Virus record (IMG/VR): IMGVR_UViG_3300033049_000066
Coordinates: 62,001 to 126,000 of that record
DNA length: 64,000 bases
Reading direction: 5' to 3' (one strand)
The translations under genes were made by a program, and so were the position numbers. The notes below the pieces were generated by a model. That model did not search any database. It was not told the origin of the DNA and saw nothing but the letters and a program-made list of their open reading frames with translations. Positions 1-64,000 of this stretch are shown in pieces (the stretch's first letter is position 1; each line of letters opens with the position of its first letter).

Positions 1-121
1 AGCAATGAAAACCACATTAACTTCAAATGTGAAAACTCGTATTAAAGACAAAACGCCGACAGATCCCCGAGTTGAGAAGTTTGTTGAAGCAAACCTCGAA
101 GCCGCTGGGTCGGAAAAGTAG

Positions 122-442
122 ATGCTCGAAAACCTGGAGCCAGCGATCCGCAACGCCCTAATGTTAATATTATCGGCAATATACGAAAGTGGACTTGTTG
201 AGGAAGTTGACCTTAGGGACGTGGTCCGCCTCTTTGGTGTTACTGACACTGGAAATGTCACCTCGAGATTCTCATTTAATGAGAGTGACTGGCTTGAGGC
301 ATATCGTGACTTTAACGAGCATCGCAAACTAAATGATAGTCAGATTGCAAGCATTGATCTGAGTGCGCTTCAAGATGAACTTAACCAATTTGATTTTGTT
401 TCTGAGCTAGAGTTTTGGGAGCCAGAAGGTAAGTCAAACTAA
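122..442 (+). CDS. hypothetical acidic protein
   Basis: 106 aa ORF, start abuts upstream TAG; no recognised motif. Confidence 0.6.
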   Translation: MLENLEPAIRNALMLILSAIYESGLVEEVDLRDVVRLFGVTDTGNVTSRFSFNESDWLEAYRDFNEHRKLNDSQIASIDLSALQDELNQFDFVSELEFWEPEGKSN

Positions 443-477
443 AATAAAATCTACGCCGGTCGGCACAGACTAAATAT

Positions 478-753
478 ATGGAACGAATTAAGAACGCATT
501 AATCAGAAGTTGGCAACACGATCACATTTCGTTTATGTGTGAAATGGTCGGAACGTTGTTTACAATTGCTGGTTCATTGCTGTTGGCATTAACTGCCAAC
601 GATCCAAACATGCTAGTTATATTTCCACTTTATGAAGTTGGTTCTGTAGCTCTTATGTACGCTTATTATCGCAGGCAAATGGTTTGGTCAATAATGTTAA
701 CTGGCTACTTCGTAGTTATTAATATCGTTGGGTTTATTATTGCGCTGCCGTAG
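478..753 (+). CDS. small membrane protein (about 3 TM)
   Basis: three hydrophobic segments; CTAAATA late-type motif at 470-476. Confidence 0.65.
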   Translation: MERIKNALIRSWQHDHISFMCEMVGTLFTIAGSLLLALTANDPNMLVIFPLYEVGSVALMYAYYRRQMVWSIMLTGYFVVINIVGFIIALP

Positions 754-774
754 TAAGAAATAACCGAGAAAAAT

Positions 775-1068
775 ATGACCACAATCTACCCATTACACGA
801 TAACGTTATCGTTCGTCGTGCCGAAGAACAAACTGAAACAGCTGGCGGTATCATTTTGCCAGGTGACACTACTGAAGAAAAACCGGCCGAGGGCAAGGTA
901 ATCGCAGTAGGCAAAGGCAAAACATTATCTAACGGCGAAGTTGACGCACTTGACGTGAAAGTTGGCGACCGGATAATTTTTGGTCAAAAAGCTGGAGAAG
1001 ACATTACCATCAACAGTGAAGAATTCCTTGTAATTATTGAAGATGAGATCATTGCTATTCTTAGATAA
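775..1068 (+). CDS. groES: co-chaperonin GroES (canonical type)
   Basis: PLHDNVIVRR...TAGGIILP...GKVIAVGKG...VKVGDRIIFG; 97 aa. Confidence 0.95.
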   Translation: MTTIYPLHDNVIVRRAEEQTETAGGIILPGDTTEEKPAEGKVIAVGKGKTLSNGEVDALDVKVGDRIIFGQKAGEDITINSEEFLVIIEDEIIAILR

Positions 1069-1091
1069 TTACCGATAGCTAAGCCAATGTG

Positions 1092-1098
1092 ATAAATA
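1092..1098 (+). promoter_or_regulatory. T4-like late promoter motif (ATAAATA)
   Basis: intergenic, upstream of GAGGA RBS of a structural gene; motif recurs before late genes (4326, 10178, 11020, 16368, 25277, 27995, 29066, 34842, 36004, 54305). Confidence 0.65.
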
Positions 1099-1125
1099 TA
1101 CTGAACTAACAGAGGACAGTATATT

Positions 1126-1788
1126 ATGGCAAAACAAGAAATTAACATCGGCGCAGCAGCCAATGACGGAACAGGTGATCAACTCCGAACAGCATTCGAC
1201 AAGACAAATGACAATTTTGTTGAAGTTTATGGCGGCACCGCATCAATCGCACGTACAACAGTACCAGGCACACTTGTAGGCGCAGCTGGCGACATTGCTG
1301 GCATGATTGCCATTGACGCAACAAACATCTATGTATGTCACACAGATTATGATGGTTCAGCTACGATTTGGTCAACACTGACATTTGCTGAAGCGAATGA
1401 TTTAAGTGCAGCAGTTAACTGGATAGATGTGCCAGATGCAAATATTACAGAAACAGCCGTAGTTCAGCATCGAGCAGCAGTTCTAACAAAAGAAATAGTT
1501 GCTGAAGGATCAGCTGCTTATGCGCTAACACTATCAGACGCAGGCAAAATAATTCGCATGTCAAATGGCGGTGGTAATATTGTAACAATCCCAGCAAACG
1601 CGAGTGTCGCATTTCCAATTGGAACAGAAATTACAGTTATCCAAGAAGGTGCTGGAACAACTACAATTGCGATTACAACCGATACAGCAAACGCCAAGAA
1701 TTCACTAGCAATTTCACTTCAGTATGGTGTAGCAACATTAACTAAAGTTGATACGACTACATGGATAGTATCCGGCGACCTAACTTAA
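1126..1788 (+). CDS. virion structural protein (baseplate/short fibre-like)
   Basis: N-terminal INIGAAANDGTGDQLRTAFDKTNDNF motif typical of T4-like baseplate/fibre proteins. Confidence 0.75.
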   Translation: MAKQEINIGAAANDGTGDQLRTAFDKTNDNFVEVYGGTASIARTTVPGTLVGAAGDIAGMIAIDATNIYVCHTDYDGSATIWSTLTFAEANDLSAAVNWIDVPDANITETAVVQHRAAVLTKEIVAEGSAAYALTLSDAGKIIRMSNGGGNIVTIPANASVAFPIGTEITVIQEGAGTTTIAITTDTANAKNSLAISLQYGVATLTKVDTTTWIVSGDLT

Positions 1789-1794
1789 TAAGGT

Positions 1795-4326
1795 ATGGGA
1801 GTATTAGCCCCGGTATGGATTTCCGAGGCCGGCAGTCTAGGCGTCGCACCAGAAGGAAAGTTTTACAGGATTCGACTTGAAGCCGAAGATCCTGACTTTC
1901 CGGGCGACCTCACTAAGGTAACATACTCACTAATCGCAGGTGCACTTCCGTCAGGAGTGCAAGTAAACACAAACGGTCTCATTGAAGGAATTCCTACTTC
2001 GGTAGCGGATGTCAAGGGCGTACCGACAGAGGTTGCTGAGGACATAACATCAAAATTTGCAATTCGCATAACTGATGATGATGGCAACATAGCCGACCGA
2101 ACATTTGAGATAACAATCACCGGGCAGGATAAACCTACATGGGTAACGCCTGCTGGTTCCATTGGGAGCTGGTTTGATGGTGAAGAACTGTCATTCCAGT
2201 TTGATGCTGCTGACGCTGATCCAGGCGACGAACTTACAATCTCGCTTATAACAGGCTTGCTACCGGCCGGCCTATCATTATCATCTACTGGATTGCTAAC
2301 TGGGGTCGTTACTCCAATTCCGTCCGGGAGTCAATTATTTACATTCACGTTACAACTGTCTGATGGCAAAGATGTTGTACTGCAAGTATTTGAAATGCTG
2401 ATATATGCGCAGAATACGTTAACCGCTGACAGCAGCATGTTAACTGCGGATACTGATACAATCACAGCAGACATCATTGCGACACGACCACCGTATATCG
2501 CAAACCACGTCCCAGACTTAGGTACATTTCGCCACGACAATTACTTTTCTTATAAATTTGATGGCACCGATTTAAATGGTGATACGCTTCAATACGTGCT
2601 TACATCAGGGGTATTGCCGTATGGACTGTCGCTAGATATCAACACTGGCTGGCTGTCGGGAATCCTGCCCGACATCGCGTTAACTGAACAAGATTACACA
2701 TTTGGCGTAGAAGTGTATAAGCTGCTAGTGCCAACTGTTAAATCTACAGAATACATTACCACCATGCACCTCATTGGGAATATCGACACTGAGATTGTGT
2801 GGGTATCGGACCCAGCACTTGGCACAGTCGACAACGGAGCGATAAGCACGTTGTCGGTAGAAGCCACGCACGCCACAGCCGACTTATTTTACAGCCTCAA
2901 AGGCGGCACGATTATATACGCACCGATTATCCCAGTACCGGACGCATCGCAAGGCAGTACGTTTCAAACCGCCGCAACAACCCTGCTCACTGCTGATTCG
3001 CTCGAAACCGTAAATGTCGCGGACATCACAGCAGACAGCTCCATCACCGCAGACGCGGCGAATGTGTTAGTTGCGTACGAGGCCGGCCCGTACAATAAGC
3101 TACCACAAGGCCTAGCACTTTTGCCAAGCGGAAACATTGCTGGACGAGTTAGCTTTAAAACGTTTAGCTTTGATTCTTGTACGACAACATTTGATTCTGA
3201 ATTTGACACTAGTCTGAATGTAGATCCAACGACGTTTGATTTAACTTACAGATTCACAGTTGAAGCACATTCCCCAGCAGTCGAGCCATATTTGATTTCT
3301 GTCACGAGAGAGTTTACAATAATAGTAAACGCAGAATCGTGTAGTCCGCATAATGAATTGTACTGCCGAGCATTGCCTCCGAGAGAAGACAGACTGTTCC
3401 TTGAAACATTCCTTGCAGATGAAACTATTATTCCAACCGAGACGTTATACAGAAGTGACGACCCTTATTTTGCGTCTGCCGGTGAGGTAATTTACACTCA
3501 CGCCTATGGGCTAACGCCATCTCTTATTACTAATTATGTAGCGGCATTAGAATTAAATCACTATAATAAAAATTTAGTACTTGGTGAAATTAAAACAGCT
3601 AGGGCACTAGATGAAAATGAAAATGTAGTGTATGAAGTAGTGTACAGTCAGATTGTCGACACTTATGTTAATGCCGCCGGTATTAGCCCGCCACTAGCAA
3701 TCGATATCAACTACCCAGCAATTGACGATGGTACGTTAGTAACTACGGTTTATCCAAATAGCTTAGCAAATATGCGTACTCGAGTAATAGACGAAATTGG
3801 ACAAACTTCAAAGTTATTGCCGAGGTGGATGCTGTCTAAACAAGAAGACGGTAACATATTAGGGTTTACTCCTGCTTGGATTATTGCGTATGCACAGCCA
3901 GGACAGGCAAGTTTATTGCAATACAAAATTCAAGAATCTATCGGAACCAAACTTAATTTAATTGATTTTGAAATTGATAGATACACTATAGATTCCAGCC
4001 TGTCTCTGAATTGGCAATATTTCACAGCTGACATGGATGAGATTACAGCTGACAACACCGTGCAACTTAACGCGCCAGGTCGATGGTTACCGGGCATACA
4101 AACAACATTTGATAGAACACAATCGACTGCTGACGACACATTACTTACAGCTGATGATGATCGTTACACAGCTGATGAGTTTATATTTACTGTGATTAAC
4201 GAAACAATATTTGATGGCGGTTCGTGCCGCTTCGTTTCACCAAGTGACACATTACTTGATAACTCGGATCTTGGAGACAGGTACGTAATGTTTCCAAAGA
4301 AAACAATAGTAAACAACAAACAATAA
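1795..4326 (+). CDS. baseplate/tail structural protein with Ig-like (He_PIG-type) repeats
   Basis: repeated G-x-LP-x-GL-x-L-x3-G-x3-G Ig-like motifs; TAD-rich tracts; structural context. Confidence 0.75.
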   Translation: MGVLAPVWISEAGSLGVAPEGKFYRIRLEAEDPDFPGDLTKVTYSLIAGALPSGVQVNTNGLIEGIPTSVADVKGVPTEVAEDITSKFAIRITDDDGNIADRTFEITITGQDKPTWVTPAGSIGSWFDGEELSFQFDAADADPGDELTISLITGLLPAGLSLSSTGLLTGVVTPIPSGSQLFTFTLQLSDGKDVVLQVFEMLIYAQNTLTADSSMLTADTDTITADIIATRPPYIANHVPDLGTFRHDNYFSYKFDGTDLNGDTLQYVLTSGVLPYGLSLDINTGWLSGILPDIALTEQDYTFGVEVYKLLVPTVKSTEYITTMHLIGNIDTEIVWVSDPALGTVDNGAISTLSVEATHATADLFYSLKGGTIIYAPIIPVPDASQGSTFQTAATTLLTADSLETVNVADITADSSITADAANVLVAYEAGPYNKLPQGLALLPSGNIAGRVSFKTFSFDSCTTTFDSEFDTSLNVDPTTFDLTYRFTVEAHSPAVEPYLISVTREFTIIVNAESCSPHNELYCRALPPREDRLFLETFLADETIIPTETLYRSDDPYFASAGEVIYTHAYGLTPSLITNYVAALELNHYNKNLVLGEIKTARALDENENVVYEVVYSQIVDTYVNAAGISPPLAIDINYPAIDDGTLVTTVYPNSLANMRTRVIDEIGQTSKLLPRWMLSKQEDGNILGFTPAWIIAYAQPGQASLLQYKIQESIGTKLNLIDFEIDRYTIDSSLSLNWQYFTADMDEITADNTVQLNAPGRWLPGIQTTFDRTQSTADDTLLTADDDRYTADEFIFTVINETIFDGGSCRFVSPSDTLLDNSDLGDRYVMFPKKTIVNNKQ

Positions 4327-4354
4327 TAAATACAGCATAACAAGGAATTAACTA

Positions 4355-7300
4355 ATGGCATCAACAATTAATACATCAAACATTGATACAACATACCCGA
4401 TCGCTGGGCAAGACAACGACAGCCAGGGCTTTCGTGATAACTTCACGAATATTAACACTAATTTCGCATCTGCGAAGACTGAGATAGAAGACTTACAAGG
4501 TAAGGTCATTCTCAAGTCTGCACTGACCGGAACAACGTTAGATAATGACATGGCCGGCGCGCTAATAACAGCCGCGCAGATCCAGGGCTTCCGAGGCACA
4601 GTTAAAAACATCGCCTCAGTAGCAGCAGCCGCTGAAATCAACGTATCTGAAGGTCCGTATCAGCAAATCACGCCAACCGAAAGCACTACATTATCCTTTA
4701 CAAACTGGTCACCGAGCGGAACACATAGCGCGGTGCAAGTTGAAATTACAATAACTGACGTGTTGTTTACAGTTACCTTGCCAGGAACTGTAACCCTTGG
4801 CACAGATGGACTGCTGGGATTTGACGGCACTAAAATTACATTTGCGAGTCTCGGTACGTTTATCTTTGAATTCTCCACTGTAACTGCCGGTGGCACCATT
4901 GCAATAACTGACGTAACTAGAGGACGCTCACTCAACTTAGTCGACGATTTAACTCCCCAACTTGGCGGAAGCTTAGATGTTAACGGTAATTCAATTGTAT
5001 CAATTACTAATGGTGATATTATTATCGCGCCCGGTGGCACCGGTGACCTTATTCTTGATGGGCTTAGCTGGCCACAATCAGATGGCGGGATCGGCTATTT
5101 CTTACAAACTAATGGCTCGGGTCAACTTAGTTGGTCGGCATCCGCAGGAATCTCGAATATAATTGAAGATTCTAGTCCCCAGCTTGGTGGAACGTTAGAT
5201 GTTAACGGTAATTCAATTGTATCAATTACTAATGGTAATATTGCTATTACGCCAGATGGAATCGGCAGTATTGTTCTTGATGGACTTAACTGGCCACAAG
5301 CAGATGGAACAGCTTCTTATTTCTTACAAACAGATGGCTCGGGTCAACTTAGTTGGTCGGCCGCTGGTGGATTGCTAAATGTAGTTGAAGATTTAACACC
5401 TCAGCTTGGTGGAACGTTAGATGTTAACGGCTTTTCTATAATAACTACTGATGCAATCGAAGCCGCAGTTAGTCCGATCCTTATAACAGGCGGAAATGAA
5501 TCAGGCACCACCGGTCAATATGCAGGCCATGTAACATTGCAGGGTGGAAATGCCTCGCCCGGCACAGCCGGTAGCGTCAATCTATACGCTGGCAGCACCA
5601 CCAGCGGTTCATATTACGCCGGCAACGTTCGTGTATACGGGGGTGATGCGGCTAGTAACAAAGGTGGTGGCATCATTATAAAGAGCGGCGACGCCTTATC
5701 TGCTAATAGTAACTTCGACAGTGGCCTGATTTTTATAACCACACCTAGCCCAACTGCTGGCGGAAGCGGTGGTAACATTAATCTTACTACAGGCAATGGT
5801 AGCGGCCCATATGGCGACGGTGGCACCATTAATATCACAGCCGGTAACAGTGCCTTATATTTCGGCGGTGATGTTAACATCTCTGCTGGCTCTGGTGGCA
5901 CTGGGTACTTTGGAGGTCACGTTAACATCACCGCAGGTACCAGCAATGCCGGGTACGTAGGCGACATAGTATTAACTGCTGGCGCTGGTGGTGTAGCAGG
6001 TGAAGGTGCGGTAGAAATTAAAAATGCTAACTCTGCAATCTCAGGTCGAGTACACATTTACGAAAGTAGCGCAAATGGCACGAATAAAGTACAACTACTT
6101 GCCCCTGTCACATTAGCTGCCGACACGAATTTTGTATTCCCACCAACAGATGGTGCCAACGGTGAGGTACTGTCAACAGATGGTAGCGGTGTTACATCTT
6201 GGATTGCGGCCGGCGGGAGCAATAACTGGCTGACGGCAAACAATGGTTCAGATTTTTCAGTCGCACCGACTGCGGCGTTCCTTAATGCCATTACTATTGG
6301 CAATGGCGCATCTTCGGGATATAGAGATTCGATTGCCATCGGGACAAGCGCTAATGCATTAGGTAGAAGCGTATCAATTGGTGAGGGATCCAGTGGCACC
6401 GGATCGTATTGTGTGGCGATAGGTAAAGCAGCTCAAGCTAATTCGTCAACTACAACTGTAGTCGGGTATAACGCCGTTGCTAATGGGAATAGTGGTATAT
6501 CTTTAGGTCCAAATACTATCTCATCCGGTAGTAACTCTATTGTTATTGGTAATGGATCAAGTGCAGCACTTAATAATTCTATTGCTATTGGTAGCGATAC
6601 TGATGTTGTATTGGTGAATCAAACGGCAATTGGCTACCGGTGTGACGCAGGTGTAGTAACAACAGATGTTGCCTACTCAGTTAAGATTGGTGCAGGTAAT
6701 CCATTTGCGTCTACTGATAAAAACATGCTTCACTTATTCAGTAAGGGTAAACTTGAATTATATGGTGATGAAGCACAATATATATTACCTAATTATGCAA
6801 CTGGTTCAATTCCAGCTACTACCAATGAAGGTGGTGCTGTTTGGGATTCAACAACCAAAGAACTTAAGATATATAACGGAACTGCATTCACCGCTATCGG
6901 CGGTGGTGGAGCATCCAATAACTGGATAAGTGCGAACGTAGGCGTTGATTTTGCAACTGCGCCATCTTCTATTTCGACTAACTCAATTGTAATTGGTGAT
7001 AATGCCTTTGCTGGCAATGGTGTACTTGAAATCGAGGGTATTGCTATAGGTAAAGATGCAGGGGCTGGTCGTGCTTATAGTATCGCAATTGGATCAAATG
7101 CTGGACTGTTCACTGGCGCACCAACCACCAACTCAGCCAGTATCGCTATCGGGCAGAATGCACAAACTACCGGCGCATTTGATATTGTCGTTGGCCGAAA
7201 TTCTAGTTCAGAGGCAGGTAGCTCTAATGTAGCAATAGGTAACACCGCCCGAGCATACGGCACCGCCGTAGATAGTATTGTAATGGGGCGCGAATCGCTA

Positions 7301-7915
7301 AGTAACAAGTCAACACAAATTGCTATAGGTAGAGCTTGTAATGTAGCATCAGTTACAACAGATGTTGAATACTCAGTTAAGATTGGTGCAGGAACCCCAA
7401 CACTAGCTACTGATAAAAACATGCTTCACTTATTCAGTAAGGGCAAACTTGAATTATACGGAGATGAAGCACAATATATATTACCTGATTATGCAACTGG
7501 CAGCTTACCAGCAGGTGTTGAAGGCGGCATAGCTTATGACTCATCAACAAGTAGTGCGAAATTGTTTGATGGTACAAACTGGGGCGACATAGCCGGCAAT
7601 GATACTGCTGGCTCATATGGCACAACTGGGGCGATATCACTAAACACAGCAAATGATACTTACTTTTATCCAACTGCCACTACAACCGGCGTGATCACGT
7701 TTACATTTACTGGCGCGGCGATAAGTGGTAGAGTAACAACGTTTACTTTAGAAATGTTAGGTGCGGGCACCAATGCTCCGGTTTGGCCAGCAAGCGTTGA
7801 TTGGCCGGGTGGTACTGAACCAACTTGGACTGCGGGCGTTGACGTTGTAAGATTTACGACTAGAGATAACGGTACGACTTGGCTTGGTGTGCTTGACGGA
7901 ACAAATTTTTCATAA
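4355..7915 (+). CDS. tail fibre protein with YadA-head-like repeats
   Basis: YPIAGQDNDSQGFRDNF N-terminus, Gly-rich shaft, many SIAIG/SIVIG repeats; late motif at 4326. Confidence 0.85.
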   Translation: MASTINTSNIDTTYPIAGQDNDSQGFRDNFTNINTNFASAKTEIEDLQGKVILKSALTGTTLDNDMAGALITAAQIQGFRGTVKNIASVAAAAEINVSEGPYQQITPTESTTLSFTNWSPSGTHSAVQVEITITDVLFTVTLPGTVTLGTDGLLGFDGTKITFASLGTFIFEFSTVTAGGTIAITDVTRGRSLNLVDDLTPQLGGSLDVNGNSIVSITNGDIIIAPGGTGDLILDGLSWPQSDGGIGYFLQTNGSGQLSWSASAGISNIIEDSSPQLGGTLDVNGNSIVSITNGNIAITPDGIGSIVLDGLNWPQADGTASYFLQTDGSGQLSWSAAGGLLNVVEDLTPQLGGTLDVNGFSIITTDAIEAAVSPILITGGNESGTTGQYAGHVTLQGGNASPGTAGSVNLYAGSTTSGSYYAGNVRVYGGDAASNKGGGIIIKSGDALSANSNFDSGLIFITTPSPTAGGSGGNINLTTGNGSGPYGDGGTINITAGNSALYFGGDVNISAGSGGTGYFGGHVNITAGTSNAGYVGDIVLTAGAGGVAGEGAVEIKNANSAISGRVHIYESSANGTNKVQLLAPVTLAADTNFVFPPTDGANGEVLSTDGSGVTSWIAAGGSNNWLTANNGSDFSVAPTAAFLNAITIGNGASSGYRDSIAIGTSANALGRSVSIGEGSSGTGSYCVAIGKAAQANSSTTTVVGYNAVANGNSGISLGPNTISSGSNSIVIGNGSSAALNNSIAIGSDTDVVLVNQTAIGYRCDAGVVTTDVAYSVKIGAGNPFASTDKNMLHLFSKGKLELYGDEAQYILPNYATGSIPATTNEGGAVWDSTTKELKIYNGTAFTAIGGGGASNNWISANVGVDFATAPSSISTNSIVIGDNAFAGNGVLEIEGIAIGKDAGAGRAYSIAIGSNAGLFTGAPTTNSASIAIGQNAQTTGAFDIVVGRNSSSEAGSSNVAIGNTARAYGTAVDSIVMGRESLSNKSTQIAIGRACNVASVTTDVEYSVKIGAGTPTLATDKNMLHLFSKGKLELYGDEAQYILPDYATGSLPAGVEGGIAYDSSTSSAKLFDGTNWGDIAGNDTAGSYGTTGAISLNTANDTYFYPTATTTGVITFTFTGAAISGRVTTFTLEMLGAGTNAPVWPASVDWPGGTEPTWTAGVDVVRFTTRDNGTTWLGVLDGTNFS
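4945..5432 (+). repeat. 222-bp (74 aa) tandem repeat in tail fibre, about 2.2 copies
   Basis: gatgttaacgg at 4976, 5198 and 5420; PQLGGxLDVNG three times. Confidence 0.85.
6215..7600 (+). repeat. 696-bp (232 aa) tandem duplication in tail fibre
   Basis: aataactgg at 6221/6917; aacagatgttg...tactcagttaagattggtgcagg at 6661/7357; near-identical TDKNMLHLFSKGKLELYGDEAQYILP. Confidence 0.85.
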
Positions 7916-7939
7916 CGTAAACTAAGATCACCAAAATAC

Positions 7940-7968
7940 TTGCATTTGTATTCTAGGTAGTGTATAAT
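7940..7968 (+). promoter_or_regulatory. sigma70-like early promoter
   Basis: TTGCAT-N17-TATAAT. Confidence 0.7.
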
Positions 7969-7995
7969 ATAACTATTAACAAGCAGGTAACACTT

Positions 7996-8313
7996 ATGAG
8001 TCTAACATTAACAGAGAGTGCGGCTGAGCACATAAAAGCGTTCGGTGGCAAAGACAGAATTCGCCTCAGTGCGAAAACAGACGGGTGCGCAGGGTTAACT
8101 TATCATCTATCTATTATAAACCGGGTTGTCGAAGGCGATACCGTGTTTGAATCACGTGAGGTAGAGATTATTGTTGACGCTAAAAGCCTACCCTTCTTAG
8201 ACGGCACCGAAATTGATTATATAAGTGAAGGCGTCAATAAAATATTCGCATACAATAACCCACACGCCATCAACAATTGCGGTTGCGGCATGAGCTTTAC
8301 CACCGGAGAATAA
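7996..8313 (+). CDS. iscA: A-type Fe-S carrier (IscA/HesB family)
   Basis: LTESAAEHI, GCAGLTY, CGCGMSF motifs; start moved to ATG 7996 downstream of the promoter. Confidence 0.9.
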   Translation: MSLTLTESAAEHIKAFGGKDRIRLSAKTDGCAGLTYHLSIINRVVEGDTVFESREVEIIVDAKSLPFLDGTEIDYISEGVNKIFAYNNPHAINNCGCGMSFTTGE

Positions 8314-8315
8314 AA

Positions 8316-8723
8316 TTGGATTTAAATGATTACGAAATGTTCGTGCAGAGTAAATTATCTGAGCCGAGCAAAAATTTCGAGACAATGATAGAAAGTCTTA
8401 CAACCTTGCAGAGCACCGGCGACAAGCTAGGTGTAAAAATCCCCGAGTTGCTTACAGCAGCCGTAGGTCTCACCGCCGAAGCTGGCGAATTCGATGAGAT
8501 CGTTAAGAAATTAATATTCCAAGGAAAACCACTTGACATAGCAAATACAATTCACTTAAAAAAAGAACTAGGTGATATATTTTTCTATACGATGGTCGCC
8601 TGCATAGCACTTGGCATCACAGCCGACGAAGTCATTGAAATGAACAAGGATAAGCTATCTGAACGGTTCAAGGAAGGATTCACTGTAAACGAATCAGAAA
8701 ATCGCGCTAAGGGCGACATCTAG
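8316..8723 (+). CDS. mazG: MazG-like NTP pyrophosphohydrolase
   Basis: GLTAEAGEFDEIVKKLIFQGK...KKELGDIFFY; probable TTG start at 8316 after GGAG. Confidence 0.85.
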   Translation: MDLNDYEMFVQSKLSEPSKNFETMIESLTTLQSTGDKLGVKIPELLTAAVGLTAEAGEFDEIVKKLIFQGKPLDIANTIHLKKELGDIFFYTMVACIALGITADEVIEMNKDKLSERFKEGFTVNESENRAKGDI

Positions 8724-8736
8724 TATAATTACTAGT

Positions 8737-8976
8737 ATGGAACATCCAAATCTAGACGTAACGAAAATTAAATCTGATCTATCGCTTGAAGATATTCAGC
8801 AAAAAATCTTAGATCTTCGCCAGCGTATATCATTTGCGTACCAGATGAACAATCAGCCAATGCTACATCAACTTGAAATGATCCTTGCGGTTTACACACG
8901 TTCGCAAAATGAGATTCTTGAAGAAATGTACAAAAGTTCAGACCAAAACCTCGACGACCAAATTGATGTATCATAG
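8737..8976 (+). CDS. hypothetical helical protein
   Basis: 79 aa ORF in operon. Confidence 0.6.
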   Translation: MEHPNLDVTKIKSDLSLEDIQQKILDLRQRISFAYQMNNQPMLHQLEMILAVYTRSQNEILEEMYKSSDQNLDDQIDVS

Positions 8977-8985
8977 GAGAACTGC

Positions 8986-9660
8986 ATGGCGAGAATAAAA
9001 CATCATTATGAATTTATCTCAGGAATATCCATTGACGGCGAAGTATATTTTAACAAATACTCATTAATGATAGACTTGTATACACTTAGTGGAATCCCGG
9101 CTGATCAGAATGTAGCAATAGATCGCATGTCGTACTTTATACATAACACCGTCGCACGTAGTATTTTCATCAATGAGGCAGATACGAAAAACATAAAATT
9201 GTTAACGAAGGCTGGCCTGCCGGTGCTAACAGTACCCGAGCCGGGTGCGTTTGACCCAGTGGTACTGGCGGTAATTGTAACAAAACTGAACGCTATACTT
9301 GAAGATGTCCTCGTCATCACCACGGCAGAATTGATGAGTGAAATCAACGGTGCGATGACTCACGTCTGGGAGGTGATAGATCTCGAGGACGAAATTCACA
9401 GCATGGTGAATGGCGACGACGATACAAGATGGTGGTCATCCCCTGACCCACGCTTTGGTTCATACCCTGCCGGAATCGACGTAGATAAAATTGAGGAAAA
9501 GTCGCCATTTCCGTTGACATGGGAAATGCTCGACCTCGAGTGGGCTGGTGAATATGTAGACGAGACCGTGACGTACACTGCCGAGCCATCAACGAGCAAA
9601 TCAAGAAAAAAAGGCGTAATTATTAAAGCTAACTTTAACCGTGACACACCTAAGAAATGA
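8986..9660 (+). CDS. hypothetical protein
   Basis: 224 aa ORF, AGGAG RBS. Confidence 0.7.
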   Translation: MARIKHHYEFISGISIDGEVYFNKYSLMIDLYTLSGIPADQNVAIDRMSYFIHNTVARSIFINEADTKNIKLLTKAGLPVLTVPEPGAFDPVVLAVIVTKLNAILEDVLVITTAELMSEINGAMTHVWEVIDLEDEIHSMVNGDDDTRWWSSPDPRFGSYPAGIDVDKIEEKSPFPLTWEMLDLEWAGEYVDETVTYTAEPSTSKSRKKGVIIKANFNRDTPKK

Positions 9661-10181
9661 AAACAGATAAGTTCGGTCAGATGATTTATAACGAAGATGA
9701 TGTATTTAATATCTTAATGCACGATGTCAATCCAAATAATCCCAATCATCAACCTGGGCCATTTATAGTTGATGGAAAGCTTACCGTCGTAGAAAAAACA
9801 AATGAAATTGCTGGTTACAATGTGCTTATTGCGCAAGTAGTCGATGATTTGTCTATTGAAGAATTTGACGCGAAAAATCACAAGGAGTGGTTTATGCCGG
9901 ACAGCTACAAAGAAATGGATATAGCAAAGCACGTATTATCACTATGTAAAACAGAACACGAGCTGCAACGATGTGGACAAGAATTATTGATGTATATGGA
10001 AAGGGATCTTTTTGACCTCTTACGGTACATGGTCTACTTAGTAGATACAATGGAATTAAATAATGTAACATGGGGTATTGGGCGCGGGTCAAGTGTCAGT
10101 TCATATGTATTGTACTTATTAAAAGTACATCGCGTAGACAGTATATTTTATAAACTTGACCCTAGTGAATTCCTGCGCTAA
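9657..10181 (+). CDS. stand-alone fragment of DNA polymerase III alpha (DnaE) palm region
   Basis: GIGRGSSVSSYVLYLLKVHRVD matches the DnaE GxGRGSxxxSLVxYxLxIT-D motif; only 174 aa. Confidence 0.8.
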   Translation: MKTDKFGQMIYNEDDVFNILMHDVNPNNPNHQPGPFIVDGKLTVVEKTNEIAGYNVLIAQVVDDLSIEEFDAKNHKEWFMPDSYKEMDIAKHVLSLCKTEHELQRCGQELLMYMERDLFDLLRYMVYLVDTMELNNVTWGIGRGSSVSSYVLYLLKVHRVDSIFYKLDPSEFLR

Positions 10182-10210
10182 ATATATCTATATAACAAGA
10201 GGAAGAAAAC

Positions 10211-10585
10211 ATGGCAGGAAAACAGACATATAGGTCAGCAAATGGTCAGACAATTGACATGGAACGAATCATGTTAAAGAATGAAGGCGTGCGGGCAGTT
10301 GGGAACATGAGTGTCAATGCTCGTGGGGATGTAGTCGACAGCAATAATAAAACTATAGAGACACGCTCGGCACAAGTTAATAAGAATTATAGAAAACAAA
10401 CTGCAAACGTCGTAAAAGATACACCAATTAAGTCAAAGATAAATGTAGATAAAGTTGAAGAATCTATTACAGGGCTTGATGAGGTGCAAGAACCAGTTAA
10501 AGAACCAGTTAAAGAACCAGTTAAAGATACTACAAAAAAAGGCGGCCTAGCCGGCGCAATAGCGAAAGCATCCAAAAAGAAATGA
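10211..10585 (+). CDS. hypothetical late protein
   Basis: GAGG RBS, late motif at 10178, (EPVK)x3 repeat. Confidence 0.7.
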   Translation: MAGKQTYRSANGQTIDMERIMLKNEGVRAVGNMSVNARGDVVDSNNKTIETRSAQVNKNYRKQTANVVKDTPIKSKINVDKVEESITGLDEVQEPVKEPVKEPVKDTTKKGGLAGAIAKASKKK

Positions 10586-10595
10586 GTGAGGAATC

Positions 10596-11018
10596 ATGGC
10601 AACAGTAGTAACATATAGAGCAAATAGCGTACACGCAATTAAAGACCACGTCTTAGTGAAGGGGATGGAATTTAACGAACGCATTACGCAAGGCGGAATC
10701 ATCATACCAGGCGACGACGGAAAGTCCTCAGGAATCAAACCACGATGGGCGGAAGTGATAGCCGTCGGCCCCAAGCAGAAAGATATAAAAGTGGGAGAGT
10801 GGGTGCTAGTGGACCACGGGCGATGGACACGAGGCATCACAATGGTGGTCGGCGGTGAAGATCTTGAGCTACGTCGAGTTGACGTTGACGATATACTTTT
10901 AGTCGATGACGAATCTCACAGCAATGAATCACAGTCCTCTGCGGTCATCGGAGATTCCAACATTCACAGAATTGAAGGGTCGATGCACAATCATGACGGT
11001 GGCGGCATACTTGATTGA
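10596..11018 (+). CDS. divergent GroES-like co-chaperonin
   Basis: TQGGIIIP...AEVIAVGP...IKVGEWVLV with acidic C-terminal extension. Confidence 0.85.
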   Translation: MATVVTYRANSVHAIKDHVLVKGMEFNERITQGGIIIPGDDGKSSGIKPRWAEVIAVGPKQKDIKVGEWVLVDHGRWTRGITMVVGGEDLELRRVDVDDILLVDDESHSNESQSSAVIGDSNIHRIEGSMHNHDGGGILD

Positions 11019-11031
11019 GATAAATAACATT

Positions 11032-11346
11032 ATGAAATCACTAAAACACATTATGGAAGACGTCATTGATGACGACATGCGCGACACCGATAAACGCCGA
11101 GCCCGTCTCAAAGCAGAAGTTGAAGCAGGCATGGTCCCCGGTATTTACAATGCCTCCAGCAACGCAGACCCAGTATACACAATGGGCGACTTAGAAGCAC
11201 TTGGGTGGATGAGTCAAACTTATACACACGATAGCAGCGGCGAAGTTGACGGATGGGAACGTGATTACTTCGGCCCCAAACCAGTTAAGATTCTCAACCG
11301 CGCTGGACGCTCACGTGTTCTCAACCCAGGCGATCTCCTAGATTAA
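11032..11346 (+). CDS. hypothetical late protein (possible internal head protein)
   Basis: ATG directly after ATAAATA (11020); MKSLKHIME N-terminus. Confidence 0.55.
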   Translation: MKSLKHIMEDVIDDDMRDTDKRRARLKAEVEAGMVPGIYNASSNADPVYTMGDLEALGWMSQTYTHDSSGEVDGWERDYFGPKPVKILNRAGRSRVLNPGDLLD

Positions 11347-11364
11347 ATTACTTAGCCAGACTAC

Positions 11365-11394
11365 TTGACCTCCTCCCTGGACTTATGTTACAAT
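11365..11394 (+). promoter_or_regulatory. sigma70-like early promoter
   Basis: TTGACC-N18-TACAAT with TG extension. Confidence 0.65.
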
Positions 11395-11413
11395 AAGCCA
11401 TAGGAGATTTTTA

Positions 11414-12346
11414 ATGGCAATAAAACAATTATGGACGGAATTATACCGGCCTAGCACAGTAGACGGATATGTTTTTCGAGACGACGCACAAAAAGTACAA
11501 ATTGAGAAGTGGATAGAAGAAAAATCAATTCCGCATCTTTTATTTAGCGGACCGGCCGGGACAGGGAAGACGTCACTTGCTAAGATTTTAATCAACGGCT
11601 GCGACGTTAACGAGTTTGACGTTAAGGAAATCAACGCAAGTAGAGACAACGGCGTAGATTACATTCGCGACACAATCGAAGGCTTCGTGCAGACAATGCC
11701 ATTTGGTGAATTTAAGGTGGTACTCTTAGATGAAGCAGATTATCTATCACCAAACGCACAAGCGGTACTTCGCGGCTTGATGGAAAAGTACGCACAATCA
11801 GCTCGCTTTATTTTAACGTGTAACTTTCCAAACAAAATTATCGGTGCCCTGCATTCACGCTGCCAGGGATTTCACATCAATAAAATTGACCCAACAGAAT
11901 TTACAGCACGGGTCGCAGAGGTTTGCATCGCCGAGGAAGTTGAATTCGACCTCGACACTTTAGACAGCTATGTAAAATCAACGTACCCGGACTTGCGAAA
12001 ATGTTTGAATCTTGTGCAAATGAATTCAACAACAGGCAAGCTAGACCAAGCTAACGTCAATGATACAGGCGGTGGAAGTGATGAGTGGAAACTCGCTGCG
12101 GTCGGACTGATGAAACAGCAGAAGTACACAAAGGCACGAGAAGTTATATGCGCAAGTATACGCCCAGAGGAGATTGAAGGCGTATACAGATGGATGTACG
12201 AGACACTTGAGCTATGGGGCGACACAGAAGAAAAACAAGATGCGGCGATACTAGTTATCCGCACCGGGTTAGTGAACCACACGCTAGTGGCCGACCCTGA
12301 AATAAACCTTGCTGCTTGCCTCATTGAATTAACACAACTAGATTAA
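11414..12346 (+). CDS. sliding-clamp loader AAA+ subunit (gp44/RFC-like)
   Basis: WTELYRP, GPAGTGKT, INAS, LLDEAD, SRC motifs. Confidence 0.95.
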   Translation: MAIKQLWTELYRPSTVDGYVFRDDAQKVQIEKWIEEKSIPHLLFSGPAGTGKTSLAKILINGCDVNEFDVKEINASRDNGVDYIRDTIEGFVQTMPFGEFKVVLLDEADYLSPNAQAVLRGLMEKYAQSARFILTCNFPNKIIGALHSRCQGFHINKIDPTEFTARVAEVCIAEEVEFDLDTLDSYVKSTYPDLRKCLNLVQMNSTTGKLDQANVNDTGGGSDEWKLAAVGLMKQQKYTKAREVICASIRPEEIEGVYRWMYETLELWGDTEEKQDAAILVIRTGLVNHTLVADPEINLAACLIELTQLD

Positions 12347-12358
12347 TAAGGAGAACAC

Positions 12359-12721
12359 ATGAGATATTTTATAGTATCGTACTACAAGCAACCAACCGGC
12401 AAGATTAATGAAGCAGTTAAACTTGACACAAAAGTTAGAATGAAAGACTTACAGCAATCATCCGTCATCCTGGACTACAAAACTCGCAAGGTCGTCAAGT
12501 CCAACTTTGAGGAAGAGCTCGGCAAAGACAGGCAGCACGACTTCGAGACCATCCACGATTTTTACAAAGGGCACTACACGCAACTAATTTCACAGCTCGA
12601 AGCGAAGTACGAGGTCCTTCAGCAAGCCCTAGACATGGCGAAAACTATTGTAGACGAAGAAAACATTGAGAAAGTGACAAAAACCTTGGAAAATGCTGCG
12701 AAGGACGAAGCAGGTGTTTAA
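12359..12721 (+). CDS. hypothetical protein
   Basis: AAGGAG RBS, 120 aa. Confidence 0.65.
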   Translation: MRYFIVSYYKQPTGKINEAVKLDTKVRMKDLQQSSVILDYKTRKVVKSNFEEELGKDRQHDFETIHDFYKGHYTQLISQLEAKYEVLQQALDMAKTIVDEENIEKVTKTLENAAKDEAGV

Positions 12722-12980
12722 TGGTCCGCTAGCGATGATGGCAGCATTTTGCGTGGTGAGCCTGCGGGCATTTCAGCAGCAAAATGTCATTCACGGATAT
12801 TATAAGTGGGCAGCCGCCACAAGTTATGCCCTGGCGTTTGCTGACATCGCCATCGTGCTGGCTGTGGTTCAAATTGGCTGGTCGGCTGTATTGTGGATTG
12901 GAAGCGGCGGCGCACTAGGCGTAACATTTGCGATGTTTATACATAAAAAGTACATATATAAAGAACGTGCATCAAATTAA
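12693..12980 (+). CDS. small membrane protein
   Basis: about 3 hydrophobic segments; start uncertain. Confidence 0.55.
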   Translation: MLRRTKQVFNGPLAMMAAFCVVSLRAFQQQNVIHGYYKWAAATSYALAFADIAIVLAVVQIGWSAVLWIGSGGALGVTFAMFIHKKYIYKERASN

Positions 12981-13348
12981 TAATTACTACCACCAGCTGC
13001 GCTACAGCCACCGCAAGATCCGCCTTGTGCTGTATTTGAAAAAGCATTTTTAAATACAAAATGCGGATCGTTAGTTTTATCGTTGTAGTCGATTTGTACG
13101 CCACGCAAGAAACTTAGTGCCACGGCGTCGATATATAATAACAATCCATTTTGTTTAAGCACTGCATCGTACTCTGATGGCTTGTCAGAGAATGTCATTC
13201 CGTAAGTCATACCAGAACATCCACCTCCCGAAACAAAAATTCTTACACCGGTCTTATCATCTTCTTCTGCGATATATTGTACCAATGTTTCTGTAGCTAG
13301 ATCTGACACAATGACTTCGTCTGTTAATTTTGTTATAAATTTTGACAT
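12977..13348 (-). CDS. second A-type Fe-S carrier (ErpA/IscA/HesB family)
   Basis: GVRIFVSGGGCSGMTYGMTF ... SCGGC. Confidence 0.9.
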   Translation of the reverse strand: MSKFITKLTDEVIVSDLATETLVQYIAEEDDKTGVRIFVSGGGCSGMTYGMTFSDKPSEYDAVLKQNGLLLYIDAVALSFLRGVQIDYNDKTNDPHFVFKNAFSNTAQGGSCGGCSAAGGSNY

Positions 13349-13350
13349 TA

Positions 13351-14196
13351 CTAATCAATCACCGGTGGTTTTGGTAGTGCGGTTATCACTGCACTTGTAT
13401 CAGCTGAGATTGTAAAATTATCTATATAGAAATACGTGTTCTCATCGAATCCTGAATTCGACCAGCCAAAAATATACCCAGCGTCAAACCCTGTAATACC
13501 ATTGTCGGAATACCAATGCCCATTATGTATGTTGATTATCTTTGTAGTTATTCCGTTGCCGTTGGTCTTCCAGATTTCGTAAACACCGTCATTGTTTGCA
13601 CTGGTCGCATACTTCATGTGTATTTTCAAATGCATCCATTTGCCACGGTCCGCCCGTACAATGCCATTACTGGTTTGCCCGTTGCTACAAGTGCTACACC
13701 ACCAATTTACTGTATTCTTCTGACCATTTAATCCGTTCCGATGGTAGGCAATAAATCTACTGGTTCCATCACTATTTGCCCACAAATGTCCACCAAGTTT
13801 CGTAACAGTTTTATCACGATACTCACCTGTCCACATCCATACATAGGCTTTGTTGTTATCTGATCCAGGACCCTTGCGATGATAGTAATTTGATGGGACA
13901 TACAGATCATATTCGATCCACAACTCTCGATGCCTCGATGTTAGTTTAAACCGTTGTTCGGAAAAAGAGTCTTTGCCTATCGGTACCCCAGGGTAGCTAA
14001 ATTTCAGTGAGTATTTTCCACTTTTCGCCCTATCAGATGAGATGGATGATTTTACACCAGCCTGCCATCTAAATCCACTATTATTAACGAGTGAGCCAGA
14101 TTCAAAGCTAGTGGCATAAATTTCACCGGCTTGAACACTGCTAGCAAATATTAATAATAAAGCAGCAGTAAATTGTAATAATTTGTAAGTAAACAT
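13351..14196 (-). CDS. secreted beta-jelly-roll protein, polysaccharide-lyase-like
   Basis: signal peptide ending VQA; SDRAKSGKYSLKF, ELWIEYDLYVP, GKWMHLKIH, GVYEIW, YIDNFTIS; late motif CATAAATA on minus strand at 14231-14238. Confidence 0.65.
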   Translation of the reverse strand: MFTYKLLQFTAALLLIFASSVQAGEIYATSFESGSLVNNSGFRWQAGVKSSISSDRAKSGKYSLKFSYPGVPIGKDSFSEQRFKLTSRHRELWIEYDLYVPSNYYHRKGPGSDNNKAYVWMWTGEYRDKTVTKLGGHLWANSDGTSRFIAYHRNGLNGQKNTVNWWCSTCSNGQTSNGIVRADRGKWMHLKIHMKYATSANNDGVYEIWKTNGNGITTKIINIHNGHWYSDNGITGFDAGYIFGWSNSGFDENTYFYIDNFTISADTSAVITALPKPPVID

Positions 14197-14264
14197 AATT
14201 TTATCCTAGTTGGGCAGTAATCTGCCATAGTATTTATGCCGTTTTTGCTAGCTAATGAGGATAT

Positions 14265-14507
14265 TTATGCTATGTCTGCGTACATTCCTAGCACCGCGCC
14301 GATGATCTTGTGACGTTGTATGTCACAAGCGGTAAGCTCGCAGGTCGTGATCCCACCAACGGGGCTGTTGAGACGTTCGCACAGATCTATAAGCCCATTG
14401 TCTTTCTTACGTTTGTCAGTCTGTTCCACATCGCCAGTCACTACGATTTTACTACCCTCGCCTATGCGGGTGAGGAGCATTTTCATCTGACCGGGAGTAG
14501 CGTTCTG
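14265..14507 (-). pseudogene. phoH: displaced original 3' portion of phoH
   Basis: reads QNATPGQMKMLLTRIGEGSKIVVTGDVEQ... directly after an in-frame TAG; paralogous to the C-terminus of 15513-16244. Confidence 0.85.
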
Positions 14508-15755
14508 CTATAAATAAAAGTATGGACATCTATAAACATTTATGCACGAAGCCTCATAATTCACACCATCTCAAGCGTTATTATCAATTTTTGATTGAAT
14601 GCAGAGAACACAATGTGACTATCATAACTAATAAAGAAGTACACCATATATGCCCTAAGGCATCTGATTTATTTCCGGAGTTTAGTAATCTAAATTTGTA
14701 TGACTGGAATAAAATTGAGTTAACCTATCGTCAACATTTAATCGCACATTGGATGCTCTGGAAAGCGTATGGTGGCTCACAAGCCTACGCATTCTATGCA
14801 ATGAACAATCAAGTGAGCAAACGAGATGGGTGTAGAGTATGTCATAGTAAAATATATGAACAGGCTAAACTTGATGCTAGTATTACAATATCAAATACAA
14901 ACAGAGGATTCGCAGTATATGTTGATTCTGAAGGGCACAAAATTCGGTGCAAAATTAATGATTACCGAGTTAAAAATGGAACGTTGACATCGACTAGCAA
15001 AGGCCGCCAGTATACAGCACGTAGTGAAGAATCAAGAGCCCGGACTAGTGCATCTCTTAAAGGTAAGACTTACGGGCCTATGCAGGTTAGGCATCGGATA
15101 TTACGAAGAAAAATAAAAGTCCAGAAAGAATTGTTTTTCGATCAAAAAGAATATAAGTTTGAAATGATAGATAACTTGTATATTAATGCAAATCATATAA
15201 AGGTATTTACAAACGGCAGGCAGGTGTGGAACACCGACGGTAAGTATCGGCGGGTTAGCATAAAATTACCAATTTCTCCTCCTGGATGGTCATTTATTAA
15301 TCCTAAAATAATAATCAAGGCATTGGATATTACCGACACTAACTTTACAAGTTATATTGAGTGTTTCGGGACCGATTTGCCAAGTAAATATCATACACTA
15401 AGTTTATGCAAAATAGGAAAAGTGATGTTATATTGCACAACATTAATGAAAAATATTTACATTGACAAGGACAGTATTGCTACATACGGAATTCCCAGTA
15501 ATTGTACTCTGCCTAATCGCTGTACATTGCGATAATACTATCAATTATTGGGTGCCTGCAAATATCCTTTCGTTCCAGCTGACACGCTGCAATTGCTTTA
15601 TTCGGGTGTTGTTTTAACCGAGCTAATAGATCGGTTAACCCGTTACCTTTTGTAAATTTCTTATCGACTTGCTCAAGATCTCCGGTTATTACGATTTTAC
15701 TTCCTTTGCCGATACGTGTTAGCAGCATCTCCATTTGATTAACTGATGTCGACTG
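14508..15755. mobile_element. homing-endonuclease element carrying a replacement phoH 3' end
   Basis: HNH gene with its own TATAAATA (14509-14516) plus a divergent phoH C-terminus, inserted after the phoH DE-F codons. Confidence 0.75.
14522..15535 (+). CDS. HNH homing endonuclease
   Basis: EVHHICPK...NKIELTYRQHLIAHWML HNH motif; NUMOD3-like RSEESRARTSASLKGK. Confidence 0.85.
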   Translation: MDIYKHLCTKPHNSHHLKRYYQFLIECREHNVTIITNKEVHHICPKASDLFPEFSNLNLYDWNKIELTYRQHLIAHWMLWKAYGGSQAYAFYAMNNQVSKRDGCRVCHSKIYEQAKLDASITISNTNRGFAVYVDSEGHKIRCKINDYRVKNGTLTSTSKGRQYTARSEESRARTSASLKGKTYGPMQVRHRILRRKIKVQKELFFDQKEYKFEMIDNLYINANHIKVFTNGRQVWNTDGKYRRVSIKLPISPPGWSFINPKIIIKALDITDTNFTSYIECFGTDLPSKYHTLSLCKIGKVMLYCTTLMKNIYIDKDSIATYGIPSNCTLPNRCTLR

Positions 15756-16244
15756 AAACTCATCACCGATGATCCACGAGTGCTTGAAGGTACGACCCCT
15801 CATGAATGCTAGCGGAGCGATTTCCACGACCCCGGTCTCGAGCATTTTTGTAATTTCAAACGCGGAGTAATATTCGCGCATGACATCCAACAGGGGGCGC
15901 GTCCAGGGTGCCATCTTTTCTTCGAGTGTACCAGGTAAGAATCCGTGTTTTTCATCCTCAACGCCGACAGCTGGCCTAGTTAGCACGATACGTTCTATCT
16001 CACTTAGTCGTAATTTTTTAATCGCAGCTAGCATAGCAAGATAAGTCTTACCTGTGCCTGCCGGCCCATGCGCAATGACTATATCTTGCGTATCGTCTAG
16101 TAAGCCTATTATGTATTTTTCCTGGTTGAGCGATTTTGGAATTAGCTGAGTATCTCTAGCCTTGGTTTTTGCTTTTACAGCGTCATTGAAACTGACGACA
16201 CTGCGGGAATTCTTGTGTTGCATTTTCTTTCTAGGTTTTGCCAA
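15513..16244 (-). CDS. phoH: PhoH-like ATPase
   Basis: GPAGTGKT, LTRPAV, GFLPG, FMRGRTF, LLTRIG, GD motifs. Confidence 0.95.
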   Translation of the reverse strand: MAKPRKKMQHKNSRSVVSFNDAVKAKTKARDTQLIPKSLNQEKYIIGLLDDTQDIVIAHGPAGTGKTYLAMLAAIKKLRLSEIERIVLTRPAVGVEDEKHGFLPGTLEEKMAPWTRPLLDVMREYYSAFEITKMLETGVVEIAPLAFMRGRTFKHSWIIGDEFQSTSVNQMEMLLTRIGKGSKIVITGDLEQVDKKFTKGNGLTDLLARLKQHPNKAIAACQLERKDICRHPIIDSIIAMYSD

Positions 16245-16380
16245 TGAATATCTCCTGTGTTGTTAATTTATTTAACAATAAAACCACCACCGCAGTATGA
16301 GCACTTAAATGATGCTTTTCTATGATAAATATAGATGGTTCCATTAAATAGCAACCGCACATGAAGTCATAAATAACATT

Positions 16381-16968
16381 ATGAATGACGAATTATTTAA
16401 ATCAGACACAGACTTTTGGGCAATCGCAGATACTATAAAAAATATTTATATGTCAGATGGCGCATTAACTACATTACTTGATTTTGAAGGGGTTTTAGAT
16501 GAGTGTGATATTTACGCATTTAAAAACTGGATACTAGGTGAATTAGTTGAGGGGCCGGAAATTAGCCGGTACTCAGTAGCATGTACTTTTATGTGGCCCG
16601 GTCATTTAATGCCAGATCCAAAAGGTGCAAAACGCTTGCTACCATTCGATTGCAAGGTTAAATTTAAAAAGACAAAAATGAAAGTACCGCGCAAGGTTGA
16701 AGATGAATCAGACTTCCGCCCAGGTATACACAAACCTATACTAGACGCTATGCCAATTTGGTTAGTTGAGATTACTATGCCAAAAGATTTAATTGCAGAT
16801 ATACGAAGCGGGAGTATCGAATTAGAGGGCCAAGAAATTGACCTTGAAGACTTAGACCTTGGTTATGAAGAAGATTTAGATCAAGCAGCAACTATCGATA
16901 ACAACGAAGAAGAGTTACAAGACGAAGCCCAAGAACAAGACGAAGCAGATGAAAATCCATTTGCGTAA
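16381..16968 (+). CDS. hypothetical late protein with acidic tail
   Basis: CATAAATA at 16368; 195 aa. Confidence 0.7.
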   Translation: MNDELFKSDTDFWAIADTIKNIYMSDGALTTLLDFEGVLDECDIYAFKNWILGELVEGPEISRYSVACTFMWPGHLMPDPKGAKRLLPFDCKVKFKKTKMKVPRKVEDESDFRPGIHKPILDAMPIWLVEITMPKDLIADIRSGSIELEGQEIDLEDLDLGYEEDLDQAATIDNNEEELQDEAQEQDEADENPFA

Positions 16969-16983
16969 TAGGCGATATGACAT

Positions 16984-17589
16984 ATGACTAAAAAATTAAA
17001 TGAAGGGTTGGAATATAAAGATATGGTGGATATGATTAAGCCTACAGTATACATTGATGAATTCACCAGCAAGGTTGGCGAAGATGATGCTTATGTTGTA
17101 CTGAGTTTTTATGTACACAATATTATTGTCGCAGAAGATCTAGTTAATTGGTTTGAAACTGGTTATACATTCATCGTAGATGCAGACCGCAGCCTAGGCG
17201 AAATTGAACCCAATCGTTACCTTGTTTTTGCGGAAATCCAGCGCAGAACCCAGCTTGTCGCTCAGCTTAAAGAGATGCTTGAAGATTTTAGCACACTAAC
17301 CGACCTAGAATTAGAGGATTGGGACATAAATTACGATGGAATTGACTACAAATTCGACGCCGACGTACTTGGCGAAGTCCTACTACTTAGCCCACAGTCT
17401 TACCGAGAAGTTCACGAAGTTGAGCTAAATGAAATGCGCATCGCAGCTGGGCTAAAACATAAAAACGTGTACAACAGCACCGACGCAGCAATCAATAATA
17501 TTCGCACAGCAGCAAACCTACCTACTAGGCAAAACCCAGTTACTGACGAAGATCTTAAACAAATGCAACGAAACGCACGAATTATCTAA
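16984..17589 (+). CDS. hypothetical late protein
   Basis: 201 aa; LNE motifs at both ends. Confidence 0.7.
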   Translation: MTKKLNEGLEYKDMVDMIKPTVYIDEFTSKVGEDDAYVVLSFYVHNIIVAEDLVNWFETGYTFIVDADRSLGEIEPNRYLVFAEIQRRTQLVAQLKEMLEDFSTLTDLELEDWDINYDGIDYKFDADVLGEVLLLSPQSYREVHEVELNEMRIAAGLKHKNVYNSTDAAINNIRTAANLPTRQNPVTDEDLKQMQRNARII

Positions 17590-17613
17590 AAACATCTATT
17601 CTTCTTATCACAC

Positions 17614-17889
17614 GCTAACTCATTGATTTATATAAGGTTCTAGCATTTATTGAATCAGAGTAATATATTGGTAAGTTATTGATTTATATAAGAATACTGG
17701 TTCTTAGCGGCGTTTTTAAACGGCATTCACGTATCAGTACCAGTAAAACATAACAAAACAGCCCTAAAATAATCTAAAATAATTGCAAATAACCGCAAAT
17801 AGAGGTTGACCTTTGGCGCTAGTTGTCATATAATATATATAACAGTTAGGCAATGACGCTTTAACGCAACTTAAGAGATAAAGATTATG
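17614..17889 (+). repeat. dispersed non-coding repeat, copy 1 (two IHF-consensus sites plus early promoter)
   Basis: near-identical to 22866-23065 and 61473-61746; TTGACC(17806)-N17-TATAAT(17829). Confidence 0.9.
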
Positions 17890-18393
17890 ACTAAAATAGT
17901 AGACTATCGCATCACATCTTTCTTTAACCGTTATCATCAAAAGGTACTAAATAATCCGACATTGTACGTGTCGGGCGACTCAACCGTTAATGTCATACTA
18001 CCATCTGATTTGTTAGAGTATGCGAATGCAGCAGCTGGACATACTGGTTTTGGTTCTGGGGCAAGAGCTCGTGGTATTAGACAGCAGGTAAAAAATGCTA
18101 ACCTTGCCATTAAGGATATCTTCAATAGTATTGACAGTTTAATTACGTTTTTAGAATCTTCGGAATGCAACGCAGAAGCATATATTCAAGGGATAAAAGA
18201 AAAGCACCAAAGCGTTACTGTAAAAAATCAGTCGTTAGTTAGTGTTGACAATCGATCTGCCGATCAACATTTTAAATTGTTACATGCAAAGATTGATATT
18301 AACAGATTAGTGTTAAAATTCGGTTACGATGTAGTACTTGAGGCTCGAAAATTACTTACTATTAATGAATTTGAATTACGATTTGGAGTTTAG
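17887..18393 (+). CDS. hypothetical early protein
   Basis: first gene after the repeat promoter. Confidence 0.7.
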   Translation: MTKIVDYRITSFFNRYHQKVLNNPTLYVSGDSTVNVILPSDLLEYANAAAGHTGFGSGARARGIRQQVKNANLAIKDIFNSIDSLITFLESSECNAEAYIQGIKEKHQSVTVKNQSLVSVDNRSADQHFKLLHAKIDINRLVLKFGYDVVLEARKLLTINEFELRFGV

Positions 18394-18396
18394 ACA

Positions 18397-21300
18397 ATGT
18401 CGGTTAGGTATAAATTTAAGAGAATAATCTGGCTTTGTGATACAACAGATAAGAAACTTGCGACTGGTCAAGGTCTTCTTTACATGTGGCCTGATCCGAA
18501 TCCGTTAGTACCGCCGAAGTTCGGACTTATTAAGGCAAGTTCATATACTGGTGCAACGCCGGTCGAGGCATTCGAACGACGATATCCAAAATCATCCCAT
18601 AAAATTGATCAAGATAATATCGAACTTTTCGTGTATGAAATTGACGATAACAGGTTACACGATGATAAGATTAGAGCGGAGATCCACAAACGGTATATCC
18701 GTAACCCTGGGAGATTTCCGTTTGATGCTTATGATAAAGTTAATCATGTTGCACCGCAGGGTATTAATAACGAATCTTGCTTAGGTTATAATTACAATGA
18801 ACACAGCGGTGCCCTATTAGGATTAATCAAAGAATATTTCGGGATATTAGTAGTAGCAGACACGAGGGATCCGTGGATCCCTCGTGAAGCAGACCAAGAA
18901 AATACAGCAAAAGAAATCGCAAAAAAGTTAAAAACCAATGCACGGATTGCGTTAAACGGCCATACCGGATATGCGAAAATTATGATTACAATGGTCGCAA
19001 TACACCGGCATATATATCCATCAGATGGAGCATTTATTTTAGCAACTACGCCTGTAATTGACACGCTGTCGGGTATTATTTCGGATGCCACCGATTGGTA
19101 TTATGGTGGCAATCGGTGTAGACGAACTGTAGTCTATGACCGGGAGGCGCTAAATAATGGTAAAACCATTGCTGCAATGCGACAAGAAGCGGATAATGGC
19201 GACATAGTTTTCCTGAGCTTATCAGTTCAGGATATGCGATTTCAAGACAACGCATCATTGGTTATTGATGATAAAGAATTACGAGAAAAATACAAAGATT
19301 TAATTAGTGATGAGATTGAAATTGACCTATGGATAAGAGATGAAGCGCATTTTAACTATGCTGGCCTAGTAACCTCGAAGGTATTTGCTAGTTTGGATGA
19401 TCGGTGTCGATATATTATCGACACTAGCGCTAGCATTAACAAAATCGCTAACAATTACCACCCGGACTCAATAATAGACCGAGGCTTATTTTGGGCGCTT
19501 GCGCATGAAACAGAAAGGAAAACACCTCATATCCATATCGAGTCCCTTTCCGGAATGTGTTACGATACGCTAAGTCCCGACGTTCGTGAGGTATATAACG
19601 AAACCGAAGGATGGAGCCCATCAAAAATGACCGAACTTTTGCCGAACGGTCAGTTTAGAAGTTTAATCGCGATTAACTATATTTTAGAGAAACAGTATAT
19701 TTGCACCGATGAAAAGGAAGAAAATCCTTTGTCAATCATCAATGACATTGACTTACCGTATAAGTGTCGCCGCGTTGGCATGCATCTTTTTCCGGAGGGT
19801 GTCAACGGTACCCCTGCGAATATATACTTAAAAAAACTCGCAGATGATTTAAACGCAATGCCTCAATGGAGTCAGAAAGATGCATACGGGATAGCAAGGG
19901 CAATATTCATAACTCCTTATAATTTTAAAAAACATGCAGCAGCTCATACAAAGTCTAGCAACTCGTATCGCGATGTCATCGACTATCTCATGCAAACGTA
20001 TACTCATGTCGTTATTCTGACCCACAGGCGGTGGATCTTAGGTTCGAATATTCCGCCACTCGGACATGCAGTACAATGGGATAAAATTGTTGATCCATAC
20101 TGTCAAGAACAATTTGCCCCTGGAAGATTATTTAGAATCATGCCATGGAAAACTGCGATTAAGATATATGACCTGGCACCAGGCCACTATCTACAGAATT
20201 CAATATCGGAGATTGCGGCCAGCAGCAGTAAAATATTAAAGCAACCCGATGTTACGATCCTGTTACGTAATATTAGTTTTACAAGATATGAAAAAGGGAT
20301 CGGCATGAGATCTTGGACTCCGGAAGAGGTGTTTCGGCCATATAATAACATGCTTACTCGAAAATCCTTGTCGACGATTGGAGCCAGTATCTTAACAACA
20401 TTATCGTCCGTTGAGATTAATGCGTTGGCTTCGGCTTCATCTTCGTTAAAAAAGAACAAGGTGCTCGGAACAAACGAAAAAACTCAGCTTGTTGCTGAAA
20501 CCGGTACAGAGAAAGCTGCACCGAAGAACCAAAAAAGAAACAAGCAAGGCAAGGCGCCGGTTATGAATGACCGTAAAACATTAGATTTAATTAATAATAT
20601 ACTATTAGAAATCCCGTTTGTTGCTGTATCTACTAACATTTTGTTAATTGATGAAATATTAGATCATAGTATGATTCGGAGGATGTTTAATAGTATCATA
20701 GTTGACACTCTGCTAAATATCATAGCTAATAACCAAATTTTTAAACATGAATTACAGGATAAATTAACAGATATTCATTTAGCATTTGGGATATTGCCAT
20801 TTCTGGATATGCACGACGAGATATTTAAAAATACAACATTAAAAAAAGGTGAAGGCATTGTGTTTGTAAATTGCGAGGCCGCCGAATTTTTTGCAAATGA
20901 ATTTATTCGAGTATTTGCAATACCCAAACATACAACAGAAACAGTAGCAGTAGGAAACGCATTAAGTGGTAGTATACCGTTTTATTTGCAAAAACTGTTG
21001 CCTTGTGCTAATATAATATGTATTGAGAATAGTGATTACTATATTAGTCACTTAAAATCGTTGGGATTTACGTGTATAAAATACAACAACTTAAAGGAAA
21101 ACATGGTAAAAATTAAATACTGGGCCATTAACGCACCTTACCAAAAGGATGCGGGTGGTGTGAATGATAGCGGTAACAAACAGGGCAGCTATTGGTTTGC
21201 TTTCGTCGAAAAGATATTTGCGGTCGGACCCCCGGATGCGAAAATATTTAGTATCTCACCAAAGGCTATATTTGGAGCAGGCAATTATGGAAAATCAGCG

Positions 21301-21924
21301 TCAAAGGTAGCGAAAATATGCAATCATGGAAATTTTGTTCATATATGGCCGGACCTTGGGTCTCGGTTCCCTGGTGTAAGTATTCCAATTTGTGGATATG
21401 CAATAGATTTAGCAAAAACTACACCATATGCGACAGTTGATGGTTACGCTGACACCGATACGGTTATAATTAATAGCGATTACCCCGCCCCTTTTTATTT
21501 TTCTCCGGCTGCTGTTCGTATTATACAAAACTCATGGCAACAACACAAATCATTTGCGAATTTTGTAGAAAACTTGAACGCTAAGGACGACAATGTCGTC
21601 CTTAGAGTTAATGGTGGTCGTTTTAAACTCTGGAAGAAACTGTTTGTTGGGTTTGATCGAGATACCCAAAATAATCTTCAAGGAGCAGTAATCAACGATA
21701 ATGAACTCCCGGGGTATTTGTCAGCTAGTAAATGTAAACTATGGGAATATATCTTTAAAGTAATGGGTTGTGAAAAAGGTAATTCGGTTACTGGCGTATT
21801 CCAGCATTTACCAATAATGGACGATATGACCAGATCATATACTGATCAGGAATGGTTTTCTGCCTTTAACATCGATGAGCAAATGCAAAGAGAGATCGCA
21901 AAATTCCTACGTGAGGTCAAATGA
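18397..21924 (+). CDS. SF2 helicase-like / DNA adenine methyltransferase-like fusion (restriction-modification type)
   Basis: degenerate Walker A GHTGYAK, DEAH, GRLFR; C-terminal INAPYQ (NPPY-like) followed by a TRD-like region. Confidence 0.65.
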   Translation: MSVRYKFKRIIWLCDTTDKKLATGQGLLYMWPDPNPLVPPKFGLIKASSYTGATPVEAFERRYPKSSHKIDQDNIELFVYEIDDNRLHDDKIRAEIHKRYIRNPGRFPFDAYDKVNHVAPQGINNESCLGYNYNEHSGALLGLIKEYFGILVVADTRDPWIPREADQENTAKEIAKKLKTNARIALNGHTGYAKIMITMVAIHRHIYPSDGAFILATTPVIDTLSGIISDATDWYYGGNRCRRTVVYDREALNNGKTIAAMRQEADNGDIVFLSLSVQDMRFQDNASLVIDDKELREKYKDLISDEIEIDLWIRDEAHFNYAGLVTSKVFASLDDRCRYIIDTSASINKIANNYHPDSIIDRGLFWALAHETERKTPHIHIESLSGMCYDTLSPDVREVYNETEGWSPSKMTELLPNGQFRSLIAINYILEKQYICTDEKEENPLSIINDIDLPYKCRRVGMHLFPEGVNGTPANIYLKKLADDLNAMPQWSQKDAYGIARAIFITPYNFKKHAAAHTKSSNSYRDVIDYLMQTYTHVVILTHRRWILGSNIPPLGHAVQWDKIVDPYCQEQFAPGRLFRIMPWKTAIKIYDLAPGHYLQNSISEIAASSSKILKQPDVTILLRNISFTRYEKGIGMRSWTPEEVFRPYNNMLTRKSLSTIGASILTTLSSVEINALASASSSLKKNKVLGTNEKTQLVAETGTEKAAPKNQKRNKQGKAPVMNDRKTLDLINNILLEIPFVAVSTNILLIDEILDHSMIRRMFNSIIVDTLLNIIANNQIFKHELQDKLTDIHLAFGILPFLDMHDEIFKNTTLKKGEGIVFVNCEAAEFFANEFIRVFAIPKHTTETVAVGNALSGSIPFYLQKLLPCANIICIENSDYYISHLKSLGFTCIKYNNLKENMVKIKYWAINAPYQKDAGGVNDSGNKQGSYWFAFVEKIFAVGPPDAKIFSISPKAIFGAGNYGKSASKVAKICNHGNFVHIWPDLGSRFPGVSIPICGYAIDLAKTTPYATVDGYADTDTVIINSDYPAPFYFSPAAVRIIQNSWQQHKSFANFVENLNAKDDNVVLRVNGGRFKLWKKLFVGFDRDTQNNLQGAVINDNELPGYLSASKCKLWEYIFKVMGCEKGNSVTGVFQHLPIMDDMTRSYTDQEWFSAFNIDEQMQREIAKFLREVK

Positions 21925-22451
21925 TTGACAGCATTATTAAACATATTCGTGATCGACCGTATATGTCAGGAGTTAGTAGGGACAATGTTCGGGTGCGCTC
22001 AACGGCTGAAGTATTTACTAGAACAGATTTAGTTCTTGACTATATCAACTGGACTGATAAGAAATACCCCGATGCCTTTACAGATCCAAATAACAATTGG
22101 TGCGATAACTCAGCCGGCGATGGTCAATTATTGGGTGAGGTGCTAATCCGAAAAGTTGAACGAGCATTGGAGATAAGACAAATAACAAATTGCACAAAAG
22201 ACAGCATCGAAGGCTATGCAGCAATTTTTGAAAACGCTTTGCGTCATATATACGGTGTTGATAACCAACAATCTAATGTTGATTTATGTCGAGAGCGACT
22301 ACTATGTGGTCATGAAGAATTTAGGCACATTGTAGAAAATAATATAATCTGTGCCGACGCACTCGAATACGACTACAGCTTTGATGGGTCTTGGGAAAAG
22401 AAACAAGCCATGAATAAAAAGAAAGATGATCTATTTGATTTTGGTGACTAA
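21921..22451 (+). CDS. N6-adenine methyltransferase SAM-binding half
   Basis: TAEVFT, DNSAGDGQLL (motif I), IYGVD, NIICADAL; no NPPY motif. Confidence 0.75.
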   Translation: MIDSIIKHIRDRPYMSGVSRDNVRVRSTAEVFTRTDLVLDYINWTDKKYPDAFTDPNNNWCDNSAGDGQLLGEVLIRKVERALEIRQITNCTKDSIEGYAAIFENALRHIYGVDNQQSNVDLCRERLLCGHEEFRHIVENNIICADALEYDYSFDGSWEKKQAMNKKKDDLFDFGD

Positions 22452-22452
22452 C

Positions 22453-22818
22453 ATGAAAACCACTGAGATTACAAATTATTTTAGGTCAGATTTATTCGAA
22501 ATGTCAAATTTTCAGCCTACAACGACAGGGCTGTCTAGTGGTACTAAGCTGTGGGTCCGAGAAGAGCCGTACGGATTATCACATAACAAATACAGAATTA
22601 AAATTAGCAATCCACAAAAAGGCTCAGCAGTGTTCGCAATCTGGGGTGATGAACCAATCCAAGTCGCTGGAGATTGGGAAGTCCAGGGCAAAGATTTAAA
22701 AGAATTAAACACGTTAGTTCAAAGCACGTACCTTGATATTCGAAAACACATCAACGGAGAAATTGATTCTGCCGAGCTTGGATATGCGTTTAAAAATACA
22801 ATACGACCATCAAAATAA
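22453..22818 (+). CDS. hypothetical protein (possible internal head protein)
   Basis: MKTTEI...LFEMSN N-terminus. Confidence 0.6.
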   Translation: MKTTEITNYFRSDLFEMSNFQPTTTGLSSGTKLWVREEPYGLSHNKYRIKISNPQKGSAVFAIWGDEPIQVAGDWEVQGKDLKELNTLVQSTYLDIRKHINGEIDSAELGYAFKNTIRPSK

Positions 22819-22865
22819 CACGAATTTAAATACTAACAAACAACGAGATCAGTGATCGCAGTAAT

Positions 22866-23065
22866 GCTAACTCATTGATTTATATAAGGTTCTAGCATTT
22901 ATTGAATCAGAGTAATATATTGGTAAGCTATTGATTTATATAAGAATACTGGTTCTTAGCGGCGTTTTTGGCCGGCATTCACGTATCAGTACCAGTAAAC
23001 ATATCAAAACCGCCCTAAAATAATCGCAATTAGAGGTTGACCTTTGGCGCTAAATGTCGTATAAT
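22866..23065 (+). repeat. dispersed non-coding repeat, copy 2 with early promoter
   Basis: matches copy 1; TTGACC(23037)-N17-TATAAT(23060). Confidence 0.9.
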
Positions 23066-23103
23066 AGTTATACTATAAGCAATTAAGCAAAGGAAGAAAG
23101 ATC

Positions 23104-23481
23104 ATGAATACATTAAATATGAAGAATTTTAACAAATCACTTAAAATAGCAGCTGACCAGATGATTATGCGCAATTCAGCTATCGATTATGACGCTGATA
23201 CTGATCAGTCGGATCAGTATCAGACTGTAGCTAGTGTCTACATTGAGAAAGGATTGAGTAAAGATAATTTAAACGACTTACACATTTTTCGTGAAAAGAT
23301 GTATAAATTGCTTAAAAAGCGTTATAAAGTTAGCACAGACAGTATAACATCGTTTGCAGATCCAACAATAGCACTAAAAGCTAAAAAAGTGCCACAAAGA
23401 GCCCGAGTTATGCTGGGTATGATGGATATACTCATCGGTAAGCTAACACTAGCTGATGTACAGTTTGCTGAATTCGGTTAA
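23104..23481 (+). CDS. early protein, paralogue A
   Basis: shares KNF...DY.AD.D...KKVPQ.ARVMLG with 23593-23967. Confidence 0.75.
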   Translation: MNTLNMKNFNKSLKIAADQMIMRNSAIDYDADTDQSDQYQTVASVYIEKGLSKDNLNDLHIFREKMYKLLKKRYKVSTDSITSFADPTIALKAKKVPQRARVMLGMMDILIGKLTLADVQFAEFG

Positions 23482-23528
23482 ACTTAGCAAATAACCTCAT
23501 AATAATTAGCAATAAGGCCAATTAGCGG

Positions 23529-23557
23529 TTGACCTCTATAACTAAATGTCGTATAAT
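23529..23557 (+). promoter_or_regulatory. sigma70-like early promoter (duplicate of the 23037 promoter/leader)
   Basis: TTGACC-N17-TATAAT; leader matches 23066-23103. Confidence 0.8.
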
Positions 23558-23592
23558 AGTTACTATAAACAATTAAGCAATGGAAAAAGATC

Positions 23593-23967
23593 ATGGCTAA
23601 CCTCATAGTAAAGAACTTTGCAGAAACACTTAATCTCGCAGCAACTAGGATGATTTCAGTCGACCCGAGAGTTGACTACGGCGCAGATTCAGACGCGGAT
23701 GACCTCTACGGGGCAACAGTCCGGGCTTTCACAGATTCAGGTATTACTAAGGACGACCTTGAGAATTTACATACTGTAAAAGATGTCATTATGACAGCTC
23801 TCGCCAGCGCACATGAGGTCGACGCAAAACAGCTGGCCGCTAGTAGCAATAAACGAGATTTTTTAATATTTAAAAAAGTGCCTCAGACGGCACGGGTTAT
23901 GCTTGGTCTCATTGAGGTTATCATCTGTCAGGTGACAGTGGATTCTCATATGATTCAATTTGCATAA
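23593..23967 (+). CDS. early protein, paralogue B
   Basis: paralogue of 23104-23481. Confidence 0.75.
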   Translation: MANLIVKNFAETLNLAATRMISVDPRVDYGADSDADDLYGATVRAFTDSGITKDDLENLHTVKDVIMTALASAHEVDAKQLAASSNKRDFLIFKKVPQTARVMLGLIEVIICQVTVDSHMIQFA

Positions 23968-23995
23968 TCAATATTTTAACTACAAAGGAACCACC

Positions 23996-24193
23996 ATGAA
24001 ACGCACAGCAGAACACAGCGCAAAAATATCCAAGGCGTTAACCGGGCGCAAAATCTCAGCAGAGGCGAAACTTAATATGAGCCTAGCAAAGATGGGGCGA
24101 GCAAGAAAGCCATTTACAGCAGAACATCGTGCCAACATGCGACAAGCGCAGCAACGGCGCTGGGATCAGAAGCAAGCCCGAGAGGCGGTATAA
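23996..24193 (+). CDS. stand-alone NUMOD3-repeat DNA-binding protein
   Basis: three TAEH/SAEA-x-x-(K/N)-(I/M)-S-type motifs; AAGGA RBS; no nuclease domain. Confidence 0.65.
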   Translation: MKRTAEHSAKISKALTGRKISAEAKLNMSLAKMGRARKPFTAEHRANMRQAQQRRWDQKQAREAV

Positions 24194-24194
24194 A

Positions 24195-24479
24195 ATGTCA
24201 CCGCATCAAAATTCAATAAAAACAATTTTAATTCGCTTTGTGATAATGCTAATTTTCGTCATGCTAATTTTCGTCGGCATAACGTATTTTGGGCTTACGA
24301 CATTAGTACCAATGGTGCATCTGCAAGTACTTGACAATCAACAACAGCAGCTAGATACAAAGATAAAAGACTTGGAGTTTGATATTAAATGCGTTGAAGC
24401 CGGCAATCAACATATAGTTGTTGGTGACACTCATCTTTGTATGACACCCGATTCGCTCATTGATCATTATAAATCTTAA
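24195..24479 (+). CDS. membrane-anchored hypothetical protein
   Basis: N-terminal TM segment with 15-bp tandem duplication (MLIFV x2). Confidence 0.55.
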   Translation: MSPHQNSIKTILIRFVIMLIFVMLIFVGITYFGLTTLVPMVHLQVLDNQQQQLDTKIKDLEFDIKCVEAGNQHIVVGDTHLCMTPDSLIDHYKS

Positions 24480-24506
24480 CCGAACTAAAATTTGGAATTA
24501 TAACTT

Positions 24507-25280
24507 ATGTCAAATCCGTATAGTACACTTGGACTAACCTCGTCTGCCACTAGTGATGAAGTAAAACGTGCTTATAGAAAGCTGGCGATGAAATTCCACC
24601 CGGACCGCAATGACGGAAAGGATGCCAAGTTCAAGGAGATCAAGTCAGCGTACGATCAGATACAAAAAGGCCCGAGCCAAGACCCCGACGCGTGGTCGAC
24701 ATTTCGCAAGGAAGGTGGTTTTGCTGGAGCAGCCGGCCGGAGTTCAGTTTTTGATGATTTCTTCAATAATCGCAGACCGAACTACAAACCATCTACTGTA
24801 AATTTGTCAGCGCAAATACCATTCGCAGACGCTATATGCGGTAATCCTCAATTTTTAAAAATAAATGTCCATGGTAAATCAAAAACTGTTAAGGTTGAAA
24901 TACCTGCTGGGTTAACTCATGGTGAGAAGATAAAATACGCAAAGCTAGTCGATGGCATTGATGTTATCATTTCCTTTATAGTTGAGCCAACTCCTATGTG
25001 GGAATTGGACAAGCTAGATTTAATTCAAACACCAGATATAAGTATTTGGGATTTAATAACAGGCGGGGAGTTAGACGTTTCGTTAATTAATGGTAAAGTA
25101 ATACGCCTAAAGATTCCGGCCGGAACTCAACCTAACACCGTAATGCGGGTACAAGGAAAAGGAGTGCAATCACGTGTAACTAAAGTATTATACGGCGACA
25201 TGCTAGTTAAACTAAATGCCACGATACCAAAGGACATTCCAGCTGATCTTTTAAATATGATTAGGAAGGTCAACAGCTAA
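24507..25280 (+). CDS. dnaJ: DnaJ/CbpA-like chaperone (no Zn finger)
   Basis: J-domain with HPD ([14 protein letters not shown]), C-terminal IPAGTQP...GKG...GD. Confidence 0.92.
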
Positions 25281-25288
25281 ATATTTAC

Positions 25289-25669
25289 ATGCTACGAATA
25301 AAAACGAACCCTCTTAAGAAAATACCAGAACATGCAAAATTTGAAAATACAGAAGCACTTAGTCAAACAGGTATTGAAATGCTAATTGCACTAAACATGA
25401 CACAGAAAACGGTACTAACCGGACCGGAAGTTGGCATTGATTCTAAAATATTAGTAACAAAGGAACCACCACATTTCTTTTTCAATCCAATTCTTTCTGA
25501 GCCAAAAAACTTGCAATCTGAGGCGAAATCAAGTACAATAGCTATAACCTATACAAATTATTTAGGTGAAGTCTCCCAACATACACGAATAGATAGTGAC
25601 GGAAGTATTACAAAAGCAATCAATAATTTAAACAACGGCATAACACGTGCCAAACGAATACAGGAATAA
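25289..25669 (+). CDS. degenerate peptide-deformylase-like protein
   Basis: GPEVGI...FFNP...ITYTNYLG...NLNNGI follow the PDF layout but EGCLS and HExxH are absent. Confidence 0.5.
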   Translation: MLRIKTNPLKKIPEHAKFENTEALSQTGIEMLIALNMTQKTVLTGPEVGIDSKILVTKEPPHFFFNPILSEPKNLQSEAKSSTIAITYTNYLGEVSQHTRIDSDGSITKAINNLNNGITRAKRIQE

Positions 25670-25672
25670 AAT

Positions 25673-27931
25673 ATGCAAATCAATCCAGAAATCGAGCAGA
25701 TAACCGACTACGCAATTGCTCTCGCAAAACGGCAGCATCAGGAATATGTATTAGTTGAACATTTGCTGGTCGCATTAATAAGTTACGAACCATTTTACAA
25801 TTGTTTAAAAGGTTACGGTGTTAATATCGACGCAATGGTGAATGACATTGAGCTGTACCTGCATAATTTACCGGCAGCTCCGAGCACTGTCGAAAAGCCA
25901 AAACGAACTAACAGCATAGAGCGAGTGTTCAACCGTGCTGTAACGCAGGTTATATTTAGTGGTCGGCGCTTTGTTACTACAATTGATTTATTCTTGGCGA
26001 TCTCGTCTGAGGCAAGCAGCCACGCATCATATTTTATTTTAAAATATGGCGTTGATGACAAGGAGGCGATCGCATCGTACTGGAATGATAACTACAGCGA
26101 TATCGGTGGGAAGATGAGCGATACGCAATCAGACGAGGTGCTTGAAGAACATTGCACAAACGTATCGGCCAAGGCAGCAGCAGGTGAGCTCGAGCCGCTT
26201 ATTGGGCGAGAGGCCGAAGTGAAGGACGCGATAGAAATCCTCGCTAAGAAATTTAAGTCCAATGTGCTGATGGTCGGGGAGCCAGGTGTAGGCAAAACCG
26301 TCATCTTAGAAGGGCTCGCACAGAAAATCAACGCCGACGAAGTGCCGACGTTCATGAAGGGACACACCGTCTGGGAGCTCAACATCGGTGACATGCTCGC
26401 TGGCAGCAAGTACCGAGGAGAATTTGAAGAGAAATTTAAGAAAGTGATCAAGGCCTTGGAAGCGTCGGGCAAGGGTATACTTTTTATCGACGAAGCTCAC
26501 ACTATGAAGGGTGCTGGCAGCGGCGCAGGATCATCGTTGGATTTCGCGAACATGCTGAAGCCGGTGATCACACGCGGCAAGATCAAGGTCGTCGCCTGCA
26601 CCACCTGGGACGAATACTACGAATCCTTCGAGAAAGATAAGGCATTGATGCGCAGATTTTACAAACTAATTGTCGACGAACCAGATCACGACACCACAGT
26701 GAAGATTTTAACGGGCGTGGCGAAACGTCTGTCAGCATATCACAATGTGAAAATCGACCCGAGTGCTATCGCGTCAACCGTGGACTTGAGTACTCGCTAC
26801 ATTCACGACAGATTCAACCCAGACAAATCAATCGACATCTTAGACGCGGCCTGCGCTAAGGAACGTGCGAGTGACAACCACGACACGCTAATTAAAACTG
26901 AACATATCATTCAGCAACTAAGCAAAGTCACCGGCGTACCTACAGAACGTCTAAGCAATGAAAAAAGCAAGACACTATTGACACTGCGTGGCAATATCGA
27001 CAGCAAATTATTCGGCCAAGAAGATGCGGTGGAAGAAGTACTTAATAAAATTTACATCAACTTTGGTGGATTAGCCGAAGAAAATAAACCAGTCGCAAGC
27101 TTCTTGTTTCTTGGGCCAACCGGCACAGGTAAAACCGAGCTAGCTAAGCTAATCAGTGAAAACTTAGACATGGAACTATTACGTTACGATATGTCCGAGT
27201 ACATGGAAAAACATACAGTGGCATCACTTATTGGTGCGCCACCGGGTTATGTCGGCTACGAAGAGTCAGGTGGTGGTGGCAAGCTAATCTCAGATATTAG
27301 CAAACATCCATTCTCTGTACTGTTACTTGACGAAGTTGAGAAAGCTCACCCTGACGTGTTCAACGTGCTGCTGCAGGTCCTGGACGAAGGTAAGATTACT
27401 AGTCGCAGCGGAAAATCAGTGTCACTGCGAAATACAATCGTCATCATGACGTCAAATCTTGGCGCAGCTGACAATGAGAAAAATAACATTGGTTTCACAG
27501 ACCTGGCCCGCAGCGGCGAAGAAGATAAAGCAGTTAAAGAATTCTTTAAACCTGAGTTCCGCAACAGACTTGACGGTATTGCTAAGTTCAAGAAACTTGA
27601 AGATATAAATGTGAAGAAAATTGTTGTCAAGTTCATAAACGAACTAAAAGTCAGCTTGAAATCTAAGGGGATTGCATTCAACGCAACAGAGGCGGCCATC
27701 AATCATATTGCTGATACTGGTTACGATTCAGCACTTGGAGCACGGCCAATTAAACGACAGATCTCAGATGTGTTTAAACAGCCACTAAGTAAACGAATAT
27801 TATTTGAAGAATTAAGCAATTGCACAATTACCGCAGATTATGTCGACGGAGAAATTGTATTTACTGACACATGCGTTCCGGTAATCCCAGAGCTAAATCC
27901 CGAACCACATATTTTAACCCAAGATATTTAA
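25673..27931 (+). CDS. clpA: ClpA-type AAA+ chaperone/protease ATPase
   Basis: Clp N-domain, GEPGVGKT/FIDEAH, GPTGTGKT/LDEVEKAH, FKPEFRNRLD; 752 aa, no ClpB middle domain. Confidence 0.92.
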   Translation: MQINPEIEQITDYAIALAKRQHQEYVLVEHLLVALISYEPFYNCLKGYGVNIDAMVNDIELYLHNLPAAPSTVEKPKRTNSIERVFNRAVTQVIFSGRRFVTTIDLFLAISSEASSHASYFILKYGVDDKEAIASYWNDNYSDIGGKMSDTQSDEVLEEHCTNVSAKAAAGELEPLIGREAEVKDAIEILAKKFKSNVLMVGEPGVGKTVILEGLAQKINADEVPTFMKGHTVWELNIGDMLAGSKYRGEFEEKFKKVIKALEASGKGILFIDEAHTMKGAGSGAGSSLDFANMLKPVITRGKIKVVACTTWDEYYESFEKDKALMRRFYKLIVDEPDHDTTVKILTGVAKRLSAYHNVKIDPSAIASTVDLSTRYIHDRFNPDKSIDILDAACAKERASDNHDTLIKTEHIIQQLSKVTGVPTERLSNEKSKTLLTLRGNIDSKLFGQEDAVEEVLNKIYINFGGLAEENKPVASFLFLGPTGTGKTELAKLISENLDMELLRYDMSEYMEKHTVASLIGAPPGYVGYEESGGGGKLISDISKHPFSVLLLDEVEKAHPDVFNVLLQVLDEGKITSRSGKSVSLRNTIVIMTSNLGAADNEKNNIGFTDLARSGEEDKAVKEFFKPEFRNRLDGIAKFKKLEDINVKKIVVKFINELKVSLKSKGIAFNATEAAINHIADTGYDSALGARPIKRQISDVFKQPLSKRILFEELSNCTITADYVDGEIVFTDTCVPVIPELNPEPHILTQDI

Positions 27932-27938
27932 TTGAAGG

Positions 27939-27968
27939 TTGCTAGCGTCGCAGATTCGGCGCTAGCAA
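27939..27968 (+). terminator. intergenic stem-loop after clpA
   Basis: ttgctagcgtcg-cagatt-cggcgctagcaa inverted repeat; weak U-tract. Confidence 0.5.
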
Positions 27969-28007
27969 GTTACTCGATGTTTGATTTACAATAGCATAAA
28001 TAGTAAT

Positions 28008-28379
28008 ATGAAAACCTCATCAATTAATTTAATTCCGTACACCGCATTTGGTTCCGCCACAGGAAACTATGATCCGCTAGTCAACAGTGGAGATTTTAGC
28101 GGTGACCCCGGCAAGGCCGCAGCATATTATTCCAAGGACAAGAGCGTACAGACTGCCTCTTGGTACCTCATTGGATTCATCGGCGTCATCACCATCGAAG
28201 CTACACTTGAGAGCGATGGTACTACAGCAACATATTTTCCAATTCGTGTTATAGGCGATGGAGTAAATGCGTTAACTGAAAATGACTTCGAAAATTTAGA
28301 AGGTAATTATACTTGGCTTAGGGCTACTGTAACGCAGTTCACAGCTGGACAGATACAAAAAGTATCAATTGGGTACTAA
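28008..28379 (+). CDS. putative virion structural protein
   Basis: ATG after CATAAATA (27995); beta-rich, GNYTWLRA motif. Confidence 0.6.
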   Translation: MKTSSINLIPYTAFGSATGNYDPLVNSGDFSGDPGKAAAYYSKDKSVQTASWYLIGFIGVITIEATLESDGTTATYFPIRVIGDGVNALTENDFENLEGNYTWLRATVTQFTAGQIQKVSIGY

Positions 28380-28389
28380 AAGGTAATCT

Positions 28390-29046
28390 ATGAAAACAAT
28401 AGTCGTTTACGGTGGAAGATTTCAGCCACCGCATTTAGGACATAAGGGGTCGTATGATTGGCTTGTAAATGAATTCCCAAATGCTGATGTATACATGTCA
28501 TCGGCAGAAAAAGCCCCCGGTCCAAAAGATCCATTTATGTGGTCGGAGAAGAAACGTCTAGCAGTCGCAATGGGTGTTCCACCTAGCAAATTTATTAAAA
28601 TTAAAAATGCGTACGTTGAAGAATTGATTCGCAGTGTCATCCCTTACAATCCAAAAACTACGGTATTAATTATCGCACTAAGCCAGAAAGATGGTGATCG
28701 TTTAGTTAGCAAAAACGTTGACGATGAAGGATACGCAATTAAAAAGAATGGTGACCGCGCACCGATACAGTGGTTACCTAAGAACCCAGAGCCTGTAGTC
28801 AACGGCCACTTTTACGTCGTTGCAACCCCCACCGTCACTTTCAAGGTTGCCGGCAAAAACATCACCGGCGCAACAGAAATCCGTGATATGTATACAAACG
28901 GGGATGAGAAAACACGAGATCGCATTTTAAAAGATTTATACGGTGAGGTCAAGCCAGCGGTAAGAAAGCTATTTGATCGTAGACTTGGTGCGATACAAAC
29001 TGAAGATGTCCTTAGAGAATTTATAGAATTCGTTAACAAATTTTAA
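28390..29046 (+). CDS. HIGH-family (cytidylyltransferase-like) nucleotidyltransferase
   Basis: YGGRFQPPHLGH motif; GATEIR (SxTxIR-like). Confidence 0.85.
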   Translation: MKTIVVYGGRFQPPHLGHKGSYDWLVNEFPNADVYMSSAEKAPGPKDPFMWSEKKRLAVAMGVPPSKFIKIKNAYVEELIRSVIPYNPKTTVLIIALSQKDGDRLVSKNVDDEGYAIKKNGDRAPIQWLPKNPEPVVNGHFYVVATPTVTFKVAGKNITGATEIRDMYTNGDEKTRDRILKDLYGEVKPAVRKLFDRRLGAIQTEDVLREFIEFVNKF

Positions 29047-29079
29047 AAACATCAGAACTCAATGGCATAAATACTGCTA

Positions 29080-32000
29080 ATGAATATCACAGAGCTCGAC
29101 AATTATAAGCTTGCGAAAGCAATTGATTTTAACACTGATTTAAACCCACAGATTTTCGTCAACGACAAAATGCGGCCGGTAGTGCGTGAGAAATTGATGG
29201 AGATAGCAGATCATTTTCGTGAATTCTTAGGCGTACAAAATATTGCCTTAGTAGATATAGAAGTTAGCGGATCCAATGCTGCTTACAGCTACACTCCGCA
29301 TAGCGACATTGACTTACACCTAATCGTAGATTTTACGCAACTTCCAGACAGTGATGTTTACAGAGAGCTATTCGACGCGAAAAAATATCAATATAACAAT
29401 CACCACGATATAAAAATTAAAGGGTACGAAGTTGAATTGTACGTCCAAGACGCAGCACAAAAACATCATTCCCTCGGCAGCTACAGCGTTCTGAATGACA
29501 AGTGGAATAAAATTCCAACAAAGCAACGCGCAAATCTCGACGACGACGCCACACTTTTAAAATATGAAAAATTAAAGGACCTTGCCATCCGCGCCTTGGC
29601 AGCCGATGACAACGAGTACTTAAATAAAGTGCTTGACGTAGTGAAGAAATACAGACAGGCTGGGCTTGATCAGCACGGTGAGTTCGGCCCTGAGAATTTA
29701 GCATTTAAAATGCTTCGCACTGATGGCTACTTTGCTAAGCTATGGACGAAGAAACGCAATCACGTAGATACCGAGCTTAGCCTAGAAACCGCTGTAGAAG
29801 AGCCGGACACCTTAGCCCAAGAATTGATGGCAGAATTTGTCAGCGGCGTATCACCTCAACAAACAGAAAGTATGATCAAGCGCATGTTCAAAGCTCGCTC
29901 AGGTCTGTTTGAAGATTTTGATTACACCTACATTCAAGACAGTGCCGCCAAGCTAGTGACCTTTGAAGCATCGTACGCAGGCAACCTCGGTGCCATGGAA
30001 GTTATGCAATTTTATCGTGACGCCCCAACCGATCACGTGGACCTACTAACGAGACTTATTGCCGCTGACAAAACTAAAGAAGCATGGCAGCTTATACAAA
30101 AAGTAACCGGCACCCAGTTACAAGGACAAGAGTTCAACGAAAGCGAAGCTAAATTTATCGCTGGCATGCGGTCAACCTTTGGTGCTGCCCTAGATGACAC
30201 TAGCGATACAGCCATAATTGAAGCATGGGACGTATCTAACCAGACGCCGGTGCCATCACCAGGCTACAATAAAATTATCGCTATGAGCACGACAGTACTA
30301 GAAGACGGTACTAGATGTACCGATATGGGGCTTGTAGCAAATTTCCTGGTTGCTGAAGCTAGTAGGAATAATCCGAAGGTCTTAGAGTCAAACACAGAAG
30401 AGACAATCACTAATATCGTACAAGAATTATTTAATTCAATGTCCGGGGTGACTCCGGTAGTTGGCAATTCATACGCAATTTTACAAATAATCGCACTAGC
30501 CTCAGGAGAGTCGATAATATTAAATGGGTCACGGACTCCACTTACGATAACAGAAGTAAATCAAAAAGATACCTATGTTGAGTACGTGTTTAAGACACAT
30601 GACGGTATTGTGCGCAAATTCCCAGACGAGTTGCATCTTGGAGCTCGTGTTGACAAAACATTCCTCTTTGAAACACGTGAACAATTAGGATCGATGGAAT
30701 CATTTTTAAGACTTAAAATGTCAAACTGGGCCATTACTGATCGGTTCTTAACTGAGGTAAGTACTGGCATCTGCGAAGACCCCATGACATGGATCCAAGA
30801 CGACGACCAAGATTTTATTAACCCGGTGCCAATTATTACCGACACCGAAGTATTTAACTTCATGGATGAAATAGACAGAACAGCCTATGAGATGTTCCCT
30901 GAGAATAAAGGTTTATCAGGCTCGGCATACGGCATGGCAATGAAAAAAGCTCGGGCAAAAATAGGAACAGTTGAGCAAGTGCCGATGCAGCAAATTGTTT
31001 CAACAGAAAAATATTTAAAGACAAGTCAACTTGCCGCAATTTTAAATGGCAAAGCAAAATCATCAAGTGACTATCCTATATTATATAAGCAAGGTAACAC
31101 ATATATCGCAGGTGATGGCAACCACCGCATTGCGGCACAGTTTATTAAACAACAACCTACAATTAAAGCCTTGGTCCTAGACGGCGCAAAAATACTGGAT
31201 GAAAATTTCATCGTCAATGAACAAGACATCGACTTAGTGGAAGAGATCCGGGCAGAATTTGAAGTACATAAAAATATCAAAGAGAATTTCATTGTCAACG
31301 AACAAGGTCGCATTGTTAAAGGATCGAATACAACAGATGACGTTGGCGTAGACGAAATTAAAATCCAAGCTAAAAAGATGGGCTTCAACGTATCAATTGA
31401 TGGCGTACCTGAAATTCCAAAGAACGGTGTACCTAAGATAATTAATTATACTGCTAAGATAGAAAACGCACATGCATCCGCATTGCGAGAGTTTCTAAAT
31501 AGTAATCAGTCATTGCTTGAATCACAAGACGATTTTAAATCAGTAAGAGAATTTACAAATTCGTACAAAACTAGTCCAATTATCGGTGAGAAATATGTGT
31601 ACACATCATTGATGATTACTCCGGCGATGGGATTTATAAACCTTGCACATACCGAAGAGGCAGAGTTAATTAAAATCAAAGCTGGTTATGTTTATTTTCG
31701 ATTAGCTAGCGGCAAGATTGCACAATATCCAAAAAACGACTCCGATTTAAATTCATCACTACAGCAAATATTATTTTTTAAAACCCTGACCGAGTTTGAT
31801 CAGTTTAAGGCCGCACTTATTTTAAAATTCGGACAATGGCGTATAACCCACAAGTTACTTGAAGATGCAGAACCTAAAATATTCAAATCAGCCGCGGTAC
31901 GCGAGATGAAGTGGGAAGACTCTGCTCACATTGAGTACATGGATGATCGCCTTGCTTGGGTCGAATCACAAATTGTCGAAGGCGTTACGTTGTTTGATTC

Positions 32001-34197
32001 AAACAGCAACGCTAATACTGATTATTTTTTAAATATCAATAGTGACGCTCCAGTAATAAACAAAAAATTTATACTAGCCTTCCAAGCTCTTGTTAATAAT
32101 AGAATAATTATTAGCGAAGTACATACCGGTAGATTAATCGACTTTAATGACACCGAGTATAAAATTAAACTTGACAGTGGCAAAATTCTAACGTACCCGG
32201 ATTGTAGCAGCTCTAAAAAGATGCTTACTAAATCATTCTTGTTTGACTCCAATGACAAATATAATAAGTTCCGTACAATAATCCAACTTAAATTTAAAAA
32301 GACACTGCCGCAGATTAGTCTCGCAGCGAGTAGCATACAGCAAGACAACTTAACTGAATCGTTTCTTACAGAACTCAACATGGCCCCGGGTAATTTACAG
32401 AAGGCCGTAAATAAAATACTAAGTTCCGCTGATCCGCACGTTGGTGTTGAGTTTGAAGTAATTATGCCCGCCGACGCTGAGATGAATCCGGAAATCAACC
32501 TCCGCACAACACGGCAAGATATCTTAGATTTCTTTACGTACGACGACGAAGAATCATTTGAGAACTTTAATGATGTTTACCAAGAATGGCTACAAGAACA
32601 AGAGTCGGCGTGGTCCGAACAAAAAACAAATGAAATACTAAATGATCCGACTGAGGAGTACGACGACAAGCGTGAGTTCATGGTTGACTATACCCTGAGC
32701 GACAATGCCACCTCGCAGCTAAAAAGTATTTACAAAAAGTTAAAAATTAAAGACGACTTAGAAATTACAGATGAAATTGCGGAGTCTGTGCTTGACATGG
32801 CAGAACTCGCATATAAAGATTACGGATCCGCAGATAACTGGCCGACATCGGACGGTATGAGTCCGTACGTATTATTGTATCATGAAATATTCGTTGTTGA
32901 TAAAGAAGACGCTACAGAAAAGTTTAAAGAGATGGCCACTGAGGAATTTTATTCTACCGAAATGCTAGTAGACGAAGATGAGTACTCCATTGGTGCGTGG
33001 CTTCAGTCACTTCAGATATCAAGTATGGGTGACCTATATAGAGAGTTTGATTACGACTTAACGTGGACAGGTGGTACTAACGTTAGTGCCAATTTTGATG
33101 AAGAAATCGCCTATCAAATAGCAGATGAGCTAGGAAATCTTATTGGTGAGGACGTAACAGTTGCTGGTGAAGATAGCGACGATAGCGACAACGCGCCGGA
33201 CACGAGCGTGAACTGGGTTATTACAAATGACTCGTCAATTCGACCTAATAACGATGATGATTCTGCTCTTGAAATTATTACGCCAGTAATGGATTATTCT
33301 ACCGGGATAAAAACACTCAATAAGGTCTTTGATTTTCTAAGTGAGAAAAATGCTTACGCAAATGACTCTACAGGCCTGCACATTAATGTAAGTCTAGGAA
33401 ATATAGATCACACAAAATTAAATTACACTAAATTAATCGTTATGCTCGGCGATTCACATATATTAAAACAGTACAATAGAGAATTCAACGAATACGCTGT
33501 AGACGCATTGACTAATTTAAGTACGATGCTAGATGCAAAGCAAGGATACGATCAAGATAAGAAAGCTAAAGCCGTGTCCTTTGCAAATATGATGGGCAAA
33601 ATGAAAAGTGATTTTAACAATGCTGTAGCAAGCTCATTTGACAAAATTGATTTCGGCAAGTACAATTCAATCGGGCTCAAAGATAATTATATTGAATTTA
33701 GATCCGGCGGCGGCGCTAATTATCTTGACGACTTTGGAGATATTGTCGGAATGATTAACCGGTTCGTTGTAGCGTACGCAGTAGCAGCTGACCCAGACGC
33801 ATATAAGAATGAGTACGGTAAGAAATTATATAAACTTGCTACAAATGTCGGTCTAAGTCCGGCCTCACCTACAGCAATGCAATTATTTGCGAAATTTAGT
33901 TCCGGCATGATGACAAAGGAAGAGCTTATCCGGCAGGTTAAGATGTCAAAGACCATCTCAGACGAGCCGGTGGACACTGGTGATCGTTTAAGAACTGCGA
34001 AGAGCACCGCGACTGAAGCATTCATAGAAATTTCTGACAAGTGGGATCTATCAGCCGTCGAGACAGACAGACTGTGGAACAACGCGATTGCTATCGAGCT
34101 CGAGAGACTAGCAGATTTAAGAAATTATCTCAGGCCACCACGAGCTGCAAAAGCAGCATACACCAATTTAATGAACGATAAAGGATACTATGAATGA
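29080..34197 (+). CDS. multidomain polyprotein: Pol-beta NTase + ParB-like + three copies of an unknown domain + amidoligase
   Basis: GS...SDIDLH...ELYVQD (from aa 64); GDGNHR (aa 678); GVEFE, LEIITP, STGLHINVS, IEFRSGGG (aa 1120-1545). Confidence 0.8.
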   Translation: MNITELDNYKLAKAIDFNTDLNPQIFVNDKMRPVVREKLMEIADHFREFLGVQNIALVDIEVSGSNAAYSYTPHSDIDLHLIVDFTQLPDSDVYRELFDAKKYQYNNHHDIKIKGYEVELYVQDAAQKHHSLGSYSVLNDKWNKIPTKQRANLDDDATLLKYEKLKDLAIRALAADDNEYLNKVLDVVKKYRQAGLDQHGEFGPENLAFKMLRTDGYFAKLWTKKRNHVDTELSLETAVEEPDTLAQELMAEFVSGVSPQQTESMIKRMFKARSGLFEDFDYTYIQDSAAKLVTFEASYAGNLGAMEVMQFYRDAPTDHVDLLTRLIAADKTKEAWQLIQKVTGTQLQGQEFNESEAKFIAGMRSTFGAALDDTSDTAIIEAWDVSNQTPVPSPGYNKIIAMSTTVLEDGTRCTDMGLVANFLVAEASRNNPKVLESNTEETITNIVQELFNSMSGVTPVVGNSYAILQIIALASGESIILNGSRTPLTITEVNQKDTYVEYVFKTHDGIVRKFPDELHLGARVDKTFLFETREQLGSMESFLRLKMSNWAITDRFLTEVSTGICEDPMTWIQDDDQDFINPVPIITDTEVFNFMDEIDRTAYEMFPENKGLSGSAYGMAMKKARAKIGTVEQVPMQQIVSTEKYLKTSQLAAILNGKAKSSSDYPILYKQGNTYIAGDGNHRIAAQFIKQQPTIKALVLDGAKILDENFIVNEQDIDLVEEIRAEFEVHKNIKENFIVNEQGRIVKGSNTTDDVGVDEIKIQAKKMGFNVSIDGVPEIPKNGVPKIINYTAKIENAHASALREFLNSNQSLLESQDDFKSVREFTNSYKTSPIIGEKYVYTSLMITPAMGFINLAHTEEAELIKIKAGYVYFRLASGKIAQYPKNDSDLNSSLQQILFFKTLTEFDQFKAALILKFGQWRITHKLLEDAEPKIFKSAAVREMKWEDSAHIEYMDDRLAWVESQIVEGVTLFDSNSNANTDYFLNINSDAPVINKKFILAFQALVNNRIIISEVHTGRLIDFNDTEYKIKLDSGKILTYPDCSSSKKMLTKSFLFDSNDKYNKFRTIIQLKFKKTLPQISLAASSIQQDNLTESFLTELNMAPGNLQKAVNKILSSADPHVGVEFEVIMPADAEMNPEINLRTTRQDILDFFTYDDEESFENFNDVYQEWLQEQESAWSEQKTNEILNDPTEEYDDKREFMVDYTLSDNATSQLKSIYKKLKIKDDLEITDEIAESVLDMAELAYKDYGSADNWPTSDGMSPYVLLYHEIFVVDKEDATEKFKEMATEEFYSTEMLVDEDEYSIGAWLQSLQISSMGDLYREFDYDLTWTGGTNVSANFDEEIAYQIADELGNLIGEDVTVAGEDSDDSDNAPDTSVNWVITNDSSIRPNNDDDSALEIITPVMDYSTGIKTLNKVFDFLSEKNAYANDSTGLHINVSLGNIDHTKLNYTKLIVMLGDSHILKQYNREFNEYAVDALTNLSTMLDAKQGYDQDKKAKAVSFANMMGKMKSDFNNAVASSFDKIDFGKYNSIGLKDNYIEFRSGGGANYLDDFGDIVGMINRFVVAYAVAADPDAYKNEYGKKLYKLATNVGLSPASPTAMQLFAKFSSGMMTKEELIRQVKMSKTISDEPVDTGDRLRTAKSTATEAFIEISDKWDLSAVETDRLWNNAIAIELERLADLRNYLRPPRAAKAAYTNLMNDKGYYE

Positions 34198-34790
34198 AAC
34201 CGCAAGAATTTATAACAGAAGCCCGAAGCGATAGTATTATATTGATTGACTTTCAGCCAGCGTATCAAAGCGAGGATTTCGGCTATGACGATGCCATCGA
34301 CCAGGCTGTTAACTACATTAATAAAAAACAGCCATCCGTGACTGCTTTTTATAACGGACAGGATGTAGGCATTGAGGATACTCCCTCAGAGGTTCTTTGG
34401 CATTACATGGAACATGGACTAAACGAAGATCTCGGACATTTATTTACGTTCAAAGAGAAGTCATACGCTTGGTTAAGATCATGGATAGACGAAGGGGTTG
34501 ACGAAGCATTGATTATTAAAGTTATTCGGTACTTGGTTATGAATGACATGAATGATAGTCGAAGCATAGAAGATGAAGACTGGTTAAAACTAGTTGGTGA
34601 AGATTTTGACTTCTACGAAGATAGAGAGATGGGAATTTTTATACCTGAGATTAATATTGCTACATTACAAACACTAAACAAATCACTACTTGGTGGAGGT
34701 GGTCAACATGAATGCCTTAAGGAAATGCAGGTGCTAATGAATGCGTTTAATATTAAATATAAATTAGTACAAGAATGGATTTACGGTTAA
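34194..34790 (+). CDS. cysteine-hydrolase (isochorismatase/nicotinamidase fold)-like protein with capsid-targeting-like leader
   Basis: IILIDFQP and GGGQHECL; leader MKPQEFITE. Confidence 0.55.
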   Translation: MKPQEFITEARSDSIILIDFQPAYQSEDFGYDDAIDQAVNYINKKQPSVTAFYNGQDVGIEDTPSEVLWHYMEHGLNEDLGHLFTFKEKSYAWLRSWIDEGVDEALIIKVIRYLVMNDMNDSRSIEDEDWLKLVGEDFDFYEDREMGIFIPEINIATLQTLNKSLLGGGGQHECLKEMQVLMNAFNIKYKLVQEWIYG

Positions 34791-34869
34791 CATCCTGGGC
34801 GTAACGCACCCGCTGATTTAAAAGCGAAAACAACGACTTACCATAAATAGTATTAAATGGAAACTCATT

Positions 34870-35040
34870 ATGAAAGTAAATGAAATTATAAAAGAAACAA
34901 CAACCGCTGGTGGTATTGCTACAGTAGTGGGTGGCATCGCGCCAGCAATCACTCGTAATGCCTCAATTTACGGTAATGATAAGCCCAAAAAGAAGAAAAA
35001 GAAATCCGGCAAATATGCCAACAGCCCAGGTAACGAATAA
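34870..35040 (+). CDS. small basic late protein, possible prohead core (56 aa, not in the ORF track)
   Basis: MKVNEIIKETTTAGGIATVV...KPKKKKKK; CATAAATA at 34842; stop overlaps next ATG. Confidence 0.65.
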   Translation: MKVNEIIKETTTAGGIATVVGGIAPAITRNASIYGNDKPKKKKKKSGKYANSPGNE

Positions 35041-36011
35041 TGAATGACATGAACAGTATATTAAAGAATTTTAACAGCGCTGGCTCGGACCAGTCCAAAG
35101 AAGGCACACCGAGTGAGCAAGGAGCAATGCAATCATTGCTTGAAGGACTCGATTCAGCACAGCAAAGTGTAAATCAAATGCCAGGGACACATACGATGGC
35201 AAAGAGTACAGACACAGCGCATCCAGCAGAAAAATTCCTAGTAGGCGGCGAGCACGACAAAGAAACTAATTTAGCAGAAGTAACTCCAGATGAAGTAGCA
35301 GCGATATGGAAAGAAGTATTTCCGCATAGCTCAGTACAAATTAACAAATTACAAAACGGCGCAGCTTTTAAATTTCGACTAGCAGCTGGCCCAAGTGAAG
35401 TATCCGGTGGTATAATGGACAATGATCCATTAAATTACATGGTAATGTTACGTGGTAAAGAATGGAAGGAAAATTTAACGTCACTAACTGTTGCTCCGGA
35501 AGAAGGTTCGCATATGGCTTTTGGAAGTGTTAAGCTTCGTAAAAAGACAGCTAAAAATATTACTACTGATTTAATCCGCAACCGTTTTAACCAAATAAAA
35601 GACTTCATTACTGCTAATGCGTCAAAGTTGCACCAAATTGATTTTGACATCAATGAGAAATTAGGAACTACAGTTACAGAATCAGATACATACGAAGATA
35701 CTATTGCAAAACGCAACCCAGTCAACAATGTCCATAAAAAACAATCGTTTAAAGATATTTTCCGATCAATGGAAGAAACAGAAGAAGACCTAGCAACCCG
35801 ATTTAAGAAAGAGTTGCATGACGAACTAGATGAAACAGCGAAAGACCCCGAACTTAGAACTACTGGAAGTATGAGCGGGATGCTAGATGATATAAAACGT
35901 CTTATTCGACAAGGCAAGACAGTCCAGGTAACTGCCAGGGGCTTGCCAACTGACAGATATAGACTCGGTGCAATTGTATCTTATTCATTGTCACATGAAG
36001 AAACTAAATAA
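35040..36011 (+). CDS. hypothetical late protein (possible internal head protein)
   Basis: 323 aa with LLE, LAE, VTE and LDE motifs. Confidence 0.65.
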   Translation: MNDMNSILKNFNSAGSDQSKEGTPSEQGAMQSLLEGLDSAQQSVNQMPGTHTMAKSTDTAHPAEKFLVGGEHDKETNLAEVTPDEVAAIWKEVFPHSSVQINKLQNGAAFKFRLAAGPSEVSGGIMDNDPLNYMVMLRGKEWKENLTSLTVAPEEGSHMAFGSVKLRKKTAKNITTDLIRNRFNQIKDFITANASKLHQIDFDINEKLGTTVTESDTYEDTIAKRNPVNNVHKKQSFKDIFRSMEETEEDLATRFKKELHDELDETAKDPELRTTGSMSGMLDDIKRLIRQGKTVQVTARGLPTDRYRLGAIVSYSLSHEETK

Positions 36012-36030
36012 CTAAACAAAGGAAAGTAAA

Positions 36031-37635
36031 ATGAAATTACACGAAATGTTCAACGGTGACGTCAAAGAAAACAAAGAAGCCGACGTTAAGCCAACGTACC
36101 TACAAGATGAAATCCTCGAACGTTTAAAGGCGTCAGGTGGTAGCGTGTACACAGGTAACGCAAGATTGGTAAAAGACGGCGTTACAGCGATCCTAGCAAT
36201 CAACGGTCAACGCAGATTCGCAATCTTCCCAGATGGCACGTACAAAGCAAGTAAAAAATTCATTGACTTTCAACGTGATGGTTGGGAATTAGAAATTGCT
36301 AACTTTGAAAGCGTAGAAGAAGCCAAAGGAAAAAGTCCAAAGTCTGATATTCGTGTAGACAATGCCGGTAACAAGAAATGGTACAAAGATGGTGAATTAC
36401 ACAGAGAAGACGGACCAGCAATTGAGTTCGCGGATGGTGACCGGTGGTGGTACAAGAACGGTAAACAGCACCGAGATGATGGGCCAGCTGTTGAACAGGT
36501 AAATTCCACAAAGGGCTGGTACATAAATGGTAAGTTACACAGAGAAGATGGCCCAGCAATTGAATACGAAAATGGTGATCAATATTGGTACATAAATGGC
36601 AAATTACATAGAGAAGATGGCCCGGCTGTTGAACGTGCGGATGGCAGTAAAGAGTGGTACTTAAATGGCGTAAAACAAGAACCTAACGTTTCAGAAGAAA
36701 GAGAAGTGCGCACTGGCGTAGAAGAAGCCAAAGGAAAAAGTCCAAAGTCTGATATTCGTGTAGACAAAGATGGTAACAAAAGATGGTACGTAAATGGCGT
36801 ATTACATCGAGAAGATGGCCCTGCTATTGAACTCGCAGTTGGCTCCAAATTTTGGTTCATAAATGGCAAAAGACACAGAGAAGATGGCCCTGCTATTGAA
36901 CTCGCGAATGGCGACCGCCATTGGTACAAAAACGGCAAAAGACACAGAGATGATGGGCCGGCTATTGAGTACGCGGAAGGTGACCGCCATTGGTACATAA
37001 ATGGTGAAAGACACAAAGAAGATGGGCCAGCTGCAGAACAAGCAAATGGCTCCAAATTTTGGTTCGTACATGGCAAAAAACACAGAGAAGATGGCCCTGC
37101 TATTGAACTCGCAGATGGTGAAAAACAGTGGTTCATAAATGACAAAAAACACAGAGAAGATGGGCCAGCCGTTATACAAAAAGCCGGCTCCAAATTTTGG
37201 TACATAAATGGCGTAAAACAAGAACGTAACGTCTCTGAAGAAATAGTTCCTTACACTAAAAATGGTGATACCGATCAAGGCGAATATATTGATGATGAAA
37301 CTGGTCAAATATATGACCAAAATGAAATTGAGACAGTACACGGCAAGAATCGAGAAAAACAACACCACGCTATTAATAACTCAAATCGATCCGAAGATGA
37401 TTACGTGGCCGAGCCTGAAGTTACTCCGAAAAATCCCTTAGCCGTTAGCATGTTTGGCGATATCGCAGCAGGTGGTGGTGATCCAATTGATCATTTAATG
37501 ACCTCACATAACATGACGATGGATCAGGTTGATGCACTAGCACGTGAGCAAGGGTATACTGATGCTTATGAATGGGCAGAAAGTTTTATTGAAATGGAAT
37601 CAATTCTTAGGAACGCAGGTATTCAAAAATCATGA
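36031..37635 (+). CDS. HREDGPA-repeat (MORN-like) protein
   Basis: ten 23-aa WxxNGxxHREDGPA repeats in two blocks; leader MKLHEMF. Confidence 0.8.
   Translation: MKLHEMFNGDVKENKEADVKPTYLQDEILERLKASGGSVYTGNARLVKDGVTAILAINGQRRFAIFPDGTYKASKKFIDFQRDGWELEIANFESVEEAKGKSPKSDIRVDNAGNKKWYKDGELHREDGPAIEFADGDRWWYKNGKQHRDDGPAVEQVNSTKGWYINGKLHREDGPAIEYENGDQYWYINGKLHREDGPAVERADGSKEWYLNGVKQEPNVSEEREVRTGVEEAKGKSPKSDIRVDKDGNKRWYVNGVLHREDGPAIELAVGSKFWFINGKRHREDGPAIELANGDRHWYKNGKRHRDDGPAIEYAEGDRHWYINGERHKEDGPAAEQANGSKFWFVHGKKHREDGPAIELADGEKQWFINDKKHREDGPAVIQKAGSKFWYINGVKQERNVSEEIVPYTKNGDTDQGEYIDDETGQIYDQNEIETVHGKNREKQHHAINNSNRSEDDYVAEPEVTPKNPLAVSMFGDIAAGGGDPIDHLMTSHNMTMDQVDALAREQGYTDAYEWAESFIEMESILRNAGIQKS
36311..37242 (+). 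repeat. duplicated repeat cassettes made of 69-bp coding repeats (4 + 6 units)
   Basis: identical 52 bp at 36311-36362 and 36716-36767; both blocks end in NGVKQExNVSEE. Confidence 0.9.
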
Positions 37636-38186
37636 AAATTTCTGAACTAGAAAAAAATGATGCAGTAACAAAAGATAAAACACTTGAAGCATCGCTCGCA
37701 CTATGCGAAGGTATTATATCAATGTTAACCGGACGTATATCCAAAGCAACACGGAACTTTTTAAAAACACAAGGTGGTAATATTGACCGAGCAATTAGAG
37801 TTGCAAGAGGTATGCTAAGTGGCATCGGTCGCAACAGTAATTGGGATAATATTGTACTTGAGCTGTCTGGCTTGAAGACAGGCAGATTGCACGAAGCAGA
37901 ATACGAAGGTGGCATTGATTTTGAGGCACAACCAGACTACGCAAATGTTAAGGGCGTGAATCTCGACAATCCAAGATCCCACATTGATTCAGTAGCAGCA
38001 AATAAAAAGCAAGCAGCAAAATTAAATAAGGCGTGGGTAAGACTCGTTGGAAATTTAAGCAAGCTGAACGCAATGGATCCTAAGTCTGCACAGACGTTGA
38101 AGATGAATTTACGTAGCTTAGCACATACCGCAAAAGAAAATAATTTCAACTTAGTTCCATCCCCGGAACAAGTATTTGGCGACTAA
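37632..38186 (+). CDS. hypothetical late protein (possible internal head protein)
   Basis: MKISELE leader, internal LHEAE. Confidence 0.65.
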   Translation: MKISELEKNDAVTKDKTLEASLALCEGIISMLTGRISKATRNFLKTQGGNIDRAIRVARGMLSGIGRNSNWDNIVLELSGLKTGRLHEAEYEGGIDFEAQPDYANVKGVNLDNPRSHIDSVAANKKQAAKLNKAWVRLVGNLSKLNAMDPKSAQTLKMNLRSLAHTAKENNFNLVPSPEQVFGD

Positions 38187-38204
38187 TTAATTTCTCCGAA
38201 CTAC

Positions 38205-38235
38205 AAAAATAGGCCCAATTAGGGTCTATTTTTTT
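38205..38235 (+). terminator. rho-independent terminator (possibly bidirectional)
   Basis: aaaaataggccc-aatta-gggtctattttttt, at the end of the late block. Confidence 0.8.
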
Positions 38236-38245
38236 GCCAAAGGCA

Positions 38246-38274
38246 TTGACCTTTAGCGTGTACTATTGTATAAT
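38246..38274 (+). promoter_or_regulatory. sigma70-like early promoter
   Basis: TTGACC-N17-TATAAT. Confidence 0.8.
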
Positions 38275-38299
38275 AGCACAACAAAGGAGAATAACAATA

Positions 38300-38563
38300 A
38301 TGTCAGATAACAAAATATTCAATCAAGAAGAAAAAGCTAAATTAAAACACCTCATGTCAGAAGGCATGTCTGTACTATCGGAAATTGAAGCACTAAGCGG
38401 TGGCCTGGCTGATACAGCTAAAGCAATTGCAGAAGAAATGGATATCAAACCAGGAGTGCTAAAGAAAGCAATTAAAACGGCTTATAAATCTTCGTTCACA
38501 CAAACCACAACGGACTACGAGTTACTGGAAAATATTTTAGAAACTGTAGGTCGTACTGAGTAG
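38300..38563 (+). CDS. small dsDNA-binding protein (T4 DsbA/GapR-like)
   Basis: AAGGAG RBS; helical LADTAKAIAEEMDIKPGVLKKAIK pattern. Confidence 0.55.
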   Translation: MSDNKIFNQEEKAKLKHLMSEGMSVLSEIEALSGGLADTAKAIAEEMDIKPGVLKKAIKTAYKSSFTQTTTDYELLENILETVGRTE

Positions 38564-38681
38564 TGTCGGTACCAGCCGAAGGCAAGCTGAAAGGTGGCAA
38601 TGGCGCTGTAAAGAAACAAAAAACTTCACAGCGGCCAACGCAGCCACCTGCTCCGGGTAAATCAAAAGGTGCTACACTATG
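38561..38681 (+). promoter_or_regulatory. structured RNA leader of the DNA polymerase gene
   Basis: nested stems TAGTGT-GGTACC/GGTGCT-ACACTA, AGGTGGC/GCCACCT, GCTGT/ACAGC; outer stem covers the RBS and start. Confidence 0.6.
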
Positions 38682-41435
38682 AGCTTTGTAGATGCGATAT
38701 ACGTTAAAGATAAAGATCTCGTACGAGTCGTAGAGCGTGTAAATGGCAAGCGAATCTTTGTTGACTATCCCGCGGAGTACACATTTTATTATGAGGATCC
38801 TCGAGGCAAGTACAAAACTGTCTATGATAAAAATGTCAGCAAATTTACAACGAAATCAGCGAACGAATATCAGAAAGAAAAGAGAATGCACAGCGGCACA
38901 ACCTTGTACGAAAGCGATTTCTTGCCCGTGGCGCGCTGTCTTGAGCGCAATTACAGTGGTGCTGAGATTCCTGATTTACAAACCGCATTTTTCGACATTG
39001 AGGTTGACTTTGATAAAGTCAAGGGATTTAGTCCGACCTCGGACCCTTTCAACAAAGTTACAGCAATTTCAACGTACTTGAACTGGAATAATACTCGCCT
39101 CACGCAAGTGGTCGCACCACTACACATGTCACCGCAAGAAGCTCAAGAAATATGTTCGCACTTCACAAACGTCGTTCTGTACACTGATGAAAAAGAGATG
39201 CTCAAAGATTTCCTTGATATTATCGACGATGCTGATGTGCTTAGCGGTTGGAACAGTGAAGGGTACGATATTCCGTACATGGTAAATCGCATTACACGTG
39301 AGCTATCTAAGAATGACACCCGGCGGTTCTGCTTGTGGGATAAATTTCCAAAGAAACGTATCTTTGAACGATTTGGTGCTGAGCAAATGACGTATGATTT
39401 AATAGGCCGAGTTCATATGGACTATATGCAATTATACAGAAAATACACTTACATCGAAATGCCGTCGTACAGCTTGGATTCAATTGCTGAGCACGAGCTA
39501 GGCGAAACTAAAGTTGCGTACGAAGGCTCGCTTGACAAGTTGTACAACAAGGATTTCAGAAAGTTTATTGAGTACAATATCCAAGATACAATGCTATTAC
39601 ACAAGTTAGATTTGAAATTAAAATTTATTGATTTGGCGAATTCCGTGGCACATGAAAACACAGTTCTTATCCCGAGGACCATGGGCGCGGTTGCTGTTAC
39701 AGAACAAGCGATTATCAACGAGGCGCACATGCAGGGATTCATTGTGTCGGACAAGGTGCGACACGCTGATGATGATAACACGCAGGCAGCAGGTGCGTAC
39801 GTAGCATATCCTAAGAAAGGTTTACACAAGTGGGTGGGGTCGGTTGACATCAACAGTCTGTACCCGTCAGCAATTCAAGCTTGTAACATGGCGCCTGAGA
39901 CAATTGTCGGGCAGCTACGACCGATAGAAACCGACAAGTACATTGAAGAAAAGATGGCAGATAAGCTTGTAACAAATGCTAAGGGCAAGACCAGGTCCAA
40001 GAAGGGAACCTCGTTTGCTATGGCGTGGGAAGGACTATTTGGATCGCTTGAATACACTGCGGTAATGGAACGACGAGAGGATGTGCAGGTCACCATTGAC
40101 TGGGAACCCAAGACCTCCGGTGATTTGTCTACGTTTGCTAAATTAGCCGGGGACTCGACATTGTCAGCCAAGGACGCCAACGACCTGATCTTCAACAGCG
40201 GGCAACCGTGGGTAGTATCTGCTAACGGCACGATCTTCTCACTTGAAACTGCTGGCATCATTCCCGGCCTTTTGAAACGCTGGTATTCGGAGAGACAGGA
40301 AATGCAGGCAAAGCTAAAACAAGCTATTGCTGCTGGGAATAAAGACGATATTGCGTACTGGGACAAGAGGCAGCTCGTGAAAAAAATTAACTTGAACTCC
40401 CTGTATGGTGCGATTTTAAATCAACATTGTAGATTCTTTGACAAACGCATTGGTCAGTCTACGACCCTTACAGGACGAGCCATTGCGCAGCACATGGATG
40501 CTCATCTCAACCAATGCCTCACCGGCGAATACGACCATGCCGGACAATGTATTATATATGGTGACACAGACTCAGCCTATTTTACAGCATGGCCTGTAGT
40601 AGAAAAATCCGTCAAAGATGGTACGCAGGAATGGGATAGAAGTATTGCGATCGCGTTATACGATAGCTTAGCAGATGAGTGTAATACAAGCTTTCCGCTC
40701 TTTATGAGCAGGGCATTTAACTGCCCGACAGAGTACGGAAAGTTAATTAAATGTGGCCGAGAAGTTGTAGCATCCAACGGATTATTTATTACAAAGAAAC
40801 GCTATGCGTTGATGGTAATTGATAATGAAGGAAAGCAACTTGATGTAGACGGCAAGCCAGGGAAAGTCAAAGCGATGGGGCTTGACTTAAAACGTTCAGA
40901 CACCATGCCGATAGTACAAGAATTCTTAAAAACTATTCTTGATTCAACGCTAAACGAGCTCGGCAAAGAAAAAGTAATTGAACAGATTCTTGCGTTCAAG
41001 ACAGAGTTCAAGGCGCTACCAAGCTGGGAGAAAGGTTCTCCCAAGCGCATTAATAATTTAACAATGTACACAGCAAAGGAGCTAAATGGCAGAGCAACGG
41101 GCGAAAAAGCCACCCTGCCCGGGCATGTACGTGCTGGATTTAATTATAATAATCTTCGTGACCTGCACAACGATAATTTTACCATGGCGCTAACTGATGG
41201 CGACAAAGCAATTATATGTAAATTAAAAGACAATGCGATGAATATAACTAGCGTAGCAAGACCAACAGATGAAAAGCAGATACCTCAATGGTTTAAAGAT
41301 TTACCATTTGACGATGAGTTAATGCAAGCAATGGCAATAGATCAAAAAGTTGATAACTTGCTAGGTGTGCTGGACTGGGATCTTGCTGCTCATACAGACA
41401 CAACGAGCACATTCGGAAAACTATTTGAATTTTAG
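38679..41435 (+). CDS. family B DNA polymerase (gp43-like)
   Basis: FDIEV, GWNSEGYD exonuclease motifs; DINSLYPS, KINLNSLYG, YGDTDS, KKRY. Confidence 0.97.
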   Translation: MSFVDAIYVKDKDLVRVVERVNGKRIFVDYPAEYTFYYEDPRGKYKTVYDKNVSKFTTKSANEYQKEKRMHSGTTLYESDFLPVARCLERNYSGAEIPDLQTAFFDIEVDFDKVKGFSPTSDPFNKVTAISTYLNWNNTRLTQVVAPLHMSPQEAQEICSHFTNVVLYTDEKEMLKDFLDIIDDADVLSGWNSEGYDIPYMVNRITRELSKNDTRRFCLWDKFPKKRIFERFGAEQMTYDLIGRVHMDYMQLYRKYTYIEMPSYSLDSIAEHELGETKVAYEGSLDKLYNKDFRKFIEYNIQDTMLLHKLDLKLKFIDLANSVAHENTVLIPRTMGAVAVTEQAIINEAHMQGFIVSDKVRHADDDNTQAAGAYVAYPKKGLHKWVGSVDINSLYPSAIQACNMAPETIVGQLRPIETDKYIEEKMADKLVTNAKGKTRSKKGTSFAMAWEGLFGSLEYTAVMERREDVQVTIDWEPKTSGDLSTFAKLAGDSTLSAKDANDLIFNSGQPWVVSANGTIFSLETAGIIPGLLKRWYSERQEMQAKLKQAIAAGNKDDIAYWDKRQLVKKINLNSLYGAILNQHCRFFDKRIGQSTTLTGRAIAQHMDAHLNQCLTGEYDHAGQCIIYGDTDSAYFTAWPVVEKSVKDGTQEWDRSIAIALYDSLADECNTSFPLFMSRAFNCPTEYGKLIKCGREVVASNGLFITKKRYALMVIDNEGKQLDVDGKPGKVKAMGLDLKRSDTMPIVQEFLKTILDSTLNELGKEKVIEQILAFKTEFKALPSWEKGSPKRINNLTMYTAKELNGRATGEKATLPGHVRAGFNYNNLRDLHNDNFTMALTDGDKAIICKLKDNAMNITSVARPTDEKQIPQWFKDLPFDDELMQAMAIDQKVDNLLGVLDWDLAAHTDTTSTFGKLFEF

Positions 41436-41447
41436 TTGCCGAAAAAC

Positions 41448-41476
41448 TTGATTAAAAGTACAAGATCAAGTATAAT
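41448..41476 (+). promoter_or_regulatory. sigma70-like promoter
   Basis: TTGATT-N17-TATAAT. Confidence 0.65.
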
Positions 41477-41498
41477 ATATTATATAGAGGAATAATAA

Positions 41499-42221
41499 AT
41501 GATTGATAATTTAAAAGATTTAATAGCACATACACACGATCTTGGCTGCATAGATTTAGTTAAGATAATCGGTACTGATACCGAAACTACTGTTGAAGGT
41601 AAAGCTGAAGACCGTAGTGTAGTAATTCAAGCAAAATTCAATACTCCAATTACTGAGTTTAAGGGCACCTTTGGCATGCCGAATATGTCAACGCTTAAAA
41701 CTATCCTAGGCATTGAGGAGTACTCGGCAGATGCAAAGATTACAATTAAGCACGATGCCGTGAAAGGTCCAGTAAGCTTAAACTTTCTTAATAAGGTTGG
41801 TGACTTTACTAATGATTACCGCTTTATGACAAAAGAACTAATTGAAGACCAGCTTAAAACAGTTAAATTTAAAGGTGTTACGTGGCACGTGGAACTTGAA
41901 CCAAGCATGTCAAGCATCCAACGCTTGAAGTTCCAAGCACTAGCAAACCCAACCGAAACGACCTTCCTTGCTAAAACAGAAGGGACAGACTTAATATTTT
42001 ACTTCGGCGACCACAGCACTCATGCAGGCAACTTTATCTTTGCTAGCGGCATTACTGGCAGCTTATCACATGCTTGGCATTGGCCAATTGCGCATGTAAT
42101 TAACATCCTTAGCTTGCCTGGCGATAAAGTACTTCGATTCAGCAATGATGGCGCGGCACAGATTATTGTCGATAGTGGCATAGCTGAATACACTTATATC
42201 TTACCGGCACAAGCTAAGTAG
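41499..42221 (+). CDS. sliding clamp (gp45/PCNA-like), putative
   Basis: 240 aa two-domain alpha/beta pattern ending YTYILPA; adjacent to polymerase; clamp loader present. Confidence 0.65.
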   Translation: MIDNLKDLIAHTHDLGCIDLVKIIGTDTETTVEGKAEDRSVVIQAKFNTPITEFKGTFGMPNMSTLKTILGIEEYSADAKITIKHDAVKGPVSLNFLNKVGDFTNDYRFMTKELIEDQLKTVKFKGVTWHVELEPSMSSIQRLKFQALANPTETTFLAKTEGTDLIFYFGDHSTHAGNFIFASGITGSLSHAWHWPIAHVINILSLPGDKVLRFSNDGAAQIIVDSGIAEYTYILPAQAK

Positions 42222-42234
42222 CTAAAATGCTAAA

Positions 42235-42513
42235 ATGCTAAAAATTATAGCCGGGCCATTGATTGATGTTATCACCGCCCAGGGGTGGGATTCATCAGGG
42301 CAACCCGAGCTTCAGGTTACAGTGGCTGCGAATGGTCAACTTGAATCGATGCTGCAAGAAATTAAAACGCTTCGCATTCAAGTTGACCAAATGTTAGCAA
42401 AATCACGTCGGGATGACGAGCTGTGCGCGAGGCATCCGGGATTACAAGATTTACGTAACCAGTACTTATTGGTTTATAAATTAGTAGAGGAAGAACATGG
42501 CGAAAAACTTTAG
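42235..42513 (+). CDS. small protein, PAL-helix family
   Basis: C-terminal RHPGLQDLRNQYLLVYKL. Confidence 0.6.
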   Translation: MLKIIAGPLIDVITAQGWDSSGQPELQVTVAANGQLESMLQEIKTLRIQVDQMLAKSRRDDELCARHPGLQDLRNQYLLVYKLVEEEHGEKL

Positions 42514-42682
42514 AGAAGAAAACTACGGTAAATCATACACAAGTGTAATCGATGGACTTGAGAAACGTATTACGATCTTAGAACAGCAATTATCATGGGA
42601 CCGAAGCCTTAGAGAAAAGAACCCAGTCTTACAAGATCTTTACGAGAAGTACATCGCAACGCTATTGTTGGTAAAAAAATGA
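42497..42682 (+). CDS. small protein, PAL-helix family
   Basis: KNPVLQDLYEKYIATLLL. Confidence 0.6.
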   Translation: MAKNFREENYGKSYTSVIDGLEKRITILEQQLSWDRSLREKNPVLQDLYEKYIATLLLVKK

Positions 42683-42900
42683 ACGATTTACGAGACTGCC
42701 TGGATCTTCAATATAATCAAGATGGTGACCAAATTGACAATCGGAATCAAATTATCCAATCATTACGGTCGCACATTGAAGGCACAGAAAGGGATATGCG
42801 TATTGAAAAAGAGAAACGAGAAAGATCACCTGCATTGAAAGCCGCATGGGAACAGTACCACGTACTATTGAGGTTAACTGATGAAACCAAATCAAAGTAA
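42679..42900 (+). CDS. small protein, PAL-helix family
   Basis: RSPALKAAWEQYHVLLRL. Confidence 0.6.
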   Translation: MNDLRDCLDLQYNQDGDQIDNRNQIIQSLRSHIEGTERDMRIEKEKRERSPALKAAWEQYHVLLRLTDETKSK

Positions 42901-43007
42901 ATGAGCTAACGGCTACACGATTAAATAAGAATTAATGTTTCAAAATACTAGCTATAAATCATTGTATATGTTATAATAGTACCAGCACGAATAGAATGGA
43001 AAAGTAA

Positions 43008-44600
43008 ATGAAAGATAAAATAAATTATAACCTAACCGATAAACAAGATGATTACGCCTTGTTCTTACCGGCAATTTCGTCATTTTATTCGACGTACATT
43101 GGCAAGCAGCAAACCGATCCGAATTATGTACCGGCGAGTAGGATGCCCGCCGGTATTCCAGATATGGAAATGATGAACTTCTTTAATAACCAAAAAGGAC
43201 TATTTAAATATCGTTGGGGCTTATACAGCGCAGGACATGCCAACTTAGATTTAACTAAAGAAGTGCCCAAGGAAGATATGATCCGCAAACGCAGCAGTGA
43301 CACTCTATTACTAGCTGACTCAGGCGGGTTTCAAATTGCGAAGGGTGTTTGGGAAGGTGAGTGGAATAACCCAAACTGTCCAAAAGCTGAAAAGTACAGA
43401 AGTACCGTGCTAAAGTGGTTATGTAGTATTAGTGATTACAGCATGACACTTGATATACCAACCTGGACGTTTACAAATCCTGAGTCGGCGAAAAAATCCG
43501 GCATTTACAGCTATGAAGATGCTGTGAGTGCTACACGGTACAATCACGAATACTTCATGAAGAATAGCACAGGTGATGCTAAATTCTTAAATGTTATGCA
43601 GGGTGGTAATCACACTGAGGCAGAAGCGTGGTACGAAGAAATGAAAGAGTTTAGTGATCCTACTAAACACGAGAAGTATTTTAGAGGCTGGGCGATGGGT
43701 GGTGCTAACATGGCCGACCCACACCTCGCCATTAAAAGAGTAGTAACATTGATACATGATGGCTTACTTGAAGAAGGCAAACAAGACTGGATGCATTTCT
43801 TAGGAACAAGTAAACTAGAATGGGCAGTGCTATTGACCGCTCTACAACGAGCAGTTCGAAGAACCCATAACAAAAACTTTACGATTAGTTTTGATTGTGC
43901 AAGTCCTTTTTTAGCTACTGCCAATGGACAGATATACCATGAGACCGTTACCCCGGACTATAGAAACTTAACTAATAACAATAAAAGCGGTAAATGGTCA
44001 TATCGGATGAGTCCCACTGCTGACAACAAACAATACGCGAATGATACTCGCATGTTCAGCCGTGGGACAGTTGCAGATGGAATACATGATATTTTTGAAG
44101 ATAGCCCCATAAGCGAGCATCTAACAATGAAAGATATATGTATATACGCACCTGGTGACCTAAACAAGATCGGCAAGGAAGGCCGAACTTCTTGGGATAG
44201 TTTCTCTTATGCACTAATGATGGGCCATAATGTTTGGCATCATATCAACAGTGTACAAGAAGCAAACCGCCAATACGATAATGGTTGTCTGCCTAAGATG
44301 TTAGTCGACGAGAAAACTGGTGTCACAATAACAAATATAATAGACGCCGTTTTCTCTACAAATATATTTGAAGAGCGACTGGAAATACTTGAAGTGTATT
44401 CTAAGTTCTTCATGGGTATCAGCGGTGCCCGAGGCATGGGCGGAAAGAAGGCAATCAATGCTGCCGCGAAATTTGACGCGATGTTTGATTTAGACATGAC
44501 ACAATCAGAATTGCTGGAAGAAGCGCATTTAATTATGCACCCAGTTAAAGCACCTACTAAAATAGCAGATGATACCAATCTGTTTGATTTTGGAGAATAA
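43008..44600 (+). CDS. dpdA: TGT-fold deazaguanine transglycosylase (DpdA-like)
   Basis: LADSGGFQ, TLDIP, VMQGG, GWAMGG, HFLG, SFDCASP; co-located with folE/queD/queE. Confidence 0.75.
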   Translation: MKDKINYNLTDKQDDYALFLPAISSFYSTYIGKQQTDPNYVPASRMPAGIPDMEMMNFFNNQKGLFKYRWGLYSAGHANLDLTKEVPKEDMIRKRSSDTLLLADSGGFQIAKGVWEGEWNNPNCPKAEKYRSTVLKWLCSISDYSMTLDIPTWTFTNPESAKKSGIYSYEDAVSATRYNHEYFMKNSTGDAKFLNVMQGGNHTEAEAWYEEMKEFSDPTKHEKYFRGWAMGGANMADPHLAIKRVVTLIHDGLLEEGKQDWMHFLGTSKLEWAVLLTALQRAVRRTHNKNFTISFDCASPFLATANGQIYHETVTPDYRNLTNNNKSGKWSYRMSPTADNKQYANDTRMFSRGTVADGIHDIFEDSPISEHLTMKDICIYAPGDLNKIGKEGRTSWDSFSYALMMGHNVWHHINSVQEANRQYDNGCLPKMLVDEKTGVTITNIIDAVFSTNIFEERLEILEVYSKFFMGISGARGMGGKKAINAAAKFDAMFDLDMTQSELLEEAHLIMHPVKAPTKIADDTNLFDFGE

Positions 44601-44601
44601 G

Positions 44602-44883
44602 ATGATAACAAATGTAAATGATCTAGTGGAATTTATGGAAGCTGAATCAATTGCATGGGCCCGTGATGAGAATGATACTAAAACAGATTCAGGGACCGGC
44701 GCCGGAATAAAAAGACAATGGGAAAACAGAGATACGTTTCCGTGTCCGATATATTACTTAGCAGGTAAAGAAATAGCTAGCGACCCGACTAAATCTGATG
44801 GCGAGCGGCGGATAATACTTGAGGTTAATATTGCATGGTTTGACGAAGATGGAAATGTAACAGATAAGCCTAATGGAACCTGA
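44602..44883 (+). CDS. hypothetical protein
   Basis: ATG after GGAG. Confidence 0.55.
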   Translation: MITNVNDLVEFMEAESIAWARDENDTKTDSGTGAGIKRQWENRDTFPCPIYYLAGKEIASDPTKSDGERRIILEVNIAWFDEDGNVTDKPNGT

Positions 44884-45085
44884 GGTTGACAAAATAAAAC
44901 GTGATGTGCTATCCGAAGCCGGCATCGCCTGGCATATTTTAAAATATCAAGCAGCGCCGAAAATGCGACTTGAAATGAGATGTTGTCACGATCCGGCTCG
45001 TAAACTTGGCGAACAGAATTATGTAGATTATATAGTAACTAACAAGCACAATGATGACATAAATTGGGATGAGAAATATGAATAG
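44873..45085 (+). CDS. hypothetical protein
   Basis: 70 aa ORF overlapping neighbours. Confidence 0.5.
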   Translation: MEPEVDKIKRDVLSEAGIAWHILKYQAAPKMRLEMRCCHDPARKLGEQNYVDYIVTNKHNDDINWDEKYE

Positions 45086-45602
45086 AGAATATGAAAATCA
45101 AGATCATAACGAAGACACAAACTTTTTCGTAGGGTACGAGGTCGAACATACGCCCGCACATAAGTTGAAAACCTTGTTTGTAGTTGGCATTCAGCCCCTC
45201 AGAGAAATATTGTCTAGAGCAAACGCGCTCGGATGTGTTGCAGTATATTTTGGAGCGAATATGAGTTTTAACGCTGCGACAAATGATGAGATTACTGAGT
45301 GGGTTAAGATGATAGATGCTGTGCTAATGCATCCGGATGATTTTTGGTGTACGCTCGACTTTGACGTTCGCTATAGTGAAGACATCGTACAGACAGTGTT
45401 AGTTGATAAGCCTAACTTTATTCCGATGATTAGTGTTAAGATCCCGTATGCCGGGCAAATGGGTTATAACGCAACAGTTAAAATTGATGACAAAGATTTT
45501 GAAGCAAGTAACCCAGGGGTGTGGTGTCATAAGTTACACAGTTTAATGGATCCGGACAAATACACCAACTGGAAAAAATACAAAGAAGATAAAATCATTT
45601 AA
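45069..45602 (+). CDS. hypothetical protein in the modification locus
   Basis: 177 aa; GYEVEHTP, YFGAN, KIDDKDF..SNPGVW. Confidence 0.7.
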   Translation: MRNMNREYENQDHNEDTNFFVGYEVEHTPAHKLKTLFVVGIQPLREILSRANALGCVAVYFGANMSFNAATNDEITEWVKMIDAVLMHPDDFWCTLDFDVRYSEDIVQTVLVDKPNFIPMISVKIPYAGQMGYNATVKIDDKDFEASNPGVWCHKLHSLMDPDKYTNWKKYKEDKII

Positions 45603-45612
45603 GGATAATATT

Positions 45613-45819
45613 ATGAGCAACATTGAAACAACAGAAGACACTAGTGAAATTTTAGAAACTCGGATTAAAATACCAATGCCAGCAAAAGAAGGCGAGTCAA
45701 TCCAGTACGTAGATCTAAAGTTTACGCGACCAAATGCCGACCATAATACACTTTGGACGTGCTGGGCAACAAACGAGTTTATTGCTGAAGCACTAGAAAT
45801 ATTCAACAACATTGCCTAA
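45613..45819 (+). CDS. hypothetical protein
   Basis: AAGGA RBS, 68 aa. Confidence 0.55.
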   Translation: MSNIETTEDTSEILETRIKIPMPAKEGESIQYVDLKFTRPNADHNTLWTCWATNEFIAEALEIFNNIA

Positions 45820-45823
45820 ATAG

Positions 45824-45852
45824 TTGACAATCCCTACTAACTACTATAAAAT
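45824..45852 (+). promoter_or_regulatory. sigma70-like promoter
   Basis: TTGACA-N17-TAAAAT. Confidence 0.7.
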
Positions 45853-45858
45853 ATAACT

Positions 45859-46290
45859 ATGAGAGACAGCATTAATATTGATGATCAACTTGCTAGCAGC
45901 CGGCGTAACAAAATTGTACAACGTACGGCTAACGCAGGAAAATCTATATGGGTTCGCTTCCAGCGTGAAGGCATCCATTGTTACCCAGCAGCAGCTACGG
46001 ATCCAAATTTAGCAGATGTTGCTTTCCTTGCTCACCCGCACCGCCACATTTTTCACTTTGAAGTACAGATAGCTGTTGTACACGATGATCGTGACATTGA
46101 ATTTATACAGTTTAAACGATGGCTTGAAAGTATGTTTGACGACAAGATTTTGCAATTAGACGAAAAATCATGTGAGATGATCTCCAATGATATGTTCGCT
46201 ATGATTGCAGAAAAATATCCCAACCGGGAGGTTATCATTAGCGTGAGCGAAGATGCCGAGAATGGATCATTGATCCATTATACATTATAA
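45859..46290 (+). CDS. T-fold QueD paralogue, DpdL-like (putative CDG decarboxylase)
   Basis: LAHPHRHIF fits LxxxHRHxF; SCEM and VSEDAENG T-fold ends. Confidence 0.65.
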   Translation: MRDSINIDDQLASSRRNKIVQRTANAGKSIWVRFQREGIHCYPAAATDPNLADVAFLAHPHRHIFHFEVQIAVVHDDRDIEFIQFKRWLESMFDDKILQLDEKSCEMISNDMFAMIAEKYPNREVIISVSEDAENGSLIHYTL

Positions 46291-46316
46291 TTTTTTAACT
46301 ACACAAGGAGCCTGCA

Positions 46317-46592
46317 ATGGCCTATAATAAGAAAAAGAAAAACCCACGTACCGAGCAAGTTTGGAAAGACCTTGACACCTACCGCGCATTTTGCGTGAGT
46401 CATGGTTATCGGTTTAACGAAAAGGACTTGTATAATATGCGTACATATCCTTTCCAGCAGTTTAACAAGTTCCGTAATGGAAAGAACTGTAAGAATCAAT
46501 GGGACTTTGATTTAAATCGATTCCACAGCAAGCCGGTTTATAAAGGTAAAGGTGGTGGATATAAAGGTAAAAAGCCTTTTGTGAACCGATAA
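46317..46592 (+). CDS. small basic hypothetical protein
   Basis: AAGGAG RBS, 91 aa. Confidence 0.65.
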   Translation: MAYNKKKKNPRTEQVWKDLDTYRAFCVSHGYRFNEKDLYNMRTYPFQQFNKFRNGKNCKNQWDFDLNRFHSKPVYKGKGGGYKGKKPFVNR

Positions 46593-46603
46593 GGAGATAT
46601 AAC

Positions 46604-47779
46604 ATGCGAAAACTAATTTATTGCGGTTTGGAAAGTTACGAAGGTCGCTACACTCTACAGTTACAAGACTGGAGTGAACGCGCCTTTAAGAAGCGTGGTA
46701 TCGACTACATTGTGGTGCCTGGACAGGAAATAGATAATACTAAATCCATCCAGGTCGGGCAGGTGCTTGATGCTCACGGGCGGTCATTCTTTAGTATGTC
46801 GCAGATGATGAATCTCGTACAGATGATGCGCAGTGGTGAGGTCACAGGAGAGGATTGTATTTTCTTTGAAGATATGTTCACTCCTGGCATTGAGTCACTG
46901 GGCTATATCATGAATCAGATCCCTGAGGTTGATAGGCCACAAATTTATGTACGTTGCCTAGCACAGCGAGTAGACCCCGATGATTTTGTTCATGTATGGG
47001 GCATGGACTGGATGTCAACGTATGAAAAAATGGTTAACGAATTGCCCAACGTACATGTACTTGCAACTAATGAAGAAATGATTGCTAACATGAAAATAGT
47101 TGGGTGGTCGGCACCACTGTATAACATTAGCGGACTAGCATTTGGCAAAGAAGAAGTACAGGAACGGGTTGGTGAAATTAGACCGTTTAACAAAAGAACA
47201 AACCGTGTAGTATTTGGCGCCAGATGGGACCAGGAAAAACAGCCCGATTTCTTTATGGATTTAGCTGAGCTGTACCATGACACCAGCATAGACCCAGCAA
47301 TCTTTACAATATGCCAAGGTGGGCCACTCCGTAGCAACAATCAAAAGTATATTGACCGGGCACGAAAATTACAAGAAGAAGGCAAACTTGAAATACTTGA
47401 AAATTTAAAGAAAAATGAGTACTACGAGGTCTTGAATGATAGCAGGGTGTTATTTAATTGTGCTTTGCAGGATTGGGTTAGTAACACAGTATCGGAAGCT
47501 GATACCTGTGGTGCGAACGTGTTGTATCCTGCGTACAGATCGTTTCCAGAAACATTTGCTAACGACGCATCACGGTTATACGTGCCGTGGAGCATGGACG
47601 ATGCCTATGAAAAATTAAGTCAGTTGTTAAACGCACCGAGCCCGAACATGGGCAAGATAAGTGATTGGACAAATGGTACTATTGATCGGTGTATTGATAT
47701 TATGGAAGGTAACGGTGAAGAATGGCTACGTGATGATATGCGTTACCGAGATCACATTGTTGATAGAAAATATAAATGA
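46604..47779 (+). CDS. GT-B fold glycosyltransferase
   Basis: FGARWDQEKQP, ALQDWVSNTVSEA, VLYPAYRSFPE (GT4-like C-terminal domain). Confidence 0.8.
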   Translation: MRKLIYCGLESYEGRYTLQLQDWSERAFKKRGIDYIVVPGQEIDNTKSIQVGQVLDAHGRSFFSMSQMMNLVQMMRSGEVTGEDCIFFEDMFTPGIESLGYIMNQIPEVDRPQIYVRCLAQRVDPDDFVHVWGMDWMSTYEKMVNELPNVHVLATNEEMIANMKIVGWSAPLYNISGLAFGKEEVQERVGEIRPFNKRTNRVVFGARWDQEKQPDFFMDLAELYHDTSIDPAIFTICQGGPLRSNNQKYIDRARKLQEEGKLEILENLKKNEYYEVLNDSRVLFNCALQDWVSNTVSEADTCGANVLYPAYRSFPETFANDASRLYVPWSMDDAYEKLSQLLNAPSPNMGKISDWTNGTIDRCIDIMEGNGEEWLRDDMRYRDHIVDRKYK

Positions 47780-48045
47780 TTGATCCAGATCTTACTCATT
47801 ATGGCGTATTCTTACAGGAGATACACTCTATTAGAGATACGCCTGATGAGTTATCAGCAACCACTACCATTACCATAAAAAGCACGGCGACTGCCACTAA
47901 TGTTAATGCAGAGCAATTGATACGTGACCTCGCTTTGATGAGCGCGGTGCGCGGAACTGCTGATCCAGCAGTAAAAGACGCGTTTGAAAAATTATTAACA
48001 ATAATGGCACTTACACAATCTACTAGCACAAGGCCACAATTTTAA
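47776..48045 (+). CDS. small protein, PAL-helix family
   Basis: ADPAVKDAFEKLLTIMAL. Confidence 0.6.
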   Translation: MIDPDLTHYGVFLQEIHSIRDTPDELSATTTITIKSTATATNVNAEQLIRDLALMSAVRGTADPAVKDAFEKLLTIMALTQSTSTRPQF

Positions 48046-48048
48046 AAT

Positions 48049-48330
48049 ATGAAAGACGTGAATGGCAAGTCGTTAAAACGTGAGCACTATATGCTCTTAA
48101 AGGACTTAGGAATAGAGATTGTTATGTACGACTTAAGAACGTATATCGAAAAAAATCAACACCATTACGGATTTGAAGTGCATGGATCTTTAACGACCGG
48201 TGTTGATTTTGACGAGATACTCGCCCTGTTAAGACTTATGAAATCAGCCACGAATACGTCGAATCCAGCTATCGTCGACGCACTTGATCGATTAAGACTA
48301 GTTATTGGAATAACAGATGGACATAACTGA
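48049..48330 (+). CDS. small protein, PAL-helix family
   Basis: SNPAIVDALDRLRLVIGI. Confidence 0.6.
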   Translation: MKDVNGKSLKREHYMLLKDLGIEIVMYDLRTYIEKNQHHYGFEVHGSLTTGVDFDEILALLRLMKSATNTSNPAIVDALDRLRLVIGITDGHN

Positions 48331-48574
48331 ACAAGAATTGTTTAAGAAGCTTGGAATTATTATTACCGGACTCCGATATGAGCATACTGGCATGCGAACT
48401 AAAAACGCCATGCTACTTAGATCTGGAACTTTTCTAATAGAAGATGAAAAGTTCGCTGAAAGTTGCAAACTAATCGAACTCATTGACGAAATTCATAAGT
48501 CAGCAAATCCAGCAATAAAGGAACAGCTTAATCACTTAATTACACTAATCGAATTAACAAAGGAAGAAAAATGA
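48317..48574 (+). CDS. small protein, PAL-helix family
   Basis: ANPAIKEQLNHLITLIEL. Confidence 0.6.
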   Translation: MDITEQELFKKLGIIITGLRYEHTGMRTKNAMLLRSGTFLIEDEKFAESCKLIELIDEIHKSANPAIKEQLNHLITLIELTKEEK

Positions 48575-49017
48575 ATAAATGGGATAAGCGATTCCTAGAT
48601 ATGGCGAAGTTGGTCTCAACTTGGTCGAAGGATCCGAGTACGCAAGTCGGTGCGGTAATTGTGCGGCCGGACAAAAGCGTAGCATCAGTTGGGTTCAACG
48701 GGTTCCCTATTGGCATGCCGGACAACGAAAAATTATACAATGATCGTGAGGAAAAGTACAGCAGAATTATTCATGCTGAGATGAATGCGTTAAACTTTTC
48801 GCAAGATGCTTCGCTTGCTGGTTATACATTATACTCATATCCATTTTTATCCTGTAACAGATGTTACCCACAAATTGTACAAGCCGGCATTACACGGATT
48901 GTGGCGCCAATATGCCCGGTGGCACTAGAAGAACGCTGGGGAGATGCATTTGCAAAAGTACGCGGTTACGCAACCGAGCACATAGGAATTACCGTAGATG
49001 AGGTCGACTATGAGTGA
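48571..49017 (+). CDS. dCMP deaminase
   Basis: WSKDPSTQVGAVIV, GFNG, HAEMNA, SCNRC. Confidence 0.92.
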   Translation: MNKWDKRFLDMAKLVSTWSKDPSTQVGAVIVRPDKSVASVGFNGFPIGMPDNEKLYNDREEKYSRIIHAEMNALNFSQDASLAGYTLYSYPFLSCNRCYPQIVQAGITRIVAPICPVALEERWGDAFAKVRGYATEHIGITVDEVDYE

Positions 49018-49222
49018 ATATCAGGCTATTGCTGCGGTTTTGTGCTCAGACATAGATATACTAGCGACCGTAGCAGAAATGGATTCATGGTCAAAGGATG
49101 ACCTTAAAGAACTAATATTTCGGTTAAAAAAGCAAAAGGATTTGCTCATAACGGATGACAAGCACCGAAAAATGCGTTATAATGCTATGCAAGCATTATT
49201 TAATACAGGACAGAACACATGA
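49010..49222 (+). CDS. hypothetical protein
   Basis: small ORF, GAGG RBS. Confidence 0.5.
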   Translation: MSEYQAIAAVLCSDIDILATVAEMDSWSKDDLKELIFRLKKQKDLLITDDKHRKMRYNAMQALFNTGQNT

Positions 49223-50202
49223 ATTTACGAGGACGGAAAATTTTAGTAACGGGCGGACGTGGCTACATTGGTAGCCACACAGCAAAGACGTTGATCGCTG
49301 CCGACGCAGAAGTTTTTATTATTGACAAAAGATATGTATCTAAGAACAAAGTAAAAGGTACGACACTTTATGGCATGGGTGACTACGACGACCCTGAGAT
49401 ACTTAATAATTTACGAGAGAAAGGTGTAGATGGAGTTGTGCATTGTGCTGGCACAAGCCTTGTCGGGCCTAGTGTTGACAATCCTAGCGAATATTATAAT
49501 AACAACGTAATAAGAACTATTCGTATGTTGGATCACTTGAAGGAATGGGATACACCACCATTTGTTGTATTCAGTAGCAGTGCCGCAGTATACGGAGAGC
49601 CATCCGAAGTACCAATCTTAGAAACCGCCGAGTTACGGGCGAAGTCACCATACGGTAATTCAAAACTAATGATTGAGCGTGTACTGCAGGATTACGAAAC
49701 TGCTTACGGTATTAGAAGTTGGTGTTTTCGATATTTCAATGCGGTAGGCGCAGCTATGCCAACATCAAACCTTGGGCCAGAGGAAGGTGATACGCATATA
49801 ATTCCTCGGATATTTGACGCGTATTACAATAACAAACCATTTAAATTATACGGTACCGGCTACAACACACCTGACGGTACTTGCATCCGCGATTATGTAC
49901 ACGTAGAGGACATTGCCACCGCGCATATGACAGCGTGTCATTATTTAGCCTCCGGAAATCAATCTAAGATTTATAATTTAGGTACCGGCACCGGATATAG
50001 CAACTCCGAAATACTTACAGCATTTACTAATATAATTGGCCCCGTTGATATACGAATTGAAGGACAACGCACCGGTGATCCAGATCAGCTCATAGCAAGC
50101 TCAAGTAAATTTACCGCCGACACTAAATGGCTTCCGCAGTTTAGTGACGTTACCACGATTTTAACCTCATACAGAGACTATTATGAAAAAAGAAATAACT
50201 GA
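49219..50202 (+). CDS. galE: UDP-glucose 4-epimerase-like SDR
   Basis: TGGRGYIGSH, SSSAAVYG, YGNSK, RYFN, DGTCIRDYVHVED. Confidence 0.9.
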   Translation: MNLRGRKILVTGGRGYIGSHTAKTLIAADAEVFIIDKRYVSKNKVKGTTLYGMGDYDDPEILNNLREKGVDGVVHCAGTSLVGPSVDNPSEYYNNNVIRTIRMLDHLKEWDTPPFVVFSSSAAVYGEPSEVPILETAELRAKSPYGNSKLMIERVLQDYETAYGIRSWCFRYFNAVGAAMPTSNLGPEEGDTHIIPRIFDAYYNNKPFKLYGTGYNTPDGTCIRDYVHVEDIATAHMTACHYLASGNQSKIYNLGTGTGYSNSEILTAFTNIIGPVDIRIEGQRTGDPDQLIASSSKFTADTKWLPQFSDVTTILTSYRDYYEKRNN

Positions 50203-50818
50203 TTACGCTAACCCTTTTGACGCCAACGATGAATTTGAAAAAGTATTAGGTGAGTTCACCGGTGCGAAAGGGGTCATTGCTACTGACAGTTGTACACATG
50301 CGGTTGAGCTTGGGCTACGTTGGTCAATGCCTAAAATGTACGCAACGATACCGCCGCACGTACATCACACCATCCCAATGACATTGAAAAAGCTTGGCAT
50401 TGAATACATGTTTTCTGAGGATGACTGGGAGAATGAACACAGAATACAAGGCTCCACCGTGTACACTTCAGCCAAGCATCTGTCTAAGGATATGTTCCAG
50501 ACAGAAAATCCAAACCAGCTGAAAATATTGTGCGTATCATTTGCTGACGATGCCGCACTAGCGATCGGCCATGGTGGCGCAATATTAACAAACGACAAGA
50601 AAGCTTATAACTGGCTTAAACTAGCAGCGTACGACGGCAGGGATCGTCAGGCTATTGACTTGTCAAAAGATAGTGACACTACAGATGGTTATCATTACGG
50701 CATGCGGCCATCGGATGCGTTAATTGGACTTGAGAAATTAGCAAACGGAGAAATTCTTGATCTTAGAGATCGGTATAAAGATTATTCCAATATGCAGGAG
50801 GTTTTGCTAAATAAGTAG
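50183..50818 (+). CDS. truncated DegT/DnrJ sugar aminotransferase-like protein lacking PLP-binding residues
   Basis: FEKVLGEFTG...DSCTHAVEL, GGAILTND, YDGR; SF..K lysine absent. Confidence 0.7.
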   Translation: MKKEITDYANPFDANDEFEKVLGEFTGAKGVIATDSCTHAVELGLRWSMPKMYATIPPHVHHTIPMTLKKLGIEYMFSEDDWENEHRIQGSTVYTSAKHLSKDMFQTENPNQLKILCVSFADDAALAIGHGGAILTNDKKAYNWLKLAAYDGRDRQAIDLSKDSDTTDGYHYGMRPSDALIGLEKLANGEILDLRDRYKDYSNMQEVLLNK

Positions 50819-51040
50819 GTAATTGCACAAAGGTGATTACCCAGGCAATGCCTCGTTACACATAAACGTTAGATGTGATGGAAAGAGAATGAACTTAACA
50901 ATACCAATGAGCTTAACGAAAATCTCATATCACAATTTGGACATAACCGTGTCCAATAATCTAACACTAAATCAAACAGGCACCTCAGAGGTCTTTGGCG
51001 AAACTAATACGTACATTGACAAATCTGAGTACAATATTGA

Positions 51041-51070
51041 TTGACATAATATGTCAATCTCTGCTATACT
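51041..51070 (+). promoter_or_regulatory. promoter with a palindromic operator-like site over the -35
   Basis: TTGACATA-A-TATGTCAA; TTGACA-N18-TATACT with TG extension. Confidence 0.65.
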
Positions 51071-51123
51071 ATTAGTAGAAAAGTTACTAGCAGAAGCTAA
51101 CTAGCACATAAACAGGAGTACAA

Positions 51124-51807
51124 ATGAGTTTCAATAAAATAAAAACAAATCCAGAGCTGGGGCACGAAATTGCTAAGCATCTTGAAAAAATAGGTGTACA
51201 AACACCAATGAAAGACAACGGTCTAGATCGGACAACAAAAATTGATATTATTACACAAAAAATGACCGATATTATGACAACGTTAGGGCTTGATCTAACC
51301 GATGACAGCTTAATGGATACACCAAAACGTGTGGCAAAAATGTACGTTAACGAAATATTTTGGGGGCTAGATGCAGACGCATTTCCAAAATGTACCGCGG
51401 TAGAAAACAAAATGAATTACGATGCTATGGTTGTAGAACGTAACATTAATGTTCAGTCAAATTGCGAACATCACTTTGTTGTAATTGATGGTTTCGCAAC
51501 CGTCGCGTACATTCCGGGAAAAACTGTAATTGGTCTTAGTAAGATTAATCGTGTAGTTGAATACTTCGCGAAGCGACCACAAATACAAGAACGACTAACG
51601 GCGCAAATTTATTATGCACTAGCGTATATACTAAACACAGAAGATGTTGGTGTTATTATTGACGCCCAGCATTTTTGTGTAAAATCAAGGGGCGTCGAAG
51701 ATGTAGGTAGTAGCACCGTCACTAGTAAATTAGGTGGCGCATTTAAAAACGATCCAGCAACTAGAGCTGAATTCCTTGCAATTTTTAACAACAACGGTAA
51801 TCATTAA
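51124..51807 (+). CDS. folE: GTP cyclohydrolase I
   Basis: DTPKRVAKMY, SNCEHHF, GLSKINR, RPQIQERLT, HFCVKSRGV. Confidence 0.96.
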   Translation: MSFNKIKTNPELGHEIAKHLEKIGVQTPMKDNGLDRTTKIDIITQKMTDIMTTLGLDLTDDSLMDTPKRVAKMYVNEIFWGLDADAFPKCTAVENKMNYDAMVVERNINVQSNCEHHFVVIDGFATVAYIPGKTVIGLSKINRVVEYFAKRPQIQERLTAQIYYALAYILNTEDVGVIIDAQHFCVKSRGVEDVGSSTVTSKLGGAFKNDPATRAEFLAIFNNNGNH

Positions 51808-51809
51808 TT

Positions 51810-52142
51810 ATGATATTTTTTAAAAAACTATTAGCTAGGTGGGCGGCGGAAGGAACGCAAGCATACGAATACAACGGAGAACCGTTGTATACCTCGGCGA
51901 CATCCGCAGCTAATGCTAAGCGGCCATACAACGGTGAATCACGTGGAGAGGAATTTAAGAATCCAATGAACATTACATTGTACAACGCAATGGGCGGGCG
52001 AATTATTAAATTTCATAGTTACAATCGCAAGTTGGAGCAATCGCAAGAAACCACGTACATCGTTCCGAGTGATGAAGATTTTGAAAGTGCGCTAGGACAG
52101 TTTATTACGATTGAAGCAATGAAGCACACTAACAATGAGTAA
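51810..52142 (+). CDS. hypothetical protein
   Basis: 110 aa ORF in operon. Confidence 0.6.
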   Translation: MIFFKKLLARWAAEGTQAYEYNGEPLYTSATSAANAKRPYNGESRGEEFKNPMNITLYNAMGGRIIKFHSYNRKLEQSQETTYIVPSDEDFESALGQFITIEAMKHTNNE

Positions 52143-52464
52143 TTCATCTGACTTACATAATTTATATAATTTACCGGATGATCAATTTTTATGGCCGACG
52201 GGCAAGCCGGTTGTGGGCAGCACCGTACAGGTTACTACACAGAACGGGACTATCCCCGTCTACGATCGTGGGCTAGTTGTCAAAGATGCAGACGGAAACG
52301 ACGTTGATGTTGGTGAGTTTATAACCTCGGTCAATAAACGTTTATGTATAATACAACCAAGTCTTGAAGCGCACGAGAAATATCCGGCGTTGAAGGATGC
52401 GTATGATCAATATAAAATGTTAGAAAAATTGCTAATGGAAGGTGATAATGCTAACAAAGATTAA
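52135..52464 (+). CDS. small protein, PAL-helix family
   Basis: KYPALKDAYDQYKMLEKL. Confidence 0.6.
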   Translation: MSNSSDLHNLYNLPDDQFLWPTGKPVVGSTVQVTTQNGTIPVYDRGLVVKDADGNDVDVGEFITSVNKRLCIIQPSLEAHEKYPALKDAYDQYKMLEKLLMEGDNANKD

Positions 52465-52657
52465 AATTTTCGTGCAATGTAAATTGTTCGGCCTGCACGA
52501 TTGGACCTGTGCTAGAGAACAAGGCATTCCCGCCACCCAGGATCAGATCTCCGGCGGAGTTCAAGGTTTTACTAATTATGCGAAACTGTATTGTAAGGAT
52601 TGCGGTACGATTAGCAGGCTGTCACAAAGACAGATTGATGATGTCTTTAAACGTTAA
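52448..52657 (+). CDS. small Cys/His protein (DUF1660-like CxLFGxHxW...CxxCG)
   Basis: CKLFGLHDW...CKDCG. Confidence 0.5.
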   Translation: MLTKIKIFVQCKLFGLHDWTCAREQGIPATQDQISGGVQGFTNYAKLYCKDCGTISRLSQRQIDDVFKR

Positions 52658-52658
52658 A

Positions 52659-52732
52659 GTCTGCGTAGCTAAGAGGCCTAGCAAGGGATTTTAAATCTCT
52701 GCACGTGGGTTCGACCCCCACCGCAGGCACCA
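52659..52732 (+). tRNA. tRNA with UUA anticodon (ochre-suppressor type), CCA encoded
   Basis: acceptor GTCTGCG/CGCAGGC, D-arm GCT/AGC, anticodon stem AGGGA/TCTCT with loop TTTTAAA, T-arm GTGGG-TTCGACC-CCCAC, ACCA end. Confidence 0.85.
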
Positions 52733-52779
52733 AATATTATACTAACATTAATCACTCATTAATCACTTCAGGAACTACA

Positions 52780-53484
52780 ATGAATCAAGATATTAAAGAA
52801 CAATTTTTGCGTGATACTAAAAATCACACCATGGAGGTCCTGCACGAAGATGGACTGTATCGTCACCTAAGATTTACAAAAGGTGGCTCACAGTGCTATC
52901 GCTTCGACATCCATACCTGGCCTGGATTTTTATGTATTTGTCAAGACATGGGAACTTACGTTTTTAGTCGCACACCCGACATGTTTGATTTCTTCCGGCT
53001 GAAGGACAATGACTGGAGCAAAAAGCATATTATCAACACGGGGTACTGGGCAGAAAAGTTACAAGCGGTAGATCGTGACTCGGCGCGAGGTGATGGTAGC
53101 GGCGCGACGGAATTCTCGCAAGAAAAATTTGCCGAGCACGTAAAGGAAGAATATGACAATTTCTGCGAAGGGCTAGCGGACCATGATGAAGACGAACTTA
53201 CAGAAGCGTTTGACGATGACCGCTCGATGAAATCACAGCTTGCGGAATTGTGGGAATGTCTTGAATCGGAGGTGATTGCGCAGTCTTACGATGGGCAACT
53301 TAGAGCGTATGATGCGGCGATGGGATTTGAGTGGCAAGACGATAACGGCAACCTCGCGTTCGACATGCATGACTTTTGGGATCATAACTGCACGGAATAT
53401 ACATTTCACTTTATTTGGTTGCTACACGCAATCGTGTACGGAATTGGGGAATACGATAAACTGAATTTAGTAAATGATACCTAA
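52780..53484 (+). CDS. hypothetical phage protein
   Basis: AGGA RBS; the track start at 52705 lies inside the tRNA, so the start was moved. Confidence 0.7.
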   Translation: MNQDIKEQFLRDTKNHTMEVLHEDGLYRHLRFTKGGSQCYRFDIHTWPGFLCICQDMGTYVFSRTPDMFDFFRLKDNDWSKKHIINTGYWAEKLQAVDRDSARGDGSGATEFSQEKFAEHVKEEYDNFCEGLADHDEDELTEAFDDDRSMKSQLAELWECLESEVIAQSYDGQLRAYDAAMGFEWQDDNGNLAFDMHDFWDHNCTEYTFHFIWLLHAIVYGIGEYDKLNLVNDT

Positions 53485-53656
53485 TTCCAAATTTTCAAAT
53501 TATGAAGTATTCGTACAAGAGGTAATAATTAAATTCATTACCGAATGCGATGATCCAACTGAAATACGATGTATTGCTGAATTTTACAGAGTTGATTTAG
53601 ATCAATTTAAGATTGATCATTATGAAGAAATACTATTTGCGTTATTGAAGAAATGA
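53474..53656 (+). CDS. hypothetical protein
   Basis: 60 aa ORF. Confidence 0.45.
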   Translation: MIPNSKFSNYEVFVQEVIIKFITECDDPTEIRCIAEFYRVDLDQFKIDHYEEILFALLKK

Positions 53657-53699
53657 TGTTATAATACAGTATGCGTAAACAAATTATTAGGAGTATTAT

Positions 53700-54293
53700 A
53701 TGAAGTGGACAATAGATAAAAGTTTTGACTGGTGCTATGGTCACCGCGTACATAATCAGTCGTTGAATGCAGATTTCACCGGCGCGGACGGTGCCTGCCT
53801 CGCATGTAGACATTTACACGGTCATCAAGGACAGCTTAAGGTTATGCTAGAGGGCGATGAACTAATCCGTGGAATGGTCACGGATTTTAAACATCTGGGC
53901 TGGATGAAAACGTTCATAGACGATGTCTTAGATCATAAGTTCATCATGGACATCAATGATCCTCTGTTACCACACGAGGTACCGGATTACTACGGAAATG
54001 CGATTGCGACTAGCGACAGTCACATTGCAGCAGGCGGGCTGCTGCTGAGTAGATGTACAGAATATCCCGAGGGGTACTGGACGCCACGCTTAGATTTGCT
54101 ACCATCCGACACGATACAGGCCGTCCGTGAAAAATATGAAGGCATTATATTCGTTGATTTCGTACCGACCTCAGAGAACTTGGCAGCGTGGTTGCTTGGC
54201 ATAGCACAGAAAAAGATGAAGGAACTAGATGTTAAGGTGGTAGCCGTAGAATTTTGGGAGACCCCAAAGAGCCATTGCAGGGTGGAAATATAA
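53700..54293 (+). CDS. queD: 6-carboxytetrahydropterin synthase
   Basis: CYGHRV, CRHLHGH, GMVTDF, LDHKF, PTSENLA, WETP. Confidence 0.92.
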   Translation: MKWTIDKSFDWCYGHRVHNQSLNADFTGADGACLACRHLHGHQGQLKVMLEGDELIRGMVTDFKHLGWMKTFIDDVLDHKFIMDINDPLLPHEVPDYYGNAIATSDSHIAAGGLLLSRCTEYPEGYWTPRLDLLPSDTIQAVREKYEGIIFVDFVPTSENLAAWLLGIAQKKMKELDVKVVAVEFWETPKSHCRVEI

Positions 54294-54328
54294 TCCATAT
54301 CAGACTAAATACTTGATAGGAGAGTATA

Positions 54329-54688
54329 ATGTTTGATCGTTACACGAAAAATTTCAGAGAAAAACCATTTGCGACTATAAGCGGTACTGTCGCATTTGCG
54401 GTCGGCGTAGTTGGATTAATTACAGCTGGCAATCAAGCTGCGGAACATGTTGGTGAATACTTTGTTTCGGCGGCAGAATTAGAGATCGCCAAGACAGAAG
54501 TGATCAGCGTTATACGCAAGGAAGCAATTATAACAAGAAATGTAATTGTTGGAGAAATTTTAGTGCGAAAGTCTGAATTGCAACGTGAACTTGAAGATAC
54601 AAAAGATGCCGGGCGTATCAGCTCAATCTTAGAAGATATCACGGTGCTGAACCACCGACTAAATAAGATAAGAGGAATAGATGAATGA
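54329..54688 (+). CDS. single-TM late protein
   Basis: CTAAATA at 54305, AGGAG RBS, N-terminal TM plus coiled coil. Confidence 0.6.
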   Translation: MFDRYTKNFREKPFATISGTVAFAVGVVGLITAGNQAAEHVGEYFVSAAELEIAKTEVISVIRKEAIITRNVIVGEILVRKSELQRELEDTKDAGRISSILEDITVLNHRLNKIRGIDE

Positions 54689-54960
54689 AGTACATTATAC
54701 TCGCAACATTATTATTTATTAGCGCAGCCCAAGCTGGCGGTTATAAAAATCAATCTATTCAGCAAGAGCTTCGGAGTACTCCTGAAATGTCAGCTCGATG
54801 CAACGCAAATATTAATTACTTCGAGCGAAAAGTTTTTAAGTACAGCACAAAAGTTCATATTGGAACCGGAGAAAAAATAAAACTCCGGTACTACAGAGAT
54901 GAACTAGAATCATGGATAGATTACTGCGTCAATGATGCGGCAGATCCAGACTTTCAATAA
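54685..54960 (+). CDS. small secreted protein with two Cys
   Basis: signal peptide MKYIILATLLFISAAQA. Confidence 0.6.
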   Translation: MKYIILATLLFISAAQAGGYKNQSIQQELRSTPEMSARCNANINYFERKVFKYSTKVHIGTGEKIKLRYYRDELESWIDYCVNDAADPDFQ

Positions 54961-55052
54961 ATTAACTATAGTCCACAAAGAATATCCACAGTAACAACTA
55001 CTTAGAATGAATTATTAACATTCATTACGGCTCATTGATTTAAAAATAGAGG

Positions 55053-55081
55053 TTGACAGAACTAATATAATATCGTATAAT
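55053..55081 (+). promoter_or_regulatory. sigma70-like early promoter
   Basis: AGAGG-TTGACA-N17-TATAAT; same AGAGGTTGAC context as the repeat promoters. Confidence 0.8.
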
Positions 55082-55102
55082 ATAACCATAGGAGAATTTT
55101 TA

Positions 55103-55624
55103 ATGAATAAAACTTATTTAAATTACAATGACGTGGAAGCGCATTGTCTAGAAATCGCACAAAATATTTCGCGTGACGATTGGCACCCGGATTATATCAT
55201 CGGCTTGACCCGTGGTGGGCTGCTACCGGCAACGCTGCTAAGTCATCGACTAAACGTGCCGATGTCCTCACTGGATGTAAGTTTGCGTGATGGCGGCATG
55301 GAATCGTGTAGTAATTGCTGGATGGCCGAAGACGCGTTCAATGGAAAAAATTTACTAATTGTCGACGATATAAATGATACAGGTGCGACACTACAGTGGA
55401 TTGTAGATGACTGGATGTCGAGCAATTTGCCCAACGATCCCAAATGGGGGACGATTTTTGGTGACAACGCTCGCTTCGCCACTATTGTAAATAATGCCGG
55501 TAGTGATTTTAAAAACGTTTCCTACAGTGGGCTACAAATTAATAAAGATGAAGATGATTCCTGGATTGTTTTTCCGTGGGAGGAGTGGCAGCCAGCAATA
55601 GGAGAGAAAGATGGCGAAGATTAA
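55103..55624 (+). CDS. type I phosphoribosyltransferase (xanthine/guanine PRT-like)
   Basis: IIGLTRGGLLPA, LLIVDDINDTGATL, WIVFPWE. Confidence 0.9.
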   Translation: MNKTYLNYNDVEAHCLEIAQNISRDDWHPDYIIGLTRGGLLPATLLSHRLNVPMSSLDVSLRDGGMESCSNCWMAEDAFNGKNLLIVDDINDTGATLQWIVDDWMSSNLPNDPKWGTIFGDNARFATIVNNAGSDFKNVSYSGLQINKDEDDSWIVFPWEEWQPAIGEKDGED

Positions 55625-56489
55625 AGTAGCAGAGGTGTTTCATAGCCTCCAGGGTGAAGGATTACACACCGGCATACCGTCAGTTTTCGTAAGGACATTC
55701 GGATGCAATTTTCAATGTGCTGGATTTGGTATGCCGCCAGGTAAGAAAACAACTGAGCCGGATGAAATTGCTGCGAACTTTTTAAAAGAAAACCCAAGCA
55801 CGACATATACTGGCCTTCCACTTGCTTTGACTGGGTGTGACAGCTATGCAAGCTGGCACCCAAAGTTTAAATCACTTAGCCCGGTACAGGCAGTTACAGA
55901 AATTGTCACCAGGATGGAAGATACACGCAAAGAAGATAGTGGCATGCGGTACAACAACGGCAGTACGCATCTTGTCATAACTGGTGGTGAACCGCTACTG
56001 GGTTGGCAGAGAGCATATCCTGAATTATTTGATGAGGTAGCCAACAAAGGCTATCGTCACATAACCTTTGAGACCAACGGAACACAGAAAATCACAGATA
56101 AATTTGCAGATTATTTACTGCTGCGACAGATTAAAAAAACAAAGGATGAGAACACAATCACGTTCAGTGTTAGTCCCAAGTTGTCGTGCTCCGGCGAACT
56201 ACAAGAAGAAGCACTACGGCCTGAAATTGTAGCAAGCTATCAAAAATTTGGTACAGTGTACTTAAAATTTGTAGTCGCAAGCAATGATGACATGGCTGAT
56301 GTTGTAACTTTTGTAAATGCCTATAAGGAAGCTGGTTGGGATGGTGAAGTTTATCTTATGCCATGCGGTGGCGACACTGAATTATATAATTTAAATGCCC
56401 CTGAGGTCGCCAAGCTTGCGATGACATACGGCATGAGATACAGCGCACGGCTACAGGTTGACCTTTGGAAAAATGCCCACGGCACCTAA
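55611..56489 (+). CDS. queE: 7-carboxy-7-deazaguanine synthase (radical SAM)
   Basis: EVFHSLQGEG, RTFGCNFQC...CDS, ITGGEPL, ETNGT, VSPK, RLQV. Confidence 0.92.
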   Translation: MAKIKVAEVFHSLQGEGLHTGIPSVFVRTFGCNFQCAGFGMPPGKKTTEPDEIAANFLKENPSTTYTGLPLALTGCDSYASWHPKFKSLSPVQAVTEIVTRMEDTRKEDSGMRYNNGSTHLVITGGEPLLGWQRAYPELFDEVANKGYRHITFETNGTQKITDKFADYLLLRQIKKTKDENTITFSVSPKLSCSGELQEEALRPEIVASYQKFGTVYLKFVVASNDDMADVVTFVNAYKEAGWDGEVYLMPCGGDTELYNLNAPEVAKLAMTYGMRYSARLQVDLWKNAHGT

Positions 56490-56707
56490 TAAAAACTTAC
56501 TACGGTGATGTTGATCTTAGAGGGGCTGAGTGGCAAGTGACACGCGCCAGGATTCCGCACAAATGTATTTTTACAGGCAGGTGGATTCTCCCAGGAGAGT
56601 TGGCAATGCGGTGTTTCCGCTATCCTGAGAGGTATGTTTTAGAAAGCCAGGTTTGCTGGGCCTCTACGGCTGAATATGTAATGCAACGACTAAGAGGAAA
56701 TGTTTAA
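56465..56707 (+). CDS. small protein, tandem family member 1
   Basis: PHKCIFTGRWILP...W..LRG. Confidence 0.6.
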   Translation: MEKCPRHLIKTYYGDVDLRGAEWQVTRARIPHKCIFTGRWILPGELAMRCFRYPERYVLESQVCWASTAEYVMQRLRGNV

Positions 56708-56951
56708 CATGAATTGCACAGAAGACATAGCCAACGTTGTAATAAGTACAAACATATTAGCCGAGCCGAACATCACTATACAAAAGTGCCGCGTCTACAG
56801 GAAGGCTGAATGCAGTATTACAGGCGCAAAGATACCGAGATTCACTAGGGCATATAAGAAAACCACCACAATTTATATTTACGGTGATCCAATTTACTAC
56901 AGTGAATGGCTCTCAGCAAAAGGCCATACTTTCTACAACCTAACAAAATGA
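56700..56951 (+). CDS. small protein, tandem family member 2
   Basis: AECSITGAKIP...WLS. Confidence 0.6.
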   Translation: MFNMNCTEDIANVVISTNILAEPNITIQKCRVYRKAECSITGAKIPRFTRAYKKTTTIYIYGDPIYYSEWLSAKGHTFYNLTK

Positions 56952-57184
56952 TTTTGCCAGATCACATAACCAACGAGACTATACGCAGGATGAATTCGTA
57001 TGTATGGAACCGTACATTATCTATATGGCCTCGCCGTTGCAAATTATCTAAGGAATACATACCGATGTTTTCCTATGCTTATCACGGTACGCGCACGATC
57101 CTCGGGCCCGGTACCCCAGTGTACTACACGCGCTGGCTGTCAGTAGATTCGTACTTAATTCAAAAATTAAAAGGTAATCTTTGA
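56948..57184 (+). CDS. small protein, tandem family member 3
   Basis: WPRRCKLSKEYIP...WLS...KLKG. Confidence 0.6.
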   Translation: MILPDHITNETIRRMNSYVWNRTLSIWPRRCKLSKEYIPMFSYAYHGTRTILGPGTPVYYTRWLSVDSYLIQKLKGNL

Positions 57185-57402
57185 TGAGTCAAAAACAATG
57201 CCGCCGACTGTCGAATTACCATTGGGAGATAACCTTATTGTTTTGGCCTCGAAAATGCATGGCATCGCGTAAATGGATTCTCCCATTTACGTATGCGGTT
57301 AAAGGAACATGCACATTACAAGGTATGTGCTCAAAGATACGTATAGTTCATTGGGTAGACCCCAATGCATTTTTAATTCAAAAATTAAAAGGAAATATAT
57401 GA
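57181..57402 (+). CDS. small protein, tandem family member 4
   Basis: WPRKCMASRKWILP...W...KLKG. Confidence 0.6.
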   Translation: MMSQKQCRRLSNYHWEITLLFWPRKCMASRKWILPFTYAVKGTCTLQGMCSKIRIVHWVDPNAFLIQKLKGNI

Positions 57403-57665
57403 TGAAAAAACGACCAAAATTATGGGATGAATACGACGCAGAGGATGCACGTACTATGCCTGTACCCAACGGGCAGTGGAAATTAAAACGTACGTGGAAA
57501 TTACAAAAGTGTAAGGTAACTAGCGTGTTAATTCTTCCAAGCACTATGGCGTGGTGTAAGAGATTTCGCAACGCACAAAATGGCCTGCGACTGCCTGATG
57601 TTTGGGTAACGGAAGAGGCATATCTATTTGAAAAATTAAAAGGCTCAAAAAGATTGACAGACTAG
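57399..57665 (+). CDS. small protein, tandem family member 5
   Basis: LQKCKVTSVLILP...WV...KLKG. Confidence 0.6.
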   Translation: MMKKRPKLWDEYDAEDARTMPVPNGQWKLKRTWKLQKCKVTSVLILPSTMAWCKRFRNAQNGLRLPDVWVTEEAYLFEKLKGSKRLTD

Positions 57666-57682
57666 TAGAAAAAGTTTATACT
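57654..57682 (+). promoter_or_regulatory. sigma70-like promoter
   Basis: TTGACA-N17-TATACT. Confidence 0.65.
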
Positions 57683-57746
57683 ATATAGATAATAATTCGC
57701 TACGGTGAGAACCTTGTAACGAAGATGAACTAAAGGAATTATATAA

Positions 57747-58151
57747 ATGTTTAAAACAATAAAAGCAGCATGGCGCGTATGGCGTAGAAAAGATATTAAC
57801 GGCATCATTAAAGTTAAGAAACGCACAACAAAAGAAATTGCCGAGCATTTAGCAATGATGCAGCGACAGAAGGATGCAGCCACTGATCGTGATGAGCCGT
57901 GGGTCGGTATGCTCGACATGGACGTCGACTACAACAATTTAAACGCTGGCAGTTTTAATCTTGACTGGAATGACAAATTCATCGCGCAGCTAGCACGGGC
58001 TGGCTATGTTGGTGCGGTTGATGCAGATCTAATTGACCAATGGTTTACGGATGTTTGCAGAAACGTGGTACTAGAAACATACGAACAAGTCCAAGCAGAT
58101 CCGATAAATAGGGCAAAAGACTTGGGCAACGGCCGTCGGTCATACAAATAA
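57747..58151 (+). CDS. hypothetical protein
   Basis: AAGGA RBS, 134 aa. Confidence 0.7.
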   Translation: MFKTIKAAWRVWRRKDINGIIKVKKRTTKEIAEHLAMMQRQKDAATDRDEPWVGMLDMDVDYNNLNAGSFNLDWNDKFIAQLARAGYVGAVDADLIDQWFTDVCRNVVLETYEQVQADPINRAKDLGNGRRSYK

Positions 58152-58161
58152 AGGAGCAACC

Positions 58162-58551
58162 ATGTCCCGAAAACTAACTATGTCGTGTCGATCATTTTAT
58201 GATTTAAAGAACAAAATCGATGCAATAAAAGGGGTTCGCACAGTTACAAACTCATCCCTAAGAGAAGCAAAAGCTCTAGTTGAAGGTATTACACCTGGAC
58301 ACAGCGAAACATTGCACGTCACCCACAAATTACTCGGTCACGATTTTTCAGAGGGGGTGCGATTAATTAAAGCTAGTGGATTAACTGTACAAGTTAGTCG
58401 TATTGAACCAGCTGACGAGATTGTTCGAGGTGATATAGCAGACCAGATACGACAGATAATAACGTTCGCGACAATGGCGGCGCAATACGACATTAGCAAA
58501 TCATTGCTAGATGTTTTGGAAACACACTGCACGGTACATATAGAAGAATAA
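58162..58551 (+). CDS. protein with a ribosomal bL12 (L7/L12) C-terminal-like domain
   Basis: KIDAIKGVRTVTNSSLREAKALVEG resembles bL12 KIxVIKxVRxxTGLGLKEAKxLVE. Confidence 0.65.
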   Translation: MSRKLTMSCRSFYDLKNKIDAIKGVRTVTNSSLREAKALVEGITPGHSETLHVTHKLLGHDFSEGVRLIKASGLTVQVSRIEPADEIVRGDIADQIRQIITFATMAAQYDISKSLLDVLETHCTVHIEE

Positions 58552-58563
58552 ACGGAGAAAATA

Positions 58564-58920
58564 ATGGATGAAAACGTACGATTTGAAAAAACTGAATGGG
58601 CAGATGACGAGGCGGCAATAGCTAATAGTCAAGCTGCTAATTTAGAGAAGAAACATGCCCGTGGCACCTCACATCGCGATGTGAACACGAAGGAAGTTAG
58701 TGATGGTAGCTCAGCGGACTATTACATCCTCCCGGCTGGTGCTAAGCAGCTTCAAGATTTAATTAGTCATCGCAACATGAATTCGCAAATTGGGGAAATC
58801 TTTAGAGAAAGTTATCGTTACGGTCTAGCAGCACATTGCGATCAAATGCGTGGCGCGAAGAAAATACAATTTTACATAAAGGCGGAAATTGCGCGCCTTG
58901 AGAAACTAGGATTACAATGA
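58564..58920 (+). CDS. DUF3310-like phage protein
   Basis: GSSADYY...LQDLI...GEIF...YRYG...AKKIQFY pattern. Confidence 0.5.
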   Translation: MDENVRFEKTEWADDEAAIANSQAANLEKKHARGTSHRDVNTKEVSDGSSADYYILPAGAKQLQDLISHRNMNSQIGEIFRESYRYGLAAHCDQMRGAKKIQFYIKAEIARLEKLGLQ

Positions 58921-59987
58921 AATATTTAATAGTCGACACAATGAATTTATTCTTCCGGGCACGGCATGTTGTACACCGCGGCGCCGACCTCTCAGAAAAG
59001 CTCGGGCTAAGCATGCACATGATGATCGCTGCTGCGAACAAGCTCGCGAGGCGTGAAGGCATTGACCACGTTGTCTTCGCCTTAGAGGGTGGTAACAACT
59101 GGCGTAAGGATGTGTATCCGCCGTACAAGAAACAGCGAGCAGACGCACGACAGAAGCGCACAGAGGCCGAGGTTGAGGAAGATACACTGTACTTTGAGGT
59201 GTACAATCAATTCGTTGAATATCTAAATGAAAAAACAAACGCTTCCGTTATCGCGGTCCCGGGCATCGAAGGCGATGATGTTATCGCAAGATTTATCGCC
59301 CTGCATCCGGATGACGAACACATGATTCTAAGTAGTGATACAGACTTTTATCAGCTTATTAATGAAAGGATACACATGTACAATGGCATAACGAAAGAGC
59401 TAATTACCGATAAGGGTAACTTTGACGACAACAACAAACCTATTATGGATAAGAAAACCCAACAGTTCAAGCACATTGGCGATCCTGAATGGTTATTGTT
59501 TGAAAAGTGTATACGTGGTGATAAGTCCGACAATATCTTTAGTGCGTATCCGGGCGTAAGAAAGAAAGGCACAAAAAATAAAACTGGGTTGATTGAAGCA
59601 TTTGCCGATAAAGATAAGAAGGGTTTTAACTGGAATAATTTAATGTTACAACGATGGACTGATCACCTCGGCGAGGAACACAGGGTACTTGACGATTACG
59701 AGCGCAATTGTAAATTGATTGATTTGTCGCGTCAACCACAGGACATCATCAACAAGGTGGATGAAGCAATCATCAACGCATTATTAATAAATAGCACAAC
59801 TCCAATATTACCAAGGGACGTAGCATTTCAGTTTATGAAATTCTGCGGTGTACACGACTTAGTCAGATTATCCGAGCACCCCGAATCTGTTGTTAAGTGG
59901 ATGGCAAAAGCATACGATGGACACATTGTAAATTTATCAGGAATAGACGAATGGAAGACATACAAAAAATTAGGGCAAAGTCAGTAA
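58917..59987 (+). CDS. rnh: 5'-3' exonuclease / T4-type RNase H
   Basis: LIVDTMN, WRKDVYPPYK, EGDDVIA, SSDTDFYQL, GDKSDNI. Confidence 0.92.
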   Translation: MKYLIVDTMNLFFRARHVVHRGADLSEKLGLSMHMMIAAANKLARREGIDHVVFALEGGNNWRKDVYPPYKKQRADARQKRTEAEVEEDTLYFEVYNQFVEYLNEKTNASVIAVPGIEGDDVIARFIALHPDDEHMILSSDTDFYQLINERIHMYNGITKELITDKGNFDDNNKPIMDKKTQQFKHIGDPEWLLFEKCIRGDKSDNIFSAYPGVRKKGTKNKTGLIEAFADKDKKGFNWNNLMLQRWTDHLGEEHRVLDDYERNCKLIDLSRQPQDIINKVDEAIINALLINSTTPILPRDVAFQFMKFCGVHDLVRLSEHPESVVKWMAKAYDGHIVNLSGIDEWKTYKKLGQSQ

Positions 59988-60424
59988 TAAAAAACAAGTT
60001 CTGGATCCTTCAACAAAACAATGTTAAGGTAGGACAGGCTAAACGAACCAACAAAAATATTGAAATTCGCATATACGGTTCTCCAGTTGGCAGGTACGCA
60101 AATTTTGCTGAGATGAAAAAGTCTGGCTTGTTTGAATTTACAGAACTGCCAAAGGCGGACGCTACCCCTAGCGAAGATGTACACGGGTACCCTATCGCGG
60201 GGATTGCGTACAACGCGGTATGGAATGTAAAATATAAACTGCCGTTGTATACGCAATCCTCGGACAGCAAATCATGGTTCGCTGCCGGCTATTATAAAGT
60301 TAATATAAATGGGATCTGGATAGTTCAATTATGCCCAAAACTTATATCATTGCAACGAAACACATACGAAGGACCATTCCGGACAAGCCCTGGGCTCAAT
60401 CAGTACAACGAGATATTTGAATGA
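59951..60424 (+). CDS. hypothetical protein
   Basis: ORF overlapping the end of rnh; start uncertain. Confidence 0.6.
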   Translation: MEDIQKIRAKSVIKNKFWILQQNNVKVGQAKRTNKNIEIRIYGSPVGRYANFAEMKKSGLFEFTELPKADATPSEDVHGYPIAGIAYNAVWNVKYKLPLYTQSSDSKSWFAAGYYKVNINGIWIVQLCPKLISLQRNTYEGPFRTSPGLNQYNEIFE

Positions 60425-60588
60425 GTGACGATGAGCTATTAGTACTAATAAAATACGGCACCAAGGGTACTGCTATATTTCAGTGGTGGGGCAGAACCCC
60501 CACCACTGAAGACCAATGGGAACTCGCAATAGTAAAGCATTGGCAGTACGTAGCACATCTAACACGTCAAGGGAGAACAAAGGAATGA
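60421..60588 (+). CDS. small hypothetical protein (55 aa, not in the ORF track)
   Basis: ATGA overlaps at both ends. Confidence 0.45.
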   Translation: MSDDELLVLIKYGTKGTAIFQWWGRTPTTEDQWELAIVKHWQYVAHLTRQGRTKE

Positions 60589-60806
60589 GCGGATTACATA
60601 TTTCACGATTTATTGATAAGATAAAGATGTTTGAGGCGAAAAACGCAAAAACATTCACTATGTCAATTCGCGACGCGAAAGATCTACATGCTGATATAAC
60701 AAAACTGCTAATTGGACTCCAGGTATTACAAGCTGTAAAACCTAAGGTTGAACCCGACGAAGTGCAACAGATTGAAATATCTGGTGGTGGCTTTATTGAT
60801 AAATAA
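60585..60806 (+). CDS. hypothetical protein
   Basis: MSGLHISRFIDKI...IEISGGGF. Confidence 0.6.
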   Translation: MSGLHISRFIDKIKMFEAKNAKTFTMSIRDAKDLHADITKLLIGLQVLQAVKPKVEPDEVQQIEISGGGFIDK

Positions 60807-60841
60807 TGTACGTACATTATATACCCACAGAGGAATCAATA

Positions 60842-61129
60842 ATGGCAAGACCGAAACCTAAAATTATAGCTGAGGTAACAAACAAAGCAACATACAAAAC
60901 CGACCAAATACTAGCAAGTGATGGAGTATGGGCGGTTTATTTCCAAAACCGGGCAATTAACATAAAGACGCAAAATATGCTAGTTCAGTACCCCGGCCCC
61001 AAGTATAAGAAAGTATCCTTTAGCAACAAAGGTCACGCAATTAACCTAGCTAAGAAGCTCAATCGACAATTTAAATCCGACGAGTTCACAGTTATGTTTT
61101 TATCCGAGGGCGAGCAGGTTTATCCGTAA
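60842..61129 (+). CDS. hypothetical basic protein
   Basis: GAGG RBS, MARPKPK. Confidence 0.65.
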   Translation: MARPKPKIIAEVTNKATYKTDQILASDGVWAVYFQNRAINIKTQNMLVQYPGPKYKKVSFSNKGHAINLAKKLNRQFKSDEFTVMFLSEGEQVYP

Positions 61130-61470
61130 TGGATAAACGTACCATCACTGAAGAAGTTTTAAAGGAGATAGATTCTCAGTACGATTTAGAATCAGCGCTA
61201 AAATCTTGGTGGTGGTTCAGCTACAGCAACGTCAATTCTGTCAGATTAACAAAAGCCGGTCATGCCGCAATTAATCAGGTTATGAAACCTTTTGTCTTTG
61301 ATTGTACGCTAAACAACACTGGCACCGGCATAAAGCAACTAATTAAGCTAGGCACTCCATTCTATGCTGATTTTCAAAATCAGCAAATCACTATATATAG
61401 TGCAAAATTAGCAACAATGATAAAAATATATCCGAGCTTTAATAGATACATTGAAATAATAAACAAATAA
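61129..61470 (+). CDS. hypothetical protein
   Basis: 113 aa, translationally coupled. Confidence 0.6.
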   Translation: MDKRTITEEVLKEIDSQYDLESALKSWWWFSYSNVNSVRLTKAGHAAINQVMKPFVFDCTLNNTGTGIKQLIKLGTPFYADFQNQQITIYSAKLATMIKIYPSFNRYIEIINK

Positions 61471-61472
61471 TG

Positions 61473-61746
61473 TAAGTCATTGATTTATATAAGGTTCTAG
61501 CATTTATTAAATCAGAGTAATATATTGGTAAGTTATTGATTTATATAAGAATACTGGTTTTTAGCGGCGTTTTTGGCCGGCATTCACGTAGCAGTACCAG
61601 CAAAACATAACAAAAGAGCCCTTAAATAATCTAAAATAATCTTAAATATCTGCAATTAGAGGTTGACCTTTAGAGTTAGATGTCATATAATGTATATAAC
61701 AGTTAGGCAATGACGCTTTAACGCAAATTAAGAGATAAAGATTATG
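61473..61746 (+). repeat. dispersed non-coding repeat, copy 3 with early promoter
   Basis: matches copy 1 through to the ATG; TTGACC(61663)-N17-TATAAT(61686). Confidence 0.9.
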
Positions 61747-62151
61747 CCAAAGATTACAAAATTAACTCGCGCAAACATTAACACACTTCGCAACGACATG
61801 GATGCTGCACTAGCATCAGTTCTTAAAACCCATGGTCTTACTGCCGATTTAGGTCGCATGACTTTCTCAGATAGCGAAGTTCGCTGTAAATTAACAGTTA
61901 TTGTTGGTACAGGTAGTATAGAATCAGTTGCTACTATTAATCTTGCTGACGAACGTAAATTTAAGCAGTACGCAAGCAAATTTGGCTTAACTGGCTCAGA
62001 ATTTGGCAAGTCCTTTAAGGTACGTGGCAAAACATTCACTATTGTTCGCATTAATCCAAAAGCAAAAGTTGGCGGTTACCCAATTATCGCTAAAAACGCA
62101 AATGGCACATCTTATAAGTTTCCAGCATCATCAGCTATAGAGGCAGTATAA
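61744..62151 (+). CDS. hypothetical early protein
   Basis: first gene after the repeat promoter. Confidence 0.7.
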   Translation: MPKITKLTRANINTLRNDMDAALASVLKTHGLTADLGRMTFSDSEVRCKLTVIVGTGSIESVATINLADERKFKQYASKFGLTGSEFGKSFKVRGKTFTIVRINPKAKVGGYPIIAKNANGTSYKFPASSAIEAV

Positions 62152-62152
62152 C

Positions 62153-62581
62153 ATGAAAGCGTACACTACACTTATCGCAAACGCCCTTTATTGTAACGAG
62201 GAACGTGCTATTAACGTCGAGCGTTATATAAACGAAGGTAATATGATAAATTGGGCAGACGCAAGCGCCCAACTAATAAACACGATCGCTCGTGCTGTAA
62301 ATGAAAAACTAATACGTGAGGTGGTCGCTCGCCCAGCAAGGAAAACAGCAACCACTTCGGCGCCATCGGCTGCGAGGAAGGCTAAAGCCGCGCCGAAAGC
62401 CGCTAAGAAAGCGACAAAAACAGGCACGAAAATCGCACACGCTATGATAATTTACAAAGAAATGTTCGTAGATGGTACGCAGTGTAGTCGTCAGGACGTG
62501 ATTAGCGCACTAACAAACAGCATGGGCATTTCGCGCCAGCAAGCTGCTGGCTATTACCAGACCTGCAAGAAGAGAGTATAA
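62153..62581 (+). CDS. early protein with Ala/Lys-rich linker and HTH-like C-terminus
   Basis: ARKAKAAPKAAKKA; SRQDVISALTNSMGISRQQAAGYYQ. Confidence 0.6.
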   Translation: MKAYTTLIANALYCNEERAINVERYINEGNMINWADASAQLINTIARAVNEKLIREVVARPARKTATTSAPSAARKAKAAPKAAKKATKTGTKIAHAMIIYKEMFVDGTQCSRQDVISALTNSMGISRQQAAGYYQTCKKRV

Positions 62582-63408
62582 TGTTAAATAAAACAATAGC
62601 AAAAACGCTTACAGCACGTTACACTCTGCCTAATCGTACATTTGGACTTGGTACTAGCAAGGCAACCAGCAACGAGTGTCGCTTCCGCAGGTTAGTCACG
62701 AACATAATCGTTGGTGGCTCACTCGAGGAAAATGCACTAGCCGCCCAAGGAGATATATTTGAAAAATACAATGATTGCGAAGCGATTGCCGATGCAAGGC
62801 TTGGCATACTCACAGCAATTTTACAAGCAAATGGTATAAGATTTGCGAAGCGTAAGGCAGAGTACCTTATACAAACTGCTATAAACATTATGCATCAGCA
62901 CAAGGGACAAGTTCCGGACACTCGAGCGGCACTAGAGCGATTCCGTGGCGTTGGTCGACATGTTGCTAGCATCGTCTTAGCACTTGGATTTGGTCAAAAT
63001 CACTTCGCGGTTGATTTGCATGTAAAGCGGGTTGCGTATCGGTTAGGATTGGTGGGCAAAAAAGACTCAGAACGTGTAATTGAGAAGAAGCTTACCGAAG
63101 GGGTTGCTCCTGAGGATTGGGCAAAATACTCACGCGCATTTGTTGACTTCGGTAAAGAATTTTGTACAAAGACTCCAAATTGTAACAAATGCTTTCTGAA
63201 AAAGAAATGCGAAAAAGTCCAAGAACCCATTGCTACCGCTAAGAGTTCGGCGCAAGCAGTTAAAATTGGTGATGGCGTTTATAAAATTGTAGCAGGCAGT
63301 TCAGCAATTCCGTACAATGTTACAGTTAAACAAGGTGCAGTCTCGTGTAATTGCAAAGGCTACAGATTCCGTAGAACCTGCTCGCATCTTGCAGAAATTT
63401 CGCAATAA
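62581..63408 (+). CDS. HhH-GPD glycosylase (endonuclease III-like) fused to a SWIM Zn finger
   Basis: LERFRGVGRHVA, FAVDLHVKRV, CTKTPNCNKCFLKKKC (4Fe-4S), CNCKGYRFRRTCSH. Confidence 0.85.
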   Translation: MLNKTIAKTLTARYTLPNRTFGLGTSKATSNECRFRRLVTNIIVGGSLEENALAAQGDIFEKYNDCEAIADARLGILTAILQANGIRFAKRKAEYLIQTAINIMHQHKGQVPDTRAALERFRGVGRHVASIVLALGFGQNHFAVDLHVKRVAYRLGLVGKKDSERVIEKKLTEGVAPEDWAKYSRAFVDFGKEFCTKTPNCNKCFLKKKCEKVQEPIATAKSSAQAVKIGDGVYKIVAGSSAIPYNVTVKQGAVSCNCKGYRFRRTCSHLAEISQ

Positions 63409-63412
63409 TAGG

Positions 63413-63441
63413 TTGACACATAACACAAGTTCGTCTATAAT
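63413..63441 (+). promoter_or_regulatory. sigma70-like early promoter
   Basis: TTGACA-N17-TATAAT. Confidence 0.8.
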
Positions 63442-63470
63442 ACTATTATACAATACAGGATACAAGCACA

Positions 63471-63869
63471 ATGTCAACACCTAATCCAGAAATTGGGACA
63501 GTGATCACGCTTACAACTCGGTATTCGAACGAATACATGTTTGCGGATTCACAGTACAATGACACTACCTACGAAAATGTAACTGTATTGAGCCCAGAAC
63601 CATGGATGAAATCAGATCAAATAAAGATATCAAGTTGTACTGATCGGATGCCGTTCCGGGTTATTGCTATGAAAAATATTCATTCAATAGACAATACAGT
63701 AATTGAGTCATTTGTTTCCAGCATTAGAGAAATTCTAGTACAGGGTTCAAAAGATAATCAGTACACGGTTGTCGTAGATAACAGCATAGCAATATCATGT
63801 ACATGCCCAGGATACACATTCCGAGGTAAGTGTAAACATTTAACCGCAGCTGAACTAGAAGTAGCATGA
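63471..63869 (+). CDS. SWIM zinc-finger protein
   Basis: VQGSKDNQYTV...CTCPGYTFRGKCKH. Confidence 0.8.
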   Translation: MSTPNPEIGTVITLTTRYSNEYMFADSQYNDTTYENVTVLSPEPWMKSDQIKISSCTDRMPFRVIAMKNIHSIDNTVIESFVSSIREILVQGSKDNQYTVVVDNSIAISCTCPGYTFRGKCKHLTAAELEVA

Positions 63870-64000
63870 ATTCAGAGATTATCACAAAATGCAAGACTTT
63901 AGAAGCTCAAGTAATTATGTGTACCTTAAAAGGATTGAACACGAAAGCCATGTTATTACGCGGCATAATACAAGCTATTAAATATACACCCAAGAACGCA
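63866..64000 (+). CDS. hypothetical protein (partial, runs off the window)
   Basis: ATGA overlap; open to window end. Confidence 0.4.
   Translation, partial: MNSEIITKCKTLEAQVIMCTLKGLNTKAMLLRGIIQAIKYTPKNA

Follow-up and report, generated by a model that had tools for sequence, protein, structure and literature searches.

The window (the whole stretch of 64,000 nucleotides that was analysed) contains an open reading frame of 1705 codons, P0001, which raises the question of what kind of protein it encodes, how such a protein was put together and where in the infection it acts. A sequence-only reading had described it as a polyvalent, modular protein with a nucleotidyltransferase, a ParB-like domain and an amidoligase, and had read it as a modular cassette that accretes host-modifying enzymes. 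Those three domain calls hold. Among the proteins of a phage, polyvalent ones are presumed to come into contact with the host first. P0001, encoded by a marine jumbo phage of the T4 superfamily, is a polyvalent multi-effector protein and a further variant on this established theme. It combines unrelated effector domains, i.e. the nucleotidyltransferase, the ParB-like domain and the amidoligase, with three modules of about 150 amino acids (Table 1).

Table 1. Features of the P0001 locus (positions in the window, amino acids of P0001)
Feature	Amino acids	Position	Strand	Remarks
Upstream neighbour, cytidylyltransferase-like, 218 aa		28390..29046	+	also upstream in orthologous loci
Late-promoter-like motif CATAAATA (T4 type)		29066..29073	+	6 nt before ATG of the P0001 gene
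ORF P0001 (polyvalent protein)	1-1705	29080..34197	+	open, intact, 1705 aa
Pol-beta-type nucleotidyltransferase	1-240	29080..29799	+	phrog_36119, E 1.9e-37
Extension behind nucleotidyltransferase	241-360	29800..30159	+	common to closest relatives only
Module copy 1	409-559	30304..30756	+	unnamed alpha+beta family; closest P0205 (28%) and P0013
ParB/Srx-like cassette	580-715 (core 631-704)	30817..31224	+	colinear with stand-alone P0269
ENFIVNEQ copy 1		31201..31224	+	end of ParB-like cassette
ENFIVNEQ copy 2		31282..31305	+	N-terminal edge of mini-domain cassette; hydrophobic-x-Glu (V-N-E)
Mini-domain GRIVKGSNTTDDVGVDEIKIQAKKMGF...GVP, 48 aa	743-790	31306..31449	+	conserved among relatives
Module copy 2	791-929	31450..31866	+	closest is stand-alone P0141, 41%
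Module copy 3	941-1081	31900..32322	+	closest is stand-alone P0134, 39%
Glutamine-synthetase-like amidoligase module	1090-1705	32347..34194	+	Pfam PF12224 at aa 1348-1458
Junction LTESFLTELNMAPG opening the amidoligase module		32350..32391	+	hydrophobic-x-Glu, then [LI]-x-M-[ST]-P
Downstream neighbour, 198 aa		34194..34790	+	start overlaps ORF stop (ATGA); begins MKPQEFITEA

Architecture of the protein and its relatives

The 120 listed relatives of P0001 range in length from 1008 to 2234 amino acids, with minimal forms of about 1010-1070. A Pol-beta nucleotidyltransferase with its catalytic motifs is found at the N-terminus of all 120, and the amidoligase module at the C-terminus of nearly all. 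In a BLAST comparison with 38 relatives the identity was 47-76% over aa 1-240 and 27-50% over aa 1090-1704, whereas the stretches 360-738 and 789-1089 were variable, being kept, missing or swapped. The ends look fixed family-wide and, by their conserved residues, seem catalytically competent. The middle is variable and is built of cassettes that are separate small genes in other phages; in P0001 these are the three modules, one ParB/Srx-like domain and one mini-domain of 48 amino acids. The variable parts of the relatives hold further effector domains (ParB_N, GNAT, the ADP-ribosyltransferases PF03496 and ART-PolyVal PF18760, and a deaminase), in some relatives only also peptidase domains (M48, U49). 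The cell-wall domains SLT, LysM and GH19 occur among the relatives as well. A Pfam search detected no peptidase family in P0001 itself.

Two positional orthologues, P0011 (1115 aa) and P0014 (1434 aa), share the locus of P0001 (DnaJ-ClpB-...-cytidylyltransferase-[gene]-...-PolB). Instead of one fixed architecture, different middles were found in these orthologues, and therefore the cassette idea stands. The description as a polyvalent, modular protein is likewise borne out, and the host-modifying role is putative. The gene sits among chaperone and replication genes, outside the head module. In P0145 a cytidylyltransferase-like N-terminal domain is fused to a ~150-aa module, and the upstream neighbour of the P0001 gene shares 31% identity with that domain (E 7e-21). 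The downstream neighbour is without a Pfam or PHROG family and shows 71% identity to its counterpart in an orthologous locus, which starts with MKSKEFITEA.

The record derives from a metagenome, and an assembler could in principle be misled by the duplication of ENFIVNEQ, so that the long frame might be an artefact, either an assembly chimera or genes joined by a sequencing error. However, relatives of comparable build are numerous, with the N-terminal domain common to all that are listed and the C-terminal module to nearly all, and synteny is kept at the orthologous loci. The two DNA copies of ENFIVNEQ differ at 3 of 24 nucleotides. Moreover, the sampled words of positions 28800-31800, including all those across the junction, are 100% present in each of two seawater metagenome runs, which are possibly the source samples themselves; among RNA runs the locus was not found. 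We consider an artefact highly improbable. The gene had no match by megablast among 50,697 GenBank phage records, and tblastn with the whole protein matched only nucleotidyltransferase or amidoligase parts, never the full protein. No related loci were found among viral contigs.

Like the polyvalent proteins described by Iyer, Burroughs, Anand, de Souza and Aravind (2017, PMC5512222), P0001 carries several unrelated effector domains on one long phage polypeptide, its relatives have shuffled architectures with solo versions of the domains in other phages, and its family includes ParB-like, ADP-ribosyltransferase, GNAT, peptidase and lysozyme-type domains. It differs from them in the fixed bookends of its family, a nucleotidyltransferase and an amidoligase (the latter mentioned 0 times in that paper), in having no zincin-like processing peptidase, and in a repeated module that matches no Pfam family, not even the LPD families that came out of that work.

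The two ends and the small cassettes between them

The N-terminal domain carries the hG[GS]-x9-13-Dh[DE]h motif plus the third carboxylate of the Pol-beta superfamily. The motif is present as GS-x10-DID at aa 64-78 (G64 S65-x10-D76 I D78), with E117/E119 as the further carboxylate, and the motif residues are retained in at least 90% of the 120 listed relatives. The Pfam profile NTP_transf_2 gives 15.9 bits on P0001, below its threshold of 21, and 20.5 bits on the relative P0038; for P0039, PF01909 is assigned in a precomputed list. Comparison with the sequences of solved structures gave nothing meaningful. Solo homologues are found in cyanophages, Maribacter phages and Lak phages.

The C-terminal module resembles Amidoligase_2 (PF12224) in scoring above the curated cut-off (37.9 bits vs 22) and in keeping the acidic, His and Arg residues: D1384, E1398, H1434, K1451, D1458, R1467, E1539, R1541 and R1561 are retained in some 122 of the 134 rows of the alignment. 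The amidoligase motifs are GVEFE (1122-1126), LEIITP (1397-1402), TGLHINVS (1431-1438) and IEFR (1538-1541). The module is unlike the profile in three respects: the match covers no more than positions 20-140 of the 245 in the profile, an acidic insert of about 205 residues (aa 1136-1340, 25% D+E) separates the first strand (GVEFE) from the remainder, and a long conserved C-terminal tail runs up to aa 1705. The conserved residues are of catalytic type, and the ligase activity, i.e. ATP-dependent carboxylate-amine ligation, is putative. All of the 28 aligned relatives listed, whether close or remote, keep the opening junction LTESFLTELNMAPG.

The assignment of the ParB-like cassette is based on a fixed-profile search and on hhalign. 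A local jackhmmer search, in a database of 269 sequences only, connected P0001 with ParB segments (2e-19) and was not used for the call. The segment contains GDGNHR at aa 678-683, a DGxHR-type active-site motif with an Arg, and the stand-alone P0269 (152 aa) is 44% identical over 88% of it. P0269 in turn matches phrog_33277 ('ParB-like', E 3e-4), and there is a match to phrog_17560 as well. Aligned by hhalign with the ParB_N-bearing segments of relatives, the segment reached a probability of 95.9% (E 6e-9, 74 columns). On this profile-profile comparison the GDGNHR segment is classed as ParB/Srx-like. It shares with the ParB/sulfiredoxin superfamily (ParB_N PF02195; DdrB-like ParB of polyvalent proteins) the DG(N/H)HR motif and the predicted order of elements; in contrast to that superfamily, the domain is minimal, with about 75 amino acids, and remains below the Pfam thresholds. 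The structural model is weak (pLDDT 65) and has the order beta-alpha-beta-beta-alpha-beta; with it, Foldseek put sulfiredoxins in the top rows at E about 1, and VIA-align had no ParB or Srx structure among its matches. A feature search of the ESM Atlas gave a weak ParB_N lead only. With tblastn against the phage collection nothing was found, and neither the segment nor a three-sequence profile found anything meaningful among the sequences of solved structures.

The octapeptide ENFIVNEQ had been taken for an insertion scar, with copies at 31201 and 31283; the former position is correct and the second copy starts at 31282. The two DNA copies are identical at 21 of 24 nucleotides and all three differences are synonymous. 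The ParB-like segment of P0071 likewise ends in LDENF. The second copy is colinear with the N-termini of the stand-alone proteins P0198 and P0150 (MKINDIVLEDGRI) and with a junction in P0010 (IKESFIVNENGRI). Indeed, aa 733-930 of P0001 are colinear with the entire P0198. Of 23 relatives, 22 have a hydrophobic-x-Glu triplet ahead of the mini-domain, regardless of what lies upstream; the mini-domain itself is without a Pfam family. The pair does mark a rearrangement junction, as proposed, but its second copy is the conserved edge of a cassette found stand-alone elsewhere and, retained by selection, is not a fresh scar. ENFIVNEQ is present only in P0001 and P0010, and the idea that it serves as a linker throughout the family was dropped.

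Origin and relationships of the three modules

Repeat segments starting at 30451, 31573 and 32047, i.e. at aa 458 (TPVVGNSY), 832 (SPIIGEKY) and 990 (APVINKKF), had been read as a triplicated domain of about 95 amino acids. The segments do align significantly: Smith-Waterman scores between the copies reach 70-77, whereas shuffled sequences average 29-31 (z 8.2-9.6), and none of 1000 shuffles scored as high. The unit is larger than proposed, about 150 amino acids, and consists of three helices, which bear an L-x-E-S/N motif, followed by a small beta domain. When one copy was searched against all six frames of the 293-kb genome, only the other two were found, and HMMs agree. With a profile of the three copies, related proteins give one match each to the module (1e-10 to 1e-18).

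A recent tandem triplication within the gene would be in line with the location of all three genomic copies inside one reading frame, and with P0001 being the only three-copy protein among the 156 that carry the module. The relationships of the copies argue against it. Identity among the three is just 18-23%, compared with 28-41% to modules of other proteins, and a DNA-level repeat among them is absent. In the tree each copy falls into a subfamily of its own, and two of these subfamilies have a support of at least 95; copy 3 lies inside a clade of 15 rows with 100% support. A tree with the three copies in one clade was rejected by the AU test (p 0.0003, delta lnL 94.7), performed on a 43-row subset that was picked after the first tree (149 rows) had been seen. 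We regard a triplication in place as very unlikely. By their sequences, the three copies are anciently diverged, each in its own old subfamily, and nearer to stand-alone phage proteins than to each other.

The module belongs to no Pfam or PHROG family, the LPD families included. In this sense the proposed new family is upheld, but it is not rare, with 256 clusters (at 50% identity) at E<=1e-3 and 61 at 1e-10. Many members are stand-alone proteins of about 150 amino acids; elsewhere the module is fused to cytidylyltransferase-like, GNAT, NT5C, DUF6934 or amidoligase domains. A tblastn search of the GenBank phage collection with two stand-alone modules gave no match. Since only E, P and F are near-invariant, an enzymatic function of the module is improbable.

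For copy 2 (aa 782-935), AlphaFold2 gave a model with a pLDDT of 86 and a pTM of 0.77. Foldseek against the PDB returned nothing at E<=1e-3, TM-scores against Atlas structures did not exceed 0.40, and the ESM Atlas feature search found nothing. In VIA-align the best match was a designed binder (Z 6.0), followed by ring-building motifs of type III secretion (Z 4-5) and SH3/Tudor-like barrels (about 3.5-4); an 'SH3-like beta core' can be taken as a lead only. The locus thus reveals a widespread unnamed domain family, with a confidently predicted fold and no clear known relative. Both this family and the pairing of nucleotidyltransferase and amidoligase are candidate anti-defence or host-takeover activities of abundant uncultured marine phages.

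Proposed late expression and packaging

The late-promoter-like motif CATAAATA also occurs 5 nt before the ATG in both positional orthologues. Genome-wide, 36 of the 76 plus-strand NATAAATA sites lie at most 40 nt upstream of a gene start, and the genes behind such sites include the portal gene and several with a capsid-targeting-like start. In the window ATAAATA-N4-7-ATG was observed 6 times, against 2.2 expected.

The capsid-targeting sequence of T4 is MKTYQEFIAE (PMC8442874), in which residues 4 and 7 serve targeting and residues 8 and 10 cleavage (PMC9026906). Starts like M[KR]xxE[FI][ILV]xE were found in 42 of 148 representatives of the module family (background 0.7%), and the strict form EF[ILV]xE in 17 of the 148 (background 0.035%). 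In the phage genome eight genes have a capsid-targeting-like start, compared with 1 of 1605 internal Met controls. One of them is the overlapping downstream neighbour, and a further one is flanked by the genes for portal and protease; seven of the eight, compared without the downstream neighbour, have nothing in common past residue 12. The genome encodes a portal, a major head protein and a prohead protease of the gp21 type (G000 247032-247664; PF03420, 82.4 bits, at 247095-247526), in a T4-like head gene order. The N-terminus of P0001 itself, MNITELDNYK, is kept family-wide and is not the canonical EFIxE motif.

These data suggest a packaged and injected multi-effector role. We propose that the gene would be transcribed late, from the T4-type NATAAATA promoter, and that the protein would be loaded into the prohead with internal proteins having a capsid-targeting-like start, including the product of the overlapping next gene. 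The gp21-type protease may cut it at hydrophobic-x-Glu junctions on the cassette borders (after E714/E741 and after E1098), and it would be ejected together with the DNA. In the host, targets of host or phage origin could be modified covalently by the nucleotidyltransferase and the amidoligase, and the ParB-like domain could be an NTP-dependent DNA-binding or nicking unit. The three modules might bind or inhibit, each with a specificity of its own, in the manner of the T4 internal protein IPI*. A polyvalent protein with fixed ends and a cassette middle that is expressed late, packaged, possibly cleaved and injected is, in our judgement, a reasonably probable reading.

Alternatively, P0001 may remain cytoplasmic and unpackaged, as a multi-enzyme scaffold during infection (e.g. 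for nucleotide, DNA or protein modification), that might cooperate with the cytidylyltransferase-like neighbour and with DnaJ/ClpB through the modules as interaction domains. The adjoining chaperone and replication genes, an N-terminus that is unlike EFIxE, the lack of a peptidase domain and the fusion of the module elsewhere to metabolic-type enzymes (cytidylyltransferase-like, NT5C) would all agree with this. Against it speak the late-promoter-like motif ahead of the ATG, conserved in the orthologues, the capsid-targeting-like starts of the stop-overlapping next gene and of stand-alone cassettes, and the SLT, LysM, GH19 and Alt-like ADP-ribosyltransferase domains of family members, which fit virion delivery. 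A cytoplasmic scaffold is a possible but not a probable explanation.

A more far-reaching version of packaging would have the module together with the EFIxE-type start define a large undescribed family of IPI*-like proteins that marine T4-like jumbo phages carry inside the capsid and eject, with P0001 as a polyprotein of three binders and three enzymes that delivers six effectors after gp21-type cuts at hydrophobic-x-Glu. We consider this unlikely. One result speaks against the main packaging reading as well. A capsid-targeting-like cleavage motif at every internal module junction was rejected: the motif occurs at 2 of 95 internal modules family-wide, below background, and so there is no support for a polyprotein that is cut at each of its junctions. 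The conserved hydrophobic-x-Glu sequences at two junctions could be nothing more than structural domain edges.

For the packaged and injected reading, the capsid-targeting sequence could be the means of loading the head with a polyvalent effector, a model that can be tested. Such an effector could arise by fusing small genes with capsid-targeting starts into a frame that has two fixed enzyme ends. The parallel with T4 IPI, IPII, IPIII and Alt lies in the gp21-type protease and T4-like head gene order of this phage, in the EFIxE motif at the start of several otherwise unrelated genes, and in the EFIxE-type start of stand-alone cassette versions. Unlike the T4 internal proteins, P0001 has a different start and a size far above any of them, and its packaging and cleavage are putative. 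For a large packaged enzyme, T4 Alt is a precedent.

Domain composition and variable architecture

The protein P0001, a polyvalent protein of 1705 aa, carries an enzyme domain at each end, and both had been named in the sequence-only reading. Its N-terminal 240 aa match the nucleotidyltransferase family phrog_36119 (E 1.9e-37), and the motif G64 S65-x10-D76 x D78 (GS-x10-DID), with E117/E119, is conserved in at least 90% of 120 relatives; the Pfam family NTP_transf_2 stays below threshold (15.9 bits vs 21). The sole Pfam match in P0001 is Amidoligase_2 (aa 1348-1458, 37.9 bits vs a cut-off of 22). The first amidoligase strand, GVEFE (aa 1122-1126), is followed by an acidic insert of ~205 aa, and the catalytic-type residues D1384, E1398, H1434, K1451, D1458, R1467, E1539, R1541 and R1561 are found in ~122 of 134 aligned rows. 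The relative P0016 (1390 aa) has two amidoligase modules in a single polypeptide (aa 456-701 and 797-1310), so duplication can reach the 'fixed' end as well.

For the GDGNHR segment, Pfam and PDB sequence searches gave no match. Its single close homologue, the stand-alone protein P0269 (152 aa, 44% identity), matches PHROG 'ParB-like partition protein' families, and hhalign comparison of the segment alignment with the ParB_N-bearing segments of five relatives (95.9% probability, E 6e-9) pairs DGNHR of P0001 with their DGHHR. The AlphaFold2 model shows a beta-alpha-beta-beta-alpha-beta order, though it is weak (pLDDT 65); its top rows in Foldseek were all sulfiredoxins, not significant, and VIA-align found no match for it. 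On the profile evidence we accept the proposed ParB/Srx-like identity of the segment.

A word search yielded 180 long proteins, 120 of them listed (1008-2234 aa), and the conserved N-terminal domain occurs in 120/120 among the matches listed. According to BLAST of 38 relatives, the common parts are aa 1-240 (47-76% identity) and aa 1090-1704 (27-50%). The closest relatives (~1010-1070 aa) consist of aa 1-355, a mini-domain of 48 aa and the amidoligase module (aa 1090-1705), and nothing else, while P0010 equals P0001 without aa 555-726 and 806-1092. The variable parts of other members contain ParB_N, GNAT, ADP-ribosyltransferase, deaminase, M48 and U49 peptidase and DUF5661 domains, and also cell-wall domains (SLT, LysM, GH19). 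P0011 (1115 aa) and P0014 (1434 aa) are encoded at the same locus, DnaJ-ClpB-...-cytidylyltransferase-like-[gene]-...-PolB, with different lengths and make-up. Positional orthologues therefore differ in architecture, which agrees with the modular cassette suggested earlier and not with a fixed arrangement. At the sequence level, the architecture is shown to vary at a fixed locus, and stand-alone genes to have been fused. P0001 fits the polyvalent-protein concept (PMC5512222), although the amidoligase is absent from that paper and Pol-beta nucleotidyltransferases are placed there in conjugative elements only.

Features of P0001 and its surroundings (window positions unless marked aa)
Feature	Position	Strand	Remarks
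P0001 ORF	29080-34197	+	intact, 1705 aa
Module copies in P0001	aa 409-559, 791-929, 941-1081		by HMM
Mini-domain	aa 743-790 = 31306-31449		GRIVKGxNTTxDVGxDEIKxQAKKxGFxVxKDGxPP; very well conserved
Cytidylyltransferase-like gene	28390-29046		GGRFQPPHLGH motif; immediately upstream of the P0001 gene
Gene downstream of P0001	34194-34790		start MKPQEFITEA; overlaps the P0001 stop codon (ATGA)
Second gene after P0001	34870-35040		start MKVNEIIKET, resembling the T4 capsid-targeting sequence
NATAAATA sites	29066-29073, 14509-14516, 16368-16375, 27995-28002

The repeated module and the origin of its copies

The three repeats align significantly, as had been proposed (pairwise local scores 70-77 vs shuffle means of ~30; z 8.2-9.6; 0/1000 shuffles). 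One copy, run against a six-frame translation of the complete genome, matched the other two and nothing else, and a module HMM search of the genome found no further copy outside P0001. With a three-copy profile, eight related long proteins proved to carry one copy each (1e-10 to 1e-18), and an 11-copy profile run against 1.84 billion representatives gave 256 clusters at E<=1e-3 and 61 at 1e-10, many of the matches being stand-alone proteins of 140-170 aa. Given the size of these proteins, the unit is ~150 aa long: N-terminal to the ~95 aa originally delimited it has a helical stretch bearing an L-x-E-S/N motif. The domain did prove to be unnamed: the family has no Pfam family, no PHROG and no match in GenBank phages. 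Profile and alignment evidence bears out the domain content of P0001 and shows that the module family is real and widespread.

The AlphaFold2 model of the module is confident (pLDDT 86, pTM 0.77) and predicts three helices, a beta domain, a helix and a last strand. Foldseek against the PDB gave nothing at 1e-3, VIA a best Z of 6.0, BFVD only two uncharacterised proteins, both of uncultured phages, and the Atlas TM-scores of 0.40 or lower; across these four comparisons the modelled fold showed no clear relative. Near-invariance is limited to the E, P and F columns of the alignment, so the module more probably binds than catalyses. Fusion partners elsewhere are cytidylyltransferase-like, GNAT, NT5C, DUF6934 and amidoligase domains, the first being homologous to the gene adjoining P0001 upstream. 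In P0145 and P0168 of other phages the cytidylyltransferase-like domain and the module are joined in one protein, a Rosetta-stone link, and the cytidylyltransferase-like gene lies directly upstream in 3/3 orthologous loci.

The domain does occur three times in P0001, but not through triplication in place. Among 156 domain-carrying proteins only P0001 has three copies, and eight have two. The P0001 copies share 18-23% identity with one another and 41%, 39% and 28% with the closest modules outside P0001. A 43-row tree spreads them over three subfamilies (support 100, 95 and 80), and on these rows, a subset picked after a first tree, a single clade is rejected by the AU test (delta lnL 94.7, p 0.0003). 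This test and the higher identity to modules of other proteins reject triplication in place, and the phylogeny shows separate origins for the three modules.

ENFIVNEQ occurs at aa 708-715 and 735-742, the DNA being identical at 21/24 nt with all differences synonymous. Copy 2 is colinear with the N-termini of the stand-alone proteins P0198 and P0150 (MKINDIVLEDGRI...), which consist of the mini-domain and one module, so that P0001 733-930 equals a whole gene elsewhere. FEVHKNIK, just before copy 2, matches the last strand of the P0010 module, and aa 580-715, the ParB-like cassette, line up colinearly with P0269. By these correspondences the region of the duplication, suspected to be an insertion scar, is a junction that formed when a P0010-like ancestor took up a P0269-like gene. 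In 22/23 relatives the mini-domain follows a hydrophobic-x-Glu motif, irrespective of upstream content, and the amidoligase module begins with another conserved junction, L-x-E-[LI]-x-M-[ST]-P (28/28 of the aligned relatives listed). Other relatives have DUF5661/IF2_N-like segments in the mini-domain position, just before the amidoligase module.

The phage, capsid-targeting-like starts and a promoter-like motif

The IMG/VR record (293,278 bp, seawater metagenomes; the window is bases 62001-126000) encodes a family-B DNA polymerase with 41-46% identity to the enzymes of Sinorhizobium phage Phosso and of Rak2/CBB/GAP32-type jumbo phages, and a T4-like head module of portal, two small genes, Peptidase_S77 (gp21-type) prohead protease and major head protein. 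Both features place it in the T4 superfamily of phages. A homing-endonuclease-like gene (phrog_314; G000:C1:247664-248260 of the whole genome record, outside the window) separates the protease from the next head-module gene (phrog_10922). The phage has its own DnaJ (24507-25280) and two-ring ClpA/ClpB-type AAA+ protein (25673-27931; phrog_4871, E 1.5e-234), with synteny kept in two related jumbo-phage contigs. A 1175-aa ORF (18397-21924) has zero Pfam or PHROG matches.

In T4, the capsid-targeting sequence reads MKTYQEFIAE (PMC8442874); residues 4 and 7 serve targeting, 8 and 10 gp21 cleavage, and similar starts occur on other proteins of related phages (PMC9026906). A loose capsid-targeting-like start is present in 42/148 module-family representatives (background 0.7%), and the strict EF[ILV]xE in 17/148 (background 0.035%). 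The phage genome itself has eight genes with such starts, against 1/1605 internal Met controls, e.g. MRANEFIMEG, MRSTEFINEG, MRAQEFIKE (twice), MKSAEFIVEG and MKSTEFITEW. Seven of the eight, the gene downstream of P0001 being left out, were compared and have no likeness beyond residue 12; one gene sits between the portal and protease genes. The downstream gene has 71% identity in the orthologous locus and no Pfam or PHROG family.

The genome holds a prohead protease gene along with capsid-targeting-like genes, and P0001 may be expressed late, packaged, cleaved at two junctions and ejected, and may have host targets. A general polyprotein model, in which internal modules are cut apart at capsid-targeting-like motifs, has two observations against it: such a motif lies upstream of internal modules in only 2/95 cases across the family, and P0001 itself starts with a different conserved motif, MNI-x-EL, unlike the capsid-targeting sequence.

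The motif CATAAATA is found 6 nt before the P0001 ATG and 5 nt before that of both orthologues. NATAAATA is concentrated shortly ahead of gene starts, among them those of the portal gene and of several capsid-targeting-like genes; genome-wide, 11 genes have it 5-7 nt from their ATG, which leaves no Shine-Dalgarno space, and for many other genes the distance is 19-28 nt. Were the motif a T4-type late promoter, mRNAs of the 5-7-nt group would be leaderless or nearly so. The motif at 27995 favours ATG 28008 over TTG 27981 as the true start of its gene.

What the first reader, a model, noticed from the sequence alone, without database searches (positions are those of the whole stretch)
43008..56489. 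7-deazaguanine DNA-modification locus without queC, interleaved with sugar-transfer genes: possible new hypermodified base
Seen: a TGT/DpdA-like gene (43008), a second T-fold protein with LxxxHRHxF (45859), folE, queD and queE, but no queC, queF or gat-queC in the window. Known: FolE-QueD-QueE make CDG from GTP and QueC is needed for preQ0; as I recall, LxxxHRHxF T-fold proteins (DpdL) are linked to decarboxylation of CDG to 7-deazaguanine. Also seen: a GT-B glycosyltransferase behind the same promoter as the DpdL-like gene, GalE, a DegT-like protein, and a guanine-type PRTase overlapping queE. Inference: the genome carries dDG/dCDG, perhaps supplied at nucleotide level through the PRTase, and possibly further glycosylated. 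I do not recognise that combination as characterised.
Basis: partly seen in the sequence, partly recalled or inferred. Interest (0 to 1): 0.85.

Follow-up and report, generated by a model that had tools for sequence, protein, structure and literature searches.

The report
Deazaguanine DNA-modification locus with linked glycosyltransferase
This jumbo phage carries the known queC-less pathway for replacing guanine in its DNA with 7-deazaguanine, tied to a sugar-transferring enzyme, a purine-salvage enzyme and an unknown protein that recur in unrelated phages and that no paper I found explains, so the final DNA base may be a new sugar-bearing one.

Summary
Window 43008-56489 encodes FolE, QueD and QueE. 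It also encodes a DpdL-type T-fold protein (LAHPHRHIF), a 530-aa TGT-fold protein, a GT4-type glycosyltransferase, a GalE equivalog, a short DegT-like protein and a purine-type PRTase that overlaps queE by 14 nt. I found no queC, queF or gat-queC in the 64-kb window.

The core (FolE-QueD-QueE-DpdL plus a transglycosylase, no QueC) is the published dDG pathway of Cellulophaga phage phiST. That part is known.

Three things appear to be new:
- The transglycosylase belongs to a very large, unannotated TGT-fold family that is distinct from DpdA3.
- The glycosyltransferase family sits beside DpdL in at least six cultured phage lineages (ACP17, PA5oct-like, Phosso, BUDD/X1, BCSR5, BUCT-ZZ01). It is also present in 78 of 80 related viral contigs.
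- A 177-aa protein of unknown fold occurs only in such phages.

The PRTase family recurs in phages whose guanine is fully replaced.

The glycosyltransferase most likely modifies the deazaguanine base or the DNA that carries it, but no chemistry was tested. The rest of the 293-kb genome could not be searched for queC.

Verdict: a new variant of a known kind; interest 0.7.

The parts
38679..41435 (+). Family-B (T4 gp43-like) DNA polymerase. This is context: the modification locus sits directly downstream in the replication module.
   Evidence: Pfam DNA_pol_B and DNA_pol_B_exo1. Closest cultured relative is Sinorhizobium phage Phosso, 46%. Present upstream in 72 of 80 related loci.
43008..44600 (+). 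DpdA-like DNA/RNA guanine transglycosylase of a separate, unannotated TGT-fold family (called 'DpdAx' here).
   Evidence: AF2 model pLDDT 89.7. Foldseek top 23 hits are all TGTs, E 1e-6 to 2e-4. D104-S105-G107, D149, H263 and D296 are invariant or nearly so in 52 diverse homologues. hhalign to immuto DpdA3 gives only 25% probability. Homologues lie beside que genes in PA5oct and Vibrio phage 2.275.O.
45069..45602 (+). Conserved 177-aa protein of unknown fold ('o177'), found only in phages with DpdL and the GT.
   Evidence: Present in 75 of 80 related loci. Only 13 of 50,697 phage records carry it, all PA5oct-like or ACP17. hhalign 99.2% to the ACP17 gene just upstream of its dpdA. 23 invariant columns, many acidic. 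Confident model but no PDB match.
45824..45852 (+). Sigma-70-like promoter (TTGACA-17-TAAAAT) in front of DpdL, the small ORF and the GT.
   Evidence: Consensus scan, 11 of 12 matches. This is a consensus match only.
45859..46290 (+). DpdL (QueD-like T-fold; proposed CDG decarboxylase).
   Evidence: Motif FLAHPHRHIF. phrog_17812, E 6e-32. 52.6% identical to ACP17 DpdL and 29.5% to phiST DpdL. Aligned with six other DpdL proteins and two QueD proteins.
46317..46592 (+). Small conserved ORF between DpdL and the GT; function unknown.
   Evidence: tblastn hit in 48 of 80 related loci, always in this position. No Pfam hit.
46604..47779 (+). GT-B (GT4-like) glycosyltransferase, genomically linked to DpdL.
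   Evidence: PF00534 above the gathering score. Profile hits GT4 structures 7ec1 and 6eji. Invariant LExxExRYT, R207, E211-K212, E298. Homologues beside DpdL in ACP17, PA5oct, Phosso, BUDD, X1, BCSR5 and BUCT-ZZ01.
48571..49017 (+). dCMP deaminase. Probably an unrelated nucleotide-metabolism insertion.
   Evidence: PF00383, E 1e-16. Found in this neighbourhood in only 1 of 80 relatives.
49219..50202 (+). UDP-glucose 4-epimerase (GalE), the likely supplier of the GT's donor sugar.
   Evidence: TIGR01179 equivalog, 301.7 bits against a cut-off of 262.3. An SDR gene in this position in 74 of 80 relatives, in at least two divergent forms.
50183..50818 (+). Short DegT-like protein (211 aa) that lacks the PLP lysine in this genome.
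   Evidence: PF01041 partial match. Lys aligned to Ala against KdnA 5k8b. 30 relatives keep SFGxxK. Present in 33 of 80 loci.
51124..51807 (+). GTP cyclohydrolase I (FolE).
   Evidence: PF01227, E 2e-61. NF006824, 317 bits.
52659..52732 (+). tRNA with anticodon UUA (ochre suppressor type), embedded in the locus. Probably not part of the pathway.
   Evidence: ARAGORN. Rfam RF00005, 51.1 bits, E 1e-8.
53700..54293 (+). QueD (CPH4 synthase) with a roughly 50-aa insertion.
   Evidence: PF01242, E 1e-24. phrog_2389. CRHLHGH motif. Insertion visible in the alignment.
55103..55624 (+). Purine (6-oxopurine-type) phosphoribosyltransferase, preceded by a perfect sigma-70-like promoter at 55053-55081.
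   Evidence: PF00156. Top PDB hits are purine, XG and HG PRTases. PRPP motif LLIVDDINDTGAT. Homologues in phiST, immuto_2-6A, BUCT-ZZ01, Brevundimonas phages and PA5oct EST35_0321. Promoter.
55611..56489 (+). QueE (CDG synthase, radical SAM).
   Evidence: phrog_2076, E 7e-57. QueE NCBIfam models are the top hits.

Best explanation
The locus is a queC-independent, DpdL-type 7-deazaguanine DNA-modification system. It sits in the replication module of an uncultured jumbo phage of about 293 kb.

Proposed steps:
1. FolE, QueD and QueE convert GTP to 7-carboxy-7-deazaguanine (CDG). This follows from gene content and established enzymology.
2. DpdL removes or replaces the carboxyl group to give 7-deazaguanine. 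This is inferred from the published proposal and has not been shown biochemically for any DpdL.
3. The 530-aa TGT-fold enzyme, which keeps the TGT catalytic motifs, exchanges guanine in phage DNA for this base. This is inferred from its fold, its motifs and its linkage to que genes in three other phage groups.
4. A GT4-type glycosyltransferase adds a hexose to the deazaguanine, either to the free base before insertion or to the base already in DNA. It is fed here by a phage GalE, so the donor is probably UDP-galactose. This step rests only on conserved gene linkage and on the precedent of a GT-B enzyme that glycosylates a 7-deazapurine base in huimycin biosynthesis.
5. The purine PRTase most likely recycles the guanine released by transglycosylation, or scavenged from host DNA, into GMP and then GTP to feed FolE.
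6. The 177-aa protein is an additional, still unexplained component of the system.
For: - Pathway genes and motifs are present.
- No QueC, QueF or Gat in the window, nor within 10 kb either side of the GT in any of 80 related loci.
- DpdL is homologous to the ACP17 and phiST proteins. PMC10516641 reports 100% dDG in phiST with FolE, QueD, QueE, DpdL and DpdA3 but no QueC.
- The transglycosylase has a TGT fold and TGT motifs. Its homologues sit next to QueE in PA5oct and next to QueF, QueC, Gat and FolE in Vibrio phage 2.275.O.
- GT-DpdL linkage: 18 of the 23 phage records that hold this GT family also hold DpdL, out of 50,697 records. The two genes are adjacent or within about 3 kb in ACP17, PA5oct, Phosso, BUDD, X1, BCSR5 and BUCT-ZZ01. 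DpdL is in 78 of 80 IMG/VR loci selected by the GT.
- The GT keeps the nucleotide-sugar-binding R/K and E residues across all lineages.
- phiST makes plain dDG without this GT, so the GT is not needed for dDG itself.
- PMC10516641 reports that ACP17 dpdA plus dpdL in E. coli gave no dDG and says other enzymes may be required. ACP17 encodes both the GT and o177 between or beside those two genes.
- PA5oct DNA resists enzymes whose sites contain G and is targeted by nucleases that sense hypermodified bases (PMC12191111).
- HuiG is a glycosyltransferase acting on a 7-deazapurine base (bioRxiv 10.64898/2026.04.15.718813).
Against: - No chemical data exist for this phage or for any phage carrying the GT.
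- 7-deazaguanine has no hydroxyl group. A sugar would have to go on N2, on a ring carbon or on a still unknown intermediate, and no hydroxylase was recognised in the locus.
- Several of the lineages that carry the GT belong to the broad T4-like/jumbo group (this phage's polymerase is T4 gp43-like and BUCT-ZZ01 is in Kyanoviridae). They carry the module near their DNA polymerase or primase-helicase genes, so they are not fully independent observations.
- GalE accompanies the GT only in this phage's own family.
- The DegT-like protein lacks its catalytic lysine here.
- DpdL's decarboxylase activity is itself unproven.
- Only 64 kb of the 293-kb genome could be searched for queC.
Confidence: 0.55

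Rival explanations
1. The system is an ordinary dDG system like that of phiST. The DNA carries plain 7-deaza-2'-deoxyguanosine. The GT, GalE and DegT-like genes glycosylate something else, such as another base, a virion protein or a host surface polymer, or they have a non-catalytic role.
For: phiST reaches 100% dDG with no GT. Vibrio phage VP1 is reported as fully substituted with 7-deazaguanine. 7-deazaguanine offers no obvious acceptor group. GalE is not linked to the GT outside this phage family.
Against: The GT family is almost confined to phages that carry DpdL, and it lies between or beside dpdA, dpdL and queE in differently arranged clusters with two different DpdA types. No hydroxymethyl-pyrimidine synthase was seen in the ORFs of the locus and its flanks that I scanned.
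Confidence: 0.25
2. The modification is made before replication, at the nucleotide level. As TubE does in tubercidin biosynthesis, the PRTase couples CDG or DG to PRPP. The resulting 7-deaza-GMP analogue is then phosphorylated, reduced to the deoxy form and incorporated by the phage DNA polymerase. The TGT-fold enzyme only patches residual G or has another role. This rival concerns the route of incorporation and is compatible with either answer on glycosylation.
For: The PRTase overlaps queE and has its own strong promoter. Homologous PRTases occur in phages with complete G replacement: phiST, and immuto_2-6A, where it sits between queE and folE near an NTP pyrophosphatase, a thymidylate kinase and the DNA polymerase. 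They also occur next to folE, RNR and a dNMP kinase in Brevundimonas phages. TubE is a precedent for a PRTase that uses CDG (PMC6112128).
Against: Sequence places the enzyme with guanine, xanthine and hypoxanthine PRTases. One shared substrate, guanine, explains its presence in phages that make different final bases (DG in phiST, formyl-preQ1 in immuto) more simply than a different substrate in each. Every such phage also keeps a DpdA, which PMC10516641 takes as evidence for post-replicative insertion. No dGTP-destroying enzyme was recognised in the window.
Confidence: 0.3
3. queC (and possibly queF or gat-queC) lies elsewhere in the 293-kb genome, or is borrowed from the host. In that case the DNA carries dPreQ0, dADG, dPreQ1 or dG+ rather than dDG.
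For: Only 22% of the genome was examined. In Vibrio phage 2.275.O the same transglycosylase family is paired with QueC, QueF and Gat, so the family is not tied to DG.
Against: DpdL is reported in phages that lack QueC. There is no QueC in the window or within 10 kb either side of the GT in 80 related loci. In the Vibrio phage, by contrast, queC is in the cluster.
Confidence: 0.08
4. The TGT-fold enzyme modifies tRNA, either the phage's or the host's, rather than DNA.
For: Its nearest solved structures are tRNA-guanine transglycosylases. A tRNA gene lies inside the locus.
Against: The locus lies in the replication module, next to the DNA polymerase, as in phiST, ACP17, BUDD and Phosso. PA5oct, which has the same enzyme family, shows G-dependent resistance of its DNA to restriction enzymes. 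The tRNA in the locus has a UUA anticodon, which has no G at position 34.
Confidence: 0.05

Closest known systems
Cellulophaga phage phiST dDG system (FolE-QueD-QueE-DpdL-DpdA3; Cui, Hutinet et al., NAR 2023, PMC10516641)
   Same: CDG synthesis genes are present and queC is absent. Both have a DpdL with LxxxHRHxF, a TGT-superfamily transglycosylase and a location next to the DNA polymerase. A homologous PRTase is also encoded in phiST.
   Different: The transglycosylase is not a DpdA3 (hhalign 25%). It belongs to a 500-aa family that Pfam does not annotate. phiST has no GT, o177 or GalE. This DpdL is only 29.5% identical to the phiST protein and groups with the ACP17 type (52.6%).
Acidovorax phage ACP17 and Pseudomonas jumbo phage PA5oct clusters (modification not determined)
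   Same: Both share the DpdL clade, the GT family and the o177 family. PA5oct also shares the same DpdA family (36% identity), a PRTase-like gene before queE, and the order queE - o134 homologue - RNase H.
   Different: ACP17 uses the other DpdA type. Neither has GalE or the DegT-like gene near the cluster. The literature treats these GT and o177 genes as hypothetical. PA5oct is known only to have 'a modified G' (PMC12191111).
Tubercidin and huimycin biosynthesis in actinomycetes
   Same: Both start from FolE, QueD and QueE making a 7-deazapurine. TubE is a PRTase acting on CDG in a queC-less pathway. HuiG is a GT-B glycosyltransferase that puts a sugar on a 7-deazapurine base (PMC6112128; bioRxiv 10.64898/2026.04.15.718813).
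   Different: Those pathways make free secondary metabolites. They lack a TGT/DpdA, and tubercidin biosynthesis uses a UbiD-type decarboxylase rather than a T-fold DpdL. I did not test homology of the phage PRTase to TubE or of the phage GT to HuiG.
Phage T4 alpha- and beta-glucosyltransferases acting on 5-hydroxymethylcytosine
   Same: A phage GT-B enzyme uses a UDP-sugar to decorate an already non-canonical base in the major groove.
   Different: The base is different (C rather than G) and the acceptor there is a hydroxymethyl group. No sequence similarity was detected: there was no PDB hit for the single sequence, and the profile hits GT4 enzymes instead.

Membership tests
DpdA / TGT superfamily (guanine transglycosylase) | TGT-type (beta/alpha)8 barrel fold | tested here: met
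   AF2 model pLDDT 89.7, pTM 0.87. The best 23 Foldseek PDB hits are all bacterial, eukaryotic or archaeal TGTs, E 1e-6 to 2e-4, TM about 0.5 on the target.
DpdA / TGT superfamily (guanine transglycosylase) | Catalytic and substrate Asp motifs (DSGGFQ, LD-x-P, FDC-x-x-P in Z. mobilis TGT; this correspondence comes from my own knowledge) | tested here: met
   ADSGGFQ (D104, S105, G107 invariant), TLDIP (D149 at least 90%), HFLG (H263 invariant) and SFDCASPF (D296 invariant) in 52 homologues down to 26% identity.
DpdA / TGT superfamily (guanine transglycosylase) | Genomic linkage to 7-deazaguanine synthesis genes | tested here: met
   Seen in the window, in PA5oct (QueE 3 kb downstream), in Vibrio phage 2.275.O (QueF, QueC, Gat and FolE adjacent) and in 76 of 80 IMG/VR loci.
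DpdA / TGT superfamily (guanine transglycosylase) | Exchange of guanine in DNA for a 7-deazaguanine base | not testable with these tools
   This needs an enzyme assay or mass spectrometry of the DNA.
DpdA3 subfamily | Sequence or profile similarity to DpdA3 (phiST, immuto_2-6A) | tested here: not met
   hhalign of the 52-sequence profile against immuto_2-6A DpdA3 gives probability 24.8%, with only the HxLG and D-x-S-x-P segments aligned. tblastn with DpdA3 finds nothing in the window or in the 80 loci. Length is 530 aa against 264 aa.
DpdL (proposed CDG decarboxylase) | LxxxHRHxF in place of the QueD motif CxxxHGH | tested here: met
   LAHPHRHIF. Aligned with six other DpdL proteins and two QueD proteins. 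The motif definition is from PMC10516641.
DpdL (proposed CDG decarboxylase) | Homology to the phiST and ACP17 proteins named DpdL | tested here: met
   52.6% identity to ACP17 (E 3e-34) and 29.5% to phiST (E 3e-7).
DpdL (proposed CDG decarboxylase) | Occurs with FolE, QueD, QueE and DpdA, and without QueC | tested here: inconclusive
   Met for the 64-kb window and for the 80 related loci. The remaining 229 kb or so of the source contig could not be fetched.
DpdL (proposed CDG decarboxylase) | Decarboxylation of CDG to DG | not testable with these tools
   This has not been shown for any family member. Heterologous expression failed in PMC10516641.
GT-B glycosyltransferase, GT4-like (PF00534) | Profile match above the curated threshold, and conserved donor-binding residues | tested here: met
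   PF00534 at 28.7 bits against a cut-off of 26.4. The profile hits GT4 structures 7ec1 (E 3e-5) and 6eji. R207, E211, K212 and E298 are invariant across six lineages. Donor and acceptor were not tested.
tRNA-queuosine mannosyltransferase (QTMAN)-like | QTMAN_N domain (PF12038) | tested here: not met
   QTMAN clusters appear only among language-model feature neighbours (score 0.97, 172-177 shared features). Pfam scanning at E up to 0.01 gave no PF12038 hit. This is a lead only.
UDP-glucose 4-epimerase GalE | Equivalog-level HMM score | tested here: met
   TIGR01179 at 301.7 bits against a cut-off of 262.3.
DegT/DnrJ/EryC1 sugar aminotransferase | Full-length fold-type I domain with the PLP-binding lysine (SFxxxK) | tested here: not met
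   211 aa against a profile of about 360 positions, and only positions 165-236 match well. Lys is replaced by Ala in the window, while 30 relatives keep it.
6-oxopurine phosphoribosyltransferase | PRTase domain with the PRPP-binding acidic loop; nearest relatives are purine PRTases | tested here: met
   PF00156, E 1e-15. LLIVDDINDTGAT. PDB hits 1vdm, 4z1o, HGPRTs and XGPRTs. Base specificity (guanine, DG or CDG) cannot be tested here.
FolE / QueD / QueE (CDG synthesis) | Family HMM matches and signature motifs | tested here: met
   FolE NF006824, 317 bits. QueD PF01242, E 1e-24, with CxxxHGH. QueE phrog_2076, E 7e-57, with the QueE NCBIfam models as top hits below their cut-offs.

The most novel reading that the evidence does not exclude
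A widespread group of uncultured jumbo phages, together with cultured phages such as PA5oct, ACP17 and BUCT-ZZ01, replaces guanine with a previously undescribed sugar-bearing 7-deazaguanine, for example a hexosyl-7-deazaguanine. The base would be made by a four-part module of a DpdA, DpdL, a dedicated GT4-type glycosyltransferase and a 177-aa enzyme of new fold. This would be the first glycosylated purine in any DNA. It would also explain why dpdA plus dpdL alone failed to produce dDG in E. coli.
Probability: 0.35. Interest if true: 0.9.

Novelty: new variant of a known kind. Interest (0 to 1): 0.7.

Why it matters
- 7-deazaguanine DNA modifications shield phages from restriction enzymes and CRISPR, and eight derivatives are known. 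None carries a sugar, and no glycosylated purine is known in DNA.
- The enzyme that makes dDG has never been reconstituted. The GT and o177, which travel with DpdL, are concrete candidates for the components the original authors said might be missing.
- The transglycosylase family here has thousands of metagenomic members and no annotation, so current surveys based on DpdA HMMs probably undercount deazaguanine-modified phages.
- The same module is present in PA5oct-like phages, which are studied for therapy against Pseudomonas aeruginosa and are targeted by nucleases that sense hypermodified DNA. Knowing the base would help explain their host range.
- The hypothesis can be tested at once on cultured phages by mass spectrometry.

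Tried and rejected
- Megablast of the 13.5-kb locus against 50,697 phage genomes gave no match, so there is no close cultured relative.
- phmmer and profile hmmsearch of the 530-aa protein against PDB sequences gave nothing useful. Only structure prediction followed by Foldseek revealed the TGT fold.
- Filing the transglycosylase as DpdA3 was rejected.
- I tested whether the 370-aa gene that follows the DpdAx homologue in Vibrio phage 2.275.O is the same GT. It is not.
- I tested whether the BUCT-ZZ01 447-aa protein is a DpdA. It is not. Its 416-aa neighbour is a DpdA of the other type.
- o177 gave no informative result. It has no Pfam, PHROG or NCBIfam hit, no significant PDB fold match, and only weak GT-A-like hints from the language-model atlas. 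hhalign to small neighbouring ORFs in PA5oct, BUDD, Phosso, ZZ01 and RHph_I1_18 was negative.
- The DegT-like ORF is not a broken gene. Relatives have the same length of about 200 aa, and the frames downstream are closed.
- Global TAA recoding is rejected, because TAA is the commonest stop codon.
- Fetching the whole source contig to search for queC failed. Only 8.7 kb was returned.
- Literature searches for a glycosyltransferase or PRTase role in phage deazaguanine DNA modification found none. PMC10516641 contains no word beginning with 'phosphoribosyl' or 'glycosyl', so neither a PRTase nor a glycosyltransferase is discussed there.

Full report
**What is in the sequence**

All genes of the region lie on the + strand, directly downstream of a T4-type family-B DNA polymerase (38679-41435). 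Family searches identify the following:

| Coordinates | Gene |
|---|---|
| 43008-44600 | 530-aa TGT-fold protein ("DpdAx") |
| 45069-45602 | conserved 177-aa protein ("o177") |
| 45859-46290 | DpdL-type T-fold protein |
| 46604-47779 | group-1 (GT4-like) glycosyltransferase |
| 48571-49017 | dCMP deaminase |
| 49219-50202 | GalE, at equivalog level |
| 50183-50818 | 211-aa DegT-like protein |
| 51124-51807 | FolE |
| 53700-54293 | QueD, with CxxxHGH and a roughly 50-aa insertion |
| 55103-55624 | purine-type PRTase |
| 55611-56489 | QueE |

- The PRTase overlaps queE by 14 nt.
- The 143-aa protein at 45859 carries FLAHPHRHIFHF.
- The 530-aa protein at 43008 matched nothing in Pfam, PHROGs or PDB sequences.
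- tblastn with phage QueC, QueF and Gat proteins finds none of them in the 64-kb window.
- The four best sigma-70-like sites of the region (11-12 of 12) lie immediately upstream of DpdL, GalE, FolE and the PRTase. The total number of such sites is not above chance.
The main correction is that the DegT-like protein is short and, in this genome, has alanine where the PLP lysine should be. All 30 relatives aligned keep the lysine.

**The transglycosylase**

It falls into 866 clusters at 50% identity. None carries a Pfam annotation.
- An alignment of 52 members down to 26% identity keeps D104-S105-G107 (ADSGGFQ), D149 (TLDIP), H263 (HFLG) and D296 (SFDCASPF).
- From my own knowledge, these correspond to the DSGGFQ, LD-x-P and FDC-x-x-P motifs that hold the substrate-binding and nucleophilic aspartates of Z. 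mobilis TGT.
- The AlphaFold model built on that alignment is confident (pLDDT 89.7). Its 23 best PDB matches are all tRNA-guanine transglycosylases (E about 1e-6).
- Cultured-phage homologues lie about 3 kb upstream of QueE in PA5oct-like Pseudomonas jumbo phages, and directly beside QueF, QueC, Gat and FolE in Vibrio phage 2.275.O.
- The protein is not a DpdA3. Profile comparison with the Flavobacterium phage immuto_2-6A DpdA3 gives 25% probability.
- A second, different DpdA type of about 420-440 aa is used by ACP17, BUDD and BUCT-ZZ01.

**What is already known**

- Cui, Hutinet et al. (NAR 2023, PMC10516641) showed that Cellulophaga phage phiST replaces all G by 2'-deoxy-7-deazaguanosine. 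phiST encodes FolE, QueD, QueE and DpdA3 but not QueC.
- They proposed the QueD paralogue DpdL, defined by LxxxHRHxF, as a CDG decarboxylase.
- The window's protein is 52.6% identical to ACP17 DpdL and 29.5% to phiST DpdL.
- The same paper reports that dpdL plus dpdA from phiST or ACP17 gave no dDG in E. coli, and suggests that other enzymes may be needed.
- That paper contains no word beginning with 'phosphoribosyl' or 'glycosyl', so it discusses neither a PRTase nor a glycosyltransferase.

**What goes beyond the published picture**

*The glycosyltransferase travels with DpdL.*
- Its family is marked by invariant LExxExRYT, R207, E211-K212 and E298.
- It is found in only 23 of 50,697 phage records, and 18 of those also carry DpdL.
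- It lies adjacent to DpdL, or within about 3 kb, in ACP17 (o177 - DpdA - GT - DpdL - QueE), PA5oct (DpdAx - GT - DpdL ... PRTase-like - QueE), Phosso (DpdL - GT), BUDD and X1 (GT - DpdA - DpdL - QueE), BCSR5, and the cyanophage BUCT-ZZ01.
- In BUCT-ZZ01 the order is QueE - PRTase - x - QueD - FolE - x - DpdA - DpdL - GT, and the GT is 69% identical to the window's.
- These clusters have different gene orders and two different DpdA types.
- In 80 IMG/VR contigs selected by the GT (about 70% identity), the counts are DpdL 78, DpdAx 76, o177 75, a GalE-like SDR 74, FolE 61, PRTase 38, QueE 37 and QueC 0. The PRTase and QueE counts are limited by the 10-kb flank. Gene order is conserved.
- Seven DpdL lineages lack the GT, including the phiST group, whose product is plain dDG. 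The GT is therefore not needed to make dDG, and where it is present it probably does something further.

*o177 is exclusive to these phages.*
- The 177-aa protein occurs in only 13 phage records, all PA5oct-like or ACP17.
- In ACP17 it sits just upstream of dpdA.
- It has 23 invariant columns, many of them acidic. Its model is confident but has no match in the PDB.

*The PRTase recurs in phages with fully replaced guanine.*
- Its homologues in cultured phages are in the phiST group (100% dDG) and in Flavobacterium phage immuto_2-6A (100% formyl-dPreQ1).
- In immuto_2-6A the gene sits between queE and folE, near an NTP pyrophosphatase, DpdA3, a thymidylate kinase and the DNA polymerase.
- Homologues also occur next to QueE in BUCT-ZZ01, next to folE, RNR and a dNMP kinase in Brevundimonas phages, and, weakly, just before QueE in PA5oct.

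**Mechanism**

- Steps 1-3 (GTP to CDG, CDG to DG, insertion into DNA by the TGT-fold enzyme) follow from gene content, the published model and the retained catalytic motifs. None of them is shown here.
- For the GT, I consider glycosylation of the deazaguanine the most likely role, either on the free base or in DNA. A phage GalE probably supplies UDP-galactose in this family. The SDR in that position varies between relatives, which would fit diversification of the sugar.
- A precedent exists in huimycin biosynthesis, where a GT-B enzyme transfers GlcNAc to a 7-deazapurine base (bioRxiv 10.64898/2026.04.15.718813).
- The weak point is chemical. 7-deazaguanine has no hydroxyl group, so the sugar would have to sit on N2, on the electron-rich pyrrole carbon, or on an intermediate that DpdL or o177 creates. 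I could not distinguish these possibilities.
- For the PRTase there are two readings.
  - It may recycle guanine into GMP and GTP for FolE. The guanine would be released stoichiometrically by transglycosylation or scavenged from host DNA. One substrate would then explain the enzyme's presence in phages with different final bases, and the sequence sits among guanine, xanthine and hypoxanthine PRTases.
  - It may convert DG or CDG to a nucleotide for pre-replicative incorporation, as TubE does with CDG in tubercidin biosynthesis (PMC6112128).
An assay would settle it.

**Limits**

- No chemistry was tested, here or in the literature, for any phage that carries the GT. PA5oct is only inferred to have a modified G, from restriction resistance and from its sensitivity to nucleases that sense hypermodified bases (PMC12191111).
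- Several of the GT-carrying lineages belong to the broad T4-like/jumbo group (this phage's polymerase is T4 gp43-like and BUCT-ZZ01 is in Kyanoviridae). They are not fully independent, although different DpdA types and gene orders argue against simple inherited synteny.
- The window is 64 kb of a 293,278-bp contig (IMGVR_UViG_3300033049_000066). The rest could not be fetched, so a distant queC is not excluded.
- The language-model atlas placed clusters named tRNA-queuosine mannosyltransferase among the GT's neighbours. Pfam did not confirm the QTMAN_N domain, so this remains a lead.

**Verdict**

- The dDG core is known.
- The distinct transglycosylase family, the GT and o177 companions of DpdL, and the recurrence of the PRTase in fully substituted phages are, as far as the searched literature shows, undescribed.
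- I rate the finding a new variant of a known kind, with interest 0.7.
- I give about one chance in three that the final DNA base is a new glycosylated 7-deazaguanine.

Noticed in passing
window 52659-52732 (+): A well-formed tRNA with anticodon UUA, which reads the UAA ochre stop codon. ARAGORN calls it 'tRNA-Stop', and Rfam scores it 51.1 bits (E 1e-8). It lies inside the locus. The GTG-start ORF 52705-53484 overlaps it, so that gene (phrog_4657, function unknown) probably starts at the ATG at 52780.
   Followed up: partly
window 47776-48045 | 48049-48330; 58108-58551 | 58552-58920; 25265-25669 | 25670-27931: These same-frame ORF pairs are each separated by a single TAA and could be read-through targets of the UUA tRNA. 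TAA is nevertheless the commonest stop codon of long + strand ORFs (45 TAA, 15 TGA, 8 TAG), so there is no genome-wide recoding.
   Followed up: partly
window 62581-63408 (+): A phage-encoded HhH-GPD (EndoIII/Ogg-like) DNA glycosylase (Pfam PF00730, E 2e-12). This is notable because host END nucleases use an inactive EndoIII domain to sense hypermodified phage bases.
   Followed up: no
window 50183-50818 and L008-L087: A family of half-size (about 200 aa) DegT-like proteins is conserved downstream of the GalE-like gene in 33 of 80 relatives. All 30 relatives aligned keep the SFGxxK lysine, while the window's copy has Ala there.
   Followed up: partly
L008-L087, position after the GT: The SDR gene after the GT comes in at least two forms. 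One is 312-349 aa and about 40% identical to the window's GalE. The other is 286-292 aa and only 30-34% identical. The sugar-nucleotide step may therefore differ between related phages.
   Followed up: no
L005 (immuto_2-6A), L006 (Brevundimonas StAshley), L007 (phiST), L003 (BUCT-ZZ01): Homologous purine PRTases recur in phages whose guanine is fully replaced. They sit inside or beside the que genes, and near dNMP kinase, RNR and an NTP pyrophosphatase. The 2023 paper on these phages does not mention this enzyme.
   Followed up: partly
window 48571-49017 (+): A dCMP deaminase is inserted between the GT and GalE. It is present in this neighbourhood in only 1 of 80 relatives.
   Followed up: partly
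L090 (Xanthomonas phage BUDD) 5885-6379: A 164-aa protein annotated as 'PAPS reductase family' (a PP-loop fold) lies between FolE and the GT in a DpdL cluster. It could be a truncated QueC-like ATPase. I did not examine it.
   Followed up: no
window 57747-58151 and 58917-59987: The order QueE - o134 homologue - RNase H/FEN is shared with PA5oct (EST35_0322, 0324, 0325). This points to distant common ancestry of the replication modules of these jumbo phages.
   Followed up: partly

What the first reader, a model, noticed from the sequence alone, without database searches (positions are those of the whole stretch)
52659..52732. tRNA with a UUA anticodon (reads UAA stop) in a genome that uses TAA as a stop
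Seen: a complete 74-nt cloverleaf with encoded CCA. The only good 5-bp anticodon stem (AGGGA/TCTCT) closes the loop TTTTAAA, which puts UUA at positions 34-36. Long conserved genes (polymerase, ClpA, folE) are intact in the standard code and many end in TAA, so there is no genome-wide recoding. Inference: regulated read-through, sabotage of host termination, or a decoy for anticodon nucleases. Several genes end in tandem stops (1786-1791, 4324-4329, 12344-12349), which would resist read-through. Single in-frame stops separated from the next ATG by one codon (18391-18397, 25667-25673, 48043-48049) are candidate fusion sites.
Basis: partly seen in the sequence, partly recalled or inferred. Interest (0 to 1): 0.75.

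Follow-up and report, generated by a model that had tools for sequence, protein, structure and literature searches.

The report
Ochre suppressor tRNA in marine jumbo phage
A marine giant phage that uses the normal genetic code carries an intact tRNA gene able to read the stop codon TAA; related phages keep the same gene with a TAG-reading anticodon, no phage gene seems to need it, and its purpose is as unknown as for similar tRNAs already reported in other phages.

Summary
Window 52659-52732 (+) is a complete 74-nt tRNA with encoded CCA and anticodon UUA (ARAGORN; Rfam 51.1 bits, cut-off 29). Contigs from two seawater samples carry the same letters, so it is not an assembly error.

The window belongs to a 293-kb jumbo phage record with 25 more tRNAs clustered 28 kb away. 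Three related phage contigs hold a tRNA at the same position, downstream of folE and upstream of a phrog_4657 gene. All three have anticodon CUA. The cloverleaf is kept by compensatory changes (6 pairs; 0/500 shuffles). So a stop-reading tRNA is conserved, and UUA here is probably a C34-to-U change from an amber ancestor.

Its nearest sense relatives are phage tRNA-Lys genes. Similar CUA tRNAs occur in the cultured phages Summit, DLP_3 and Arash.

All three genomes use the standard code. I found no in-frame stop aligned to a sense codon, no conserved read-through extension, no enrichment of tandem stops and no shift in stop context.

Best reading: a lysine-type nonsense suppressor giving leaky termination, without a dedicated phage target. 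It is a new member of a known, unexplained kind.

The parts
52659..52732 (+). tRNA gene, 74 nt, encoded CCA, discriminator A; ochre-suppressor type
   Evidence: ARAGORN; Rfam RF00005 51.1 bits; identical in contigs from two samples; positional orthologues in three related phage contigs with compensatory stem changes
52689..52695 (+). anticodon loop UUUUAAA; anticodon UUA at 52691-52693; U33, U35, A36, A37 and A38 are invariant in the four orthologues, position 34 is U here and C in the other three
   Evidence: sequence; alignment A4
52442..52657 (+). upstream 71-aa ORF (phrog_8294, weak match); its TAA stop ends 1 nt before the tRNA, so the tRNA is probably cut out of a polycistronic transcript (inferred)
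   Evidence: orthologues in G001 and G002; no convincing promoter or terminator next to the tRNA
52780..53484 (+). downstream 234-aa gene of unknown function (phrog_4657); it lies downstream of the tRNA in all four related contigs and serves as the synteny anchor
51124..51807 (+). folE (GTP cyclohydrolase I), the left synteny anchor
   Evidence: phrog_2197 E = 1.5e-75; PF01227; 77% identical in G001
53700..54293 (+). queD-like 6-pyruvoyl-tetrahydropterin synthase, the right synteny anchor
   Evidence: phrog_2389 E = 3.8e-33; 72-75% identical in the three relatives

Best explanation
This is an intact, selectively maintained nonsense-suppressor tRNA of lysine-tRNA ancestry. Shown: a canonical cloverleaf with anticodon UUA. 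It is one of four positional orthologues in related marine jumbo phages (three CUA, one UUA), with stems kept by compensatory changes and loop positions 33 and 35-38 invariant. Its nearest sense relatives are phage tRNA-Lys genes that differ in the anticodon only at position 36 (U to A). Inferred: the host LysRS charges it, because U35, U34 and A73 are Lys identity elements. The A36-A37-A38 loop would make it a MiaA (i6A37) substrate. It then competes with RF1 and RF2 at UAA, and by U34 wobble at UAG, inserting Lys at low efficiency. The classical E. coli lysine ochre suppressors work this way. The UUA form most likely arose by a C34-to-U transition from an amber (CUA) ancestor and so keeps UAG reading. 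No phage gene depends on it. The effect is genome-wide leaky termination, tolerated because the extensions are short (median 8 codons). The selected benefit is not in decoding the phage's conserved genes. It most plausibly lies in acting on host or competitor translation or in buffering stop codons, and this last step is unresolved.
For: Gene and anticodon. Not an assembly error. Orthology: the order folE, small ORFs, tRNA, phrog_4657, queD recurs in G001, G002 and L118. G000 and G001 share 259 reciprocal-best genes at about 60% median amino-acid identity. Structure under selection: 97.6% of cells paired, 6 pairs changed on both sides, 0/500 shuffles reach the score, and slid controls give 31-49% paired. 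Lys ancestry: a pattern that leaves the anticodon free returned only tRNA-Lys CUU and UUU besides the suppressors. These Lys genes are 73-82% identical to the suppressors, against at most 71% for any other isotype among 109 tRNAs. Every sense-tRNA BLAST hit in cultured phages is annotated Lys. Wider lineage: CUA tRNAs with the same D arm and anticodon arm occur in Stenotrophomonas phages Summit and DLP_3 and in Salmonella phage Arash. With Y34 left free, 58 CUA against 1 UUA were found among 60 IMG/VR loci (one further CTA match had no ARAGORN call), so UUA is the rare and probably derived state. No dedicated target. Short extensions.
Against: Expression, charging and suppression were not observed; no RNA data were laid. 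Lys identity is inferred from sequence similarity and from E. coli identity rules; the host is unknown and two orthologues have G73. Four orthologues are few, so retention of U35 and A36 could partly be shared ancestry. The genome shows no adaptation to an ochre suppressor: TAA is still 59% of stops, tandem stops are not enriched and the +4 context is unchanged. That fits low efficiency or a recent change, but also an inactive tRNA. Targets in genes without homologues in the two relatives cannot be excluded. G000 is only 83% complete.
Confidence: 0.6

Rival explanations
1. Programmed read-through: the tRNA exists to make C-terminally extended or fused versions of particular phage proteins, for example at the in-frame junctions the first reader listed.
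For: G000 has 29 adjacent gene pairs in frame across a single stop, 24 of them TAA. At the junction of the 126-aa ORF and the ClpA-like gene the stop is TAA in G000 and TAG in G001, matching each genome's suppressor.
Against: In G002 the ClpA junction is out of frame. Only 1 of the 29 junctions is in frame with a single stop in all three genomes. That stop is TAA in all three, which the CUA tRNAs of G001 and G002 cannot read. None of 126 gene triplets has TAG in all three genomes. No alignment continues past a stop into a conserved extension other than the next gene. The absence of TGA among in-frame pairs is explained by ATGA-type overlaps, which are out of frame. The published searches in XacN1 and Summit also found no targets (PMC5852040, PMC9022506).
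Confidence: 0.08
2. Host-directed or anti-defence read-through: the tRNA is expressed to corrupt termination on host, prophage or competitor mRNAs. The change of anticodon retargets it from UAG to UAA.
For: The tRNA is conserved although no phage target exists. It sits apart from the 25-tRNA cluster among nucleotide-metabolism genes, which suggests separate regulation. In all my gene calls TAG stops are about half as frequent in the two CUA carriers (10.8% and 9.8%) as in G000 (18.8%; p = 8e-4 and 3e-4).
Against: The TAG difference disappears in conserved genes (McNemar p = 0.18; 19, 18 and 10 of 126 triplets), so it may come from gene-calling noise or G+C content. G000 does not avoid TAA. The host and any target are unknown. 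No published case was found.
Confidence: 0.17
3. Buffer or stepping stone: the suppressor masks nonsense mutations in a very large genome, or it is the first step towards stop-codon recoding as proposed for gut phages.
For: The evolutionary model of Borges et al. places suppressor acquisition in standard-code relatives before in-frame stops appear (10.1101/2021.08.26.457843). TAG is the rarest stop in the two CUA carriers.
Against: The state is stable across four lineages that have diverged to 50-65% protein identity without a single recoded gene, so it does not look transitional. TAA, the commonest stop, is a poor candidate for reassignment. The expected benefit of masking rare nonsense mutations is small compared with reading through one's own stops (inference).
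Confidence: 0.1
4. Non-translational role: a Lys-like decoy for tRNA-Lys-directed anticodon nucleases such as PrrC or PARIS, or merely an RNase P processing signal in the operon.
For: The body resembles tRNA-Lys. All three phages carry a T4 Rnl1-type RNA ligase, the enzyme class that repairs cleaved tRNA-Lys in T4, so tRNA cleavage is probably a pressure on them (PMC10264068). The tRNA lies 1 nt after a stop codon inside an operon.
Against: Known evasion tRNAs keep a sense anticodon so that they can replace the cleaved host tRNA; this one cannot decode Lys. A decoy or a processing signal puts no constraint on the anticodon, yet a stop anticodon is kept in all four orthologues and in 59 of the 60 similar tRNAs found with Y34 free.
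Confidence: 0.04
5. Artefact or dead gene: an assembly error in a Lys (UUU) loop, or a decaying pseudo-tRNA.
For: It is a single base away from a Lys anticodon. The genome shows no compensation for an ochre suppressor.
Against: Contigs at depth 369 and 16.8 from two samples are identical. The orthologues also have A36. The cloverleaf is perfect, scores 51 bits and shows compensatory changes.
Confidence: 0.01

Closest known systems
Amber suppressor tRNAs of cultured standard-code phages: Stenotrophomonas phages Summit and DLP_3, Salmonella phage Arash
   Same: The D arm and the anticodon stem-loop are alike, with a CUCUAAA-type loop; 78-87% identity over 60-72 nt to the G001 orthologue. The genomes use the standard code. 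For Summit the authors searched for target genes and found none (PMC9022506).
   Different: Those tRNAs read UAG (CUA) and lie at the head of a small tRNA cluster. This one has UUA and stands alone 28 kb from its cluster. The phages are unrelated and lack folE. In GenBank the DLP_3 and Arash genes are labelled tRNA-Glu and tRNA-Phe, while ARAGORN gives CUA.
Suppressor tRNAs reported in other standard-code jumbo phages: XacN1 (2 x CUA), RsoM2USA (CUA), Atu_ph07 (UCA), phiKp24 (Sup-TTA), phage G (Sup-UUA)
   Same: A stop-anticodon tRNA in a large phage with many tRNAs, no recoding and no known target (PMC5852040, PMC8504454, PMC6102473, PMC8386662, PMC12484599). phiKp24 and phage G also have UUA.
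   Different: No sequence similarity to them was detected by blastn. For those phages no orthologue series and no anticodon switch has been described. Here the same locus carries CUA in three relatives and UUA in one.
E. coli lysine ochre suppressors (tRNA-Lys UUU to UUA, supG/supL class; my own knowledge, not tested here)
   Same: The same single change at position 36 of a Lys-type tRNA. These suppressors read UAA and, by wobble, UAG, and they insert Lys at low efficiency.
   Different: Those are laboratory mutants of a host gene. This is a natural, conserved phage gene whose body differs from the phage's own tRNA-Lys copies.
Suppressor tRNAs of stop-codon-recoded phages (crAss-like, Lak and other clades; TAG to Gln, TGA to Trp)
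   Same: A phage-encoded tRNA that reads a stop codon in a host using the standard code (10.1101/2021.08.26.457843).
   Different: Those genomes have many in-frame recoded stops in late genes and sometimes encode a release factor. None of that is found here. The recoded stop there is TAG or TGA, not TAA, and the amino acid is Gln or Trp rather than the Lys inferred here.
Phage tRNAs that evade tRNA-targeting defences (T5 tRNA-Lys against PARIS, tRNA-Tyr against retron effectors; anticodon-loop variants)
   Same: A phage tRNA of Lys type with an altered anticodon loop, in a phage that also carries tRNA-repair ligases (PMC10264068, PMC11555353).
   Different: Evasion tRNAs keep the sense anticodon. 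This one has lost it.

Membership tests
tRNA (Rfam RF00005) | Cloverleaf matching the covariance model above the gathering score | tested here: met
   51.1 bits against 29, full model 1-71; ARAGORN call
tRNA (Rfam RF00005) | Stems maintained by compensatory substitutions among homologues | tested here: met
   6 pairs changed on both sides, 97.6% of cells paired, 0/500 shuffles, slid controls 31-49%
Nonsense-suppressor tRNA | Anticodon complementary to a stop codon within a 7-nt loop with U33 and a purine at 37 | tested here: met
   Loop U32 U33 U34 U35 A36 A37 A38; the orthologues have CUA
Nonsense-suppressor tRNA | Is expressed, aminoacylated and causes read-through in vivo | not testable with these tools
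   Only DNA contigs were laid; this needs a reporter assay or tRNA sequencing
Stop-codon-recoded phage (alternative genetic code) | In-frame copies of the reassigned stop inside conserved genes, aligned to sense codons in relatives | tested here: not met
   Three-genome tblastn with each stop read as X: every stop that was spanned is a gene boundary or off-frame noise
Stop-codon-recoded phage (alternative genetic code) | Poor coding density in the standard code that recoding repairs | tested here: not met
   84% coverage by ORFs of 100 aa or more, and about 90% by my gene calls, in the standard code. The rise seen with TAA as sense occurs on both strands, as expected from spurious ORFs in A+T-rich DNA.
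Stop-codon-recoded phage (alternative genetic code) | Phage-encoded release factor or dedicated aminoacyl-tRNA synthetase (frequent, not obligatory) | tested here: not met
   No RF-1 domain, class II LysRS-type synthetase or MiaA in G000. G001 and G002 have only a 132-aa ArfB-like GGQ protein.
tRNA-Lys lineage | Nearest sense homologues are tRNA-Lys | tested here: met
   An anticodon-free pattern found only Lys CUU and UUU; identity ranking; the sense BLAST hits are all annotated Lys
tRNA-Lys lineage | LysRS identity set U34, U35, U36 and A73 (E. coli rules, from established knowledge) | tested here: inconclusive
   U34, U35 and A73 are present and U36 is replaced by A. The orthologues have C34, and two of them have G73. 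The actual charging is unknown.
Defence-evading replacement tRNA (T5 tRNA-Lys type) | Keeps the sense anticodon of the host tRNA that the nuclease destroys | tested here: not met
   The anticodon is UUA or CUA in all four orthologues

The most novel reading that the evidence does not exclude
A lineage of Lys-derived suppressor tRNAs is kept by unrelated standard-code phages not to decode phage genes but as a weapon or counter-measure acting on termination in the infected cell. In this phage the weapon was retargeted, by one base, from the rare stop UAG to UAA, even though UAA ends 59% of the phage's own genes.
Probability: 0.15. Interest if true: 0.7.

Novelty: new member of a known kind. Interest (0 to 1): 0.4.

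Why it matters
Stop-reading tRNAs keep turning up in phages that use the ordinary genetic code, and nobody knows why. Several genome papers looked for target genes and found none. This locus adds a comparative handle: one syntenic gene in four diverged jumbo phages, structurally conserved, with the anticodon switched between amber and ochre. That argues the stop-reading property itself is selected, and that the target is not a conserved phage gene. It also ties the marine genes by sequence to amber suppressors in cultured phages (Summit, DLP_3, Arash), where deletion and reporter experiments can be done. Practically, annotators should not read such a tRNA as evidence for an alternative code. 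Two GenBank records label members of this lineage as tRNA-Glu and tRNA-Phe.

Tried and rejected
1. Genome-wide recoding. ORF coverage under four codes and homology across stops in three genomes gave no in-frame stop aligned to a sense codon.
2. Fusion of the 126-aa ORF with the ClpA-like gene. The stop type matches each suppressor in G000 and G001, but the junction is out of frame in G002, so I rejected it.
3. All 29 in-frame junctions of G000 traced into the relatives. Only the 1118-aa/4405-aa pair is conserved in frame, and its stop is TAA in the CUA carriers too.
4. A conserved TAG stop as target: 0 of 126 triplets.
5. Adaptation of the genome to the suppressor. Tandem stops, distance to the next stop, the +4 base and the share of TGA show no signal. 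The lower TAG share in CUA carriers is significant in all gene calls but not in conserved genes.
6. A link to 7-deazaguanine DNA modification. Summit, DLP_3 and Arash lack folE, and no TGT/DpdA-family match exists in G000 or G001, so the neighbourhood looks like synteny only.
7. Neighbouring small ORFs searched in Pfam and PHROGs: nothing informative.
8. Near-identical DNA in cultured phages: none. An exact-backbone search in IMG/VR: none. The metagenome scan returned only the source contig of G001. The bacterial-genome scan for the Lys-like backbone found nothing, so there is no host clue.
9. A single-protein search with the phrog_4657 gene failed. It worked only with a two-sequence alignment.

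Full report
THE OBSERVATION. The window holds exactly one tRNA call, at 52659-52732 on the + strand, anticodon tta (ARAGORN). Rfam's tRNA model matches 52659-52729 end to end at 51.1 bits (gathering score 29, E = 4.8e-8) and places the same loop, UUUUAAA. The universal features can be read directly from the sequence. These are a 7-bp acceptor stem with a U2-G71 wobble, U8, A14, GG in a 7-nt D loop, the 5-bp anticodon stem AGGGA/UCUCU, U33, A37, a 4-nt variable loop, TTC in the T loop, discriminator A and an encoded CCA. The anticodon lies at 52691-52693.

NOT AN ASSEMBLY ERROR. The stretch occurs in seawater metagenome runs. A contig from the probable source sample (word depth 369) covers the tRNA without a single difference. 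So does a contig from a second sample (depth 16.8, spanning 51000-52895). Contigs drop rare variants, so minor alleles are not excluded.

THE GENOME. The window is bases 62001-126000 of a 293,278-bp IMG/VR virus record that is estimated 83% complete, with 41.6% G+C. The family B DNA polymerase is 46% identical to that of Sinorhizobium phage Phosso. It is about 41% identical to those of the Rak2/GAP32-like jumbo phages, and there is no near-identical DNA among cultured phages. ARAGORN finds 26 tRNAs in the genome. Twenty-five lie in a cluster at 142.9-158.3 kb. The suppressor stands alone at 114.66 kb.

NEIGHBOURHOOD. The tRNA's neighbours are folE (51124-51807), three small ORFs, a 234-aa phrog_4657 protein (52780-53484), a queD-like gene (53700-54293) and a phosphoribosyltransferase. 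The tRNA starts 1 nt after the TAA of the upstream 71-aa ORF. No convincing promoter or terminator flanks it. It is therefore probably cut out of an operon transcript, which is an inference.

ORTHOLOGUES. I scanned 80 IMG/VR loci that encode folE relatives for tRNAs. Only one locus, that of the closest relative (77% identical folE), had a tRNA: a 74-nt tRNA with anticodon CUA downstream of folE. That contig, G001, is a complete 344,483-bp genome with terminal repeats. An alignment of the phrog_4657 protein then found G002, a 249,797-bp contig with a 74-nt CUA tRNA about 580 bp upstream of that gene. A pattern that leaves the anticodon free but fixes the clade's acceptor and arms found a fourth contig, L118 (42.8 kb). 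It has a 76-nt CUA tRNA and the same gene order.

G000 and G001 share 259 reciprocal-best genes in conserved order, at about 60% median amino-acid identity. The four tRNAs therefore occupy one ancestral locus.

STRUCTURE UNDER SELECTION. On the alignment of the four tRNAs, 97.6% of cells form standard pairs. Six of 21 pairs have changes on both sides. No shuffle out of 500 reaches the covariation score, and sliding the partners drops pairing to 31-49%. Loop positions U33, U35, A36, A37 and A38 are invariant. Position 34 is C in three sequences and U here. The structure is under selection, and every copy reads a stop.

ANCESTRY. A search of IMG/VR for the D arm plus the anticodon arm, with the anticodon left as NNN, returned G001 and two sense tRNAs. 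Both of those are tRNA-Lys, one CUU and one UUU. Their anticodon arms differ from the G001 suppressor essentially by U36 in place of A36. Among 109 tRNAs from four phage sequences these Lys genes are the nearest (73-82% identity, against at most 71% for any other isotype). The phages' own clustered tRNA-Lys genes are of a different type. BLAST against cultured phages gives sense hits that are all annotated tRNA-Lys, in Aeromonas ST4, Arthrobacter Atuin, Mycobacterium Nanosmite and Streptomyces Coruscant.

RELATED SUPPRESSORS IN CULTURED PHAGES. The remaining BLAST hits are in Stenotrophomonas phages DLP_3 and Summit and in Salmonella phage Arash. ARAGORN calls all three CUA suppressors with the same arms. 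GenBank labels them tRNA-Glu, 'suppressor tRNA' and tRNA-Phe respectively. With the same relaxed backbone and position 34 left as Y, 60 IMG/VR loci matched. Fifty-eight were called CUA by ARAGORN, one had a CTA match without an ARAGORN call, and one was UUA. Only the three relatives share synteny with the window. UUA is therefore the rare state and probably derived by a C34-to-U transition. The direction is not proven, because the four-taxon tree is unrooted.

DOES ANY PHAGE GENE NEED IT? The standard code gives 84% coverage by ORFs of 100 aa or more and about 90% by my own gene calls. I read each stop codon in turn as X in each of the three genomes and aligned the translations to the other two. 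Every stop that an alignment spanned was a boundary between adjacent genes, with a stop at the same place in the relative, or it was off-frame noise. TGA, which has no suppressor, behaved the same way.

No gene among 126 triplets ends in TAG in all three genomes. G000 has 29 gene pairs in frame across a single stop. Traced into the relatives, only one pair stays in frame with a single stop in all three. That is the 1118-aa/4405-aa pair on the minus strand, outside the window. Its stop is TAA everywhere, including in the genomes whose tRNA cannot read TAA.

The most tempting case was the junction of the 126-aa ORF with the ClpA-like gene at 25667-25673. Its stop is TAA here and TAG in G001, but the junction is out of frame in G002.

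HAS THE GENOME ADAPTED TO THE TRNA? Stop usage in my gene calls is as follows.
- G000: TAA 58.9%, TAG 18.8%, TGA 22.3% (404 genes).
- G001: TAA 64.2%, TAG 10.8%, TGA 25.0% (500 genes).
- G002: TAA 61.4%, TAG 9.8%, TGA 28.9% (409 genes).

TAG is rarer in the two CUA carriers (p = 8e-4 and 3e-4). The difference is not significant among orthologous genes (34 against 23 discordant pairs, p = 0.18), and in the triplets the counts are 19, 18 and 10 of 126. I treat it as weak. An immediate second stop follows 9.9% of the TAA stops in G000, against 13.9% and 15.3% in the relatives. The base after the stop does not differ. Reading through a stop adds a median of 8 codons.

OTHER TRANSLATION GENES. G000 has no RF-1-domain protein, no class II LysRS-type synthetase and no MiaA. 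G001 and G002 encode a 132-aa ArfB-like protein with a GGQ motif; it is missing from the syntenic spot in G000. All three phages have a T4 Rnl1-type RNA ligase, and G000 also has an Rnl2-type ligase. The folE neighbourhood is not a general partner of such tRNAs: Summit, DLP_3 and Arash lack folE, and no TGT/DpdA-family gene was detected in G000 or G001.

HOW IT MOST LIKELY WORKS. Shown: an intact tRNA gene, kept at one locus and always with a stop anticodon, whose body descends from tRNA-Lys. Inferred from established knowledge of E. coli tRNA identity and suppression: LysRS relies mainly on U35, with U34, U36 and A73 contributing. This tRNA retains three of those four elements. The A36-A37-A38 loop is the determinant for MiaA. 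Ochre suppressors with U34 read UAA and, by wobble, UAG, and they are inefficient because both RF1 and RF2 compete at UAA. The natural lysine ochre suppressors of E. coli carry exactly this UUU-to-UUA change.

The tRNA should therefore insert Lys at a low rate at UAA and UAG, producing short C-terminal extensions on many proteins. The switch from C34 to U34 keeps UAG reading, which fits an ancestral role tied to UAG. What benefit maintains it is not resolved. The evidence excludes decoding of conserved phage genes and gives no sign of programmed fusions.

COMPARISON WITH WHAT IS KNOWN. Suppressor tRNAs are well documented in recoded phages (10.1101/2021.08.26.457843). They have also been reported in standard-code phages:
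- XacN1: two CUA tRNAs, no targets found (PMC5852040).
- RsoM2USA: CUA (PMC8504454).
- Atu_ph07: UCA (PMC6102473).
- Summit: CUA, no targets found, purpose stated as unknown (PMC9022506).
- phiKp24: Sup-TTA (PMC8386662).
- Phage G: Sup-UUA (PMC12484599).

This is thus a new member of a known, unexplained kind. Three things are new here: the orthologue series with an amber/ochre switch, the Lys ancestry, and the sequence link to cultured phages in which the question can be tested.

LIMITS. There are no RNA data, no host identification and only four orthologues. The gene calls are my own simple codon-usage caller and not a standard tool. G000 is incomplete. Targets in genes that lack homologues in G001 and G002 would have been missed.

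Noticed in passing
G001 (reverse-complement coordinates 289661-290059) and G002; absent from G000 genome 139244-139564: The two CUA-carrying relatives encode a 132-aa ArfB-like peptidyl-tRNA hydrolase with a GGQ motif, 71% identical between them, just upstream of the tRNA cluster. G000 lacks it at the syntenic spot and elsewhere in its 293 kb. Salmonella phage Arash also annotates a small 'peptidyl-tRNA hydrolase' about 1 kb from its suppressor tRNA. A ribosome-rescue factor could deal with ribosomes that read through to mRNA ends, but the link is not consistent.
   Followed up: partly
G000 genome 186448-186867 and 189782-190327 (outside the window): There is a T4 Rnl1-type RNA ligase in all three phages and an Rnl2-type ligase in G000 only. 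This is the enzyme class that repairs anticodon-nuclease cuts in tRNA-Lys in T4, and it suggests pressure from tRNA-cleaving defences.
   Followed up: partly
G000 genome 209420-225994, minus strand (outside the window): An 1118-aa ORF and a 4405-aa ORF are in frame and separated by a single TAA, followed directly (G000) or after one codon (G001, G002) by the ATG. The arrangement is conserved in all three genomes. It is the only in-frame junction conserved in all three.
   Followed up: partly
window 25289-25669 and 25673-27931: A 126-aa ORF with no Pfam or PHROG match sits in frame directly before a ClpA-like AAA+ gene. The stop is TAA here, TAG in G001, and the junction is out of frame in G002. 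The ClpA-like gene has its own Clp_N domain starting at its ATG.
   Followed up: yes
L121:1496-1569 (MT110073.1) and L123:1499-1573 (OQ632216.1): The GenBank records label these tRNAs tRNA-Glu (DLP_3) and tRNA-Phe (Arash). ARAGORN gives anticodon CUA for both, and they align with the Summit gene that is annotated as a suppressor.
   Followed up: yes
G000 genome 143466-143551 and 146714-146797 (outside the window): ARAGORN calls two tRNA-Gln(UUG) genes of 86 and 84 nt with long variable arms, which is unusual for Gln. Similar 86-nt Gln calls occur in G001 and G002. I did not examine them.
   Followed up: no
L130:928-959 (IMGVR_UViG_3300028920_000026, 190.7 kb): This is the only other UUA-anticodon tRNA among 60 IMG/VR loci with a similar D arm and anticodon arm. 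It has a different body and there is no synteny with the window.
   Followed up: no
window 52780-53484: The phrog_4657 protein next to the tRNA has no known function, but homologues (33-41% identity) occur in 87 cultured phage records, mainly of Mycobacterium, Arthrobacter and Gordonia, and also of Vibrio and Ralstonia.
   Followed up: partly
window 1795-4326 and 4355-7915: Two large ORFs carry He_PIG Ig-like domains and YadA-head repeats respectively. They are probably fibre or adhesin proteins, and the first ends in the tandem stop TAATAA.
   Followed up: no
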